DNA of 64,000 bases, from positions 32,001 to 96,000 of the forward strand of contig CAWHHI010000006.1 in assembly GCA_963829055.1 (NCBI GenBank), in the 5' to 3' direction. Under the pieces are notes generated by a model, which saw nothing but the letters and a program-made list of their open reading frames with translations, made no database searches and had not been told where the DNA came from. Position 1 is the stretch's first letter; the number at the start of each line of letters is the position of its first letter. Made by a program: the position numbers and the translations under genes. This document shows, piece after piece, positions 1 through 64,000 of the stretch. This stretch comes from an uncultured Gemmatimonadaceae bacterium. Lineage in GTDB: Bacteria; Gemmatimonadota; Gemmatimonadetes; Gemmatimonadales; Gemmatimonadaceae.

Positions 1-574
1 TCCGCGCATCGAGGCAGGCGAGACGTTGACGCCGTCGCGGCCGGGCATCGACGCCAGGAACGCGTCGCGGAGCGCCTCGGCGGTCAGCGCCGTGTCGAGG
101 GGCAAGGCGGCGACGCGGCGCGGCGCCGCCGTCGCGGACGCGGCCGTCGCGTCGGCCATCTCGGCGATCGGAGTGATGCCGGCGATGGGCGCCTTGGCGA
201 ACTGGCCCATCGAGTACGCGACGGCGCCGACGAGGCGGCCGTCGATGTAGACCGGGCTGCCGCTCATGCCGGCGATCACGCCGGTGTTCTCGAGTCCGGC
301 ACCTTCGAGACGCGCCAGGATGACCTGTCGCTTCGGCCCGATCACGCCGTCGAGCACGCCCAGGATGTGCGCCTTGAACGTGACGCGCTCGCCACCGTCC
401 ATGCGCGTGACGCCCTCGGCCGACCTGTCCACGGCGAATCTCGGAGACGGGGAACGTCGTGCCGGCGGCCCTGACGGCCGTCGCCGAGACGGGCAGGTGC
501 GCCGACCACGGCGCGCCGCAGAGGGCCAGCGCCAGGCTGGCGGCGAAGACGCCACGGAGCAGACGAGCAGTCAC
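1..574 (-). CDS. SpoIVB-type peptidase S55 domain protein (secreted; runs off the left edge; frameshift near 420)
   Basis: Minus-strand translation gives ...FKAHILGVLDGVIGPKRQVILARLEGAGLENTGVIAGMSGSPVYIDGRLVGAVAY..., with the GMSGSPV serine motif. A hydrophobic signal-like N-terminus follows a GTG at 574. Not in the ORF track. Confidence 0.75.
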   Translation of the reverse strand, partial: MTARLLRGVFAASLALALCGAPWSAHLPVSATAVRAAGTTFPVSEIRRGQVGRGRHAHGRWRARHVQGAHPGRARRRDRAEATGHPGASRRCRTREHRRDRRHERQPGLHRRPPRRRRRVLDGPVRQGAHRRHHSDRRDGRRDGRVRDGGAAPRRRLAPRHGADRRGAPRRVPGVDARPRRRQRLACLDAR

Positions 575-667
575 GGCTGAGGAGGCGGGCAAGATGGCTC
601 GGTTATGACACGCGGTCCGAAGGGGGTCAAGCGAGCGCATGGCTCGCGTCATACCGTAGGACGATCG

Positions 668-697
668 TTGACGCCGTTCGGACGACTCTGGTACGGT
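668..697 (+). promoter_or_regulatory. Putative sigma70 promoter of the leader/aro-trp operon
   Basis: TTGACG (668-673), 18 nt spacer, extended -10 TG-G-TACGGT (689-697), about 9 nt before the leader ATG. Confidence 0.5.
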
Positions 698-706
698 CTG
701 CTGCAC

Positions 707-820
707 ATGCGGGGCTGTGCCGCGTTCTCCTTCGTCTCTGGACCTGCCATCGACCGTGCGCCGTTTTCGGCGCGCTATTGGTGGTGGTATGGGTCCACAG
801 CCGAGGGGGCGGCCGTCTAG
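707..820 (+). CDS. trpL: Attenuator leader peptide (37 aa, MRGCAAFSFVSGPAIDRAPFSARYWWWYGSTAEGAAV)
   Basis: TAT-TGG-TGG-TGG-TAT at 776-790 plus three Phe codons, directly upstream of an antiterminator/terminator and the aro-trp operon. Confidence 0.85.
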   Translation: MRGCAAFSFVSGPAIDRAPFSARYWWWYGSTAEGAAV

Positions 821-898
821 CCGCGCACTGACCAGTACCGACTCGAAACGAGTACCTGGCGCCCCTTCGGCCACCTGCCGACGGGGCGCTTTTGTTTT
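800..898 (+). terminator. Attenuator: antiterminator arm 800-811 and intrinsic terminator 859-898
   Basis: GCGCCCCTTCGGC (859-871) pairs with GCCGACGGGGCGC (877-889), followed by TTTTGTTTT. GCCGAGGGGGCG (800-811) can alternatively pair with 860-871. Confidence 0.85.
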
Positions 899-902
899 CA
901 CC

Positions 903-1050
903 GACGAACGCTGAACGCCAGACGCCGAACGCTCAATGCAACGCCACGCCTGACGCCAGCTAAGCCCTGAAGCCGTAAGCCGTAGCCGAGCCGTAGGCCG
1001 TAGCAGGCCACCGAGCTCCCGACTCCCGACTCCCGACCATCCGACTCCGA
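903..1050. repeat. Degenerate short tandem (about 7-nt) repeats
   Basis: Runs of AACGCC, AGCCGTA and GACTCCC units between the attenuator and aroDE. Confidence 0.55.
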
Positions 1051-1066
1051 TGTCGACCCCGCCCCC

Positions 1067-2543
1067 GTGAAACTCGTGGCCACCCTGGCCGACCTGACCG
1101 CCGAGGCGTTGCCGGCGGCGCGGGCGGAGGCGTTGCGTGTGGCCGACCTCGTGGAGTTCCGGCTCGATCGGCTGCCGGCGCTGCCGCTGGCGGACGTCCT
1201 CGGCGAGGCCGCGGCGCCGGGCCGTCGTGACCTTCAGGCCGATGCGGGAGGGCGGGCTGTTCGAGCGGCGAGGAGGCGACGCGGGAGTCAGCGGCTCCGC
1301 GAGGCGCTGGCGACTCGGGGCGGCGTTCGTCGACGTCGAGTGGGACGCCGACGTTCGCCGACGCCGTGATCGCGGCGCATCCCGGGCGGGTCGTGCTCTC
1401 GCGTCACGACTTCGTCGGCGATGCCCACGCGACCTCGCCGGCCTCGTCCGCGCGATGACGGCCCGTCGTCCGGCCGTCGTCAAGCTCGCGGTGACGCCCG
1501 CGCGGCTGACCGACCAACTGACGTTTCCGGACGCGGCTGCCGCTGCCGCCGGCACGCCGGTGGTGCTGATCGCGATGGGCACGGCCGGCCTGCCCTCGCG
1601 CATCCTGGCCGGACACGTCGGCTCGTGCTGGACCTACGCCGGCGCCGCCATCGCGCCCGGTCAGGTGCCGCCGGAGCTGATGCGCTCGCGCTACCGCGTC
1701 GGGCAGCACACGGCCGACACGCAGGTGTTCGGCGTGGCCGGACGGCCGATCGGTCATTCGTGGTCGCCGACGCTCCACAACGCCGCCCTGCAGGCCCTCG
1801 GCATCGACGGCGTCTACCTGCCGTTCGAGGCACAGGACATCGACGACCTGCTCGCCACGCGCGGCGGCGCTCGACGTGCGCGGCCTCAGCGTCACGGCGC
1901 CGTTCAAGCTCGATGCGCTGGCGCGCGCGTCCGTCGACGCCGATCCGCTGGCGCGCCGGCTCGGCGCGGCCAACACGCTCACGCGGACACCTGACGGCTG
2001 GGTCGCGCGCAACACCGACGTCGAGGGCTTCCTGCATCCGCTGCGCTCGCGGCTCACGCTGGCCGGCGCCCGCGCGTCGGTGCTGGGCGCCGGTGGCGCC
2101 GCCCGGGCGGTCGTCGCCGGCCTGCATGCCGAAGGTGCGCGCGTCACCGTGCACGCGCGGCGTCGCGACCAGGCCGAGTCGCTGGTGCCGCTCGGGCGCG
2201 ACGGTGGGGCAGTGGCCACCGCCGCCCGGCAGCTGGGACCTGCTCGTGAACACCACGCCCGTGGGCACGGCGCCGCACGTCGACGACACGCCGCTCGAGC
2301 GCGGAGTCGCTCGCCGGCGGCGGGCTCGTGTACGACCTGGTCTACAACCCCGGCCGGACGCGCCTGCTGCGCGACGCCGCGGCCGCCGGCTGCGAGACGC
2401 TCGGCGGCCTCGAGATGCTGATTGCCCAGGCGGCGGTGCAGGTCGCCACCTGGTTCCCCGTCGAGCCTCCCGTCGACGCGATGCGCGCTGCCATCCACGC
2501 CGAGGCGCCGCAACTGGCGCTGGAGACCTCATGTCCGCGATGA
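1067..2543 (+). CDS. aroDE: Bifunctional type I 3-dehydroquinate dehydratase / shikimate dehydrogenase (AroD-AroE fusion), frameshifted
   Basis: [25 protein letters not shown] (DHQase I), then [56 protein letters not shown] (AroE) across successive frames. Confidence 0.85.
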
Positions 2544-4047
2544 CCCAGACCACCTTCGACGAATTCGTCGACCTCGCCCGCCGCGGCACGTTCGTGCCGG
2601 TGTGCCGCGAACTCCTCGCCGACCTGCTCACGCCGGTGTCGGCCTTCCTTCGCGTCGCGGAACATTCCGATTACGCGTTCCTGTTCGAGAGCGTCGAGGG
2701 CGGCGAGCAGGTGGCGCGCTACTCGTTCCTCGGCAAGGACCCGTTCCTCGTGCTGCGGGCGCGCGACGGCAAGGCGGTGATCGAGCAGGGCGGCCAGACC
2801 GCCGCGCTCGACGAGAGCTTCGTCGCGGCGCTGCGTCGCATCATGGCCGAGTACCGGTCGCCCTTCGTCCCCGGGCTGCCGCGATTCACCGGCGGCGCCG
2901 TCGGGTTCTTCGGCTACGACGCGGCGCCGTGGTTCGAGCCGGCCCTCCAGGACGTGTGGCAGAAGTACGAGGGCCAGCAGGACCCGCGCGACGAAGCGGC
3001 GTTCATGCTGTTCGACACGGTGCTGGCGTTCGACCACGTCAAGCACCGGATCCTGCTCATCGCCAACGCCCGCATCTCGCCGTCCGACGACCTGGCGTCG
3101 CTGTACCAGTTCGCCAATGCGCGGCTCGACTTCCTGCAACGGGAGCTCGAACAGGCGCACGCACAGCCGATTGCCGGCGGCGCGCCCGGCTCCGAGCCGC
3201 CGGCCGTCCGCGCGCTCACGAGCCGCGAGGACTTCGAACGCAACGTCCGCATGGCGCAGGAGTACATCGCCAGGGGCGACATCTACCAGGTGGTGCTGTC
3301 GCAACGCTTCGAGGTCGACCTCCAGGCCGACCCGTTCACCGTCTATCGCGCGCTGCGCCACGTGAACCCGTCGCCGTACATGTACTTCACGCGCGTCGGC
3401 GAACTGTCGATCGTCGGCTCGTCGCCCGAGATGCTCGTCCGCGTCGAGGGCGGCCAGGCCGAGACCCATCCGATCGCCGGCACGCGGCCGCGCGGCAGGA
3501 CGCACGAGGAGGACCTGCGCCTCGGCGAGGAGCTGAAGCGCGACGAGAAGGAACGCTCCGAGCACGTCATGCTCGTCGACCTCGGCCGCAACGACCTCGG
3601 CCGCGTCTGCGCCTACGGCTCGGTGCGCGTGCCCGCAGTTCATGACGCTCGAGCGCTACTCGCACGTCATGCACCTGGTCTCGCGTGTCGTCGGCACGCT
3701 GCGCCGACGATGCCGATCGGCTCGACGCGCTCGTGTCGTGCTTCCCGGCCGGGACCGTGTCGGGCGCACCGAAGATTCGCGCCATGGAGATCATCGCCGA
3801 GCTCGAGGGGCGCCCGCGCGGCGTCTACGCCGGGTCGGTGGGCTACGTGGACTTCGCCGGCAACCTCGATTGCTGCATCGCCATCCGGACCGTGTGGATG
3901 CGCGATGGTGTCGCCTACGTGCAGGCCGGCGGCGGCATCGTCGCCGACAGCCATCCGGCCGCCGAGTACGAAGAGAGCCTCAACAAGGCGCGCGCGGTGC
4001 TGCGTGCGCTCGAACTCGCCCATTCGCTGGGGCACCACGCCGGGTAG
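2531..4047 (+). CDS. trpE: Anthranilate synthase component I (frameshifts at ~3635 and ~3700)
   Basis: [81 protein letters not shown]. Confidence 0.95.
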
Positions 4048-4049
4048 CC

Positions 4050-5639
<1,590 letters not shown>

Positions 5640-5643
<4 letters not shown>

Positions 5644-6474
5644 GCGCGCCCGTGCCGTCCGTGCTCGACTCCATCGTCGCGGCCGCATGGAAGCGCGTCG
5701 AAGTGGCGCGCGAGCGGCGCAGCCTCGCGGACCTCGAGCGCGCGCATCGCGGACCGGTCGCGGACGGTGCCGACGGCACCGGTTCATGGCGTCGTTGCGC
5801 CAGCCGGGCATCCGCGTCATCGCCGAATGCAAGCGCCGGTCGCCGTCGAAGGGCGTGTTGCGGCCGCAGTACGACCCGGTGGCGATCGCCGGCCAGTACG
5901 CGACGGCCGGTGCCGCCGCCATCTCGATCCTGACCGAGCCCGGCTTCTTCGACGGCGCGCTCGATCACCTGGTGGCCGTCCATGCGGCGCATCCGGGCGT
6001 GCCGTTGCTGCGCAAGGACTTCACCGTCGACGAGTACCAGATCGCCGAGGCGGCGCTCGCGGGCGCATCCGCGGTGCTCCTGATCGTGGCGGCCCTCGAG
6101 CAACCGGTGCTCGTGCGCCTGCTGGCGTACGCGGCGCAGGTGCGGCATCGACGTGCTGACCGAAGTCCACGACGAGGACGAAGCGCATCGTGCCATCGAC
6201 GCCGGCGCCACCATCGTCGGCGTCAACAACCGCAACCTCAAGACGCTGACGGTGTCGATCGACACCTCGCATCGCGTGGCGCCGATCATCGCCGTCGGCG
6301 CGTGTGCGGGTCGCCGAGAGCGGCTTGCGGACCGGCGCGGATCTGGCGTCGCTGCACGCAGCCGGCTATGGCGCGTTCCTCATCGGCGAGCGCTTCATGA
6401 CCGAGGCCAACCCGGGCGAGGCACTCGCGGCGGTGATCGGCGACGCGCGCGCGGCACTGGAGGCGCAGGCGTGA
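5640..6474 (+). CDS. trpC: Indole-3-glycerol-phosphate synthase (frameshifted)
   Basis: [49 protein letters not shown]. Confidence 0.92.
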
Positions 6475-7101
6475 CCCGCATCAAGATCTGCGGGATGACC
6501 AGCGTGGAGGACGCGCTGATGGCTGTCGAGGCCGGCGCCGACGCCATCGGGCTGATCTTCTGGACCGGCAGCAAGCGGGCCGTGGGCGTCGAGCGCGCGC
6601 AGGCGATCACGCGCGCGCTGCCGCCGCTGGTCTCGACGGTCGGCGTGTTCGTGGACGAGACACCGGATCGCGTTCGGACCGTGGCCGATGCCGTCGGGCT
6701 CTCCGGCGTGCAGCTGCACGGCGACGAGGTGGTCGCGGACTGGGCGCGGTTTCCGCGTCCCGTCCTGAAGGCGATTGTCGATCGAACGGTACGCGACCAG
6801 CCCGTGGAAGACCGCCCGGGCGGCCATCCTCGTCGATGCGCACGATCCGGTCACGATCGGTGGCACGGGACGCACGATCGACTGGGACGCGGCGCGCGAG
6901 ATCGCGGCGACGCGACCGCTGGTGCTGGCTGGCGGGCTCAGGCCCGAGAACGTCGCCGAGGCAGTGACGCTGGTGGCGCCCTGGGGCGTCGATGTGGCCT
7001 CGGGCGTCGAGCAGGCGCCTGGCGTCAAGGATCCGGCCCGCGTGCGGGCCTTCGTGCAGGCAGTGCGTGCGGCCGATGCCGCGCGGGCACGGAAACAATG
7101 A
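6471..7101 (+). CDS. trpF: Phosphoribosylanthranilate isomerase (frameshift at ~6779)
   Basis: [34 protein letters not shown]. Confidence 0.92.
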
Positions 7102-7109
7102 GACTGAGG

Positions 7110-7136
7110 GCAGGGCCGGCTCTCCGAGCCCGGCCC
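7110..7136. repeat. REP-like hairpin (GCAG-tagged, TCTCCGA core)
   Basis: GCAGGGCCGGCTCTCCGAGCCCGGCCC, related to the hairpin at 9556-9580. Confidence 0.45.
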
Positions 7137-7158
7137 ACAGGGACGCAGGGAACAGACG

Positions 7159-8395
7159 ATGACGATGGCAGCGCAGGAACGGACGGGACGACCCGTGTTC
7201 GGGCGTCGCGACCCGGACGCCCGCGGGTACTTCGGCGAGTACGGCGGACGGTTCGTGCCCGAGACGCTCGTGGCTCCGATGGAGGCGCTCACCGAGGCGT
7301 ACTTCGCGGTGCGGCAGGACGAGGCGTTCATCGCCGAATTCGAGCAGCTGCTGCGACAGTTCGTCGGGCGGCCGACGCCGCTCTACGAGGCGCGGCGGCT
7401 CTCGGAGGCGTGCGGCGGCGCCACGATCCTGCTGAAGCGCGAGGACCTCGCGCACACCGGCGCGCACAAGATCAACAACGCGCTCGGCCAGGCGTTGCTG
7501 GCCCGGCGCATGGGCAAGTCGCGCATCGTCGCCGAGACCGGCGCCGGGCAGCACGGCGTCGCGACCGCGACCGTCTGCGCGCTGCTCGGCATGCAGTGCG
7601 TCGTCTACATGGGCGTGGACGACATGGCGCGGCAGGCGCTCAACGTGTTCCGCATGCGCATGCTCGGCGCGGAGGTGCGCGGCGTCGACTCGGGATCGCG
7701 AACGCTCAAGGACGCGATCAACGAGGCGATGCGCGACTGGGTCGCGACCGTGCAGGACACCTACTACCTGCTCGGGTCGGCACTCGGGCCGCACCCGTAC
7801 CCGGTGATGGTGCGCGAGTTCCAGTCGGTCATCGGTGAGGAAGCGCGCGTGCAGTGCCTGGCGGCCTACGGACGGCTGCCCGATGCCGCGTTGGCGTGTG
7901 TCGGCGGCGGCAGCAACGCCATGGGCCTGTTCGACGCGTTCGTGGCCGATCGCGGTGTGCGACTGATCGGCGTCGAGGCCGGCGGCGAGGGCATCGAGGG
8001 CGGCAGGCACGCGGCGAGGTTCGCCGGCGGCACCCCGGGAGTGCTCCAGGGCACGCGGACGTTCGTCCTGCAGGATGCCAACTGGCAACATCGAGCTTAC
8101 GCATTCGGTGTCGGCAGGACTCGACTATGCCGCCGTCGGCCCGGAGCATGCCGACCTGCTGCAGCAGGGTCGGGCGGAGTACCGGTATGCCACCGACCCC
8201 GAAGCGCTCGCGGCCTTCGCGAGGCTCGGGCGGCTCGAGGGCATCCTGCCCGCGCTCGAATCGGCACATGCGATCGCGGCGGTGGAGCAGGTCGCACGCG
8301 AGGTGGGCACGGACGGCCTGGTCCTGGTGAATCTGTCGGGACGAGGCGACAAGGACGTGCAGAGCATCCAGGAACTGCTCGGAGATCAGGCATGA
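7159..8395 (+). CDS. trpB: Tryptophan synthase beta chain (frameshift at ~8080)
   Basis: [29 protein letters not shown] (PLP lysine), [32 protein letters not shown]. Confidence 0.96.
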
Positions 8396-9194
8396 GCACA
8401 CGGCTCGAAGCGGCGTTCGCCAGCATGAAGGCCGAGCAGCGCACGGGGCTCGTGGCGTTCGTGTCCGGTGGGGACCCGACGCTGGAGCGTTCGGCCGACG
8501 TGATTCGCGCCGTCGACGAGGGCGGAGCCGACGTGATCGAGATCGGCGTGCCGTTCTCGGACCCGTTGGCCGACGGTCCCGAGATCCAGCGATCGTCGGA
8601 GCGCGCGCTGCGAGCCGGCGCGACGCTGCGCGGCGTCCTCGATCTGGTCGGCGGACCTCCGGAAGGACGTCGCCGCACCGCTGGTGTTGTTCAGTTATGC
8701 CAACCCGGTCGTGCGCTTCGGTGTCGAGGCGTTCGCCGCCCGCGCGGCGGAGGTCGGCGTCGACGGCGTGCTGCTGCTCGACCTGCCGCTCGAGGAAGCG
8801 GGGCCGACGCGCGACGTCCTGGTCGGCCGCGGACTGGCGCCCATCTTCCTGGTGAGCCCGACGACGACGGGCGCGCGGGTGCGCAAGGCGAACGACCTGG
8901 GCAAGGGCTTCCTGTACGCGATCTCGCGGCTCGGCGTGACGGGCGTCCGCGACCAGGTGGCTGGACGACGCGCGAGCGCTCGTCGACCGGCTGCGCCAGG
9001 ACGCGACACTGCCGATCGCGCTCGGGTTCGGCCTGTCGCGGCCCGAGCACATCCGCGACGTCGGCAAGTACGCCGACGCGGCCGTGGTGGGCAGCGCGCT
9101 CGTGGCGCAGGTGGCAAGGCACGGGCAGTCGCCGGCGCTGGCCGACGAGGTCAGGGGGTTCGTGCGCTGGCTGCGCGAGGGAGCGTCGGCATGA
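8392..9194 (+). CDS. trpA: Tryptophan synthase alpha chain (frameshifted)
   Basis: [46 protein letters not shown]. Confidence 0.93.
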
Positions 9195-9504
9195 CCGACC
9201 CGGACTGGCGGATGCGGGAACTGCGCGAGCGCATCGACGCGCTCGACGAGCAGATCGTCGCCTGCTCAACGAGCGCGCCGGGTGCGCGCTGCAGATCGGT
9301 GAGATCAAGCGCGAAACGGGCATGCCGATCTACCAGCCCGGTCGCGAGCGCGACGTGCTCGAGCACGTGCGGCGGGTCAATGGCGGGCCGCTCGACGGCG
9401 ACGCCGTGATGCGGTTGTTCGAACGGATCATCGACGAGGCGCGCCGCCTCGAGCGCGAGGTGCAGAAGGCGCACGACGCGGGCAGGACGGAAGCGGATAC
9501 GTGA
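9191..9504 (+). CDS. aroQ: Monofunctional chorismate mutase type II (frameshift at ~9262)
   Basis: [24 protein letters not shown]...IYQPGRE...FERIIDEAR. Confidence 0.85.
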
Positions 9505-9515
9505 CCGTGGAACGG

Positions 9516-9580
9516 GATCGGGAAGGCCGATCGGGAAGGCCGGGACCGCGTGAAGGTAGGGCGCGTTCTCCGAACGCGCC
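9516..9580. repeat. Direct repeat GATCGGGAAGGCC (x2) followed by a GTAG-tagged REP-like hairpin
   Basis: GTAG-GGCGCGTTC-TCC-GAACGCGCC at 9556-9580. Confidence 0.5.
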
Positions 9581-9607
9581 GATCTGGATACGAAAGCGAG
9601 CAGTGAC

Positions 9608-10657
9608 ATGGTCGTGGTGATGGAGGAACGCGCGAGCGAGGAGCAGATCCAGCGCGTGGTGGCCCAACTGGTGCAAATGGGCTTCGACGTGCACCGCTCC
9701 ACCGGATCGCTCCGGACGGTCATCGGCGCCGTCGGCGGCGAGGGCAAGCACGACCCGCGCCTGCTCGAGGTGCTCGACGGGGTGCACGAGGTGATGCGGA
9801 TCACCGAGCCCTACAAGCTCGCGAGCCGCACGTTCCGCAGCGAGGACACCGTCATCACCATCGGCGATCTCCGGATCGGTGGCGACGAGGTCATCGTGAT
9901 GGCCGGCCCGTGCTCGGCCGAGAACGAGGCGCAGGTGCTGAGCACGGCCGCGGCGGTGCGGCGGGCCGGAGCGAAGGTGCTGCGCGGCGGCGCCTTCAAG
10001 CCGCGCAGTTCGCCGTACAGCTTCCAGGGGCTTGGCGAAGAGGGCCTGAAGATGCTGCGAACCGGTGCCGACGCGCACAACCTCAAGCTCGTCTCCGAGG
10101 TGATGGACGCGAACCAGATCGCGTTGATGGACGGCTACGTGGACATCTACCAGGTCGGCGCGCGCAACATGCAGAACTACACGCTGCTGCGTGAACTCGG
10201 CAAGGTCCGCAAGCCGGTGCTGCTCAAGCGCGGCATCTCGGCGACGATCGAGGAATGGCTGCTCTCGGCCGAGTACGTGCTCGCCGGCGGCAACACGGAC
10301 GTCATCCTCTGCGAGCGCGGCATCCGGACGTTCGAGAGCTACACCCGTAACACGCTCGACATCTCCGCGATCCCGGTCGTGAAGAAGCTGAGTCACCTGC
10401 CGATCGTCGTCGACCCGAGCCATGGCACCGGTCGTCGCGACAAGGTGGCGCCGATGGCGCGCGCGGCCGTCGCGGCCGGCGCCGACGGATTGCTGATCGA
10501 GGTGCACTGCGATCCCGACAACGCGATGAGCGACGGTGCGCAGTCGATGTACCCGGGGCAGTTCGAGCGGCTGATGGCCGAACTGCGGATCATCGCGCCG
10601 GCCATCGGCCGCAGCATCTGCCAGGAACCGGTGGCGCGGCGCGGTTGGGGCCAGTGA
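9608..10657 (+). CDS. aroF: DAHP synthase type I-beta with N-terminal regulatory domain
   Basis: Intact [50 protein letters not shown]. Confidence 0.95.
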
Positions 10658-11510
10658 GCGAGCCGGCGCCGTTCGAGCGCGTCCTGCTGGTGGGGTGTGG
10701 CCTCATCGGCGGATCGCTCGGCCTGGGCATCCGTGCCGTGTGGCCCGAGGTCGCCGATCACGGTGCTCGATCCGGCCGCCGATCCGCGGGTGAAGGATCA
10801 CTTCACGCTGGTGTCGTCACCGGCGGCGGCCGGAGACGACGGATCTGGTGGTGCTCGGCGCGCCCGTGCTGGAGAACCTGCGGTTGCTCGATGCGCTCGC
10901 GCCGTACGTCGGCGCCCACACCGTCGTGACCGACCTTGGCAGCACCAAGGGCGCGATGGTGGCGCACGCGCGGCGGCATCGCGGCGCTCGCGTTCGTCGG
11001 CGGGCATCCGATGGCCGGCAGCACCCACAGCGGCTTTGCCCACGCCGACCCCGGGCTGTTCGTCGGCCGCCCCTGGATCCTGACGCCGGACACCGACGGC
11101 CGTGTGCCCGCCGCGGTGGTCGGGACCGCGCTGGCACGGATGACGCAACTGGTCGTCGGCATCGGCGCGCGCCCGGTGGTGATGGGCGCCGACGAGCACG
11201 ACCACGTGATGGCGTACGTCAGCCACCTGCCGCAGATCGTCAGCAGCACGCTGATGGCCGTGGCGGGCAAGGCGGTGACGAGCGATGGGCTGCAGTTCGC
11301 GGGGCCCGGGCTTGCCGACACGACGCGCCTGGCTGGCAGCGCACCCGCGCTCTGGCTCGACATCCTCGCGACCAACGCCGCGCACGTCGGCCAGGCGCTC
11401 GACACGTTGCGGGCGATGCTGCCGACGCCGTCGATGCTGTCTGGACGACGCCGCGCCGATGCAGCCGTTGCTGCAGGAGGGCCGCCGCTGGCGATCCGAC
11501 ATTCGACGGC
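10654..11510 (+). CDS. tyrA: Prephenate dehydrogenase (frameshifted; 3' end uncertain)
   Basis: LVGCGLIGGS Rossmann motif, TDLGSTK, FVGGHPMAG, EHDHVMAYVSHLPQ, DTTRLA. Confidence 0.88.
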
Positions 11511-11539
11511 CAGCGTCCGCCGCGGTCCGTCATCGCGCC

Positions 11540-12067
11540 TGCTGCATCGGCCGGCGACGCGGACGTTCCTCGAGATGCGGTCGTCGTCGCAGGTCGTGCC
11601 GTTCGCGTTTCCCGACGTCGGCGCTGTCGTGCGGCGTCTCGACGTGGTGCCGGGCTCGCTGTACCGCTATCTGTACCGGGAAGTCGGGCCGCCCCTGGCA
11701 CTGGCTCGATCGCTGGGACTGGAACGACGCGCGCGTGGCGGAACACCTCGCGTTCGGGCGGCATCGAGATCTGGCTGCTGACGGTGGCTGGTACGCCTGC
11801 CGGCTACTTCGAGCTGCATCGCACCGCGCACGAGGTCGAGATCTGCTACTTCGGCCTGTTGCCCGAGTTCATCGGTCGGCGGCTCGGGCCGGCATTGCTC
11901 ACCGTGGCAGCGCAGCAGGCGTGGGGCAGCGGTCCCGAATCGCGTCTGGCTGCACACCTGTTCGCTCGATCATCCGGCGGCCGTCCGGCAACTACCAGCG
12001 CGTGGGCTTCGTGCCGTACCGCGAAGAGCAGTACGACGCGAAGATCCCGGTCGATCGGACCGTGTGA
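11540..12067 (+). CDS. GNAT family N-acetyltransferase (frameshifted; no separate start seen)
   Basis: TFLEM, YRYLYREVG.PWHW, PAGYFEL, EICYFGLLPEFIGRRLG, RVWLHTCSLDHP, NYQRVGF. Confidence 0.75.
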   Translation, partial: CCIGRRRGRSSRCGRRRRSCRSRFPTSALSCGVSTWCRARCTAICTGKSGRPWHWLDRWDWNDARVAEHLAFGRHRDLAADGGWYACRLLRAASHRARGRDLLLRPVARVHRSAARAGIAHRGSAAGVGQRSRIASGCTPVRSIIRRPSGNYQRVGFVPYREEQYDAKIPVDRTV

Positions 12068-12154
12068 GCTCCGCATCGGACTCCGTCACGTCGGGTAACA
12101 GTACCCGCTGCGGTAGCGGCGTCCCAGCCCGTCGGCCCTTATACTGCGATACGC

Positions 12155-12879
12155 ATGAACAAGCAGATCGCGAGTGCAGACGCGGCCGTCGCCCTCATCC
12201 CGGACGGCGCCACGATCATGATGGGCGGCTTCGGGCTCTGCGGTATTCCCGAATCCCTGATCGCCGCGCTCCATCGCCGCGGCACGCGCGACCTGACCGT
12301 CATCAGCAACAACGCGGGCGTCGACGACTTCGGCATCGGCGTGCTGCTGCGGGCTCGGCAGGTGCGCAAGATGATCGCGACCTACGTCGGCGAGAACAAG
12401 GAGTTCGAGCGGCAGTTCCTCATCGAAGGAACTCGAGGTCGAACTGATTCCCGCAGGGCACGTTCGCGGAACGGATCCGCGCCGGCGGCGCCGGCATCGG
12501 CGGCTTCTTCACGCCCGACCGGCTACGGCACGATCGTGGCCGAGGGCAAGGAGACACGCGAGATCGACGGCGTGCACTACGTGCTCGAGGCGCCGCTGCG
12601 CGCCGACTTCGCGTTCGTGAAGGCACACACCGGCGACACCCACGGCAACCTGCGTCTACCGGCACACCGCCCGCAACTTCAACCCGGTGATGGCCACCGC
12701 CGCGCGAGTGACGATCGCCGAGGTCGAGCATCTCGTGCGGCCCGGGCGACATCGACCCCGACACCGTCGTGACGCCGGGCATCTACGTCGCGCACATCCT
12801 CATCGGCGGGCCGTACGAGAAGCGGATCGAGAAACGCATCGTTCGACAGAGTTCGGACGCGTCATGCGATTGGGCCTGA
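12155..12879 (+). CDS. scoA: 3-oxoacid CoA-transferase subunit A (frameshifted)
   Basis: [41 protein letters not shown]. Confidence 0.88.
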
Positions 12880-12981
12880 AGGCCATAGGGGCCGCCCAGC
12901 CGCTCGTCAGGGATGACACAGCGACTGGGATTCCGACGGCCGAAGGCCCAATGACGAAGGCCGTCAGCGAAGCCGAGACTC

Positions 12982-13631
12982 ATGGACAAACGCGAACGCA
13001 TCATCCGCCGCGTGGCGGCCGAGTTGAAGGACGGCGACTACGTGAACCTGGGCATCGGCTTGCCGACGCTCGTGGCCAACTACGTCCCGCCCGGCATCGA
13101 CATCGTCCTGCACTCGGAGAACGGCCTGCTCGGTGTCGGACCGTATCCGACCGAGGACGAGGTCGATGCCGACCTGATCAATGCCGGCAAGGAGACCGTG
13201 ACGGCGTTGCCGGGCGCGGCGTTCTTCAACGGCGCGGAGTCGTTCGCGATGGTCCGCGGCGGACATATCGATCTCACGGTGCTGGGCGCGCTCGAGGTCG
13301 ACGAGCAGGGCAATCTCGCCAACTGGATGGTGCCAGGCAAGATGGTGAAGGGCATGGGCGGCGCGATGGATCTCGTGGCCGGGGCCAAGCGCGTCATCAT
13401 CGCCATGGAGCACGCGACGCGGGACGGGCAGCCGAAGATCGTGCCGCGATGCACCCTGCCGTTCACGGGGCTTGCGCGTCGTGCATCGCATCGTCACCGA
13501 GCTTGCGGTGATCGACGTGACCGCCGCACGGACTGGTGCTGCGGGAACTGGCCGAGGACACCACGCTCGACGACGGTTCGCGCGGTGACGAGCGCCGCGT
13601 TCAGCGTCGCCGATCCCCTGGAGCGCTTCTG

Positions 13632-13632
<1 letters not shown>
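12982..13632 (+). CDS. scoB: 3-oxoacid CoA-transferase subunit B
   Basis: [15 protein letters not shown] (catalytic Glu), [25 protein letters not shown]. Confidence 0.9.
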
Positions 13633-14827
<1,195 letters not shown>

Positions 14828-14864
14828 CCGACGGCAGGTACGTCGTCCGCAACGGGCCTGCGAC

Positions 14865-15325
14865 CTACTGGGGCGGCTCGCTGGCGTCTCGGATGCCCGG
14901 CCGCACCTGGACCACGGTCGCGTTGCCGCCGACCGTCCGGTCGCCCTTCTTCATCCGGAAGCGCACGTTGTAGCGGCCGGCCATCTGGTAGGTGTGCGTG
15001 CTGCTGTAGTAGCGGCGGATCTCGCTCTGGCCCGGTTCGTACGGCGGGCAGTCGGGCGTGTTCTCCGACGTGGTGCCGTCGTCCCAGTCCCAGACGATGG
15101 TGTTGCAGTAGAACGGCTCGTAGTCGACGCGCGCCGCCCTTGAGCTCGGCGCGGACCGAGATCTTGGCTGGCGAGAACGCGATGAGCGGCGACACCTTGA
15201 GCCCGATTTCCGGGCGCGCCTCGTCTTTCGGCGCCTTCGCCGTCCTTCTCCTGCACGGGCGCCTGCGCGGCCGCTGCCACGCTCCACACGCCCACCAGGA
15301 TTGCTGCCCGCCACATGCGCGTCAT
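14865..15325 (-). CDS. Secreted hypothetical protein with PKD-like domain (frameshifted)
   Basis: Signal-like [24 protein letters not shown]-like WDWDDGT...HTY...GRYNV. Confidence 0.55.
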
Positions 15326-15421
15326 CGCTGTTCCTTGCTCGAAAACCGCCGATATCCCGGCATCGTAGCATCCCGCTGCGGTGCGCCGTGCCCGCGGACC
15401 CGCGGTATACAATTCGGGGTC

Positions 15422-16933
15422 ATGCCGTCGCACGAGTTCTACACCACGCCCACGCTGCGTCTGGTGGTCGGGCCCACCGCCAGCGTCGACGCGGACGTGT
15501 TGGTGATCCCCGTCTTTACCGACACCGACCCGACGACACTCGATCTTCCAGACGACGTGACGCAGGGAATGGTCGCGTTGCGCGGCACGCAGGAACTGAA
15601 GGGCGAGCCCTACGAGCAGCATTGGCTGCGTGCTGACGGGGTGGCGGCCGGACGGGTGTTGCTGCTCGGCGGTGGGCCGGCGGCAGTGCCTCCGCCGACG
15701 CTGGCGCGCCGGCTGGGAACCGCGGCCGGCCTGGCCACGCGTACGCGCGGGCCAGGGCCGGGTGGCGATCGTGGCGCACGGCCCGCTGCAGGGCGAGGCC
15801 ACCGTGCGGGCGCTGGCCGAGGGCGTGACACTCGCGGCCTTTCACGTCGACGCCTACAAGACGCGCGATCGCAAGCTCGCCGATCTGCATTCGGCGGCCA
15901 TCGTCGTCTCGACCGGGCGGCGCCGAGTCGCTGGCCGACGCGGTGGCGCTCGGGTCGGTGCTGGGCGAGGCCGTCAACGTCGCGCGCGCCGTCGCCCACG
16001 AGCCGCCCAACGTCCTCACGCCGGCCGTGCTCGCCGATCGCGCGAAGGCCCTGTTCGCCGGGACACCCGTGCAGGTGGACGTGCTCGACGAGGCGCAACT
16101 GCGCGAGAAGCACATGGGCCTGCTGATCGGCGTGGCCCAGGGCAGCGTGCACGCGCCACGCATGATCGTGCTGACCTACGAACCGGCGGAGGCCGTCGGG
16201 CCCGGTGCTCGCGCTGGTGGGCAAGGCGGTCACGTTCGACACCGGCGGCATCTCGATCAAGCCGGCCGACAACATGGACAAGATGAAGTACGACATGTGC
16301 GGGGGCGCCGCCGTGCTCGGCGCCTTCCACGCCATCGCCCGGACCGGCGCACCAGGCAAGGTGATCGGCGTCATCCCGTCGGTGGAGAACATGCCGAGCG
16401 GTGCGGCATTCCGTCCAGGCGACGTCCTCACGGGTGCGAGCGGACTCACCGTCGAGATCACCAACACCGACGCCGAAGGCCGCCTCATCCTCGGCGATGC
16501 CTTGTGGTACGCCAGGCAACTGGGCGCGACGCACCTGGTGGACATCGCGACGTTGACCGGCGCATGTGCGGTGGCGCTCGGCCGTGTCGCGTCCGGCCTC
16601 TTCGGCTCGCCCGACACATGGCGCGACACGGTGCAGGCGGCCGGCGTGCGTGGTGGCGACTTCCTGTGGCCGCTGCCGATGACCGACGACTACAAGGAGC
16701 TGCTCAAGAGCGACATCGCCGACATGGTCAACGCGGCGGGCACTCGCTATGGCGGCGCCATCAGCGCTGCGCTGTTCCTCAAGGCCTTCATCGGCGACAC
16801 CTCCTGGGCGCATCTCGACATCGCTGGCACGGCGTGGGCCGACGAGCCGAAGCCGTACCAGCCGAAGGGCCCGACTGGCGTCGCCGTTCGGACGCTGATC
16901 GAGCTCGCGCGGTCGTCGGCGAGCTGGGGCTGA
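15422..16933 (+). CDS. pepA: Leucyl aminopeptidase M17 (frameshifted)
   Basis: LVGKAVTFDTGGISIK, MKYDM, NTDAEGRL, DIATLTGA, HLDIAG. Confidence 0.92.
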
Positions 16934-16942
16934 CAATGCCTG

Positions 16943-16968
16943 TCCGCCGTAGCCTTGGCGAAGGCGGA
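16943..16968. repeat. Short palindromic repeat TCCGCCGTAGCCTTGGCGAAGGCGGA
   Basis: Hairpin immediately after the pepA stop codon. Confidence 0.45.
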
Positions 16969-17138
16969 TCGCAGGCTCCCGCGCAGCCGAAGTCGGATGC
17001 GCCGCCGCCGGCCCCACCGACTCCGCCGCGACGCGACGAAGGACCATCCCGCGACTCAGCCGGCGATGCCTTCCGGCCCTCCCGCGGGCACGGGCATCCT
17101 GCGCGCGCCTGGTGTGCCGCCGCAGCAACGTGCCCCTG

Positions 17139-17400
17139 ATGTCGATCCAGAAGGACGCGCCGGCAGGGACACGCGTGGAGGTCGGGCCGATCACGCCGGC
17201 CAAGGGCGTGGCCGACGTCCTGATGGGCTCCATCGGCATCGTCTTCATCGCCGTGCTCGCGTCGGTGCTGCTCGGGGCCGTGCTCGGCGGTGTCCTCGTG
17301 CTGGTGAAGCACCGCCTCGGATGGGGCGGTCCGGAGAAGGACGCCGAGCAGCACATCTCGCTCACGGAGAGATACGGCAGGCGTCGGACTCCCAACGAAT
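17139..17400 (+). CDS. Small single-pass membrane hypothetical protein (ends uncertain)
   Basis: Hydrophobic stretch LMGSIGIVFIAVLASVLLGAVLGGVLVLV with high-GC3 codons. Confidence 0.4.
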
Positions 17401-17537
17401 CGCCCAGAGGGATCACTGCAGCGCGGACTCAACACCGTACGCCGGACATCGGCGCCTCGCGGACAGCCCGCGCAGACCGTCACGGACGCGCCGGCGGTGG
17501 CACTGGCACTCTTGCCATTGTGCAAGTGCGGCCGAGT

Positions 17538-19540
17538 CTACTGCGTCCGCGACGCCGTCGTGTTGCCCTTGAGCGATCGCTGGTAGCGGATCACCGCATC
17601 GCGAAGCGCTTCCGCGATCTCCTGCCGATACTTCGAGGTCTTCAGGCGCCCGCCTTCGTCGGGCGTGCTCACGAAGCCGATCTCGGCCAGCACACTCGGC
17701 ATGGACGCCCCGATGAGCACCACGAGCGGGGCCTGCTTGATGCCGCGATCGGGCAACTCGCTCTCGCTCTTGCGCAGCCGCGACACGAGGTTGCCCTGGA
17801 CGATCTCCGCGAGGTCGCGCGACTCGTCGGCCTTGTTGTTCAGCGTGATCGCCTTGACGATGTCGGGGAGCTGTCGCATCGAGCCCTTGGCGATGGCGTT
17901 CTCGCGCGCCGCCACTTCCTCGGCGTCACTCGTGTTGGCGAAGTTGAGGATGAACGTCTCCACGCCCTGCGCGGTCTTCTTCCGGCTGGAATTGGCGTGA
18001 ATCGAGAGGAACATGTCGGCGTTCTGCCGGTTGGCGATCCGCGTCCGTTCCTCGAGTTCGATGAACTCGTCGGTCCGACGCGTCATCACGACATCGATGC
18101 CCGCCTCCTGTTTCAGCAATTTCTCCACGCGGAGGGCGACGTCGAGCACGAGTTCGGCTTCGCGGATGCCGTCGCCGAGCGCGCCGGTGTCGTGGCCGCC
18201 GTGGCCGGCGTCGATGACGATGCGCGAGACACCGAGGCCCAGCTGACGGGCGAGTGAGTAGTTGCCGGAGCTGTTGGATTCGGGTGCCGTCGGCACCACG
18301 GCGACATTCGGGCCGGCAGGCGCGGACCCGTATTGGCGCGTCTGTCGCACGCGTCGTCTCGGCGACCGGCGCGGGTGGCGGGAGCGGGCGCGCCGGCGTC
18401 GTGTTCTTCGGCACGAGCGCGTCGCTACCGGCAGGGCGCGGCCCGGAGGCGACGGCCGTTGGCGCAGACGTCGGCCCCTTCTGCGTCAGTGCGCCGGGCT
18501 CGCGATACATGTCGAGCACGAGCCGGTAGGGGTTGTAGAGCGTGAACAGGCTGTGCCTGGCGACGCCGCGGGTATCGATCACCACGCGCGCGACACCGCC
18601 GGGATGTGTGCCGATGCGAATCTCGCGGACGATGTCGCCGTCCGTGAAGGTCCTGACGCCTTCCTCGATCGCGGGTGCGAGGCTGGCGCCGGTGAGATCG
18701 AAGAACAGGCGTGACGGATTCTGGAGCGCTTCCTCGTGATAGGCGACCTCGCCGTCGAGTTCGATCGTGACACGTACCACTTCCGGCAGGACGACGCGCT
18801 TCACGTCCCGCACCACGACCTTGCCGGCGACGGCCGGCCGTGTCGGGACGTTCGGCATGGCCGGCACGGGCTTGGGCGCCGGTGGGGGAGTGGTGGACGT
18901 ACGGCTTGCCGCGGTGGCTGCGGCCGACGAGGCCGCGGGGCTTTCGTCCACGGTCGCGTCATCGGCCGCCGTCGGTTCCGCCTCGGCGGTCCGGATGTTG
19001 GCCTTGGCGAGTTCGGTGGCGGCGGGCGGAGGCGCGGAGCGCTCGGCCCGTGCGCTTCGCGTGCCGGCGTCTGCCTTGGTCGTCTTTGGCGCCGCCGCCG
19101 AGATCTTGCGCAGGCGCGTCTGGGCGTCGCGCGCGAGCGAACTCGACGGGTACTCCTTCACCAGCCAGCGCAGCATCTCCATCGCGCTGTCGCGCTCCTG
19201 CTTGGCGCCGTAGGAAATGTTGGCGTCGTAGGCCAGGTTGGCGCCGTTCCAGAGGGCGTTGTCGGCGTACCCGCTCGTGGGCCACCTGCGGGCGATTGCC
19301 TCGTAGTCCTCGATCACGGCCCGCATCTGCGAGAGCGGCGCCTGGCGGCGCGACGTGCGCAGCGTGCGTTCGCGCGCCAGCGTCCGATCGTAGGCGCTCC
19401 TGGCAGTGCTCGCGGTCCGAGACGTTGCCGCAGGCGCCGTCTTCGTGGAACCCGGCTTCTTCTTCTGCGCGCCATCCACCGGCGCGACATATGGCCAGGG
19501 CGAGCGTCGCCGCGGCGATGATGCGTAAGCTGCGTCGCAT
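17538..19540 (-). CDS. amiC: N-acetylmuramoyl-L-alanine amidase (helical N-terminus, AMIN domain, Amidase_3), frameshifted
   Basis: IVIDAGHGGHD, EAEL, TR..DEFIELEER, FLSIHAN, VLAEIGF; AMIN-like RLFFDL/RLVLD; signal peptide. Confidence 0.85.
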
Positions 19541-19549
19541 AGGAAGTCC

Positions 19550-21120
19550 TCAGCGCAGTTGCGCGTCCACCTCGTCGAAGTAGTCCTTGGGCACGAGCAC
19601 CTCGCGGGCCTTGCCGCCCTGGCCGCTCGAGACCAGCCCTTCGGCCTCCATCATGTCCACCAGGCGCGCGGCACGGCTGAAGCCGATGCGCAGCCGTCGC
19701 TGCAGGTAGCTGATCGATGCCTGCGCGCTCGACACCACGATGCGCGCCGCCTCGTCGTAGAGGTCGTCCTTCTCGAATCCGCCCGCCATCGTCTCGCCCG
19801 ACTTCTCCTCGTCGGTGATCGATCGGTCGTACGACGGCTGGCCCTGCTTGCGCAGGAAGCTCGCCAGTCGCGCGCTCTCCTGCTCCGAGATGTAGGCGCC
19901 ATGCAGGCGCATGACGCGCGAGGACGCGGGCGGCAGGAAGAGCATGTCGCCCTTGCCGAGCAACTGCTCGGCGCCGTTGGCGTCGAGGATCGTCCGTGAG
20001 TCGACCTTGGACGACACGCGGAAGGAGATGCGCGACGGCATGTTGGCCTTGATCAGGCCGGTGATGACGTCCACCGACGGACGCTGCGTCGCGAGGATCA
20101 GGTGGATGCCGACCGCACGCGCCATCTGCGCGAGTCGGCAGATGGATTGCTCGACCTCGCTCGAGGCCACCATCATCAGGTCCGCGAGTTCGTCGATGAC
20201 GACGACGACGAACGGCAGCGGCTTGAGGGCTTCGCCGGTCTTCGAGTCGGTCCGCACCTCGCCGGCGTCGATCGACGCCTTGAGGTTGCGGTTGAACTGC
20301 TCGATGTTGCGGACGCCGAACGCGGCCAGCGTCTTGTAACGCTCTTCCATCTCCCGCACGGCCCAGCGCAGCGCATTGGCCGCGAGCTTGGGCTCGACCA
20401 CGACCGGCGTGAGCAGGTGGGGGATGTCCTCGTACATGCCGAGTTCGAGGCGCTTCGGGTCGATCATGATGAAGCGCACCTGATCCGGCGTGGCGCGGTA
20501 GAGGATGCTCGTCAGCATCGCGTTGAGGCCGACCGACTTGCCCGTGCCGGTCGACCCGGCGATGAGCAGGTGCGGCATCGTCGCCAGGTCGCTGACGTAG
20601 GGCTCGCCGTGGATGGTCTTGCCGAGCGCGATCGCCAGCTTGGAACTGGACTTCCGGTACGGCTCCGACTCGAGCAGTTCGCGCAGCGAGATCGACTCGC
20701 GGACGGGGTTCGGGATCTGGATGCCGACGGTGCTCTTGCCAGGAATGCGATCGATCAGCACCGACTCGGCACGCATGGCCAGGGAGAGATCCTCGGACAG
20801 CCCCGTGATCTTGCTGTACTTCACGCCCGCATCGGGCTTGAACTCGTAGGTCGTGACGACCGGTCCCGGCAGGATCTGGACGACGGTGCCTTCGACGGAG
20901 AACTCGCGGCACTTGTCCTCGAGTTGTCGCGCCGAATCCATCAACTCCCGCTCGTCCACCTTGCGCTCGGCCTGGGCCGGGTCGAGCAGCGCGAGCGGCG
21001 GCAGCGTGTAGCCGCCGGCCTTGCGCTCGGCGGGCGCCTTCAACTCGGACTCGTGCTCGGCCAGCGACGTGGGTGTTGGCGTCGGCGAGACGCGCACGGG
21101 CTGCGGGCGAACGCGGCTAC
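19550..21120 (-). CDS. ftsK: DNA translocase FtsK, 5'-truncated (membrane domain absent)
   Basis: PGPVVTTYE, MPHLLIAGSTGTGKS, IDPKRLEL, VIDELADLM, ATQRPSVDV, LLGKGDML, gamma domain QRRLRIGFSRAAR. Confidence 0.93.
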
Positions 21121-21130
21121 CGCGGTTACA

Positions 21131-21188
21131 TAAGCCACTGTAAAGCCACTGTAAGTGCTGGCCAATCCTCCCATAAGCACGAGGTAAG
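21131..21188 (+). promoter_or_regulatory. Phased TAAG direct-repeat array (~11 bp period), putative winged-helix regulator operator
   Basis: TAA(G) at 21131, 21141, 21152, 21174 and 21185; AGCCACTGTAA exactly duplicated at 21133-21154. Confidence 0.55.
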
Positions 21189-21257
21189 AGCGCCCTCACA
21201 GTTTCCTGCGCGTCGCCGGCACGGTGCCGGCGAGGGCGATCACAATCGGAGGCATTC

Positions 21258-22222
21258 GTGCTGGCGACTCGCGACGACGTGTACCAGAACTTCCCGTCCA
21301 CGGCTCCCACCCGCTACGAGACGCTCTCGGCGGCCCAGTCACTCGCCTCGCTCGAGCGTGCCCTCCACACCCTGCTTTCTCCCTTCGATTACTCGAGCGC
21401 CGGCGAGTGGCTCGACGCCGCCTGTACCGCCATGGGCGAGGTCACCGGCAGCGAGTTCCGCATGCCGACCGTCACGTCAGGCGAAACCGCCTGGGACGCG
21501 ATCGAGCGTGCGCTCGACGCGTACGCCGCGCGTGTAAGCGCCGACGCCACGGCCCGGAGAATCTGCAGCGAGCCGCGATGATCCGCGTGCTCGTGCCGCC
21601 CGTTCAAGGCTGGCGTGTCGGAATGGCGTCGTCTCGCGGCGCGTCGCACCGAGCTCGCCGCGCTGCTCGACGCGATCCCGGAGCCGGTGCTGATGTACGA
21701 CGGTGCGGGCGGACTCGTTCACGCCAATCCCCGCGCGGCCGAGTTGTTCGGCATGCCGGGCGCGGCCGGGCCGGGCGCTCAGGTTCGCACCGAAGCGCAG
21801 CGCATGGCCTGGAGCCTGGCCGCCGCGGCGCAGCGATCGGTCGAAGGATGCGGCGAACGAGTCGAAGGCCACCAACACGCCGGCGCTTCGCGAAGTCCGA
21901 GCCGACGGTCGGGTCTACCGCCTGCGCGGCACGCTGGCGACGGGCTGGATGCCGGGCGGCGAGGCCGGCGTGCTCGTGACGGCCGCGTTCGAGCTCGTGA
22001 ATCCGCTGACCGACCTCGAGCTGCCGTAGCCGCTACGGCCTGAGCGCGCGCGAAGTCGAGGTCGCGCGTCTCGTCGCGACCGGCTTGTCGAACCAGGAAG
22101 TCGCTGAGCAGTTGGGCGTCAGCTACTTCACCGCGCGCAACCACGTCGAGCGCGTGCTGTCGAAGCTCGGCGTCGGCAACCGTTCGCGCGTGGGTGCGGT
22201 GCTGCGCAACGAGGCCGCGTGA
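21258..22222 (+). CDS. LuxR-family regulator with PAS-like middle region (frameshifted)
   Basis: LLDAIPEPVLMYD..G.LVHANPRA; C-terminal GLSAREVEVARLVATGLSNQEVAEQLGVSYFTARNHVERVLSKLG. Confidence 0.8.
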
Positions 22223-22315
22223 ACGCGGAGCTGGTAGCGGCGATTCAGGCGATGCGGAATCGGCAATCGAGCCTGCCAGCTGACCGAGCTCTGATCGCTC
22301 CGATCCCGCTCCCGC

Positions 22316-25233
22316 TTACGCCGTCACCGCCTTGATCTCGTCGTGCAGCTCGCGGGTCTCTTCCTCCGGCTCGGCGTCCAGCTCCTTGCGAAGCCGCTCA
22401 CTGAATCGCTGATAGAGCCGCAGCGCCTGCGCTCGCTCGCCGACGCGAGCATAGCACCGCATCAGCGCGCGCGTCGCGTCCTCGTTCAGGTCGTCGCGCG
22501 CGAGCAGGCGACGATACGCATCCGCCGCTTTCGCGTTGCGCTCCTCCTTCGCGTGCCGGTCGCCGAGCTCCATCAGCGCGTCGACGAACAGGCGCTGCAG
22601 CCGATCGCGATGCTCGAGCTGCCAGTCGCCCGCCGGCTCGCCGTCCAGGAAATCGCCGCGGAATCGCGCGACCGCGCGCTCGAGTGCCGCAACGGCGCCG
22701 TCTTCCCGACGCTTCAGCGCCCGCCGCGCCGCGACGATCTCGCGCTCGAACTCCGCGACGTCGAACTCCGCGACCACTTCCGGATCGACTCGGTAGCGGT
22801 CGTTCGACGAGCGTGATCCAGTCGGGGTTGCGCAGCGCTTTGCGCAGGCGATGCAGCGTGACGTGGAAGCTGTTGCGGAGCTGCGTCGGACGACGCCTCC
22901 GGCCAGAACGCGAGGCCGACCTGCTCCTTCGTTCGACCGTCGGGATGCATCAGCAGATAGACGAGCAGCTCGCGCGGCCGCGCCGATCCCCACACGGTCG
23001 TGTCGATCGCCTCGTTGCCGACGAAGACCTGCAGCGGGCCTAACGCGAGCACGCGCAGCGTGTCCGTGGCGGGCGGAGCGACCGGCGGCGTCACGGGCAC
23101 GTCGCCGAGTACGGGCACCCGGTATTCCGCGGTCTGCATGCCGCCGGCGTCGCTCGCGATCTGAGCGACCTCCTCCATCGGCATCGTGCGGCCCTCGTCG
23201 TACATCCGCTCGTAGTAGCCGCCCAGCTGCTCGCGCGCGATCGTCGACGAGTCGCTCGCGCTCGCCGCGGTCCGACGCCGGCAGCGCGATCGCGACGCGC
23301 TCGCGCAGCGCGTCGACCGCACCCATGAGGCGAACGCCATCCGCGTATCGCTCGCGGCGATCACGAGGCCGGCGAGTCCCTCGAGGTCGAGCGCGAGTCC
23401 CCAGCCATCGCCGATCTCGAGGTGCACGCGGAGACCATCGCTCAGTCGAGCGTACGCCTCGTCGTACTCGCCCAGCTTGCAGAGCACCCTGCCGAGCATC
23501 GCGCACGAGTGCGCGAATGACGTGCGATGGCTGATCTGCCTGCCGAAGCGAACACCGTCCTCGAACATTTCGCGCGCGAGCTGGAGCTCGCCGCGCACGA
23601 CCGCGCCCCATCCGCGCCAGAAGCGGATGAAGGAGTGCAGAATCGAAAGCGGCAGCGGCTTCGCGAGCTCGTACGACTCGTCGAGCAGCTGACCGGCGAG
23701 CGACGTTGTCGCCGAGCATGATGTACGTGGCGCCGAGCTTGGAGAGCACGAACGCGATCGACGACGACGTCGCCGTGGGCTCGGAACAGCGCCAGGCTCT
23801 CCGCGAACGACTCGCGGCGACTGCTCGTAGTCGCCCTGCGCGAGCGCGCTCAGTCCGTCGGCCGCGAGCGCTCGCGCGCGCAGCAGCGGATCGACGTCCG
23901 GCGCGTTCGCGAGCGCGCGGGCGATCTGCTCGCGCGCCTGCGTGAAACTGTCCCGAGCCGTACCAATACCCCGTGCCGTACCAGTACCAGAACAGCGCAT
24001 CGGCGAAGCGCAGCGCCTCCTCGGCGCGCGACGGATCGTTCGCAGCCCACGCGGACGCGTCGCGGAGGTTGTCGTGCTCGACGGCAATGCGCGCGAGGAG
24101 TCCGGGCTCGTGTTCGCCGCCGATCAGCAGCGGCGCAAAGCGCTCGGCGAACTCGAGATAGTGGCGCGCGTGGCGCTCGCGGTAATGCGCGACGGCGCTC
24201 TGCTGGTTCAGGAGCGTCGAAGCCGTACTGCCGCACCGTCTCGAGCAGGCGATAGCGCGCGACGCCGTCGCCCGGCTTCCATGACGACGAGCGACTTGTC
24301 GACGAGCGCGGCGACGCCGTCGAGAATGTCTTCCGCCTCGAGCGGATCGCCGACGCAGACGGCTTCCGCTGCCTCGAGCGAGAAGCTTCCGGCGAAGACC
24401 GCGAGTCGGCAGAGGAGCGCCTGCTCGCGTCGATCGAGGAGCCCGTAGCTCCAGTCCATCGTGCCGCGCAGCGTTCGCTGGCGCGGTAGTGCCGTGCGAC
24501 TGCCGGTAGTGAGCAGACGAAATGCGTCGTCGAGCCGCGAGGCGATCTGCTCCGCGCGACAGCACGCGAACGCGCGCCGCGGCGAGCTCGATGGCGAGCG
24601 GAATGCCATCGAGTCGGCGGCAGATGTCGCGAACCGCGTTCGCATTCGCGTCCGTCAGCTCGAACGACGGCATCGACGCCTGCGCGCGCTCGACGAACAG
24701 CTGAATCGCTTCGGCGCCGCCGAGCGGCGGAACGAGCCACGCCGTTTCGCTCGGGATGCCGAGCGCTTCGCGGCTCGTCGCGAGGATGCTGAGCTTCGGG
24801 CATGCGCGAAGCAATTGCTCCACCAACTCGGCCGCCGCGTCGACGAGGTGCTCGCAGTTGTCGAGGACGAGGAGCATCGCGTGTCGCCGATCGTCGCGAT
24901 GAGCGCTTCCGCCGGGCGGCCGCCGCGATCGGGGATGTGGAGCGCGGTCGCGACCTCGCGGGCGAGGGTCGTCGGGTCGGCGATCGGAGCGAGGTCGACC
25001 CATCCGATTCGCGCGTATCGGCCTGCCTCCGCGGCGGCGACCTCGCGCGCGAGCCGCGTCTTGCCGCTTCCGCCGGCACCGGTCAGCGTGAGGAGACGGG
25101 TGGCGCCGATCAGGCGTCCGAGCTCGGTCAGCTCATGGCCGCGACCGATGAACCGCGTCAGGTGGACGGGTAGATCGGCGCTTGGGGACTGGTTCGAGAG
25201 GAGCGGTGGAGACGGCGGGGCAGACGTCGACAT
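22316..25233 (-). CDS. STAND/NB-ARC-like ATPase + TPR + C-terminal wHTH-BTAD transcriptional regulator (frameshifted)
   Basis: [49 protein letters not shown]-terminal [36 protein letters not shown]. Confidence 0.85.
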
Positions 25234-25396
25234 CCAGAGGGCGCTGCGAGGGGGCGGGCGACTTCGATGGGACGGCAACGATAGGAAACGGACCGCTCGT
25301 ACTCAAGCGATCTGTCCCAATTTCGTCGCGGCCGATCACTGTGCATCTCCGACTCATCGGCGACGATCGCCGACTCGGGAACACGGTCGGGGAATT

Positions 25397-25948
25397 TTAG
25401 CGCGCGGTTGGCGCGATGCCGAGACTCGCGTTGAGCGCTCGTGTGCCGCCGTTTGCGCTGCCGTTCGTCTCGCCGAGGAACGCCTCGGTTCGCCGGAGCG
25501 AGTCCGCGGGCGACCATTCGGGCAGGATCCACAGTGTGCGATCGCTGGCCGGCTGGCCGCCGTTCGAGGTTGTCGTCAGGAGGATGAGGCGGCGTACCGT
25601 GAAGTCGTCGGTCGTCGCGAGGTCGAGCGCAGCGCTGAACGCGGCGTCGCCGGCAATCAGGACGATGGACGATACGCCGATGCCCTCGATGAACCCGCGC
25701 AGCCACACGCTGACGTCCGCGTCCGCAGTGGGTGGAGGCTGCGGGACGAACACGCGGTGTGAGGTGGCGAGCCACTCGACCAGGGGCGTCCAGACCGGGC
25801 TCGCGTGGGTGTCCGCGCCGACGACCACGACCGCGGGCCCGCTGCCGCGCCGGACGTAGCGCGTAACGTGCTCGCCAACACGCACTTCGGCGCAGGGGCC
25901 GAGTGACGTGGTCGAGTTCGTGGTGCAGAGGTCGAGGAGGTTGCTCAC
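25397..25948 (-). CDS. Hypothetical protein with degenerate alpha/beta-hydrolase-like fold
   Basis: RYVRRGSGPAVVVV...W..LATSHRVFVP; no GxSxG motif. Confidence 0.5.
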   Translation of the reverse strand: MSNLLDLCTTNSTTSLGPCAEVRVGEHVTRYVRRGSGPAVVVVGADTHASPVWTPLVEWLATSHRVFVPQPPPTADADVSVWLRGFIEGIGVSSIVLIAGDAAFSAALDLATTDDFTVRRLILLTTTSNGGQPASDRTLWILPEWSPADSLRRTEAFLGETNGSANGGTRALNASLGIAPTAR

Positions 25949-26566
25949 GGGATGGAAATTCGCCGCGAGCGCTTACATGCTGCTTACGGAACCGCTGCCG
26001 GGTTTGAGGATTTCGCGAAATCTTTCGCGCGTGAGGCGAGGCCAAGCGTTCCGGGGTCGTCGCGACCTGGAAGCTCTCTCCCTCCTGTTCTTCGCGCTGC
26101 TGAGGCTTCGGGGATCCTGCCGTGGTCTCTGCGCCGGCGAGCCACGCCGGAGGGGCACCGCAACGACTTGGAAGTTTTCGCCAAGGTCGATCGACGGTCA
26201 GGCCTAGTCGAGCGTGTAGAGTGTTGCCGAACACGTCCCCTACAATGCCATCCGTAACCCCATCCGTACATCATGTCTGAGTACAGCCGGCTCGGCGTTA
26301 GGCCATGCCGGCGAACTCCGCCATTTCGGGTCTGCAATGGCTGAGTGGGCGTTAGGCACCGCCGCAACGCCGCGGCGGTGGCGCGACAAGGCGACGGTGA
26401 GATTCAGGCTCGTCGCTGTCATGCCGGTCCGTCGCTTGCAAACCGTCCGCAATCCTGCTCGAGAGGTCCAGGGCACAGCAGTGCTCGGCCTCACCAGACC
26501 ACGGTCTCGTAGGCGGTTCGTTTCGGAGCCGTGGATGAAGAGGATGCACAGCAGATGGAGGTTCGC

Positions 26567-27499
26567 ATGCGGTATTCACCACTCTCGAACTACCAGGACG
26601 CACAATTTCCGGAAGGCATGTCGGACGTACGCGGGTTCGAAGTTCGGACCCGTGATGACGAGAAGGTCGGCAAGGTGAGCGACCTGATCGCGTCTGACGA
26701 CGGGCAGATCCGTTATCTCGACGTGGACCTCGGCGGGATCTTCAATCCTCGCCACGTCCTCCTTCCAGTCGGCGCCGCTGAGGCCGATGCGCGGCGCGAC
26801 GTCGTGTGGATCTCGGGAATGTCGAAAGACGAGATCAAGGCGCTGCCGGATTACACCGGAGACGTGAGCGCGCTGACCAACGACTACGAGTCCCGCGTTC
26901 GCGGCGTGTACGCGGGCCGCATGACGGATAAGGACCTCTACGACCAGGGGAGGTTCTATGCGAACCGGGGCGGCAAGGCGGCCCGCGAGGCGCGCCTAAC
27001 GCTATCCGAGGAACAGCTCTCGGTCGGGAAACGCCAGGTCCAGGCCGGTGAGGCCGCGATCCGTAAGACAGTCGAGACCGAGCACGTGCGGAAGACGGTC
27101 CCGGTCGAGCGCGAGGAGGTCGTGGTCGAGCGCCGGCCGCTCTCGGCAGACGCCAATGCCAACGTGGACATCGGCGAGGACGAGATCCGCATTCCGCTCA
27201 TGCGCGAGGAGGTCGTCGTCGAGAAGCGCGCTGTGCCGGTCGAGGAGGTCGTGGTGCAGAAGCGCGTCGTGACAGAGGAACAGCAGGTCGAGGCCGACTT
27301 GCGCCGCGAGCGCGTCGACGATCGCTCGCTGAACAACCTCGCAGACCGCGAAGTCAGCGCCGCCGACGACGTGGGCAGCACGACCCGACGCGGCTCCAGA
27401 AAGGTCGCGGACAAGCTCGACGACATGAAGGACCGCATCGACGGGAACCCGGCCTCGAAGCCGGGCCCTGATCCGACGGATAGGCCTGAGCGCCGCTAA
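26567..27499 (+). CDS. PRC-barrel + DUF2382 (YsnF/AvaK-like) protein
   Basis: DVRGFEV..DDEKVGKVSDLI, IRYLDV; LSEEQL.VGKR, VPVEREEVVVERRP, IPLMREEV; GGAGG RBS. Confidence 0.85.
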   Translation: MRYSPLSNYQDAQFPEGMSDVRGFEVRTRDDEKVGKVSDLIASDDGQIRYLDVDLGGIFNPRHVLLPVGAAEADARRDVVWISGMSKDEIKALPDYTGDVSALTNDYESRVRGVYAGRMTDKDLYDQGRFYANRGGKAAREARLTLSEEQLSVGKRQVQAGEAAIRKTVETEHVRKTVPVEREEVVVERRPLSADANANVDIGEDEIRIPLMREEVVVEKRAVPVEEVVVQKRVVTEEQQVEADLRRERVDDRSLNNLADREVSAADDVGSTTRRGSRKVADKLDDMKDRIDGNPASKPGPDPTDRPERR

Positions 27500-27514
27500 C
27501 AGACCGACGTCGCA

Positions 27515-27557
27515 CGAATGGGGCGGCCACCGGAAATTTCGGTGGCCGCCCCATTCG
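27515..27557. terminator. Strong GC-rich hairpin, probable terminator
   Basis: CGAATGGGGCGGCCACCG - loop - CGGTGGCCGCCCCATTCG just after the stop codon. Confidence 0.65.
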
Positions 27558-27631
27558 CATCGAACGCCCCACAGGTGTACGTCGCCTGGAGCCGGTCGTA
27601 AGATTCCGCTCAACCCGTTACCCCGCCGCTC

Positions 27632-29722
27632 ATGCGCCGACTCGCTCTCGTTTCGCTCATCCTCGCGACTGGGCTCGATGCCCGCGCTCAGGCTACCGCT
27701 CAGGCTCCAACCGATCGCCGCGGCATCACCGCGGAGGACTACTTCGGGTTCGTGTTCGCGGCGGATCCGCGGCTGTCGCCGGACGGGAGTCAGGTCGTCT
27801 ACGTGTCGTCGCGCGTCGACCGCGCGCGGAATCGCCGCGTGCCATCCATCTGGATCGTCCCGACCGACGGCAACGCGCCGCCGCGAATGATCGTCGACGA
27901 GGCGTTTTCAGCGAGTGCGCCTCGCTGGTCGCCGGACGGGAAGACGATCGCGTTCACGTCGGGGCGCGTCATCGCCGACAGCACCGGCACGACGGGAACG
28001 CAGCAACCTGCACCGGGACGCGCGCAGCTCTGGACCGTCGCCGCAGGCGGCGGCGCGCCACGACGGATCACGAATGTCGCGAACGGCGTGTCGGGCTGCT
28101 CCTGGTCGCCTAACGGCGCGCAGTTCGTCTGCCTCGCGCGAACCGGACCGAGCGACACGCTCAACACGGGACCCGAGCGCAGCGACGTGCGGCACTACAC
28201 GAGCCTCACGTACAAGTTCAACGATACGGGTTGGTACGACGACAAGCGCTCGCATCTCTGGATCATCGACGCCAGCAGCGGTGCGGCCCGTCAGATCACG
28301 AGCGGCGATTCGTGGAACGACACGGACGCGCAGTGGTCGCCGGACGGGTCGCGCATCGCGTTCGTCTCGGACCGTACCGGCATGGAGTTCGACGAGGGGC
28401 ACAACAGCGACATCTGGACGATCCCGGCTTCCGGCGGGAGCCTGACGAAGATCACGCCGAGCAAGGAGCGTGATACGTCGCCGGTGTGGTCGCCTGACGG
28501 GAAGTCGATCGCGTTCGTGAGCGCGGAGGACGAGGACGCGCCGCCGCAGCTCTACATCACCGAGAGCAGTGGCACTGGAACGCCTCGGCTCGCGGCCAAG
28601 TCGCTCGACCTGCTGCCCGGCAATCTGCAGTGGGCCGAGAACGGTCGCGCGCTCTACTTCGACACGGGCGTCAAGGGTGAGCTGCACGTCTTTCGCGTTG
28701 ACGTCGCCACCGGGGCGCGTCCGTCAGGTGACGACCGGCGCGCGCGGCGTTCGTGCCTCGGACGTGAGCCCGACGTTAGGCAGGATGGTCTACCTCGCCA
28801 ACGACTTTCAGCATCTCGACGACGTCTACTCGGCCACGCTCGACGGGAAGGGCGAGCGGAAGCTCACGGACGTGAACGCGGCGCTCTGGAAGACGCTCGA
28901 CGCTCGCGCCGGTGCAGCGCATGACGTTCAAGGGCGCTGACGGCTGGGACGTCGACGGCTTTCTCGTCAAGCCGTTAGGCTGGACCGCCGGCACGAAGTA
29001 CCCGATGATCCTGAGCATTCACGGCGGGCCGTCCGGCCAGTACGGCGTGGACTGGTATCACGAGTTCCAGGTCTACGCCGCGAAGGGGTATGCCGTGTTC
29101 TTCACGAACCCGCGCGGCTCGACCGGCTACGGGCGGAAGTTCCAGCGCGGCATCGAGCTGCAGTGGGGCGGCAACGACTACATCGACATCATGAACGGCG
29201 TGCGCGCGGTCGACCGCCGCGAACCCGTGGATCGACACGACGCGCCTTGGCGTCACCGGTGGCAGCTACGGCGGCTACATGACGAACTGGATCGTCGGCC
29301 ACACGGGGCTGTTCAAGGCGGCGGTGACGCTGCGCTCGATCTCGAACTTCATCAGCGACGACGGCACCCGTGACGGCGCGTACGGCCACAAGGGCGATTT
29401 CGGGGGAGACATCTTCCAGAAGTACGATCTCTTCTGGGATCGCTCGCCGCTCAAGTACGTGCAGAACGTGACGACGCCGATTCTCGTGCTGCACTCCGAC
29501 AACGACTATCGCGTGCCGATCGAGCAGGGCGAGCAGTGGTTCCGCGCGCTGAAGCATTTCGGGAAGACGGCGGAGATCGTGTTCTTCCCGCGCGAGAATC
29601 ACAATCTGACGCGGACGGGCGAGCCGCGGCACATCGTGGAGAGCATGAACTGGCAGCTGTATTGGTTCGATCGATACTTGTTAGGCAATGCCAACGCGGT
29701 GGCGCCGGATCACCGTAAGTAG
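27632..29722 (+). CDS. S9 family peptidase with PD40 propeller (frameshifted)
   Basis: Signal peptide, WSPDG repeats, IHGGP, NPRGSTGYG, GGSYGG, D.RVP, H. Confidence 0.88.
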
Positions 29723-29744
29723 ATCTGCGCGGACCGTGCGGCTC

Positions 29745-30084
29745 GGATCATCGCGCCGGGGTCGGTGAGAACTACGATTGGGCGGATCTGTACGGCGAAA
29801 CTACCGGATACGGCTTTGCATTCAGGCATCATCGCGCCGCGGCCTGGGGAACGGCGATCTCGCGGATGACGCGGAAGAAGCAGGATAGCGCTCCGAGGTC
29901 GGCTCCGCTCGCCACGAGCCGGGATTTCTTGGGAACGGCCGCTCGGGAGACTCACTGCGTCCCGAGCGGCCGTTCCCATTTTCTAAGAGTCCGGCGAGAG
30001 CCAGCGTCAGTGCAAAGCCGTATCCGGCCGTTTTGCAGTTCATCCGCCCAATCGTCGTTCCCACCGGCCCCGGCGCGATGATCC
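29745..30084. repeat. ~340-bp nested palindromic element with ~75-bp imperfect terminal inverted repeats
   Basis: 29745-29820 is the near reverse complement of 30011-30084. A degenerate third copy starts at ~29828, and an inner perfect hairpin spans 29930-29978. Confidence 0.75.
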
Positions 30085-30091
30085 AGACAGG

Positions 30092-32003
30092 CTAGAGCTC
30101 GATCTCCGCGCCCATCTCCACTACTCGGTTCGGCGGAATCCTGAAGTAGCGCGTCGCTCGGCGGGCGTTGCGCGCCATGCGTGCGAACAATCGCTCTCTC
30201 CATATCGCCATCCCCGGACGGTCCGTCGCCAGCAGCGTCTCGCGGCCCACGAAGAACGTCGTCGTCGCCAGGTCGATGTCCAATCCCTTTCGCGCGGCAG
30301 CGTTCGCACCACGCCAAGGATCTCCGGATCCTCGGCGAAGCCGTGCCGCGCCGTGACGCGATAGACGTTAGGCGAGAGCGTCTCGATCATCACGCGATCG
30401 TCCGCCGCGACGTAGGCGTACGCTTCCGTGAACATCGCCAGGAACACGATACGCTCGTGCAGCACCTTGTTGTGCTGCAGGTTGAGCACGAGCGCGTGCG
30501 GCACGAGGTTCGGATCGCGCGTCAGGTAGACCGCCGTTCCGGGCACGCGCATCGGCGCTGCACGTCTCGATGCGCTTCGGCAGCTCGGCCGTCGACAGCG
30601 CCGACTCGGACAGACGCTCGGCGAGAATCGCGCGCCCGCGCTTCCACGTCGTCATGATCGTGAATACCACCGCCGCGATCACGAGCGGGAACCAGCCGCC
30701 GCTCGGAATCTTCGTCACGCCCGCGGTCCAGAAGCCGAGGTCCATGACGAGAAATGCCGCCGCCAGCGCGACGGTGGCCGGGATGACTCCAGTTCCAGCG
30801 CGTACGCGCCACGACGGCGAACAGGATCGTCGTGAACACCATGTCGGTCGTCACCGCCACACCGTACGCCGCCGCCAGGTTGCTCGACGAACGGAAGCCC
30901 GACGACGAGACCGACGCACGCGATCATCAGCAGCCAGTTGAGCCCGGGGATGTAGATCTGGCCGATGTGCGTCGACGACGTGTGCTCGATGTCCACGCGA
31001 GGCAGATAGCCGAGCTGCACTGCCTGACGAGTGAGCGAGAACGCGCCGGAGATCACGGCCTGCGACGCGATCACCGTTGCGAAGCGTCGTGAGAACGACG
31101 AGCGGGATCAGCGCCCACTCCGGCGCCAGCTGAAAGAACGGATGCTCGGCCGCTCTGGGATCGGCGATGACGAGCGCGCCCTGGCCGAAGTAGTTGATCA
31201 GCAGCGCCGGCAGCACGAGCACGAACCACGCGAAGCGGATCGGTCGCTTGCCGAAGTGGCCCATGTCCGCGTAGAGCGCCTCGCCTCCGGTCACCGCGAG
31301 GAACACGGAGCCGAGCACGAGGAAGCCGGCGACGCCGTTGCGCGCGAAGAATCTCACGGCGTGCAGTGGATTCACCGCCGTCAGCACGGACGGGTGCGCG
31401 ATGATGTGCGTCACCCCTAACGCCGCGAGCACGAGCGAACCACAGCAGCATCACCGGCCCGAAGATCGACCCGATGCGCGCCGTCCCGCGACTCTGCACG
31501 GCGAAGAGCACGATCAGAATCGCGATCGTGATCGGGACGATGTACGGCCGAAACACCGGCGTGGCGACCTCGAGCCCTTCGACGGCGCTCAGTACGGAGA
31601 TGGCCGGCGTGATCATCCCGTCGCCGTAGAGCAGCGACGCACCGAACAGCCCGATCAGGACGAACGACGCTCGGCGTCCCGACGGTTTGTCGCGCGGCGG
31701 CGAGACGAGCGCCGTGAGCGCGATCATGCCGCCTTCGCCGCAGTTGTCCGCGCGCATGACGAACGCGAGGTACTTGACGGAGATGACGAGGATGAGCGCC
31801 CAGACGATGAGCGACAGCAGCCCGAGCACGTTCTCGGGCGTCGGCGTCAGCCCGTGCTTCCCGTGAAGCGACTCACGGAGCGCGTAGATGGGGCTCGTGC
31901 CAATGTCGCCGTAGACGACGCCAAGCGCGGCGAGTGACAGTCCGGCGAGCGCCTGCCCGCTGGGCTTCTCGTCAGGCGCGTGGTGATTGGGGTCGTGGCT
32001 CAA
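30092..32003 (-). CDS. kup: KUP/HAK/KT potassium transporter (frameshifted)
   Basis: [73 protein letters not shown]. Confidence 0.93.
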
Positions 32004-32146
32004 CGGGCTCCGTGGCTTTCGCAAGTGAGGTGGACCGACCAAGCGCAAACAAGATACCCGCGGCTCAGCCATCAACGGATGACGTGGCTTGCACCCAGCG
32101 TCACCCAGTCACCAGCACGACCACCCAGCAACCAGCGCTGCCCAAC

Positions 32147-32203
32147 CTTCCTCTTGCTAAACGAAAGGAGTTATTCCTATCTTCTCTCGGTAAACGAAAG
32201 AAG
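32147..32203 (+). promoter_or_regulatory. Two imperfect repeats upstream of padR, candidate operators
   Basis: CTTCCTCTTGCTAAACGAAAGGAG (32147-32170) and CTTCTCTCGGTAAACGAAAGAAG (32181-32203). Confidence 0.45.
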
Positions 32204-32215
32204 AGAGCGTGCGAC

Positions 32216-32556
32216 GTGGCCGATACCGAACGCGGCGGGGAAGTCATCAAGGGAACCCTCGACCTCCTCGTCCTCAAGACCCTCCAGTTGGGGCCAATGC
32301 ACGGCTGGGGCATCACCGAGCTGATCGAGCAACGCTCGGAAAATCTGCTGAGCGTGAACCAGGGCTCGCTCTACCCGGCGCTCTACCGACTCGTCAGGCA
32401 GGGACTCATTCGCTCGACGTGGAAGACGAGCGACAACAATCGCCGAGCACGGTACTACGAGCTGACGGCGGCCGGGCGTGAGCAATTGCGTGAGGAGCGT
32501 GCACAGTGGGAGCGCCTGTCGCGCGGCGTGAACCTCGTGCTGAAGACAGCGGGAGA

Positions 32557-32560
<4 letters not shown>
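32216..32560 (+). CDS. PadR family transcriptional regulator
   Basis: GTLDLLVLK, MHGWGI, QGSLYPALYRL, NNRRARYYELT. Confidence 0.9.
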
Positions 32561-35218
<2,658 letters not shown>

Positions 35219-35225
35219 AGCTGGA

Positions 35226-35290
35226 GTCATTCCGAGCTCGTCGTCACCGATGAGGAGTGGGAGTCATCCTAAGAGCCAATCGCGGAATGA
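35226..35290. repeat. Degenerate GTCATTCC..GGAATGA palindromic repeat
   Basis: GTCATTCCGAGC ... CGGAATGAG directly after the permease stop codon. Confidence 0.5.
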
Positions 35291-35596
35291 GGTAGCTCCG
35301 CGCTACGCTGGCCATGCCGATCGGCCACACCGACTGATCAGCATCGAGGCCAATCCGTTGCGGAGGAGGAGGTTCCATGCCTGCCACCCGTGCACCGAAA
35401 GCGTGCGATGGGTGGTGCTGCTCAAGCCCGGAACGGTCTCAACGTCCGCGTTAGGCGGGGCGTGCCCGCGTTCGCGATCACACTGGAGGCGGGAGCCGGG
35501 GCCCCTCCTCATGATAAGGCGACATACCGCCTAGCTTGCTTCCTGCATATGAGTCGACTTTCTTCCGCGTCCGACGTAAGAGCACCTGAGGGAGCT

Positions 35597-36400
35597 ATGG
35601 AAATGCAGTTGCAGCTCAAGGAGCGAATTCGGTCATATGTACCGCGCCCGGTCATCGAAGCGCGGCGAGCCGTCATAAAAGGGGTACGGCGTGCACGGGC
35701 CGAGTGGCCGTTGATGTCGCTCCAGCTTGGCAGGCTCGGGACTCTGGACTATAAGAGCCGCGGAGTACTCGTACGGCGACTCCTGGATGCGCACGAGCAT
35801 GTGCAGTGTGCGCACACGCACGAAGAGATGGTTCGCATCCTGAAAGAGATATTCGCCATTCCGGCCGATCGGCCCGGCTGTATTGTCGAGGCGGGATGCT
35901 TCAAAGGCGGTAGTACCGCCAAGCTCAGCATTGCCGCAGCCGAAGTCGGGCGCCGGCTCGTCGTATTCGACTCGTTCGAAGGTATTCCGGACAACGACGA
36001 ACCGCACGACACGACGATCTTCGGCGACACGGCTCGGTTCGCGAAGGGGTCGTACGCCGGCAGGCTGTCGGAGGTCTCTGATAACGTGGAGCGCTGGGGC
36101 GAGCTGTCGGTGTGCGAGATGGTGCCCGGCTGGTTCAGCGACACGATGCCCAAGTTTCGCGACCCCATCGCGATTGGCTTCATCGACGTCGACCTCGCGT
36201 CGTCCACGCGGACGTGTCTGGAGCAACTCTATCCCCGACTCATTCCTGGCGGCGTGCTGTTCTCGCATGACGGGCACCTGCCGTTATGCATCGACGTTCT
36301 TCGCGATCAGGCGATGTGGAAGGCGATCGGTGGTCCGACGCCAGTCATGACCGGACTCGGCACCGACAAGCTCGTCGCGATTCAGAAGCCACGTCAGTAG
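35597..36400 (+). CDS. TylF/MycF/NovP-like O-methyltransferase
   Basis: PGCIVEAGCFKGGS, FDSFEGIP, GWFSDT, IDVDL, LIPGG. Confidence 0.8.
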   Translation: MEMQLQLKERIRSYVPRPVIEARRAVIKGVRRARAEWPLMSLQLGRLGTLDYKSRGVLVRRLLDAHEHVQCAHTHEEMVRILKEIFAIPADRPGCIVEAGCFKGGSTAKLSIAAAEVGRRLVVFDSFEGIPDNDEPHDTTIFGDTARFAKGSYAGRLSEVSDNVERWGELSVCEMVPGWFSDTMPKFRDPIAIGFIDVDLASSTRTCLEQLYPRLIPGGVLFSHDGHLPLCIDVLRDQAMWKAIGGPTPVMTGLGTDKLVAIQKPRQ

Positions 36401-36431
36401 TAGGCAACCGCGCCGTCTGTTCACTGGACGG

Positions 36432-38913
36432 TTACGCACCTGGTGGCTTCGCGCGCTCGCTCACGCGAACGAACCGCTTGTCGGTGCGTACGCCGTCGAA
36501 CAGCGGAGAGGTCATGTAGAACCAGAGCCACGCGTTCTCGGGGCTCGATCGCTCGAGCATACTGAGGCCGCGCGCCGTCTGGCCAGTTCGGACGAACGCT
36601 GCCGCGACGTAGAGGGCATCCGTCGCAGACAGCCGAGTGGTGTCGGGCACCGAACGGAACGTGCTGTCGGCCCAGTGGCGTGCGGTCACCGTGTCGCCAC
36701 TGGCTGCAAGCGCGATGGCCATTGCGGCGAACGGCGGGACCCGATACCCAGCCGCGACTCGCACTGCGCTCCGCGCGTCCTCGAGGGCGAGCGCAACTTT
36801 TCCGGCAGCAGTGCGCGTAGTCGAGCGCGCGGCGAACGAGTAGGACGACGATGGGTCTACCGCGATGGCGCTGTCGAGCCAGCGGAGGCCTTCATCGTAC
36901 TTGCCCGATCGGGCGACGAGCGATCCCAGCGACATGAGCGGCGACGCCCAGTCGGGTTCGATGGCGATGGCGCGGCGGTAGTGGGCGATCGCCGGCGCGG
37001 CGAACCCTGACGCCATGAGCGCCTGGCCGTACTGGTACTGTGCTTCCGCGTTCGTGGAGTCGAGCATGACGGCTCGCTCGAACGCGGGAACGACGCCGTC
37101 GAGGGTGCGCGGGAAGCGAAGGAAGAGCAGGTGCCCGCGTGCCAACCAGGCCTCGGCGCTGGCGGTATCCTGCCCAAGTGCACTGTCCGCGGCGGCCAGG
37201 CCGCGCGTGAGCAGCTCGCCACGCGTGAGCCCGCGCGGGTGTGGCCAGCCCCAGTCGGCGAAGACAGCGTAGGCGTAGCCCTTCCGCGCGAGTGCTCGCG
37301 TCATTGCGGGATCGATGCGACTTGCGATCTCGAACTCCTCGATCGCGCGCGCGACGCTCACCGGGTTCCGTTTCGCGAGCTGGAAGTTGCCGCGCAGGTA
37401 GTGATCGTGTGCTTCGGGATTCACGACCAGTGGCTGCACCAGCACCGCACGGTCGTCCGGCGCTCAACGCTCCGCCGGCGTGCAGTCGCAACCTGGTCGA
37501 CGATGGAGTCCTGTATCGGGACGAAGCTGCCGCCGCGTGCGACGTCATACTCGTCGGTCCATGCCTCGGATGCGTCCGCCGTGCTGACGAGCTGCAACGG
37601 CGATGTGGACTCCGGTGCTGGTCCGCCTAACGTTGCCGTCCAGGACGTACTGTACCCCGAGCAGTCGGCCAGCCTCCGCCGGATCGGCGGTGGCGGACGT
37701 ACGGAGGCGCGCTACGGCCCCTCGGCTCTTGATCCGGAGTTTCCCGATCCGGCCCAGCCGTGACGTGATCTCTTCCGTCAGTCCGTCGGCGAGGTAGGCA
37801 TCGAGCGTATCTGAGGATCGGTTGTGAAAGTAGAGCACCGCCACGCTCGGCGATTGCGCCGAATCGCGGAGCTGCCGCGTGCTGGCCGGCGCGATCTCTT
37901 GCTGGCCCCGGGCCTGCAACGTCGCCCACGCTCCTGCCCCGACTACGGCCATGGCCGCCGCTGCAATCACGATCTGCCTAACGCGGTGGCGACGTCCGGG
38001 TTGCGGCGGCACCGGCGCGCTGGCTCCCGTGTCCGGCGTCGCGGTCGCGGGGAAGTCCGCGCTCGCTAGCCCGTAGCGCGAGCTGGTCGAGTGCGCGCAC
38101 GAAATCGGCAGCCGTCGCGAATCGGTCGGCCGGCAGCGTCGCCATCGCCATCGCCGTGACAGCGTCGATCTCGGCCGTGAGCGATGCGCGCACGGCTCGC
38201 ACGCTCGGCGCGCGGTCCGTGAACCGACGCGCGATGATGGCCTGGACGGTCGGCCCCGCGAATGGCGGCTCGCCGGCCAGCATCTCGTAGAGCACGCAGC
38301 CTAACGAATAAATGTCGCTGCGAGCGTCGACGTCGGTCTCGCCCGAGGCCTGCTCCGGGCTCATGTACGCGGGCGTCCCGACCACGAGCCCGATGCTCGT
38401 CAGGCGTTCGCCGTCGGCGGCATTCACCGCGCGTGCAATGCCGAAGTCCGTGACCAGCGCGTGGCCGTCGGACAGGAGGATGTTCTCGGGCTTGATGTCG
38501 CGATGCACCACGCCGCGCGCGTGCGCGTACGCCAGCGCTTCCGCGGACTCTCGAGCGAGGCGGAGGGCCTCGCCGACGGGGAGCTGACGTTCTGCGACCA
38601 GGCGCGCGCGGAGCGACTCGCCCTCGACCAGCGGCATCGTGTAGTAGAGAAACCCGCCGGACTCGCCGCCGCCGAACAACGGCACGATGTGCGGGTGCTG
38701 GAGCCGGGCGGCGAGCTGCGTTTCGCGTCGAAAGCGCTCCACGCTCATCGACTCCGCGACTTCGGGGAGCAACACCTTCAGTACGACGCGGCGGCCGAAC
38801 GCCCGCTCCTCCGCGACGAACACGCGCGACATTCCGCCGCCGCCGAGCTCGCGTTCGAGCCGAAAGGCGGAGCCAAGAGCGGTCTGTAGCTGGTCGGGCA
38901 GGTCGAGGGTCAC
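36432..38913 (-). CDS. Hanks-type Ser/Thr kinase + TM + TolB-N/FlgO-like domain + TPRs (frameshifted)
   Basis: LGGGGMSRV, VLKV, HRDIKPEN, DFGIA, GTPAYMSPEQ, SDIYSLG; SVAVLYF, ADGLTEEI; TPR-like C-terminus. Confidence 0.88.
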
Positions 38914-38994
38914 GCGAGGGCCGCGAGGGCCAGATTGAACGCGTCGAACATAGGCGCTGTTCATCGGTCCGCCAGCCGCTCATCTTCGGTGCTC

Positions 38995-39432
38995 ATGGAT
39001 CCGTACCTCGCCGCCGCAGTCGACGAAGCCCGTGAAGGTCTGGCTGAAGGGGGGATTCCGATCGGCTCCGTCCTCGTGATCGATGGCAGGATCGTCGGAC
39101 GCGGGCACAACCGGCGGGTGCAGAAAGGGAGCGCGATCCTGCACGCCGAGATGGACTGCCTGGAGCGAGCGGGGAGGCTCAAGGCGGCCGACTATCGTCG
39201 GTCGACGCTCTACTCGACGCTGTCGCCGTGCGACATGTGCAGCGGCACGGCCCTTCTGTACGGCATTCCGCGGATCGTGATCGGCGAGAACCGCACGTTC
39301 CGTGGGCCTGAGGACTACGTCCGGTCGCGCGGCGTCGAGCTGACTATCGTCGACGACGCTGAGTGCGTCCGGCTCATGCGCGAGTTCATCGCTGCGAAAC
39401 CCGAACTCTGGAACGAGGACATCGGGGTTTAG
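38995..39432 (+). CDS. Zn-dependent cytosine/nucleoside deaminase (yeast FCY1-like)
   Basis: EGGIPIGS, GHNRRVQ, HAE, TLSPCDMC, IGEN, LWNEDIG. Confidence 0.85.
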   Translation: MDPYLAAAVDEAREGLAEGGIPIGSVLVIDGRIVGRGHNRRVQKGSAILHAEMDCLERAGRLKAADYRRSTLYSTLSPCDMCSGTALLYGIPRIVIGENRTFRGPEDYVRSRGVELTIVDDAECVRLMREFIAAKPELWNEDIGV

Positions 39433-39536
39433 TCTGGATAAGTCCAGGGTCAGCCACCTAACGACCCACGCGTTCTTGCAACTCTGCCCCATCTGCGGCG
39501 ACAGTGATGCGCCGCCCCCAATGTGATAGGTGTGAC

Positions 39537-41237
39537 ATGGTCGCGACTCGCCCCACCGCGTTCGCCCTTGCCCTTACCATCGCTGGCGCCGTCCCCACTG
39601 CGCGCGCCCAGCCGGGACGCTCGGCCGAGTTGCCGCGCGAGCACGCCCCGCGTCCGACGACGGCGGCGATCACGGCGGCAGACCTCATGACCCGCCTCTA
39701 CATCTTCGCCGATGACTCCATGCTCGGACGCCTGCCCGGCACGCTTGGCGAGCGCCGGGCGACGATGTACCTCGAACGCGAGCTACGACGATTGGGCTTG
39801 ACGCCGGCCGGCGAGGACCGCGGGTACTTCCAGGTCGTGCCGCTCGTGAGCCGGGTCGTGTCCGCCCGCTCGGCCCTCTCGGTGGATGATACCCCGCTCG
39901 AACTCTGGACCGACGCCGCAGTGAGGGAACGCCAGGATTTCCCGCCGGGACCGGCCCAGCAACCGTTCGCTGGGATAACCGTCGTATATGGTGGTCCGTA
40001 TGCAGACACCACGAAGTGGATCAGTGGCGAGGCCGCCGCTGGCAAGGCGGTGCTGCTCACGCGAAAGGCCGGCGACCGGGTGGTGTTGGCGGAGCACTTC
40101 GGCCGTGCGGCGGCTGTCATTTTCGATGATCTGGAGACGTACCCGCCGTCAGCTGTCGCGGCTTGGCGCCAGCCGTCGGTGTTTCTTCGACCCGACAGTG
40201 CTGCCGGAGCCCCGGCCGCCGTTCGAATCCATGTCACACACGCCGTGGCGTCGCGCCTTTTCGGCGGCGCTCGCCTCGACACATTGCTGCCTGGCGCCAA
40301 TGGCCGTATGCTGCGCGGGCAGTTGACCTTTGACGACTCCGCGGTAACCGCACGGAACGTTGTCGCAGTGCTCCCAGGGCGAGATCCTTCCCACCGCAGC
40401 GAGTACGTCGCGCTCACGGCGCACCACGACCACCTCGGCTACAACCACGAGCCGGTGGACAGCGATTCGCTGCATGCTTTCCGCACGGAACTGGAGCAAC
40501 GGATGCCCGGGGCCGCGGACGGCGCACCGGTTTCACCAGAACAACTGGCGGCGATCCGAGTGAACGTGGATAGTCTCCGGCGCCTTCGCCCGGCCCGCCG
40601 CGACTCGATCTACAACGGGGCCGAGGATGACGGGTCGGGCTCGATGGCGCTCCTTGAGATCGCCGAGGCCCTGGTCGCGCCGGGCGTCACACGCCCCGCT
40701 CGCTCGGTGCTCTTCGTCTGGCACACGGCTGAGGAGCTTGGACTCGTCGGTTCGGGCTGGTATACGGATCACCCTACGGTACCGCGCGACTCCATCGTTG
40801 CCGCGATCAATGTTGACGGGTTCGGGCGGTGGACGCCGAAAGACTATCAGGGCGGGCGCGGACCGCGCACGCATGTGATCGGCGCGCGCCGACTTTCGAC
40901 TCAGCTCGGCGACATCGTCGAGAGCGTGAACAGGGCATCGCGTCATCCGCTCCTGCTCGATTATACCCTCGACGCGCCAAACCATCCCGACCAGATGTAC
41001 TGCCGGAGCGACCACTACATGTACGCGCGTTATAGTATCCCGAGCGTGTTCGTCACGGACCCGTTGTATCCGGACTACCATATTGTGTCCGAGGAGCCGC
41101 AGTACATCGACTACGCGGGGTTCGCCCACGGCACCCGGTTTGTTCATGACCTCGTTCTGCGCCTCGCGAACGCCGCCCGCAGACCGCTTGTGAATGGCAT
41201 GCGGCCATCAAACCCGCACGCGACCTGCGTGCAGTGA
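39537..41237 (+). CDS. M28 family metallopeptidase, secreted
   Basis: ADDSMLGR, RNVVAVL, AHHDH, YNGAEDDGSG, HTAEELGL.GS, RSDHY, DYH. Confidence 0.85.
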   Translation: MVATRPTAFALALTIAGAVPTARAQPGRSAELPREHAPRPTTAAITAADLMTRLYIFADDSMLGRLPGTLGERRATMYLERELRRLGLTPAGEDRGYFQVVPLVSRVVSARSALSVDDTPLELWTDAAVRERQDFPPGPAQQPFAGITVVYGGPYADTTKWISGEAAAGKAVLLTRKAGDRVVLAEHFGRAAAVIFDDLETYPPSAVAAWRQPSVFLRPDSAAGAPAAVRIHVTHAVASRLFGGARLDTLLPGANGRMLRGQLTFDDSAVTARNVVAVLPGRDPSHRSEYVALTAHHDHLGYNHEPVDSDSLHAFRTELEQRMPGAADGAPVSPEQLAAIRVNVDSLRRLRPARRDSIYNGAEDDGSGSMALLEIAEALVAPGVTRPARSVLFVWHTAEELGLVGSGWYTDHPTVPRDSIVAAINVDGFGRWTPKDYQGGRGPRTHVIGARRLSTQLGDIVESVNRASRHPLLLDYTLDAPNHPDQMYCRSDHYMYARYSIPSVFVTDPLYPDYHIVSEEPQYIDYAGFAHGTRFVHDLVLRLANAARRPLVNGMRPSNPHATCVQ

Positions 41238-41440
41238 CAGCCGACCGCGCCCCCGACGGTAGTGCTGAGCCGCCAGAGGCGGGCCGTCACCACCTGACCG
41301 TTGCCGGGAGACTTGCTCGAGCCGCGGCCTTTGCCTGAACGTGGGACGGTTCGTATGTTGGCGTGGACAACCAACATCCATCGACGCGCACGGCGTGGGC
41401 GTCGCGATTGCGACGGCGCACGCTGGTCCGCGGAGGGCGC

Positions 41441-42897
41441 ATGAAATACCCCGAAGTCAGGAACTATCGCGACGGGTCGTTCGTCGACGGCGACCGCGCG
41501 TACATCGACGTCTACAATCCGAGCGACGGCAGCGTCATCTCACGCGTCCCAATGTCGACACGCGAGGACGTGGACGCCGCGGTCTCGAGCGCCGAGCGTG
41601 CGTTTCCGGGCTGGTCGCGGACGCCGATCAAGGAGCGCGTGCAGGTCTTCTACAAGTACAAGGCGCTGCTCGAGCAGCACATCGACGAGCTCGCCGCGCT
41701 CGTCAGCGGAGGAGAACGGAAAGGTCACGAGCGAAGCGCGGGCCGAGGTGCTGAAGGCGGCGGAGCTCTGCGAGTTCGCGTGCTCGCTGCCGCAGATCGC
41801 GCCGGGCGAAGTGCTCGAGGTGAGTCGCGGGGTCGAGTGCCGGATCGAGCGGTACCCGTTAGGCGTCGTGGCGGCGATCACGCCGTTCAACTTCCCGAAC
41901 ATGGTGCCGAACTGGTCCCTGCCTAACGCCATCGCGCTCGGCAACTGCATGATCCTCAAGCCGTCGGAGCTCGTGCCGCTGAGCGCGGGACGGATCGCGG
42001 AGCTGCTGCGCGAGGCGGGGCTGCCGGATGGCGTATTTCAGGTGGTGCACGGCGGGCGCGAGACGGTGGAGGCGCTGTGCGATCATTCCGGCATCGCGGC
42101 GATCAGCTTCGTCGGGTCGACGAAGGTGGCGAAGGTCGTGTACCGGCGCGGGACGGCGAATCTCAAGCGCGTGCTGGCGTTAGGCGGCGCCAAGAACCAC
42201 CTCATCGTCATGCCTGACGCGGACGTCGAGATGGCGTCGACGAACATCGTGGCGTCGATGTCGGGGTGCGCGGGGCAGCGCTGCATGGCGGCGTCGGTGA
42301 TGGTGGCGGTGTCGAAGGTCGATCACATCATCACGCGGATGGTCGAGCACGCGCGCAACATCGTTCCCGGTCGCGACATCGGCCCGGTCATCTCGGCCCA
42401 GGCGAAGGAGCGGATCGAGCGCTACATCACCGAGGCCGAGGACGCGGGCGCGACGGTGCTGGTGGATGGTCGCGGTGCGGTGGTGCCGGGGCGTGAGGGC
42501 GGCTATTTCCTCGGGCCCGACGATCATCGACAACGTGACGCCGGACATGCGGATCGCGCAGGACGAGGTGTTCGGCCCGGTGCTCGCGATCGTGCGCACG
42601 AAGAACGTGGACGAGGCGATCGCGGTGGAGAATCAATCGCCGTACGGGAACGCGGCGTCGGTGTTCACGGAGAGCGGCGGCGTCGCGCGCCACGTGATGG
42701 AGCGCGCGAGCGCGGGCATGGTCGGCGTGAACGTCGGCGTCCCGGTGCCGCGTGAGCCGTTCTCGTTCGGTGGCTGGAACGAGTCGAAGTTCGGCGTCGG
42801 CGACATCACGGGCCGAGGGTCGATCGAGTTCTGGACGCAGTCGAAGAAAATGACAACCAAGTGGAATCGGGAGGCGGGAACGAACTGGATGAGTTGA
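41441..42897 (+). CDS. mmsA: CoA-acylating (methyl)malonate-semialdehyde dehydrogenase (frameshifted)
   Basis: ITPFNFP, KPSE, SFVGST, GGAKNH, GQRCMA, EVFGP, GVNVGVPVP, FSFGGW. Confidence 0.9.
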
Positions 42898-43027
42898 GTG
42901 CGGCTGATGCCGGCTCGCCCCCATCCAAGGGCCAATTTCCGGCCTGAGTATCTCCCTGCTACGATAGCCATGCTGATCGGCCACACCGGCTGAAAGCATT
43001 GCTCGAATCCGTTGCCGGGAGGTTCCC

Positions 43028-43845
43028 ATGTCGGGAACGGGCCTCACTACTTCCAGCCTTCTCGCATTCCTCACCAGTCTGCTGGTGGGATGCCCCGCTG
43101 ACGACTCCGTGATTCCCACGTCGCTGACTCGCGGGCGCGTCAGCGTTGACCATGCCGCTGTTGAGCATGCCGCCGCCAGCCCCGAGTTCGGCTATTTCGG
43201 TGCGACAGGACCCGGGTCTCTGGGGCGGGCTCGACCCTGCGTGGGGTGCCTGCGCGAATGGCCACACCCAGTCGCCCGTTGACCTGGCTGGGGACCTGGT
43301 GCGGTCTCGGAGCCACGACGCCAGAGCTGAGCTTCGACTATGACCACTCCACGACGGGAGAAATCTTCAACAACGGCCACACCGTCGAGATCGAGACCGA
43401 AGGGAAGAACGTTCTCACGATCGATGGTGTCGCGTACTCGCTCACCCAGTTTCACTTCCACTCGCCGAGTGAGCACACGATCAACGGCGATGGGTACGAC
43501 ATGGAGCTCCACCTGGTGCACACCAGTGCCACCGGTGCTACCGCGGTGGTCGCGGTCTTCCTGGACCGGGGCCACACGAGCGGGGCCTTGTCGACGATCT
43601 TCGACCAGCTGCCCAATGACGTGAACGTGCATCACGAGCTCGAAGCGCCCTTCGACGTGCGCGCGTTCCTGCCGCAGACCGTGCCCAATGTCCAGTACAT
43701 CGGGTCGCTCACGACGCCTCCATGCACCGACGGGGTGCACTGGGTAGTGCTGGTCAGTCCCGAAACGATCTCCAGCGAGCAGCTGGCGCAGTTCCACGAG
43801 CGGATCCACTTCAACGCTCGGCCGGTGCAGCGCTCGCTTCCCTGA
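43028..43845 (+). CDS. Alpha-class carbonic anhydrase, probably secreted/lipoprotein (frameshift at ~43300)
   Basis: QSPVD, NNGHT, QFHFHSPSEH, ELHLVH, GSLTTPPCT, NARPVQ. Confidence 0.88.
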
Positions 43846-44288
43846 CCGGCCCGCTCGGTACTGAACGTTCGCGCTCGGGACAACCGCCCTCCCCGGGCCC
43901 CTCCCCCTCTGGCTCGTTAGGCAGCACATCGCGGCGCGCTGGCCGTAGCCCGGCCGGCGCCCCTTCGCGGCAGGGTTGGTTACCCTGCGTGCCGCGAGCT
44001 GGCGTGCCCGCATCTCCGCGGCGCTTACCACGCTGGTGCATACGCGGTCGGTGGGGTCTGATGTGATCATGGTATCGCCGATAGCGACCACGGACGGCGA
44101 AAGATCGGGTTTGCCGCAGGTTGGGGCGGACCGTATGTTGGCCCTGAGGACCCACTCGAGACACAACGGCGACGCGCCGCAACTGGCGGCGCTGGAGTCG
44201 CTTGAACGGTTCGAACGACTCTGACTCCTTGGTCTCGAACTGAGAGTCCACTGCATCCAGCGACGAGCTGGCTCTATCGGGGGTGACC

Positions 44289-45418
44289 ATGGCTGATCGT
44301 TCGACGACCTTTACGGGTATCCACTTCGAGAACCCGTTCCTGCTCTCCTCCGCGCCGCCAACGGAGTCCGAGAGCAACATTCTCCGCGCGTTCGAGGCCG
44401 GGTGGGGCGGAGTCGTGACGAAGACGATCGGGCTGCATCCTGTCGTCAACGTCGTCGGCGCGAAGGCGAAGTTCATGCGCACGTCGCCTGACGACGCCTA
44501 CGTCTCCATGAAGAAGCGGCCCGGTGCGGCGCTGCACTCGTCGTGGAACTGGGAGCTCATCTCCGACAAGGCGCTCGACTGGTGGGTGCCGCGCATCCGC
44601 GCATCAAGGAAGCGTTTCCGAATCGCGTGCTCATCGCGTCGATCATGGCGGGTTCCGGCAACGACAAGGAGCTCCGCAACTGGCAGACGCTCGCGGAAGC
44701 GTGTCAGGATGCCGGTGCCGATGGACTCGAGCTCAACTTCTCGTGTCCGCACATGGACCGGAAAGACATGGGGTCCAACATCGGCAAGGATGAAGGGCTC
44801 TGCTCGGTCGTGACGGAGGCGGTGAAGGCGGCGGCGAAGGTGCCGGTGTGGACGAAGCTCACGCCGGCGACGAACGACATCGTGGTCGAGGCGGCGGCGT
44901 GCTTCCGCGGCGGCGCCGATGCGATCGTGTCGTCGAACACGTTTCCGTCGCTGCCAATGATCGACCCCGAGACGCTGGAGTTCGAGATCAACGTCGACGG
45001 TTTCGTGTCGAGCGGCGGCCTTGGCGGGCCGGCGATTCTGCCGCTGTCGTTATGCAACATGGCGCGCATGTGCCAGGCGTTCCCGGACAAGGCGTTCTCC
45101 GGGATCGGCGGCGTGTCGGACTTCGCCCAGGCGCTGTCGTACTTCCTGCTCGGCTGCGGGACGGTGCAGGTGTGCACGTCGGCGATGCTGGATCAGGCCG
45201 TGGGGCCTAACGTGATCAAGCGGCTGCTCGCGGGCCTGGATCGATTTCTGGAGCAGCATGCGGCGGACGGTTGGACGTCGCTCGAGGATTTCCGCGGGAT
45301 CCGTCGTGATCGCATGGTGGCGCAGTCGGCGATCCGTCGTCCGGCCGGTGATGACTACCAGGGCGGGTACGACATCGTCGAGGGATACGCGGCGCCGGAG
45401 CAGCCGGCGCGGGTCTAG
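44289..45418 (+). CDS. preA: Dihydropyrimidine dehydrogenase catalytic (PreA/PydA-like) subunit, frameshift at ~44600
   Basis: NPFLLSSAPPT, GWGGVVTKT, N.ELISD, IASIM, ELNFSCPH, KLTP, SGIGG, VQVCT. Confidence 0.85.
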
Positions 45419-45421
45419 GCA

Positions 45422-45536
45422 CTGTCATCCCGAGGAGCGGCAGCGACGAGGGACCTTCTGCGATGTCATCGTAGCCCGTCCGGCCACAAGAACACTCACA
45501 GAAGGTCCCTCGTCGCTTCGCTCCTCGGGATGACAG
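45422..45536. repeat. Long palindromic GTCAT..ATGAC element
   Basis: CTGTCATCCCGAGGAGCG..GCGACGAGGGACCTTCTG / CAGAAGGTCCCTCGTCGC..CGCTCCTCGGGATGACAG. Confidence 0.8.
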
Positions 45537-45546
45537 AGGAGAATCG

Positions 45547-46920
45547 ATGCAACTCGATACGATCGTCAAAGGTGGTACCGTCGTCACGCCTGGCGGGACG
45601 TTCGTCGGCGACGTCGGGATCGCGGGCGAGAAGATCGCCGCGTTAGGCTCGTCGCTCGACGCCGCGGGCGCCAAGACCATCGACGCCACCGGCCACTACG
45701 TCATCCCCGGTGTGCTCGACGTCCACGTCCACCTCGAGCTGCCGTTCTGCGGCACCGTGTCGGCCGACGACTACCGCAGCGGCACCCGCGCTGGCGCGCG
45801 TGGCGGCGTCACGACGCTCATCGACTTCGCCATCCCCTACGCCGGCGACTCGCTGAACGACGCCGCCGACAACTGGATGAAGAAGGCGGAAGGAAAGTCG
45901 CTCATCGACTACACGTTCCACATCTGCATCACGCGCTGGAACGAGCACAAGGATCAGATCGAAGGGATGGTGAAGCGCGGCTTCACGACCTTCAAGGAGT
46001 TCATGATCTACGAGTCGGAGGGCTGGCAGTCCGACGATCGCGCGCTCTACGGCACGCTGGAGAAGATGCGCGAGTACGGGACGATGCTGCTCGTGCACGC
46101 CGAGTCGGCGCGGGTGCTCGATGAGCTCATCGCGCGGCATCACACGCCGGAGCTCATGAAGCAGTACGGCGCGCGGCTGCATCCGATGACGCGCCCCAAC
46201 TTCGTCGAGGCCGAGGCGATCCAGCGCGCGGTGCAGTGGAGCGAGGCGACGGGCGGGAAGCTCTACATCGTGCACATGTCCACGGGCGAAGGCGCCGACA
46301 TCATCCGTGCGGCGCAGGCGCGCGGCGTGCCGGTGATCGCCGAGACGTGCGTGCAGTACCTCGTGCTCGATGACTCCGTGTTCGAGCGTGAGGACGGCCA
46401 TCTCTTCGCGTGCTGCCCGCAGCTCAAGAAGCCGAAAGACGTGCAGCGTCTCTGGCAGGGATTGAACGGCGGCGAGGTGTCGGTGATCTCGACGGACACG
46501 TGCACGTTCACGCGCGAGCAGAAGGCGATGTGGGAGGGCGACTGGACGAAGATCCCGATGGGCATGCCGGGTCTCGAGACGCTGCTGCCGCTCACGTACA
46601 CGCACGGCGTGTTAGGCGGCCGGATGTCGATCGAAGACATGTGCATGAAGCTGAGCACGAACCCGGCGCGCATCATGAACCTCGCGCCGCGAAAGGGATC
46701 GATCGCGATCGGCGCGGACGCGGATCTCGCGATCATTCACCCGACGCGGAAGCACACGGTGGATCCGTCGGCGATGGAGACGAACGCGGACTGGTCGCCG
46801 TTCGAGGGGTGGGATCTGGCGGGGTTCGCGAGAACGACTGTGTCGCGCGGAGAGGTGATCGTTGACGACTATCGCGTCGTTGGGAAAGAGGGGCGTGGGG
46901 TCTGGCTTCGTCGGGAATCG
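45547..46920 (+). CDS. hydA: Dihydropyrimidinase (D-hydantoinase); stop codon obscured by a repeat
   Basis: PGVLDVHVH, GGVTT, FKEFM (carbamylated Lys), VHAE, YIVHMS, AETC, STD, GMPGLE, NPA, GADAD. Confidence 0.9.
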
Positions 46921-46994
46921 GGAATAGGGAATCGGGAATCGAGACGCTTCCCGGGGCACAGTTCCGATTCCCGATTCCCGATTCCCCATTCCCG
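46912..46994. repeat. Inverted heptamer element: (GGGAATC)n - spacer - (GATTCCC)n
   Basis: Four GGGAATN units, a 23-nt spacer, four inverted units. Confidence 0.8.
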
Positions 46995-47004
46995 CTGGTG
47001 CTCG

Positions 47005-48499
47005 ATGACAACACATACGGGAGTCGAGAGCTCGACATTCACTCCACCGGCTGCCGGCTCACGGCGATCTCCGATAGCCCGCTCTGGAATCCCGACCTCG
47101 CGCCGACCGCGCCTGAACGCCGGACCTGGTCCACGTACAACATCGCCGCGCTGTGGATCGGCATGAGCGTCGTCATCACCACGTACACGCTCGCGTCCGG
47201 GCTCATGGCGCAGGGCATGACCTGGTGGCAGGCGATGGTCACGATCTTGTTAGGCAACACGATCGTGCTCGTGCCGATGATCCTCAACGCGCACGCGGGC
47301 ACGAAGTACGGGTTGTCGTTTCCAGTCCTGTGTCGGGCGAGCTTCGGGGTGCGCGGCGCGAACGTGCCGGCGATGCTGCGCGCGATCGTCGCGTGTGGAT
47401 GGTTCGGCATTCAGACGTGGATCGGCGCGCTCGCGCTCGATGCCCTGTTCACAGCCGCGTGGCCGGGCTGGGCCGCGGATGCCCGGCAAGACCGTCATCG
47501 CGTTCGGGATCTTCTGGGGCATCCAGGTCGTCATCATCCTCAAGGGCACCGAAGGCATCAAGGTGCTCGAGAGCTGGTCGGCGCCGCTGTTGTTAGGCGG
47601 TGGTGCGTTGCTGCTCTGGTGGGGCATCGACCGCGGGGGCGGACTCGGGCGCGTGCTCGGTGAGTCCGTCAAACTGCAGCAGGGAAAGACGCCGTTCTGG
47701 ACGTTGTTCCCCGCGGCGCTCACGGCGAACGTCGGGTACTGGGCGACGCTCAGTCTCAACATCCCCGATTTCACGCGCTACGCGAAGAGCCAGCGCTCCC
47801 AGGCGTTAGGCCAGGCGCTCGGGCTGCCGACGACAATGACGGCGTTTGCATTCATCGGCGTCGCGGTGACGAGCGCGACGATCGTGATCTTCGGCGCACC
47901 GGTGTGGGACCCCGTCGTGCTCGTGACGAAGATCGGCGGAGCCGGCGTGGTGGTGTTCGCGGCGCTGGTCGTTCTCGCGGCTCAACTCACGACGAACATG
48001 GCGGCGAACGTCGTGTCGCCAGCGAACGACTTCTCGAACCTGAGCCCGCGGCGGATCAGCTACGTCACGGGAGGCCTGATCACGGCGGTCTTCGGGATCG
48101 TGATGATGCCGTGGAAGCTCTACTCCGACGCCGCCGCCTACATCTTCACCTGGCTCCTCGGCTACTCGAGCCTGATGGGCGCGTTAGGCGGGATTCTCAT
48201 CGCCGACTACTGGGTGTTACGCCGCCAGCAGCTCGACGTGAATGACCTGTTCCGGGAGCAGGGGCGTTACACGTACCGGAACGGCATCAACATGCGTGCG
48301 ATCGCCGCGCTGGTCCTGGCGCTTCTGCCGGTCGTGCCGGGCTTCATTCGCGCGGTGTCGGTGCCCGGCGGGCGAGTCGCGGATCCCAACGTTCTCGACG
48401 ATCTGTACTCGTACGCCTGGTTCGTGACGTTCGCGTCTGAGCTTCGTCCTGTACCTGCTCTTCATGCGCGGTGAGTCGTCGCATCGCGTGCGGCAGTAG
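47005..48499 (+). CDS. NCS1 family nucleobase:cation symporter (frameshifted)
   Basis: NPDLAPT..RTW, G.KYG.SFPV..RASFG, WFGIQ, WATLSLNIPDFTRY, N.AAN, PWKL, ADYW. Confidence 0.9.
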
Positions 48500-48541
48500 C
48501 GTGTCATTCCTCGACTCGCTGCGGTCGCACGGAATGACACG
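48500..48541. repeat. Short GTCATTCC..GGAATGAC palindromic repeat
   Basis: CGTGTCATTCC TCGACTCGCTGCGGTCGCAC GGAATGACACG. Confidence 0.75.
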
Positions 48542-48579
48542 TACCCTTGATCGGATGCGACTGACGCCGGGCTGTAGCG

Positions 48580-49260
48580 TCAGCTCTTCAGCTCGTTCTC
48601 CTTGATGCTCTGCGCCTTCGTGAGGTGCTCCTGCACCTTTCCGGTCGCCTTCTCGATCGCTGCACGCAGCTCCGCACTGGTCGTGTTCTTCGCTGCGTCC
48701 TGAAGCTTGTCGAGCAGGTCCTTGTGATCGTCGATCTGGTTGTCGATGTACTTCTTGTCCCAGTCGGCGCCCGCAGGCTTGTCGGTCAGGTCCTTGATCT
48801 GGTCCCTCGCGTTGTCCATGACGTCGTGGACGTCACCGTCAGCCGTGTCGGGAGTCACCGACAGCTTTGCTGCGAGAGACCTCATTTCGAGCGCGAGCGC
48901 ACGGTGCTCGGTGACGAGCTGCTGCGCGAACTTCTTCACGGCAGGGTTGGTTGCCTTTTTTGCTGCGAGCTGGCTCTCGCGCACCTCGCCGGCGTTGTTC
49001 GCGCCGATGAATCCGAAGACGGAGGCGTCGGTCCAACCGCCACGCTTGACGACGCTTCCTGCGGCGGACTCCATCTTCCGGGCCGCTGTGTCTGCGGCCG
49101 CGCCGACACGGCTCGCCGCCGTGTCCACGGCCGCGCCAACCCGATTGGCCGTGGTGTCCGCCGCGCTATCGGCCGCGGCGCGGTCCTGCTGGCTGCAGGC
49201 ACAGAGTGTCAGGACAACGGCGGCTGTCCCGCACAAGAGACCATTCGTTCCGAACTTCAT
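48580..49260 (-). CDS. DUF4142-like lipoprotein
   Basis: AGGAGG RBS, lipobox-like LCAC, EVRESQLA..KA.NP.VK.FA..L..EH, D..Y...Q...H. Confidence 0.75.
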   Translation of the reverse strand: MKFGTNGLLCGTAAVVLTLCACSQQDRAAADSAADTTANRVGAAVDTAASRVGAAADTAARKMESAAGSVVKRGGWTDASVFGFIGANNAGEVRESQLAAKKATNPAVKKFAQQLVTEHRALALEMRSLAAKLSVTPDTADGDVHDVMDNARDQIKDLTDKPAGADWDKKYIDNQIDDHKDLLDKLQDAAKNTTSAELRAAIEKATGKVQEHLTKAQSIKENELKS

Positions 49261-49531
49261 GGGCCCTCCTTTCTTGTGGGCCATGAGGAAGTCGAATTCA
49301 CCTTCGTCGGCGACTGATCGGTGTGCAAGACGCGTTCTTCGGGGGCGGTTTTCGCTCGGCTGACCCCGCTGCATTCGCGGGGTGTTCGGACGCGCCTGCT
49401 GTACCGCCTCGCTGTCTCCCACCGACCTCCGCCACGGCGCGTTAGGCGTGCCGGCACTCGAGAGAGATCGCCACAATCGGAAATGCTCGCGCTCAGGGTC
49501 GAGGATTCGTCCTTGGGTCAATGGCTTTCTA

Positions 49532-49582
49532 TCCGAGCGGAGCGAAAGCGCCCAGCGCCTTCGGCGCTCCGCTCGGAATGAC
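49532..49582. repeat. Degenerate member of the GCTCGGAATGAC palindrome family
   Basis: TCCGAGCGGAGCG ... CGCTCCGCTCGGAATGAC. Confidence 0.6.
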
Positions 49583-49587
49583 TGCGG

Positions 49588-50121
49588 TCAGTCGTTGAAG
49601 TTGATGTGCCCCTCGAACGATCCGGTCGAAGTCGACCTCGCCGTCGCAAAATCAATGACGCCAATCTTCCGCACCGTAAACGTGCCGGTGGCTCCGGCAA
49701 ATCGTCCGCTGCCGCCGACGATCGTCAGAACCTCAGTGAAGCTCACGACCGTTGGATCCTGGCTTACAGTAGCCACGCCGACAAACGTGGTATGCAGCTG
49801 GTCGCCGTTCGCCGCGACGAAGTCGTAGGTACCTGTCGCCGTCGGCGTTGCCAGATCAGCGACAGCCGCGTAGGTCATCGTGAAGCGGCCGAGGTGAGTC
49901 GCGGTGCCGACGCCGGTTCCCTGGACCAGGAGGTTCGGTGGAACAACCACGCCCTGGTCAGCCGCCGTGAACGCGCCACTGAACGGCAGCTGCGTCGCGT
50001 TGTGCGAATGCGCCAGCGCCGGGCTGGTCGGCGAGGTTGGTGACGTCGAAACCTGGTCGCTGCAGGCCGCCGCGAGCACACTCACGGCGAGAATGATCGG
50101 TCGCATGACGATCGGTCGCAT
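49588..50121 (-). CDS. Secreted beta-rich hypothetical lipoprotein
   Basis: Lipobox LAAAC; G.ATHLG, AANGD.L, I.GG.GRFAGATG. Confidence 0.65.
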   Translation of the reverse strand: MRPIVMRPIILAVSVLAAACSDQVSTSPTSPTSPALAHSHNATQLPFSGAFTAADQGVVVPPNLLVQGTGVGTATHLGRFTMTYAAVADLATPTATGTYDFVAANGDQLHTTFVGVATVSQDPTVVSFTEVLTIVGGSGRFAGATGTFTVRKIGVIDFATARSTSTGSFEGHINFND

Positions 50122-50372
50122 AGGAGCTCCTTCCCGTTTGAAGAACGACGCGGGCCACGGCCCGGCATGGATGGATGCGCGGGTCTCGAGGTGGCGCACC
50201 GAGAAGGGCGGACACTACCGCGCCGATCGCCGCGGCGTCTTTAGAGTTCCCTTTGAAAGCCGTTGAATGTCGATTTGTGCGTCGTTGAACCGGTGTTTGC
50301 CTGATCTCCGGGTGACGTTACGACGCTGCCGGCGCCCTTGCGCATGATCGGCCGGCGAACCCATCGTGGCTC

Positions 50373-52554
50373 ATGGACGGCAATGGATCAGCGTCGCGAG
50401 TCCACTTTGGCACGGTGACGCTCATCCCTGATGAACGCCTCGTGCTGAAGGACGGCCGAGCCCGTGCCGCTCACCCCGAAGGCGTTCGACCTGCTCGTGG
50501 TCCTCGCGGCGAATCCCGGACGCCTGCTCACGAAAGAGCACCTGATGCAGGCGGTCTGGCCGGACGTGATCGTCGAAGAATCGAACCTCGCCTATCACGT
50601 CTTCGCGATTCGCAAAGCACTCGGCGAGAGCGCCGCCGCCGATCGGTTCATCGAGACCGTGCCGAAGCGCGGCTACCGGTTTGTGGCGCCCGTGCGGACC
50701 GACGCTGCGGTCCAGTCCGCCGTCGCTTCGGACGCCGAGCGCAGGGAGCATTTCCCCGGCAGACGTCGAACGGGTATCACGTTGCACGTATGGCTAGGTC
50801 TCGTGGGTGGCCTGGCGGTCTTCGCGTTGATGCTTCCGCGCCTCGGCCCATTCCGATCGAATTCCGGTTCAGCCACGTCGGTTCATTTTCAGGAACCGGT
50901 CACGGGGCGTCTGGCAGAAACCGGGATGTTCTCGATTTCCCCGGATGGACGTCGTCTGGTCTTCGCGGCCGAAGGCGCGGACGGCGTCCTGCGGCTGTGG
51001 TCACGCGCGCTGAACACGCTCGAGCCGGTTCCGCTCTCGGGCACGGACGTATTCGCCATCATCCCGCCCGTCGTCTGGTCTCCCGACAGCAGATTCGTCG
51101 CCTTCGACCCTGGCTACGTGCTCAAGAAGGCCGGCGTGGACGGCGGCGCACCGGAGTCGTTATGCGAGCTGCCTGGTACCGCCGTGGGCGGAAGCTGGAA
51201 CCGCGCGGGTGACATTCTTCTCGGAAACGCTCTCGGTGGTCTGATCCGATGCCCCGCCTCGGGCGGAGGCGCGACGACGGTGACGGTGGCGGACCTGTCC
51301 AAGGGGGAGCTTCACATCTTTCCGTCGTTCCTTTCGGACGGACGGCGTTTCCTGTACCTGCGCATTTCGCGCACGAACCCCGAGACATCCGGGATCTATC
51401 TCGGTGAGCTCGATGCCGAATCGCGCAGCGTCGGAGATCGGCTGATCACGACAGGGTTCGGCGCTGCCTTCGTGCCCGCAGTCGGCTCGGGGCCCGGCAC
51501 GATCGTCTTCGCGCGCGACGCGACACTCTTCGCCCAGCGTTTCGACGAGCAACGGCTGGAGTTGATCGGCGACCCGATTCGTCTTGCCGATGGAATCGGT
51601 TCGTATCTGGACGGGGCCTTCTTTTCAGTCTCGTCGAAGACGCTCGTCTACCGAGCCCCGGAGCCGGACTCCAGACTCACCTGGTTCGACCGCCAGGGTA
51701 AAGAGCTCGGGCGTGTGGGCACGCCAGACCGATTCTCGGGTCTCTCGCTTTCGCCCGACGGCAATCGAGCGCTCGTCACGACGCAGGCGCCGCAGGGTAC
51801 TGTGAACGCAGACCTGTGGCTGTTCGATCTGACTGCGACTGCGACGCCGCGACAACGGCTGACGTTCGGGCCCGCACTGGAGTACTGGCCCACGTGGTCG
51901 GACAACGATCGGTTCGTGTACGGTTCCGGCGGGGGAGCATCGGGTGTGTATCAGCAGACGCTCGGCAGCGAGCGTACGCTGTTGTTCAAGACGTCGGGCC
52001 CCGAAGTCCCGACGAGCATGAGCGGCGATGGACGCATTGTCCTCTACGTGACGATTACCGGACCGGCCACGGGCGCCGACGTGTGGGTGCGCGTGGGTGG
52101 TCGTACTTCGGCGAGCCCGCGGCCGTTCCTGCAACGCGAGAAGGACCAGACGGAAGCCCAGCTTTCACCGGACAGCCGCTGGGTCGCCTACGTCTCGAAC
52201 GAGGCAGGTCCCAGCGAGGTGTTCGTCACCGAGTTTCGGTTCGACCCAGCCACTGACTCGGTCAGTGCTGGCGAAAGCGTTCGCATTTCCGAGGGCGGTG
52301 GCCGCGCGCCACGGTGGCGTCGCGACGGACGGGAGTTGTTCTACCTCACGCCGGATGGTTCGGTGATGGCGATCGAGGTCGGTGCGACGAGCGCATTTCG
52401 TCCAGGTATGGCGAAGCGACTGTTCAACGTGCCGGGTGTGATCCCCGAATGGGGAGTGACCCCGGACGGCGCTCGTTTCCTGTTCGCGGTACCCGTGAGC
52501 CCGCCTCCGCCGTTCCACGTGGTGCAAGACTGGCAGGCAACACTTCCCAAGTAG
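50373..52554 (+). CDS. CadC/OmpR-type winged-helix + TM + TolB-like PD40 propeller one-component regulator (frameshift at ~50460)
   Basis: LTPKAFDLL..L..NPG, VWPD..VEESNL, IETVPKRGYRF; TM helix; SPDG repeats. Confidence 0.85.
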
Positions 52555-52562
52555 GAGACTTC

Positions 52563-52634
52563 GTTGTCATTCCTCGACTCCGCGCTGACGCGCTCCGCTC
52601 GGAATGACAACATCCCCGATTCCCGATTCCCGAT
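52563..52634. repeat. Short GTCATTCC..GGAATGAC palindrome followed by GATTCCC heptamers
   Basis: GTTGTCATTCC..GGAATGACAAC (52563-52611), then CCCGATTCCCGATTCCCGAT. Confidence 0.75.
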
Positions 52635-52636
52635 AA

Positions 52637-53505
52637 ATGCCACGCATCGTCAAAGCCGGTCTGATCCAGACCTCGCACGCGTGCAGCACCGCCGAGCCGA
52701 TCGAGACCATCCGCGAGGCGAACATCGCCAAGCACATGTCGCTCATCGAGCGGCCGGACAGGAGGGCGTGCAGCTCCTCTGCATGCAGGAGATCTTCACC
52801 GGTCCGTACTTCTGCGCCGAGCAGAGCGCGCGATGGTACGACGCCGTGGAGCGGATTCCCGACGGCCCGACGACGCGGCTCATGCAGCAGGTCGCGAAGA
52901 AGTACGAGATGGTGATCGTCGTTCCGCTGTATGAAGAGGACGGCGCGGGCATCTACTACAACACCGCCGCCGTCATCGACGCGGACGGCACCTACCTCGG
53001 CAAGTACCGCAAGAATCACATCCCGCACTGCGCGCCCGGCTTCTGGGAGAAGTTCTACTTCCGGCCAGGAAACCTCGGCTACCCGGTATTCAAGACTCGT
53101 TATGCGGACGTCGGCGTCTACATCTGCTACGACCGGCATTTCCCGGAAGGCGCGCGCGAGCTCGGGTTGAACGGCGCGGAGATCGTGTTCAATCCGTCGG
53201 CGACAGTGGCGGGGTTGTCCGAGTATCTGTGGAAGCTCGAGCAGCCGGCGCACGCGGTGGCGAACGCGTTCTTCGTCGGCGCGATCAATCGCGTGGGCTA
53301 CGAAGAACCGTGGCGCATCGGCGAGTTCTACGGCCAGAGCTACTTCTGCGACCCGCGCGGGCAGTTCGTGGCGCAGGCCTCGCGTGATCGGGATGAGCTC
53401 ATCACGGCGGAGATCGACCTCGACAAGATCCGCGAAGTGCGCAACGTGTGGCAGTTCTACCGCGATCGCCGGCCCGAGACCTACGGCGGGCTGTGCAAGC
53501 TGTGA
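52637..53505 (+). CDS. pydC: Nitrilase-superfamily beta-ureidopropionase (frameshift at ~52755)
   Basis: E-K-C triad motifs QEIF, YRKNHIP, ICYDRHFPE; FWEKFYF, FNPSAT, FYRDRRPE; pathway context. Confidence 0.8.
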
Positions 53506-53569
53506 CGCTTGCGTGGCGCGCCGCTATTGTCGGCGCGCTGTTGCTCGTTAGGCCCAGTGGCGCGAGCGT

Positions 53570-53737
53570 GTCATTCCGAGCGAAGCGCCGAAGGCGCGAA
53601 GTCGAGGAATCGCGACCATACGGGTAGAGGGCTCTCTACCCCGCAGAGTCTCGATTCCTCGACTCGCTCCGCTCGCTCGGAATGACGACCTGCTCGGAAT
53701 GACGACCTGCTCGGAATGACGACCCGCGCGGAATGAC
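53570..53737. repeat. Full-length GTCATTCCGAGC..GCTCGGAATGAC palindrome plus 17-bp tandem copies of its right end
   Basis: Element at 53570-53686; GCTCGGAATGACGACC(T) units at 53675, 53692, 53709 and a variant at 53726. Confidence 0.85.
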
Positions 53738-55245
53738 TACCTCCACTGCGCGCGCATCTGCTCGATGACCGCCTGGCGGATATCGCGACGCTCGCCGACC
53801 ACCTCGACACCCGGTGTGTCGCGCTTGAGGAATTCGATACCGACCTCGAGCCCCGTCAGCAGATAGTCGGCGATCGCCACGCGATACGTGCGAGACTCAT
53901 CGAGCGGTGCGCCGGCGATTCGCCACCCGGCGACGGTCGATCCCTCGACGCTCGTGCGCTGCAGAAAACCGCCGCTCCCGATGTTCCGTTCGCCCGCCGC
54001 GAGCACTCGGCTGAGCAACTCCCCCCGCATGCGCACGTCTACGGTCTTCCCACCGAACGGCAACATGCGGATCACATCGTACTGCGTGATTGGACCTACC
54101 GGCACGGCGTCGTCGATGCGAATCGCGCCCGCGTTGAACAGCGAGAGCTCCGCGTCAGGCACGTCCCGACGCATTGCCGCACCGATCAGATCAGTCATTG
54201 TGCTATGCGTCGTACGCACCGTCGACTCGCGACCGTCGAGTGTGATGGGCGTGTTGGCAACGAGCTCGCGCGGCCGGAAGCCATCGTGCCCGAACCCGGC
54301 GAACGCCGTGTCCACCCATCGCGCGACGACATGAGCGACGCCGCTATCTTCGGCCATACGCTCGTCGATGGCCACGAGCCTTGATGCTACCTCCGCGCGT
54401 CGTCCGTTGGACGGCGGCCGGATCTCCAGGATCTGCACGGAGCGCACATTGGCGTCACTCTTGAGCACCGGCGTGAACCGCGGACCTCGGCGCAGCGTGT
54501 AGTTCTCGTGCTCGTGCCCACCGAGTACGACGTCGATTTCCGGATTCTCGGTGAGGAGACGCGCATCGTCATTGACGCTCACGTGCGTGAGGGCGATGAG
54601 CACGTCCGCGGAATCACGCAGCAGTGTCGCCTCGCGATGCGCCGCCTCGAACGGATCGGTCACTCGACTCCACGACGGACGATTCGACGGAATCACGACG
54701 CCGAGGAACGCGACGCGAACGTCGCGTCCGCCGGCGCGAACCGTTCGGATCACGTGCGGCAGCACCTTCGCGAATGGTCTGCCCGCGCTGTCGGTCACGT
54801 TCGCGGCGATCACGACGAAGCGCGCCTCGTTCATCCGCGCGAGAAATGCGTCGCGGCTGATATCGAACTCGTGGTTACCGAGTACCGCGACGTCGAGCCC
54901 GACCGCGTTGAGCACGTCCACCATCTGCCGACCATTCAACCGCTCACCACCAACGCGCGCGGTACCGAGTGCCGAGGGCGACACGAAGTCGCCGCCGAGC
55001 GTAGTGATGAGCGTGGGAAAAGAGTCGCGAAGCGCCCGGCGCAGCGTCGCGACTCGTGCCAGTCCACCGCTCTTGCCCGCCTCGACCGGCGTGATCTCGT
55101 AGACGTCGTTGAAATGCAGGATGTGGATCGCGTCGGCACCGGTCGCGACCGGCGCCGGAGTCGCGGAGCTGTTGGGCCGCGTTGGCGCGCACGCGGCGGC
55201 GATAACTGTGGCGGTGAGAAGACGGACAAACGACTTCACGATCAC
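53737..55245 (-). CDS. 5'-nucleotidase family bifunctional metallophosphatase (lipoprotein)
   Basis: LHFNDVYE, GGDF, GNHEFD, LTH, GGHEH, NAGAIR, LPFG. Confidence 0.88.
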   Translation of the reverse strand: MIVKSFVRLLTATVIAAACAPTRPNSSATPAPVATGADAIHILHFNDVYEITPVEAGKSGGLARVATLRRALRDSFPTLITTLGGDFVSPSALGTARVGGERLNGRQMVDVLNAVGLDVAVLGNHEFDISRDAFLARMNEARFVVIAANVTDSAGRPFAKVLPHVIRTVRAGGRDVRVAFLGVVIPSNRPSWSRVTDPFEAAHREATLLRDSADVLIALTHVSVNDDARLLTENPEIDVVLGGHEHENYTLRRGPRFTPVLKSDANVRSVQILEIRPPSNGRRAEVASRLVAIDERMAEDSGVAHVVARWVDTAFAGFGHDGFRPRELVANTPITLDGRESTVRTTHSTMTDLIGAAMRRDVPDAELSLFNAGAIRIDDAVPVGPITQYDVIRMLPFGGKTVDVRMRGELLSRVLAAGERNIGSGGFLQRTSVEGSTVAGWRIAGAPLDESRTYRVAIADYLLTGLEVGIEFLKRDTPGVEVVGERRDIRQAVIEQMRAQWR

Positions 55246-55319
55246 GACGAATCTCCTGTGGACTACGGCGTTGGTATTCTATCCCGGGTAATGGTGGGGG
55301 AGTATTCTCACCGTCACTC

Positions 55320-56288
55320 ATGCGATACTCGAGATTGGCCTTGCTCGCCGTCGCCGTCGGATGCGGGAGCGACAAAGCCACCGCACCGTCGGACGTGGCC
55401 ACGGATCCGGCTCGCGCCGTTTTCGTGACGAGCGACATCCAGCACTTCTGGGCCGCGTACGACGCCAACGCCGGTGGCGGAACCTCGGCGTTTCAGGCCG
55501 AGTACCTCGACCGCGCGTCTCCGGGGCTGCGCGACTTCATCGCGTCGCGCAACCTGACCGCGGCGAACCTGGCCTCCATGGTCCGGACGTACCCGCGCTA
55601 CTTCTCGAGCATTCGCGCGTCGACGTTGACGCTGGCGTCGGATGAGACCCTGCAGAATCGAATCCGTGAGGGCTACAGGAAGATCGCGGGCATGTACACC
55701 GCGGCCGTGTTTCCGCCCGTGACGTTCCTCATTGGCCGCTTCAGCACCGGTGGAACGACGTCGACGAACGGGATGCTCGTGGGGCTCGAGTTCTACGCGA
55801 TCACGCCGTCGACGCCGCTGGACGAGCTGGGCCAGTTCCAGCGCGACAACGTCCGGGCGCTCGACAGCCTGCCGATCATCGTCGCGCACGAGCACACGCA
55901 CATTCTCCAGGCGCGAGCCGGCGGCGTGTTCAACAAGGCAAGGAAGAACCTGCTCGAGCAATCACTGCTGGAGGGCGGCGCGGATTTCGTCGCGTATCTC
56001 GTGACGGGCGGCAACATCAACGCACGCCTGCAGGCCTACGGGATTCCCCGCGAAGCGGCCCTCTGGGCCGAGTTCAAGACGCAAATGCGCGGGACGGACG
56101 TGAGCCGCTGGCTCTACAACCAGGGCAACGCGACCGCCGACCGCCCGGGCGACCTGGGGTATTTCATCGGCTACCGCATTGCGGAAGCGTTCTACGCGCG
56201 TACGGCGGACAAGCGTCAAGCGCTCCTTGGGATCATCGACGTGAGCAACGCCGATCTGTTCCTCACTCAGAGTGGCTACGCGCCGTAG
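55320..56288 (+). CDS. Putative Zn-dependent peptidase lipoprotein (DUF2268/GldB-like)
   Basis: Lipobox AVGC; AHEHTH, EGGADF, DLGYFIGY.I. Confidence 0.7.
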   Translation: MRYSRLALLAVAVGCGSDKATAPSDVATDPARAVFVTSDIQHFWAAYDANAGGGTSAFQAEYLDRASPGLRDFIASRNLTAANLASMVRTYPRYFSSIRASTLTLASDETLQNRIREGYRKIAGMYTAAVFPPVTFLIGRFSTGGTTSTNGMLVGLEFYAITPSTPLDELGQFQRDNVRALDSLPIIVAHEHTHILQARAGGVFNKARKNLLEQSLLEGGADFVAYLVTGGNINARLQAYGIPREAALWAEFKTQMRGTDVSRWLYNQGNATADRPGDLGYFIGYRIAEAFYARTADKRQALLGIIDVSNADLFLTQSGYAP

Positions 56289-56349
56289 CTGGCGCGAGGT
56301 TGGCGCGGGAAAGACACCGGTGCCGGTCAGGCGACTCCTCGACTACCGG

Positions 56350-56712
56350 GTCGTGGTAGCCGGCGACCTCGCGGAAGAGCCGCGCGGTGCTGCCCACCCC
56401 ACCGGCCCAATCGCGCCGGACCTCATTACACTTCGTAGCACCGCGGCACTGGCGCCGACGACGTTGTTCGGGACGGTTTGCCTGAGGCGCGACGTCGCGG
56501 GGGTCGGCGGGTTCGAGGATGCGCGTCGTCGATCGACGAGACTTCGCGCCTTCGGCCTCGATCTCACCGTTCTCGATCTGTCGGCACTCGTGCAGGCGCG
56601 AACGGCTTCCAGCAGACGCGAGGACATCGCGAAGCTGCCGATGCTCGAAACACTGCTCGCGCTCCCCGCTCTTGAAGAGCGATATCGCGAGCTCGCTGCC
56701 AATCGTTCATAA
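56350..56712 (+). pseudogene. Remnant resembling the C-terminal half of a nucleotidyltransferase-like hypothetical family
   Basis: DVAGVGGFE...FGLDL.VLDL..L..AR....R.ED...L..L; no clear start or N-terminus. Confidence 0.35.
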
Positions 56713-56736
56713 CATCGTACTTACTACATAGTCATC

Positions 56737-58578
56737 GTGTCCGAAGACTCCCCAATTTCCGCCTTCGCCGAGCTCGGGCTCGACCCGCGCATCACCGCGA
56801 CACTCACCACGCTCGGGTACGAGGAGCCGACGCCGATTCAGCGCGAGGCCATCCCCGCCCTGCTCGCCGGCCGCGATGTGCTCGGGCAGGCGGCCACTGG
56901 CACCGGCAAGACCGCCGCGTTCACGCTGCCGCTCATTCAGCGCGCAGCCCTCGGCGTCGATGGCGACTCCGTCATCGATCATGACGAGGACGGCGCGCCG
57001 AGGGATGACGGCAAGGGACCATCGGTGCTCATTCTGGTGCCGACTCGCGAGCTCGCGATGCAGGTCGGCGAAGCGGTGCACAAGTACGGCAAAGGCCTCG
57101 GCATCCGTGCGGTGCCCGTGTACGGCGGACAGGACATCCGCCGTCAGCTTCGCGCGCTCGAGCGCGGGAGCGACGTCGTCATCGCCACACCGGGGCGCGC
57201 GCTCGACCACATCCGCCGCAAGACGATGTCGTTAGGCAACGTGCGCGCCGTCGTGCTCGACGAGGCGGACGAGATGCTCGACATGGGGTTCGCCGAAGAT
57301 CTCGAGTCGATCCTTTCCGCCGCGCCCTCGGTTCGGCAGACGGCGCTCTTCTCGGCCACGCTGCCGCCGCGCATTCGCGACATGGCCGAGCGGCATCTGA
57401 CCGACCCGGTGCGCCTGTCGATTCCCACCGAGCGCACGGCGAGCGGCGCGATTCCGCGGGTGCGCCAGATGGCGTACATCGTGGGCCGGTCGCACAAGAT
57501 CGCGGCGCTGGGACGCATTCTCGACGTCGAAGCGCCGACGCTGGCGTTCATCTTCTGTCGCACGCGCACCGAGGTCGATGAGCTGACCGAGACGCTCAAC
57601 GGTCGCGGCTATCGCTCCGAAGCGTTGCACGGCGGCATGTCGCAGGAGCAGCGCGATCGCGTCATGCGGCGCGTCCGCAGCGGTGCGACCGATCTGCTCG
57701 TCGCGACAGACGTGGCGGCGCGTGGACTCGACGTCGAGCAGGTGTCGCACGTCGTGAACTACGACGTACCGTCGGCGCCGGAAGCGTACGTGCATCGCAT
57801 CGGCCGCACGGGGCGAGCCGGACGCGAAGGCGTCGCGATCACGCTGGCCGAGCCGCGCGAGCATCGGTTGCTGCGCAACATCGAGTTCATCACGAAGCAG
57901 AAGATCGAGGTCGCGACTGTTCCGACGGTCGCGGATCTGCGCGCGCGACGCCTCGAGCTCACTCGTGGCTCGCTCGAGGAAGCGCTGATGGAGGGCGAGG
58001 ACTCGCTCGAGACGTATCGGGTGGTCGTGAACGCACTCGCCGCTGAGTACGATGTCGTGGACATCGCGGCGGCAGCGGTGAAGCTCGCCGACGAGCGTCG
58101 TCGCGATGGTGACGCGCCCGAGGAGGTCGAGATTCCCGCGGCACACGTGCGTGAGCGGTCGCGCGAGGGCAGGGAAAGCCGCGGCCCGCGTGAGTCGCAG
58201 GGCCGAGGTGAGCGGGAGGGTCGCGGCGAGCGCGAAGGCCGTGGCGATCGGCCCGAGCGCGGTGCCCGTCCCGAGCGCACGCCACGTCGCGGCAGTGGTC
58301 GCGGACGTCCGCCCGAGTGGGACGTGACGCGCGTGTACGTGGGCGCGGGTCGCAAGGCGGGGGTTCGGCCTGGTGACCTCGTCGGCGCCATCGCGAACGA
58401 AGCACGCGTGGACTCGAGCAACATCGGAGCGATCGAGATCGCTGATCGTTTCTCGCTCGTCGAGGTTCCGGAGCCGATGGCCGAGCGGATCATCGACGCG
58501 CTGCGAAACACGACGATCAAGGGCAAGCGTGTGATGGTACGTCGTGATCGAGACTTCGAGGGTGGAAGCCGGGACTGA
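56737..58578 (+). CDS. deaD: DEAD-box RNA helicase DeaD/CsdA with DbpA-type RNA-binding domain
   Basis: PTPIQ, ATGTGKT, PTRELA, TPGR, DEAD, SAT, ARGLD, HRIGRTGRAG, RPGDLVGAIANE. Confidence 0.93.
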   Translation: MSEDSPISAFAELGLDPRITATLTTLGYEEPTPIQREAIPALLAGRDVLGQAATGTGKTAAFTLPLIQRAALGVDGDSVIDHDEDGAPRDDGKGPSVLILVPTRELAMQVGEAVHKYGKGLGIRAVPVYGGQDIRRQLRALERGSDVVIATPGRALDHIRRKTMSLGNVRAVVLDEADEMLDMGFAEDLESILSAAPSVRQTALFSATLPPRIRDMAERHLTDPVRLSIPTERTASGAIPRVRQMAYIVGRSHKIAALGRILDVEAPTLAFIFCRTRTEVDELTETLNGRGYRSEALHGGMSQEQRDRVMRRVRSGATDLLVATDVAARGLDVEQVSHVVNYDVPSAPEAYVHRIGRTGRAGREGVAITLAEPREHRLLRNIEFITKQKIEVATVPTVADLRARRLELTRGSLEEALMEGEDSLETYRVVVNALAAEYDVVDIAAAAVKLADERRRDGDAPEEVEIPAAHVRERSREGRESRGPRESQGRGEREGRGEREGRGDRPERGARPERTPRRGSGRGRPPEWDVTRVYVGAGRKAGVRPGDLVGAIANEARVDSSNIGAIEIADRFSLVEVPEPMAERIIDALRNTTIKGKRVMVRRDRDFEGGSRD

Positions 58579-59065
58579 TTTGCTGACGTACGACGTCGTC
58601 CCGACGCCGATCGGCCGCCTCATCGTCGCCAGCGACGGCTCGGCCATCGCGGGGGTGTGGATGGCGAACGCGAATCCTCGTGACGCAGCCTGGGCGAGTC
58701 ATCGCGGGACCGACGCGTTGCTCGCCCAGGCGCGCGAGGAACTGCTCGCGTACTTCGACGGGCGACTCCGCGACTTCACCGTTCCGCTCGCGCCTAACGG
58801 GACGGAGTTTCAGCGTCGCGTGTGGGATGCGCTGCGCGAGATTCCGTTCGGGACGACGATCAGCTACGCGGCGCTCGCGGGTCGCCTGAACAACACGGCG
58901 GCGCTGAGAGCCGTCGGCGCGGCGAACGGTCGTAACCCGATCCCGATCATCATCCCGTGTCACCGCGTCATCGGCAGTGACGGATCGCTGACCGGGTTCG
59001 GCGGAGGGATCGAGCGGAAGCGGTGGCTGCTGCAGCACGAGGGCGCGCTTCTTACCATCTTATGA
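58562..59065 (+). CDS. ogt: Methylated-DNA--protein-cysteine methyltransferase
   Basis: TPIG, GTEFQRRVW, IPFG, RAVGAANGRNP, PCHRV. Confidence 0.93.
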   Translation: MEAGTDLLTYDVVPTPIGRLIVASDGSAIAGVWMANANPRDAAWASHRGTDALLAQAREELLAYFDGRLRDFTVPLAPNGTEFQRRVWDALREIPFGTTISYAALAGRLNNTAALRAVGAANGRNPIPIIIPCHRVIGSDGSLTGFGGGIERKRWLLQHEGALLTIL

Positions 59066-59125
59066 CTATGTAGGGTGGCCGGCGCGCGATACTGAGTCCA
59101 TGACTCAGCGTGATCAGCGCGCCTC

Positions 59126-60073
59126 ATGACGGCGACCGCCGCACCTGCGGCGTCCGCGTACCGCGCGATAGACGGCGTTCACTGGTGCCTTCGCATCGGT
59201 GCGGCGGCGTGCTTCATCGGGCACGGGGCGTTCGGCGTCATCACGAAGTCGGCGTGGCTGCCGTATTTCGCCGTGACAGGCATTTCGCCGGACGTCGCAT
59301 ACGCGCTCATGCCGGTGATCGGAACGATCGACATCGTCCTGGGGCTCACGGTCCTGCTGTCGCCTCGGCCGATCGTGCTGCTCTACATGAGCGTGTGGGC
59401 GCTGTGGACCGCGCTGCTCCGGCCGCTCGCTGGTGAAACCGTGTTCGAGGCGATGGAGCGGGCGGGGAACTACGGCGTGCCGCTCGCGATGCTCCTCCTC
59501 GTCGGGTTACCCAGGAACTGGCGGCGCTGGCGCGGGTGGTTTCGAGTGTCTGAAGGAGCGCCGGTAAATGCCGCGACGCTCGTCCGCGTGCTGCAGTGGA
59601 CGACGGCCATGCTGCTGTTCGCGCATGGCGCGCTCGCCGCGATCACACAGAAACCGCTGTTCGCGGTGCACTACGCCGCGTTAGGTCTGCCTGCCGCGAT
59701 CGCGCCGGCGATCGGATACGTCGAGATGGCGGTCGGGCTCTCGGTCCTCGTATTTCCGATCCCGGCTCTGCTCATCGCGATCGCGGTGTGGAAGGCCGCG
59801 ACCGAGGCGTTGTTTCCGATCGCCGGAGCGCCAATGTGGGAGTTCGTCGAGCGAGCTGGCAGCTACGCCGCACCGCTGGCCCTCGCGCTGCTGGTGGCCA
59901 GCCGCAGCCCTGTGCGCACCCAAGGAGAGGTTTGTGGTAGATCGTTAGGCATTACGTCATTCCGAGCGGAGCGCCGAAGGCGCGCAGTCGAGGAATCGCG
60001 ACTCGTCCCGATAGAGGGCCCCTCTAGCCGTATGATCGCGATTCCTCGACTCGCTGACGCTCGCTCGGAATGA
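59126..60073 (+). CDS. Multi-pass membrane protein with two DoxX-like repeats; 3' end runs into a palindromic repeat
   Basis: Duplicated pattern LR...A..F.(G/A)HG...I..K and E..ERAG.Y..PL. Confidence 0.65.
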   Translation: MTATAAPAASAYRAIDGVHWCLRIGAAACFIGHGAFGVITKSAWLPYFAVTGISPDVAYALMPVIGTIDIVLGLTVLLSPRPIVLLYMSVWALWTALLRPLAGETVFEAMERAGNYGVPLAMLLLVGLPRNWRRWRGWFRVSEGAPVNAATLVRVLQWTTAMLLFAHGALAAITQKPLFAVHYAALGLPAAIAPAIGYVEMAVGLSVLVFPIPALLIAIAVWKAATEALFPIAGAPMWEFVERAGSYAAPLALALLVASRSPVRTQGEVCGRSLGITSFRAERRRRAVEESRLVPIEGPSSRMIAIPRLADARSE

Positions 60074-60092
60074 CACGGCCGCTCGGAATGAC
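59956..60092. repeat. Full-length GTCATTCCGAGC..GCTCGGAATGAC palindrome plus one extra right end
   Basis: Arms nearly identical to 53570-53686; inner TAGAGGG/CCCTCTA hairpin; second GCTCGGAATGAC at 60081-60092. Confidence 0.85.
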
Positions 60093-60115
60093 AACACCAA
60101 CCAAGGAGACCCACG

Positions 60116-61126
60116 ATGCTACTCACACATGCCTTGTTGACGTTCCTCGCGGCGGCGAGCCCGCCCGATAGCCTGTTGTCGGCCGACTCGCTGCTCGTCG
60201 AGTTGCGGAAGGGCGGCTACACGATCGTGTGGCGTCATACGGCGACCGACAGAAGTGTCCAGGAGCCAATGGACTATCAGAACACTCCGCGCTTTCAGCA
60301 GCGGAACTTGACCGACCGCGGCATCGCCGACGCGAAGGCGGTCGGAGCGATCTTCAAGAGCCGTGGCATCCCGGTCGGCGAGGTGCTGTCGAGCCCAATG
60401 TTCCGGACGCGCGAGACCGCTGAATACGCGTTCGGGCACGTGGAGTCCACGCCGCTGCTGCGTCAGGTCGATCGGTCACCGGAACAGCTGCGGTTGATCG
60501 CCACCGAGCCAGCCGCCGGAACGAATCGCGTGCTCGTGACGCATCACTTCGTGATCGAGCAAAACGTGCCGGGCATCAAGCCGGGGATGATCGGCGAAGG
60601 CGAAGCGGTGGTGGTGAAAGCAACCGGCCGCGACGGGCTGCGCCTCGTCGGCATCTTCAAGATGGCCGACTGGCAACGGCTGAGCGAGCAGCTCGACAAG
60701 TCCGCATCGACGAGCACCAACGGCGGAACCGCAGCCAGGACGTTCGTTCACGGAGGGGCCGCTCCGGCTGGCCCTACGGCGTCGCCGGCCGCCACCGCAG
60801 CGTTGCTCCAGGCCCCGCAGAATGTCGCGATCACCAACTATCTCGAGGCCTTCAACAGCGGCGACGCAGCGCGCATGCGCGAGTTCTACGAGCGATCCGT
60901 CGTGCCGAATCCGACGCGCACGATGGACGAGCGGATGGAAGTCTACAATCGACTGAAGGGCGACCTCGGAACAGTGACTGTGATTTCGGCCGAGGCTGTC
61001 GAGACGAATCGTGTTGCGGTGAAGGTTCAAGCGAGCAAGGGAACCACCGCCGTCATCACGTTCGCCCCTGAAACGCAGCAGCCATACCGCCTCGTGACGA
61101 TCAGCTTTGCGATCGTCGGCGGATGA
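60116..61126 (+). CDS. Secreted histidine phosphatase family protein with an extra C-terminal domain
   Basis: AAGGAG RBS; WRH, QRNL..RG, SSP..R..ETA, LVTH. Confidence 0.75.
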   Translation: MLLTHALLTFLAAASPPDSLLSADSLLVELRKGGYTIVWRHTATDRSVQEPMDYQNTPRFQQRNLTDRGIADAKAVGAIFKSRGIPVGEVLSSPMFRTRETAEYAFGHVESTPLLRQVDRSPEQLRLIATEPAAGTNRVLVTHHFVIEQNVPGIKPGMIGEGEAVVVKATGRDGLRLVGIFKMADWQRLSEQLDKSASTSTNGGTAARTFVHGGAAPAGPTASPAATAALLQAPQNVAITNYLEAFNSGDAARMREFYERSVVPNPTRTMDERMEVYNRLKGDLGTVTVISAEAVETNRVAVKVQASKGTTAVITFAPETQQPYRLVTISFAIVGG

Positions 61127-61274
61127 GCCTAACAACGTTAGGTGTCGCGAGAGGCTAACGTGGCATGCACCGCGTGGCTCCGTCAACAACGACGCGAGTA
61201 GTCCGTCGACCGTCTGACACTTCCACCGATTCGCCGCCGTAAGTGATTTGAATCACCGGCGTCGAGGTCGGATC

Positions 61275-62273
61275 ATGGAAAGCCCGTCGAACACTCAGGC
61301 GACCCGCTCAGCGAGCAGGTCGCCCGAAAGTGTCCCACTCCCCTCCGACAGCATCATGATGTGGGGTGCCAAGGGATCAGGGAAATCGGTGTACATCGCT
61401 TCCCTGGTCTACTGGAGTCCTCCCGCTGATGCCGCGCGTCGCGTGTGCGTGCTCCCCGCGAATTCAACGGCGGCCGAGTGGGTGGCGGATCGCGTCAGAA
61501 GCCTGACGGCCGCGGGAATCGGGAATCGGGAATGGGGAATCGGAGCCTCCGCGGGCAGTTCGATTCCCGATTCCCCATTCCCGATTCCCGAGGTGTACAA
61601 GACGCTCACCGAACGCCGCCTCGACTTCCGTCTCTACACCCTGCCCACGACGGCCGGGCCCATAACGCGGCTACTCAACACCGAGTCGCGCTACGAGGCG
61701 AGCCTCAACTTCTGGGACGTGCCTGGCGAAGTGTACGACGGCGACATCCCGCCCAACATCCTGCGCGAGATGACCCGCGCGCGCGGGCTCATCCTGCTCA
61801 TCAACCCGAGCTTCGTGCCTAACGAAGGCCGAGAGCGCTACTACATGCGCTTCTTCGACCGCACGCTCGGCCGACTCAAGTTCGCGCTCGCCGAGGCTGC
61901 GCGTCGAGGGGAGCGGGTGCCGTTCGATCCGCGCACGAACCAGCTCACGATACCGGTTGCGGTCTGCCTGAGCCAGATCGATCGGTCGCCGCAGTTCATG
62001 GACGCCGAGCCGAAGGCGCTGTTCGAAGAGACCGTCGGCGACACCGCGCCCATCCTGTACTCGTGGCTCACGACGTTCGACATCTTCAAGCTGTCGGCGT
62101 TAGGCCGGCCGCTGCGCCGAGTCGGCGATCGCGAGGTGCTCGACGGCGAGCCGCGGCCGAAGTTCGTTCACTTGCCGATCTCGTGGATCGTGAGTCGGAC
62201 GGGCGGCGCGGAAGGCGGACGGCGGATGGCGGATGGCGGAGGAACAGCGCGGGTATCTGGGGGGCGGGCATGA
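61275..62273 (+). CDS. TRAFAC-class P-loop GTPase (conflict-system type) carrying an in-frame repeat insertion
   Basis: G1 WGAKGSGKS, G3 FWDVPGE, GLILLINP, G4-like VCLSQID, G5 LSALG. Confidence 0.75.
   Translation: MESPSNTQATRSASRSPESVPLPSDSIMMWGAKGSGKSVYIASLVYWSPPADAARRVCVLPANSTAAEWVADRVRSLTAAGIGNREWGIGASAGSSIPDSPFPIPEVYKTLTERRLDFRLYTLPTTAGPITRLLNTESRYEASLNFWDVPGEVYDGDIPPNILREMTRARGLILLINPSFVPNEGRERYYMRFFDRTLGRLKFALAEAARRGERVPFDPRTNQLTIPVAVCLSQIDRSPQFMDAEPKALFEETVGDTAPILYSWLTTFDIFKLSALGRPLRRVGDREVLDGEPRPKFVHLPISWIVSRTGGAEGGRRMADGGGTARVSGGRA
61513..61590. repeat. Inverted heptamer element (78 bp) inside the GTPase CDS
   Basis: CGGGAATCGGGAATCGGGAATGGGGAATCG - 18 nt - CGATTCCCGATTCCCCATTCCCGATTCCCG. 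Confidence 0.85.
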
Positions 62274-64000
62274 CCACCGCAACTGCACCTCGCCGCGCGA
62301 TCTGGGGGCTCGTCAACGACGGGTACGCGCTCGTCGCCAAGACCGCGAACCTCACGCCCGACGAAGCATTCGAGCTGTGTCGCGTGCCCGACATCGGCGA
62401 CCCGAGCGCCTACCTCGACTTCGGCGTCGCGTATCTGCACGCTCCGAAGTGGGGGCACGTGTTCGCGCGATACTTCACGAACGCCGAACGTGACTCCGCA
62501 GGGCGTGCGTCGCTCGTGTACGACGTCGTCGCGCTCAGCGACCACGACTTCGCCGCGCTCGGCAACGATCCTTTCGCCGCGCTGCCTCCGCTCGCGAGCG
62601 ATCGCCGGCCGGAGCGATTCGGCGAGCTGCCCCTCCCGACATTTACTCGGCGCGACAATGGCTCCGAGGCCGCGCGACTCACCGAGCTGCTGGCGCGTGA
62701 GGATCACGCGGCGATTACCCTGCTGCTCGGAGCCCTCCTCGCTGGCGATCGCGTGCTCTGCCTTGCGAACGGAATACGCAGTGAGACTGTCGAATGTCTC
62801 ACGCTACTGCTCCCTCCGTCTCTGCGAACGCTGGTCACGTTTCAGATGCCGACGGTCGACTTTCCGAAGCACGCGCCACGGCTCACCGTGGCCGAGCGCG
62901 CGCATGCGCTACTCGTGGAGCGCGACTGGACGGCGGTGCTGCCCCAGGACGCGAGCGATCCGCGACTCGCGGAAGCGACGGCGACAGCCACCAGGCTCCT
63001 GGCGTTAGGCGCGAATCCACTTCGTCTGCAGCGGGCCTGGAGTCCGATCGAGAATGCTTCGTCCGGTGCGTCGAGTCGCGGGACGCAAGTCGTCCAGCCC
63101 GACCTGGGCGTCGCGGTCGCTGCCATGCTTCGCATGGACCAACTGCACGAGGCACTGCGCGCGGGAGACCTGAGACGCGCGGTGCTCGTCGCCGCACGAG
63201 CCGAGACGCTGGACGAGCGCGTCAGTTTGTCGGACGCGATGTTCGCGCAGTCCACGCCGGAACGCATCGCGACCGCGCTCGGAGACGTCGTGCGCGGCGA
63301 GCAACGTGGCGCCTGGGCGGCAGTGCAGGCGGTGGTCGGCAGCGTCGTCGCGAAACGCGAACGGCAACCCGAGCACTTCGCGTCGTTCTTCACCGTGCTG
63401 ATCGACTGTCTGTGCAGTGTCCCACCGAAGCCAGATGATGCGACTGCCCGACTCGTCCTCGTTACACTCGCGTGCGCGGCGGCGTCGCTCGATGATCTCG
63501 AGCGCTTTCTCGACGTCGCCGACCCTACCCTCCCTTGGGAAAGCGCCTGGCGCGACGGCAGCGCACGCTGGGTAAAGGGACGCTCGGCTGTCGCACGCGT
63601 CTTCGATGCGCTGGCGGCGAAGGGCGCGACGTACGGCGATGCGATCGACGGCGTGCACGCGATCGGAACGGTTACCGCGAAGGCAACCGTTGGTCGAAGC
63701 CGAGATCGTGCCGCGGCGCTCGGCCTCGCACTCGTCAGGCGGACGCTGCGCGAGCGCGCGACACTCGAGCCCCCCGATCGACTCGGCGCACTCGTTGGTG
63801 GGCTCATGCACATATGGTCGCCCGACGTCATCGGTGTCGCGCCGAGCGTCGCGTCCCCGGCCGATGAGACCGACCGCACGCTGCGCCGCTTCCTGGGAGT
63901 CGGCGAACCGCTGTCCTCGAGCCATGACCCGCGGCGGCTCGCAGCTGAACTGTCGCGCACGGTCGGTGAGTCAGGCGACGGCGGGGACACGGAATTACTG
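62270..64000 (+). CDS. Large GTPase-associated (GAP1-like) protein, open to the window edge; absent from the ORF track
   Basis: ATGA overlap with the GTPase stop. Hand translation gives 577 codons without a stop: DGYALVAKT, RDSAGR, GNDPF, LLPPSLRTLVTF, then a long helical region. Confidence 0.7.
   Translation, partial: MTTATAPRRAIWGLVNDGYALVAKTANLTPDEAFELCRVPDIGDPSAYLDFGVAYLHAPKWGHVFARYFTNAERDSAGRASLVYDVVALSDHDFAALGNDPFAALPPLASDRRPERFGELPLPTFTRRDNGSEAARLTELLAREDHAAITLLLGALLAGDRVLCLANGIRSETVECLTLLLPPSLRTLVTFQMPTVDFPKHAPRLTVAERAHALLVERDWTAVLPQDASDPRLAEATATATRLLALGANPLRLQRAWSPIENASSGASSRGTQVVQPDLGVAVAAMLRMDQLHEALRAGDLRRAVLVAARAETLDERVSLSDAMFAQSTPERIATALGDVVRGEQRGAWAAVQAVVGSVVAKRERQPEHFASFFTVLIDCLCSVPPKPDDATARLVLVTLACAAASLDDLERFLDVADPTLPWESAWRDGSARWVKGRSAVARVFDALAAKGATYGDAIDGVHAIGTVTAKATVGRSRDRAAALGLALVRRTLRERATLEPPDRLGALVGGLMHIWSPDVIGVAPSVASPADETDRTLRRFLGVGEPLSSSHDPRRLAAELSRTVGESGDGGDTELL

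What the first reader, a model, noticed from the sequence alone, without database searches (positions are those of the whole stretch)
23038..63010. Highly iterated heptamer GTTAGGC/GCCTAAC written into core genes via rare codons
Seen: 24 exact GTTAGGC (26297, 26351, 28775, 28974, 29680, 30367, 33991, 34510, 35450, 41858, 42179, 43916, 45642, 46611, 47249, 47592, 47805, 48183, 49441, 53547, 57231, 59944, 62099, 63004). Also 12 exact GCCTAAC (23038, 26994, 28108, 33066, 37625, 37976, 38299, 41921, 45205, 58792, 61127, 61817), all by hand count. I saw none in bases 1-21,100. Most copies lie inside conserved genes (mmsA, hydA, NCS1 x4, deaD, ogt, kup, S9 peptidase). There they are spelled as TTA-GGC (Leu-Gly), CCT-AAC (Pro-Asn) or with CTA, codons otherwise avoided in this high-GC DNA, which points to selection on the DNA rather than the protein. 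Established analogues are the DNA uptake sequences of Neisseria and Haemophilus, cyanobacterial HIP1 and Chi. The motif also fits the integron core-site consensus GTTRRRY. Inference: a lineage-specific genome-wide signal (uptake or self mark, recombination or repair hotspot, methylation target, or nucleoid-protein site) with an unknown cognate protein. I do not know of a description of it.
Basis: partly seen in the sequence, partly recalled or inferred. Interest (0 to 1): 0.85.

Follow-up and report, generated by a model that had tools for sequence, protein, structure and literature searches.

The report
Self-spacing DNA word GTTAGGC, Gemmatimonadaceae
A soil bacterium and a scattered set of its relatives write the DNA word (C)GTTAGGC into their genes thousands of times against their own codon habits and keep the copies spaced apart, which points to an unknown protein that reads the DNA, most likely a self-tag for DNA exchange.

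Summary
Observation confirmed exactly (24 + 12 copies). It is genome-wide: 5,630 copies in 7.78 Mb, about 20 times a codon-aware null, holding 60% of TTA codons. The genome is Gemmatimonadales, probably Gemmatimonadaceae. The scan noted this word before in other genomes; I retested it and add four properties. (1) Copies avoid each other within about 250 bp, in either orientation. (2) Where a relative lacks a site, it has a new one within 250 bp five times more often. (3) Two lineage dialects of tolerated variants exist. (4) The published methylome of Gemmatirosa kalamazoonensis, whose plasmids carry the word, lists no such motif. It is not polarised like Chi or KOPS. Integron integrase, ComEC, AddA, MutL, FimT and three methyltransferase families do not track it. 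The motif-free first 21 kb is probably another organism's DNA joined in assembly. Best reading: an uptake-type self-tag (0.45); rivals are motif-biased repair and a nucleoid-protein site. No description found in print.

The parts
23038..63010 (.). 36 exact copies of GTTAGGC (24 on +, 12 on -); 34 are preceded by C or T on their own strand apart from none with A/G: 30 CGTTAGGC-type and the rest TGTTAGGC by the listed contexts
   Evidence: positions and contexts
21107..64000 (.). Native arm: 36 exact copies plus 8 functional variants (3 CGTTAGGT, 1 CGTTAGGG, 4 CGTTATGC)
1..21106 (.). Motif-free arm, probably another organism's DNA joined in assembly (second copies of ftsK, DAHP synthase, trpG, aminopeptidase; ftsK cut at the join)
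28108..29686 (+). Four copies in the pieces of a frameshifted peptidase gene (CCT-AAC once, TTA-GGC three times)
33066..34516 (+). Three copies in a MacB/FtsX permease gene (CTA-ACG once, TTA-GGC twice)
37976..37982 (-). Copy that supplies the TAG stop codon of the kinase ORF 37978-38964
   Evidence: sequence read directly
41858..42185 (+). Three copies in an aldehyde dehydrogenase gene (Pro-Leu-Gly, Leu-Pro-Asn, Ala-Leu-Gly)
45205..46617 (+). Three copies in the dihydroorotate-dehydrogenase-family and amidohydrolase genes
47249..48189 (+). Four copies in the NCS1 permease gene, all TTA-GGC; mostly kept in five congeners
57231..57237 (+). Copy in deaD (Ser-Leu-Gly), exact in 4 of 5 congeners
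58792..58798 (-). Copy in ogt (read Ala-Pro-Asn on +), exact in 5 of 5 congeners

Best explanation
CGTTAGGC is a protein-read self-tag of the DUS/USS type. A receptor, probably part of the DNA uptake or integration path, prefers double-stranded DNA that carries the word in either orientation. Tagged fragments from kin then replace untagged alleles by homologous recombination, so the word builds up wherever the protein sequence tolerates it. A second copy within about 100-250 bp adds little, so copies space themselves and can replace one another. Shown: enrichment, DNA-level action, conservation, spacing, compensatory turnover, dialects, absence from foreign DNA.
For: 20-fold excess over a codon null in all four stop-free frames. 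No strand polarity after correcting for gene strand (rho 0.03, p 0.79). Conserved at orthologous positions: 243 of 405 against 209 of 790 for the same dipeptide written with the commonest Leu codon. Absent from foreign segments and both 16S genes, rarer in low-GC3 genes. Pair density is 0.2 of background below 75 bp, 0.5 near 175 bp and about 1 by 700 bp, for same and opposite orientation. Compensatory sites: 34 of 122 against 8 of 136, and 20 of 67 against 9 of 138; control words show no such effect. In H. influenzae two USS within 100 bp do not add to uptake (PMC7811141, section 19). Lineage dialects. GC at fourfold sites is 1.0-1.4 points above the gene mean within 75 bp, which fits local gene conversion. 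The genome has ComEC, a ComEA-type match, pilins and DprA/ComF-like motifs (recalled patterns).
Against: No uptake gene tested separates motif-rich from motif-poor genomes: ComEC 28 of 28 against 49 of 52, FimT-like pilin in 30 of 30 with no clean residue split, no rich-only pilin cluster among 38 pilins of 5 genomes. Close inverted pairs, common for USS (23% within 100 bp), are depleted here: 101 of 5,610 gaps under 100 bp. The word is shorter than DUS/USS and has no flanking consensus. Megaplasmids and a small integrase-bearing element carry it at full density, which an intracellular process explains equally well. The 200-bp scale is shorter than reported conversion tracts of about 0.6-1.7 kb in Neisseria (PMC2397512 passages). 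No paper found that shows transformation in this phylum.
Confidence: 0.45

Rival explanations
1. Motif-biased repair or gene conversion inside the cell. A MutH-, Vsr- or nickase-like factor recognises the unmethylated word in a heteroduplex and makes the strand that carries it the template. This ratchets new sites in until a neighbour within about 200 bp already directs repair.
For: Elhai's ratchet model for HIP1 predicts saturation and no gain near an existing site (PMC4390886, section 18 part 1). It would act on every replicon, as seen. It fits orientation-blind exclusion, compensatory turnover, the symmetric GC halo and the depleted near-miss CGTTGGGC (149 seen, 282 expected). Dialects cut across the RpoB tree, as for a mobile accessory gene.
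Against: The published model needs methylation; none is reported at this word and no shared methyltransferase was found. Fourfold-site divergence next to shared sites is only 0.3-3 points lower, about as for control words. MutL is single-copy in 67 of 69 genomes, rich or poor. MutH and Vsr families were not tested.
Confidence: 0.2
2. Binding site of an abundant sequence-specific nucleoid or DNA-protecting protein whose footprint or spreading covers about 200-400 bp, so selection wants one site per neighbourhood.
For: Exclusion scale, replaceable positions and equal density on all replicons. Graded, lineage-specific variant tolerance looks like a binding landscape. A nucleoid role has been proposed for HIP1 (PMC5861425 passages).
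Against: No helical phasing (Rayleigh p above 0.17 for periods 9.5-11.5) and no preferred loop distance. Density spans about 30 to 1,250 per Mb among relatives and a congener of g40 lacks it, which is odd for an essential architecture. No candidate protein.
Confidence: 0.2
3. The reader is an integron integrase or a protein derived from one, because the word is the attC core of this phylum.
For: In a motif-poor relative the word marks an attC array, with GCCTAACA at one end and CGTTAGGC at the other (L013). These are the two enriched first-base variants. G000 has an IntI-like gene lacking the usual catalytic Lys and first His, beside attC-like hairpins.
Against: IntI is over the curated cut-off in 7 of 11 rich, 8 of 17 intermediate and 21 of 32 poor genomes. 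The degenerate clade also occurs in motif-poor G288. GTTRRRY members CGTTAGAC, CGTTAAGC and CGTTGGGC are not enriched in G000. Inverted pairs are depleted.
Confidence: 0.08
4. A Chi- or KOPS-like polar signal for a translocating helicase-nuclease or FtsK.
For: Non-palindromic 8-mer. 430 of 753 copies (57%) are on the leading strand of contig C16, whose terminus is marked by a dif-like site at the skew maximum. A sample of one named plasmid shows a similar 60-64% split when halved after the fact.
Against: Words of the same composition average 50.6% with SD 8.8%. No gene-strand-corrected correlation with skew. 120 forward and 110 reverse in 18 samples of a one-contig chromosome. Opposite-orientation copies exclude each other as strongly as same-orientation ones. 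The AddA-like protein of G000 matched only 9 of 80 genomes and 4 of 11 rich ones (strict first look, a floor).
Confidence: 0.03
5. Target of an orphan DNA methyltransferase, as for HIP1.
For: Abundance and saturation resemble HIP1.
Against: The SMRT methylome of G. kalamazoonensis lists only RGATCY, ATGCAC and CCAGN7TCA (PMC3974934, whole text), while its two large plasmids hold 701 and 778 copies. PF00145: 0 of 5 rich genomes. PF01555: none in G000 or G299. PF02384: none in G000. Caveats: G000 is 86% complete, the Dam family was not tested, and SMRT reads 5mC poorly (my knowledge).
Confidence: 0.04

Closest known systems
DNA uptake sequences: DUS of Neisseriaceae and USS of Pasteurellaceae
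   Same: Non-palindromic, about one per kb, both strands, written into genes, conserved, missing from recently acquired DNA and rRNA genes (PMC2397512, PMC7811141, PMC1939737 passages). Close copies are non-additive. Dialects are known for DUS (recalled, not read).
   Different: Shorter (7-8 bp), no flanking consensus, no terminator-type inverted pairs, close pairs depleted instead of enriched, patchy within one order, no receptor known, uptake untested.
HIP1 of cyanobacteria (GCGATCGC)
   Same: Hyper-abundant octamer in all frames, conserved, function debated between transformation, repair and nucleoid.
   Different: HIP1 is a palindrome tied to two methyltransferases. This word is asymmetric, reported unmethylated in the one methylome available, and uses the rarest codons.
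Integron attC core site (GTTRRRY)
   Same: Identical letters at both ends of attC sites of a relative; attC-like hairpins near an IntI-like gene in G000.
   Different: The genome-wide copies are single sites in genes without hairpin or partner, and their abundance does not follow IntI.
Chi and KOPS
   Same: Short, asymmetric, over-represented.
   Different: These are strongly polarised along replichores (my knowledge); this word is not.

Membership tests
DUS/USS uptake sequences | Strong genome-wide over-representation on both strands, inside genes | tested here: met
DUS/USS uptake sequences | Conserved above background at orthologous positions | tested here: met
   243 of 405 against 209 of 790; 86 of 149 against about 25% of all 7-mers (sites counted once per congener)
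DUS/USS uptake sequences | Scarce in foreign DNA and rRNA genes | tested here: met
   the three large gaps are probably assembly chimeras, so they test 'self' only loosely
DUS/USS uptake sequences | Frequent close inverted pairs acting as terminators | tested here: not met
   44 opposite-orientation gaps under 100 bp among 5,610
DUS/USS uptake sequences | Competence machinery present | tested here: met
   equally present in motif-poor genomes
DUS/USS uptake sequences | Sequence-specific receptor (ComP in Neisseria; recalled) | tested here: inconclusive
   No rich-only pilin family in 5 genomes (loci for 30 of 57 matches); FimT-like pilin does not split by motif
DUS/USS uptake sequences | Motif raises DNA uptake in vivo | not testable with these tools
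   needs an uptake assay
HIP1-type iterated palindromes | Palindromic | tested here: not met
   sequence itself
HIP1-type iterated palindromes | Methylated by a co-occurring methyltransferase | tested here: not met
   Dam family and 5mC detection remain gaps
Chi / KOPS | Strong replichore polarity | tested here: not met
Chi / KOPS | Cognate AddAB/RecBCD shared by carriers | tested here: inconclusive
   AddA-like query matched 4 of 11 rich genomes under a strict first look
Integron attC sites | Inverted core and core on a hairpin between cassettes | tested here: not met
   49 hairpin candidates (both strands counted) against 5,630 copies; met for the array in L013
Integron attC sites | Co-occurrence with IntI | tested here: not met
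   7 of 11, 8 of 17, 21 of 32

The most novel reading that the evidence does not exclude
A horizontally spreading, methylation-independent factor, possibly descended from the core-binding machinery of integron integrases, writes the attC core word into the whole genome by biased conversion or uptake, with a working radius of about 200 bp and lineage-specific dialects. That would be a new class of genome-writing signal linking integron chemistry to self-recognition in a major soil phylum.
Probability: 0.15. Interest if true: 0.92.

Novelty: new variant of a known kind. Interest (0 to 1): 0.75.

Why it matters
Genome-wide tags strong enough to override codon choice are known from few groups (Neisseriaceae, Pasteurellaceae, cyanobacteria), and why they exist is still argued. 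This is an independent case in an abundant soil phylum. It comes with natural contrasts (rich and poor genomes inside one genus, two dialects), a measurable action radius, and a cultured type strain that carries it. These make drive, repair and nucleoid models separable by experiment. If it is an uptake tag, it should help to transform a phylum that lacks genetic tools. The word also works as a binning check: its absence exposed three foreign contig ends in this assembly.

Tried and rejected
XerC/D: the dif-like site at C16:560,791 has arms unlike TTAGGC. Mobile repeats as the source: two dispersed palindromic families have only about 1.6-1.7 times the expected motif count in their flanks and lack it inside. 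Mutational decay as the source of variants: the easiest synonymous decay products are not enriched. Helical phasing: none. Lower divergence near sites: not distinguishable from controls. The spacing deficit below 100 bp did not appear in the pooled g43 and named-plasmid sample (41 seen, 47 expected), where attC sites and short intergenic clusters add pairs; it appeared at 100-300 bp (48 seen, 94 expected). Viral relatives of the small element were 23-38% identical and uninformative (6 copies in 14 loci). Sequencing runs held at most 0.24 of the junction's words; lack of a bridging contig proves nothing by itself. The RpoB tree is the quick version, with G288 only 30% filled and 4 of 30 genomes unmatched. 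My gene caller covers about 75% of the genome and clips starts. Paper searches for the word alone returned primer matches.
Full report
Observation. The window is G000:C6:32001-96000 of a 7.78 Mb, 20-contig assembly. Its RecA is 84-90% identical to records titled Gemmatimonadales or Gemmatimonadaceae. The genome holds 5,630 GTTAGGC and 5,004 CGTTAGGC. In 4,241 called genes there are 3,142 copies against 134-169 after synonymous resampling; 1,386 of 2,319 TTA codons are in the word; all four frames that contain no stop are used. 205 of 723 TAA and 147 of 1,463 TAG stops lie in it. Density inside and outside called genes is 0.72 and 0.74 per kb. The signal is therefore on the DNA.

Anatomy of the word. 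Against a null conditioned on codon and next residue, the exact 8-mer is 18-fold enriched; CGTTAGGT 8.1, TGTTAGGC 5.9, CGTTATGC 5.0, CGTTAGGG 3.2 and CGTCAGGC 2.4. Changes at positions 2, 3, 5 and 7 are at or below expectation, and flanks carry no further consensus. The easiest synonymous decay product, CGTTGGGC, is depleted (149 against 282), so the variants are tolerated forms and not decay.

Spacing. Pair density relative to 4-10 kb flanks is 0.20-0.23 below 75 bp, 0.45-0.47 at 125-175 bp, 0.72 at 200-250 bp, 0.84-0.93 at 300-600 bp and about 1 beyond. It is alike for same and opposite orientation and is shared with CGTTAGGT, CGTTAGGG and CGTTATGC. It is not shared with CGTCAGGC, CGTTGGGC, CGTGAGGC, CGTTCGGC, and six control words show no comparable deficit. 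Samples of congeners (6 seen, 27 expected under 200 bp), G014 (26, 59) and g40 (26, 49) repeat it. The pooled g43 and named-plasmid sample shows it at 100-300 bp but not below 100 bp. There is no 10.5-bp phasing.

Evolution at orthologous positions. About 0.93 Mb was fetched from two congeners and 0.69 Mb aligned. Functional sites of G000 are shared in 170 of 312 (G001) and 166 of 250 (G005) cases; control words in 168 of 606 and 155 of 518. GTTAGGC is identical in 243 of 405 cases, the common-codon GCTCGGC in 209 of 790. Where a G000 site is missing, the congener has a new site within 250 bp in 34 of 122 and 20 of 67 cases; where it is shared, in 8 of 136 and 9 of 138 (odds ratio about 6, p 1e-6 and 2e-5). 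Control words give 44% against 40% and 40% against 41%. What is kept is one site per neighbourhood, not a position. Fourfold-site GC is 1.0-1.4 points above the gene mean within 75 bp, on both sides, against at most 0.5 for control words and up to 0.9 in single finer bins; this is small and I treat it as suggestive. Divergence near sites is not clearly lower than near control words.

Polarity. A dif-like site at C16:560,791 sits at the skew maximum. On that contig 430 of 753 copies are leading; 345 words of equal composition average 50.6% (SD 8.8). Across windows there is no gene-strand-corrected link to skew, although the C16 test alone gave p 0.056. A one-contig chromosome of G299 gave 120 forward and 110 reverse in 18 samples. 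A weak bias is possible; Chi or KOPS behaviour is not seen.

Distribution. All 7 genomes of genus g1 have 2,501-5,112 CGTTAGGC and G014 has 6,360. In an even sample of 301 genomes of the phylum, 18 have 110 or more copies and 283 fewer than 100; none of the 102 outside the order exceeds 70. Within genus g40, G235 and G292 have about 4,000 and G288 has 66. On a quick RpoB tree of 27 rows, enriched genomes occur in at least four separate places among poor ones. In poor genomes the few copies often form co-oriented arrays; the one I read is an attC array (L013). The named plasmids NZ_CP007130 and NZ_CP007129 of Gemmatirosa kalamazoonensis hold 701 and 778 copies against 19 and 20 for the reversed control. 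A 15-kb integrase-bearing unit on G299:C4 has 14 copies.

Dialects. Among 29 enriched genomes, 25 tolerate CGTTAGGT (ratio to the exact word 0.07-0.56) and show no excess of CGTTGGGC (0.43-1.31 of control). G235, G292 and G299 almost lack CGTTAGGT (0.005-0.007) and have CGTTGGGC at 2.4-6.1 times control; G018 is intermediate. The named-plasmid sample has the second dialect. Background inflates the ratios in low-density genomes. The second dialect occurs in two non-sister groups, each near first-dialect genomes. This implies a reader whose specificity evolves, by transfer or by convergence.

Reader search. IntI, ComEC, AddA, lamin-tail proteins, MutL, pilins, FimT-like pilin and three methyltransferase families were profiled, and none follows the word. 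The SMRT methylome of G. kalamazoonensis lists three m6A motifs, none related (PMC3974934, whole text read; its deposited data were not seen). These were guesses; a whole-proteome screen was not possible.

The motif-free arm. Bases 1-21,106 carry second copies of ftsK, DAHP synthase, trpG and an aminopeptidase that are 46-60% identical to copies on C16, and have an atypical tetranucleotide profile. Bases 21,107-24,175 are 92.5% identical to a stretch of C2 that has a different left neighbour. A public contig follows 17,556-21,070 with 113 differences and then runs on into other sequence. The arm is probably another organism's DNA joined in assembly; a real large integration is not excluded. 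Two other long gaps (end of C6, start of C11) look the same.

Mechanism. Any model must give a strand-blind, replaceable, locally saturating site with an evolving specificity and no methyl mark. An uptake tag fits best, because DUS/USS share most of these traits (PMC2397512, PMC1939737, PMC7811141 passages) and two USS within 100 bp do not add (section 19). It is weakened by the lack of terminator pairs, the short scale, and the failure of uptake genes to discriminate. A methylation-free version of the HIP1 repair ratchet (PMC4390886 passages and section 18 part 1) and a nucleoid-protein site (PMC5861425 passages) explain the same spacing and the full density on plasmids and a mobile element. 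HIP1 has also been linked to transformation (PMC13756078 and bioRxiv 2024.09.10.611283, abstracts only). Recombination linked to ComEC loci is reported for soil populations in general (PMC7305173 passages). I put uptake at 0.45, repair 0.2, nucleoid 0.2, IntI-derived 0.08, methylation 0.04, Chi/KOPS 0.03.

Novelty. Searches for GTTAGGC with Gemmatimona and for Gemmatimonad with overrepresented, motif and uptake sequence found no paper; GTTAGGC alone listed unrelated papers (40 of 2,205 shown). The library lacks most subscription papers and no supplements were read. The attG preprint and the Ddb paper were seen as listings only. The scan's own notes report this word in other genomes; they are unchecked AI notes and not independent support. 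It fails membership of DUS/USS on terminator pairs and of HIP1 on palindromy and methylation, so I file it as a new variant of the known kind 'hyper-abundant genome-wide DNA tag'. Interest 0.75.

Noticed in passing
window 1-21106 (G000:C6 5441-53107); also G000:C6 591809-623330, G000:C11 7377-46790, and the first 3 kb of G000:C4: Contig ends with foreign codon use and duplicate housekeeping genes, probably assembly chimeras; a canonical integron integrase gene is cut at the C4 join.
   Followed up: partly
L154:12008-12985 (G000:C20 208008-208985, minus strand): Integron-integrase-like gene in which the usual catalytic Lys and the first His of HxxR are replaced, upstream of co-oriented cassette-like genes with attC-like hairpins; similar degenerate copies in G288, G293 and, less so, G001 and G114 form a supported clade.
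   Followed up: partly
window 59956-60095 and 53570-53706: REP-like palindromic repeat with ends GTCATTCCGAGC and GCTCGGAATGAC; 147 near-full copies in the genome.
   Followed up: partly
window 29744-30087: A 344-bp almost fully self-complementary element (about -228 kcal/mol as RNA), 46 near-full copies in the genome, probably a MITE.
   Followed up: partly
window 41341-53505: Pyrimidine-catabolism-type cluster (aldehyde dehydrogenase, DHO_dh family, amidohydrolase, NCS1, carbon-nitrogen hydrolase); contiguous in congeners but interrupted here by inserted genes.
   Followed up: no
G000:C16 560791-560818: dif-like site at the GC-skew maximum, about 20 kb from xerD.
   Followed up: partly
G000:C8 164923-165331 and L279-L306: FimT-like minor pilin with a C-terminal SRxGR(V/I)R end conserved across Gemmatimonadales; frameshifted in this assembly. 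The likeness to a DNA-binding pilin end is recalled, not tested.
   Followed up: partly
L006:8245-10329 (G000:C15): AddA-like helicase found in only 9 of 80 genomes searched under a strict first look, so most of the family may lack AddAB.
   Followed up: no
L214-L216 (G288:C168 1-60000) with L121, L122, L127: In motif-poor G288 the top 7-mers are AAAGCAG, CAGAAAG and AACCCTG, probably one local repeat family.
   Followed up: no
whole window and genome: Many genes are frameshifted (peptidase, kup, NCS1, ComEA, FimT), consistent with long-read errors.
   Followed up: no

Follow-up and report, generated by a model that had tools for sequence, protein, structure and literature searches.

Introduction

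The DO-GTPases are, in the main text of Kaur, Burroughs, Iyer, Aravind (eLife 2020, PMC7159879), defined by a Glu in the Walker B motif, by their frequent pairing and by a downstream GAP1 gene. As that text presents them, the DO-GTPase/GAP1 systems were predicted computationally to be conflict systems, several of them with membrane and peptidoglycan-binding parts (PMC7159879). Transpeptidase, FtsW and DENN are absent from the main text and two supplements of the study, the Figure 1 source data of which may list such loci, and our literature search on GAP1-N1/GAP1-N2 found nothing beyond this 2020 paper.

A second point of comparison is the SEDS-bPBP pairs, RodA-PBP2 and FtsW-FtsI. Excerpts of PMC6207328 report that engineered RodA-PBP2 fusions are functional, that RodA D262 is required, the D262A substitution abolishing polymerase activity, and that MreC is linked to SEDS-bPBP activation. 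Our literature search on SEDS-PBP fusions returned engineered fusions only, natural SEDS-PBP fusion clusters are present in the ESM Atlas, and no paper was found that joins a fused SEDS-transpeptidase with GTPase conflict systems. Here we describe an operon in which divergent relatives of the DO-GTPase/GAP1 families are encoded together with such a fusion.

Results and Discussion

A Five-Gene Operon Crosses the Window Edge

We analyzed a window of 64,000 nt, corresponding to positions 32001-96000 of contig C6 of this genome (G000). The first two genes of a same-strand, five-gene operon, which encodes GTPase 1, a GAP1-like protein, GTPase 2, a SEDS-transpeptidase fusion and a coiled-coil lipoprotein, reach the window edge, and the remainder was followed on the contig (Table 1). 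Stop and start codons overlap at junctions 1-3, both here and in G305, a genome that is 100% complete in four contigs and in which the operon is intact; at the first junction, the TGA of GTPase 1 and the next ATG form an ATGA at 62270-62273. The initial annotation had proposed such a coupling to an ORF of at least 577 codons, and this ORF indeed has its first 577 codons inside the window and comprises 830 aa in the full contig. A second GTPase, which had been expected downstream, is also present (491 aa).

Table 1. Operon genes and the repeat inside GTPase 1 (window positions unless contig C6 of G000 or its numbering past the edge, L001, is given)
Feature	Position	Strand	Description
GTPase 1	61275..62273	+	DO-GTPase-like, 332 aa from ATG, no predicted membrane segment
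Palindromic heptamer repeat (hairpin)	61514..61589	+	In-frame, in the G1-G2 loop of GTPase 1
GAP1-like protein	62270..64000, ends G000:C6:96762	+	First 577 of 830 codons in window
GTPase 2	G000:C6:96759-98234 = L001 4759-6234	+	491 aa, past window edge
SEDS + transpeptidase fusion	C6:98231-103529 = L001 6231-11529	+	~1765 aa in relatives; split in G000
Coiled-coil predicted lipoprotein	~C6:103650-104592 = L001 ~11650-12592 (start approximate)	+	Cbp1-like C-terminal domain

Homologues of GTPase 1 numbered 149 among 7999 scored candidates and those of the GAP1-like ORF 78 among 8000, with dN/dS values against three same-genus loci of 0.08-0.10 and 0.20-0.26, respectively. Because homologues are many and dN/dS is well below 1, we regard both as real genes. 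Across the four operon genes tested, dN/dS was 0.08-0.27, and it was 0.12-0.13 for a neighbouring DEAD helicase.

The product of the gene directly upstream (60116-61126) belongs to the histidine phosphatase family and shows a weak SnoaL-like match at its C-terminus; we place this gene outside the operon because relatives carry other genes at that position. A second family of dispersed palindromic repeats occupies intergenic sites at 59955-60090 and at L001 11535-11660, the latter in the gap between the synthase and lipoprotein genes, and contig depth at these sites is very high. In one RNA run, 11 of 30 bins contained small contigs, which we do not count as evidence of expression.

The GTPases and the GAP1-like Protein as Probable Divergent Members of the DO-GTPase/GAP1 Families

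The motifs initially annotated in GTPase 1 were all confirmed, namely GAKGSGKS (G1), DVPGE (G3), the atypical SQID (G4) and SALG (G5), and the Thr of a YKT motif, the invariant T110, can be read as G2. GTPase 2 carries GAPKAGKS, TKT, DPAGE, SKID and SSAG, followed by a weakly hydrophobic segment, which in this genome falls below the hydropathy threshold, and a conserved helical tail. The G4 Gln is invariant in 36/36 close homologues of GTPase 1 and appears to be a genus-level trait, because Lys takes its place in the G305 orthologue (TKAD) and in GTPase 2. The Walker B Glu (E152) is equally invariant in the 36 homologues, and the G305 protein has Ala there. A housekeeping GTPase was considered and rejected: neither GTPase of this genome matches NCBIfam, and GTPase 1 was found by single-protein query in 7 of 41 genomes, all from a single genus (7/7 genomes of g1, 0/34 other relatives).

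The features by which Kaur et al. recognize DO-GTPases are found in the operon, i.e., a Walker B Glu (DVPGE, DPAGE), two paralogous GTPases, which occur in all complete operon loci read, and a gene in the GAP1 position downstream of a GTPase. Against the Pfam DO-GTPase models, the two proteins of this genome score 12.0 and 12.4 bits with a cut-off of 27 (GTPase 1 versus DO-GTPase2, E 0.16). The G305 orthologue of GTPase 1 reaches 25.1 bits (E 5.8e-4), and two relatives exceed the cut-off, P0217 with 32.4 bits (matched by the GTPase 2 profile at E 2e-67) and a GTPase of the divergent locus L074 with 34 bits. When 48 of the 97 GTPase profile hits were scanned against the DO-GTPase models, 36 matched at E <= 0.001.

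The three motifs previously noted in the second ORF (GY..vA.T, DxxGR and LPxxLRxxxTF) are present as GYALVAKT, DSAGR and LPPSLRTLVTF, and the long helical region said to follow them corresponds to a C-terminal stretch of ~550 aa that is predicted to be all-helical. A Pfam scan of the GAP1-like protein of this genome (P0002) gave no match, and two relatives matched GAP1-M weakly, below the cut-off (E 0.016 and 0.007). In a language-model search of the ESM Atlas, the closest clusters were GAP1-N2/GAP1-M, the top match scoring 0.95, with 210/256 features shared and GAP1-N2 annotated in 46% of its members. Profile links over the cut-off, these Atlas clusters, the second GTPase and the conserved linkage described below together support the earlier proposal of a divergent DO-GTPase/GAP1 pair, a membership that is suggested by relatives and not by Pfam scores of the proteins themselves above the cut-offs.

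As far as the systems are described in the main text of Kaur et al., the GAP1-N2 type resembles this operon in its paired GTPases with a Glu after the Walker B Asp, in a GAP1 or putative GAP1 gene directly downstream and in what may be a membrane-type segment near the C-terminus of one GTPase, and a near-envelope role was suggested there too (PMC7159879). In contrast to the systems of that text, the operon has no zinc ribbons and no tubulin, Hsp70 or kinase theme, and the genes linked to it as output encode a SEDS-transpeptidase fusion and a predicted lipoprotein. Pfam scans of the operon products from this genome, the same-genus loci and G305 contained no GASH or FNIII-repeat partner, and no highly variable effectors in a mobile neighbourhood were seen, content and position being constant in the genus. 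Because neither feature was found, we file the operon as a variant sharing the core rather than assign it to one of the described subtypes.

A Predicted DENN-like Fold in the GAP1-like Protein

Residues 1-330 of the GAP1-like protein are predicted to adopt a DENN-like arrangement of a longin-like sheet, an alpha/beta domain and a helical bundle, with the remainder forming a helical solenoid. We modelled the N-terminal part alone because the helical repeats swamped searches with the full-length model. Foldseek ranks 1-7 for this model were all DENN-module chains, with a poor global fit; model residues 3-322 align with DENND1A 7-357, i.e., across the whole module. Identity to DENN proteins is 9-14%, and the domains are not superposable as a single rigid body. 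A 7-sequence GAP1 profile searched against the PDB for a sequence link to DENN returned two designed proteins alone (E > 1). The same N-terminal model also matched TagF, a type VI secretion regulator, at ranks 9, 15 and 26, the last of which we take to be TagF.

The modelled order of domains is like that of DENND1A/B, folliculin-FNIP, DENND10 and C9orf72-SMCR8, and, as in the Asgard DENN operon, the gene for the predicted DENN-like protein adjoins small GTPases. In contrast to these modules, the GAP1 protein is bacterial, carries a long appended helical solenoid and has DO-GTPases as its neighbouring partners. DENN is placed in eukaryotes and Asgard archaea only in the excerpted sections of two studies (PMC3521125; bioRxiv 10.1101/2020.10.19.343400), and our literature search for bacterial, prokaryotic or archaeal DENN found none, all matches being eukaryotic DENN-like. 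It is tempting to speculate, though we hold it tentatively and at less than even odds, that the GAP1 proteins represent genuine DENN modules in bacteria and that the operon is a Rab/DENN-like circuit which switches on a third, single-chain synthase so that wall is built or patched at a chosen site. If GAP1 is a DENN homologue, it would be a bacterial relative of a eukaryote/Asgard regulator, and the origin of DENN would reach into bacteria.

A SEDS-Transpeptidase Fusion and a Predicted Lipoprotein Complete the Operon

In relatives the fusion is a single ORF of 1756-1768 aa with 18-20 predicted membrane helices, an extra soluble N-terminal domain of ~300 aa and inserts. It matches FtsW/RodA and transpeptidase models, mostly below cut-offs: the SEDS part matches TIGR02614 with E 4.7e-7, its L074 version passes the Pfam cut-off (34.4 bits), and the transpeptidase part passes in the relative P0207 (22.9 versus 22.1). 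Among the ESM Atlas clusters that bear a name, those closest to it are SEDS-transpeptidase fusions (0.93). An FHA-like assignment for its beta-rich domains was dropped, as no FHA model matched, and these domains are left unnamed. The Asp of LTDNAF in the SEDS part lines up with the Asp of HTDFIF in the SEDS protein that this genome has of its own, and the Asp of this HTDF motif is presumably D262 of E. coli RodA. Transpeptidase motif residues are S1403, S1467 and K1681 in the relative P0125, with equivalents in others; SxxK and KTG/KSG occur in 8/8 transpeptidases inspected, for 6/8 of which SxN was seen at the correct spacing, and the DNA of this genome also encodes SxxK, SxN and KTG motifs.

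Judged by these motifs, the fusion resembles the RodA-PBP2 and FtsW-FtsI pairs (PMC6207328) in what appears to be the C-terminal half of a SEDS protein, the aligned Asp included, and in its SxxK, SxN and KTG motifs. It differs in being very divergent, in the added N-terminal domain and inserts, and in being tied, in the loci read, to GTPases and not to genes of the mre or dcw groups. Contig C16 carries two ordinary SEDS genes that have transpeptidase genes close by, of the FtsW/FtsI and RodA/PBP2 types, and because these pairs sit elsewhere in the genome, we count the fusion as a third synthase.

In this genome the fusion gene contains seven frame breaks, as it would if the synthase were a decayed pseudogene in this strain and the window showed an orphaned switch. 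However, all seven are +1 single-base insertions, and protein identity between them is 66-90%; contigs of near-identical strains are without the extra base at L001 10035 and 10121 and have gaps across three further sites; 6/6 same-genus genomes carry the fusion without a stop (five full length, one cut by the contig end); and core PBP genes of the same assembly are split across frames as well (G000:C16:825291-826176 and C4:444996-445735). Decay is therefore very improbable, and on the strength of the near-identical strains, the split core genes and the six open copies, the breaks are likely to be assembly errors. As the split core PBP genes point to indel errors throughout the assembly, its ORF calls need care.

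The fifth gene resembles Cbp1-family lipoproteins (NCBIfam NF052320) in its coiled coil and C-terminal domain, two relatives matching the family at E 4e-20 and 1e-11. It differs in staying under the family cut-off of 90 bits (72 and 45 bits in these relatives) and in travelling with the GTPases and the synthase.

Conserved Linkage and Its Exceptions

The pairing of the second ORF with the GTPase, as initially annotated, holds beyond this genome. The order GTPase1-GAP1-GTPase2-fusion recurs in 10 loci (G000; L028-L031, L033; G305, G466, G425, G562) from four genera (g1, g49, g166, g43) of the Gemmatimonadaceae, a group of soil bacteria; these genomes are kin, and no statistics are claimed for the linkage. 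The same DEAD helicase gene is found upstream of the operon in this genome and in 4/4 same-genus loci with upstream sequence. Profile searches of the family detected GTPase 2 in 22/401 genomes (6/77 genera) and the synthase in 32/401 (10 genera); 18 of the 22 GTPase 2 genomes also match the synthase profile, and the other four are 64-80% complete. The GTPase 1 profile was matched in 2/401 genomes of a phylum sample.

Two very divergent loci hold related genes in a different order. L074, found by GTPase at 23-27% identity, encodes a fusion, an SH3-like protein, an ABC pair, two GTPases and a GAP1-like protein; L085, found by synthase, encodes a SEDS protein, a transpeptidase, two GTPases, a membrane protein and an ORF that is GAP1-like by motifs only. 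The GAP1 profile scored 9.1 bits for L074, where 800 shuffles gave at most 7.4, and did not detect the L085 ORF (-3.4 bits). A metagenome scan for this divergent clade yielded three short loci, among them L081 (3.5 kb), which has the order GTPase-GTPase-GAP1, scores 23.7 bits with the GAP1 profile and is too short for a synthase. The ABC pair of L074 (G690:C586) consists of an ATPase and a permease, and one of its GTPases is a degenerate membrane form. This contig may be transferred or mis-binned, since it is the sole match among 14 genomes of its genus.

Switch and synthase are separated in genus g178, where one locus carries GTPase1-GTPase2-lipoprotein (L068 7288-10483) and another a SEDS-transpeptidase pair with a lipoprotein-like gene (L078 6089-13099). 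In the GTPase 1 of this genus, G3 is degenerate and G4 reads TQTD, and GAP1 was not found in five g178 genomes. Divergent SEDS and transpeptidase genes also occur as orphan pairs with no DO-GTPase nearby, in genera g45 and g44 (L084 6859-12560, L087 7209-12886, L086 6761-12026), and the split SEDS forms that were aligned have Glu for Asp at the catalytic position. The split loci, with a lipoprotein-like gene beside each half, the orphan pairs and the Asp-to-Glu change would all be expected if switch and synthase were separate modules that often lie adjacent, the GTPases, GAP1 and lipoprotein serving another membrane task and the synthase working alone or as a non-catalytic binder. We consider this improbable, as the genes overlap within one operon in four genera, the two very divergent loci keep the linkage despite their different order, and g178 genomes carry both halves.

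A Proposed Switch for Local Wall Synthesis

The sequences show the parts list, the motifs, the linkage and the selection, and the interactions of the products described below are inferred. Our preferred reading, to which we assign a probability of roughly 55%, is that the two DO-GTPases and the DENN-like GAP1 form a switch for a dedicated third peptidoglycan synthase, allowing conditional, local wall building. The GAP1 protein would govern which nucleotide the GTPases carry, either as an exchange factor, like DENND1, or as an activating protein, like folliculin. GTPase 2 would anchor the switch at the membrane with GTPase 1 as its soluble partner, and the active switch might engage the extra N-terminal domain of the synthase. 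The fusion could then polymerise and cross-link glycan within one chain, positioned from outside by the lipoprotein; envelope damage or a developmental change would be the most likely trigger.

The initial annotation had placed the effectors of a defence system beyond position 64,000. What lies there is the constant fusion and lipoprotein rather than variable toxins, and Pfam and NCBIfam scans past the edge contained no toxin-type effectors. Given a double-GTPase switch joined to an extra, fused wall-building enzyme, the operon likely controls local wall synthesis rather than toxin release. The same parts could nevertheless serve a conflict system as Kaur et al. understand the term: GAP1 would sense an invader (phage, predator or injection), and the synthase would act as effector by sealing off or thickening the wall at the site of attack or by poisoning the normal synthesis of wall. 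The core genes do come from families predicted, in the main text of that study, as conflict systems, several with membrane or peptidoglycan-binding parts (PMC7159879); the distribution in the family and the phylum sample is patchy, and the GAP1 model also matches TagF. However, the set of genes is constant and includes no variable effector, the same DEAD helicase lies upstream in all same-genus loci with upstream sequence, all genes tested are under purifying selection, and the Pfam hits of the five products include no nuclease, TIR, SLATT or peptidase. We consider this reading unlikely; a variable-effector defence island in particular is not supported, given a GTPase that is present in 7/7 genomes of the genus and has one chromosomal place wherever upstream sequence is available, purifying selection and Pfam scans that contained no GASH/FNIII partner. 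Because content is constant, position fixed and selection purifying, envelope remodelling fits better than a fast-changing defence island, and wall reinforcement under attack would unite the two.

SEDS-bPBP pairs are activated by MreC or the divisome, and small-GTPase control of such a synthase would, if true, be a new mode. Local wall building under a GTPase switch would likewise add a fourth theme to the DO-GTPase systems and a new way of regulating wall synthesis. The operon also gives the predicted switch a concrete output for which standard assays exist, namely lipid II polymerisation, penicillin labelling and D-amino-acid incorporation.

A Hypervariable Hairpin inside GTPase 1

The hairpin within GTPase 1 has a folding energy of -65.3 kcal/mol (z -7.85), equalled by 0/200 shuffles. 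It is hypervariable in the genus, where orthologues carry GGGAAT-, GGGACT- or GGGAAC-based repeats at the same site and the insert measures 96-168 nt (5 loci read); G305 GTPase 1 is without it and has a plain 12-residue loop at that position. The site may be a hot spot of repeated insertion or a conserved mRNA structure. Searched genome-wide with the exact pattern, arm pairs of GGGAAT-, GGGACT- and GGGAAC-type repeats number 20, 9 and 13, respectively, and more copies of the GGGAAT heptamer palindrome family lie in the window at 46913-46993 and 52619.
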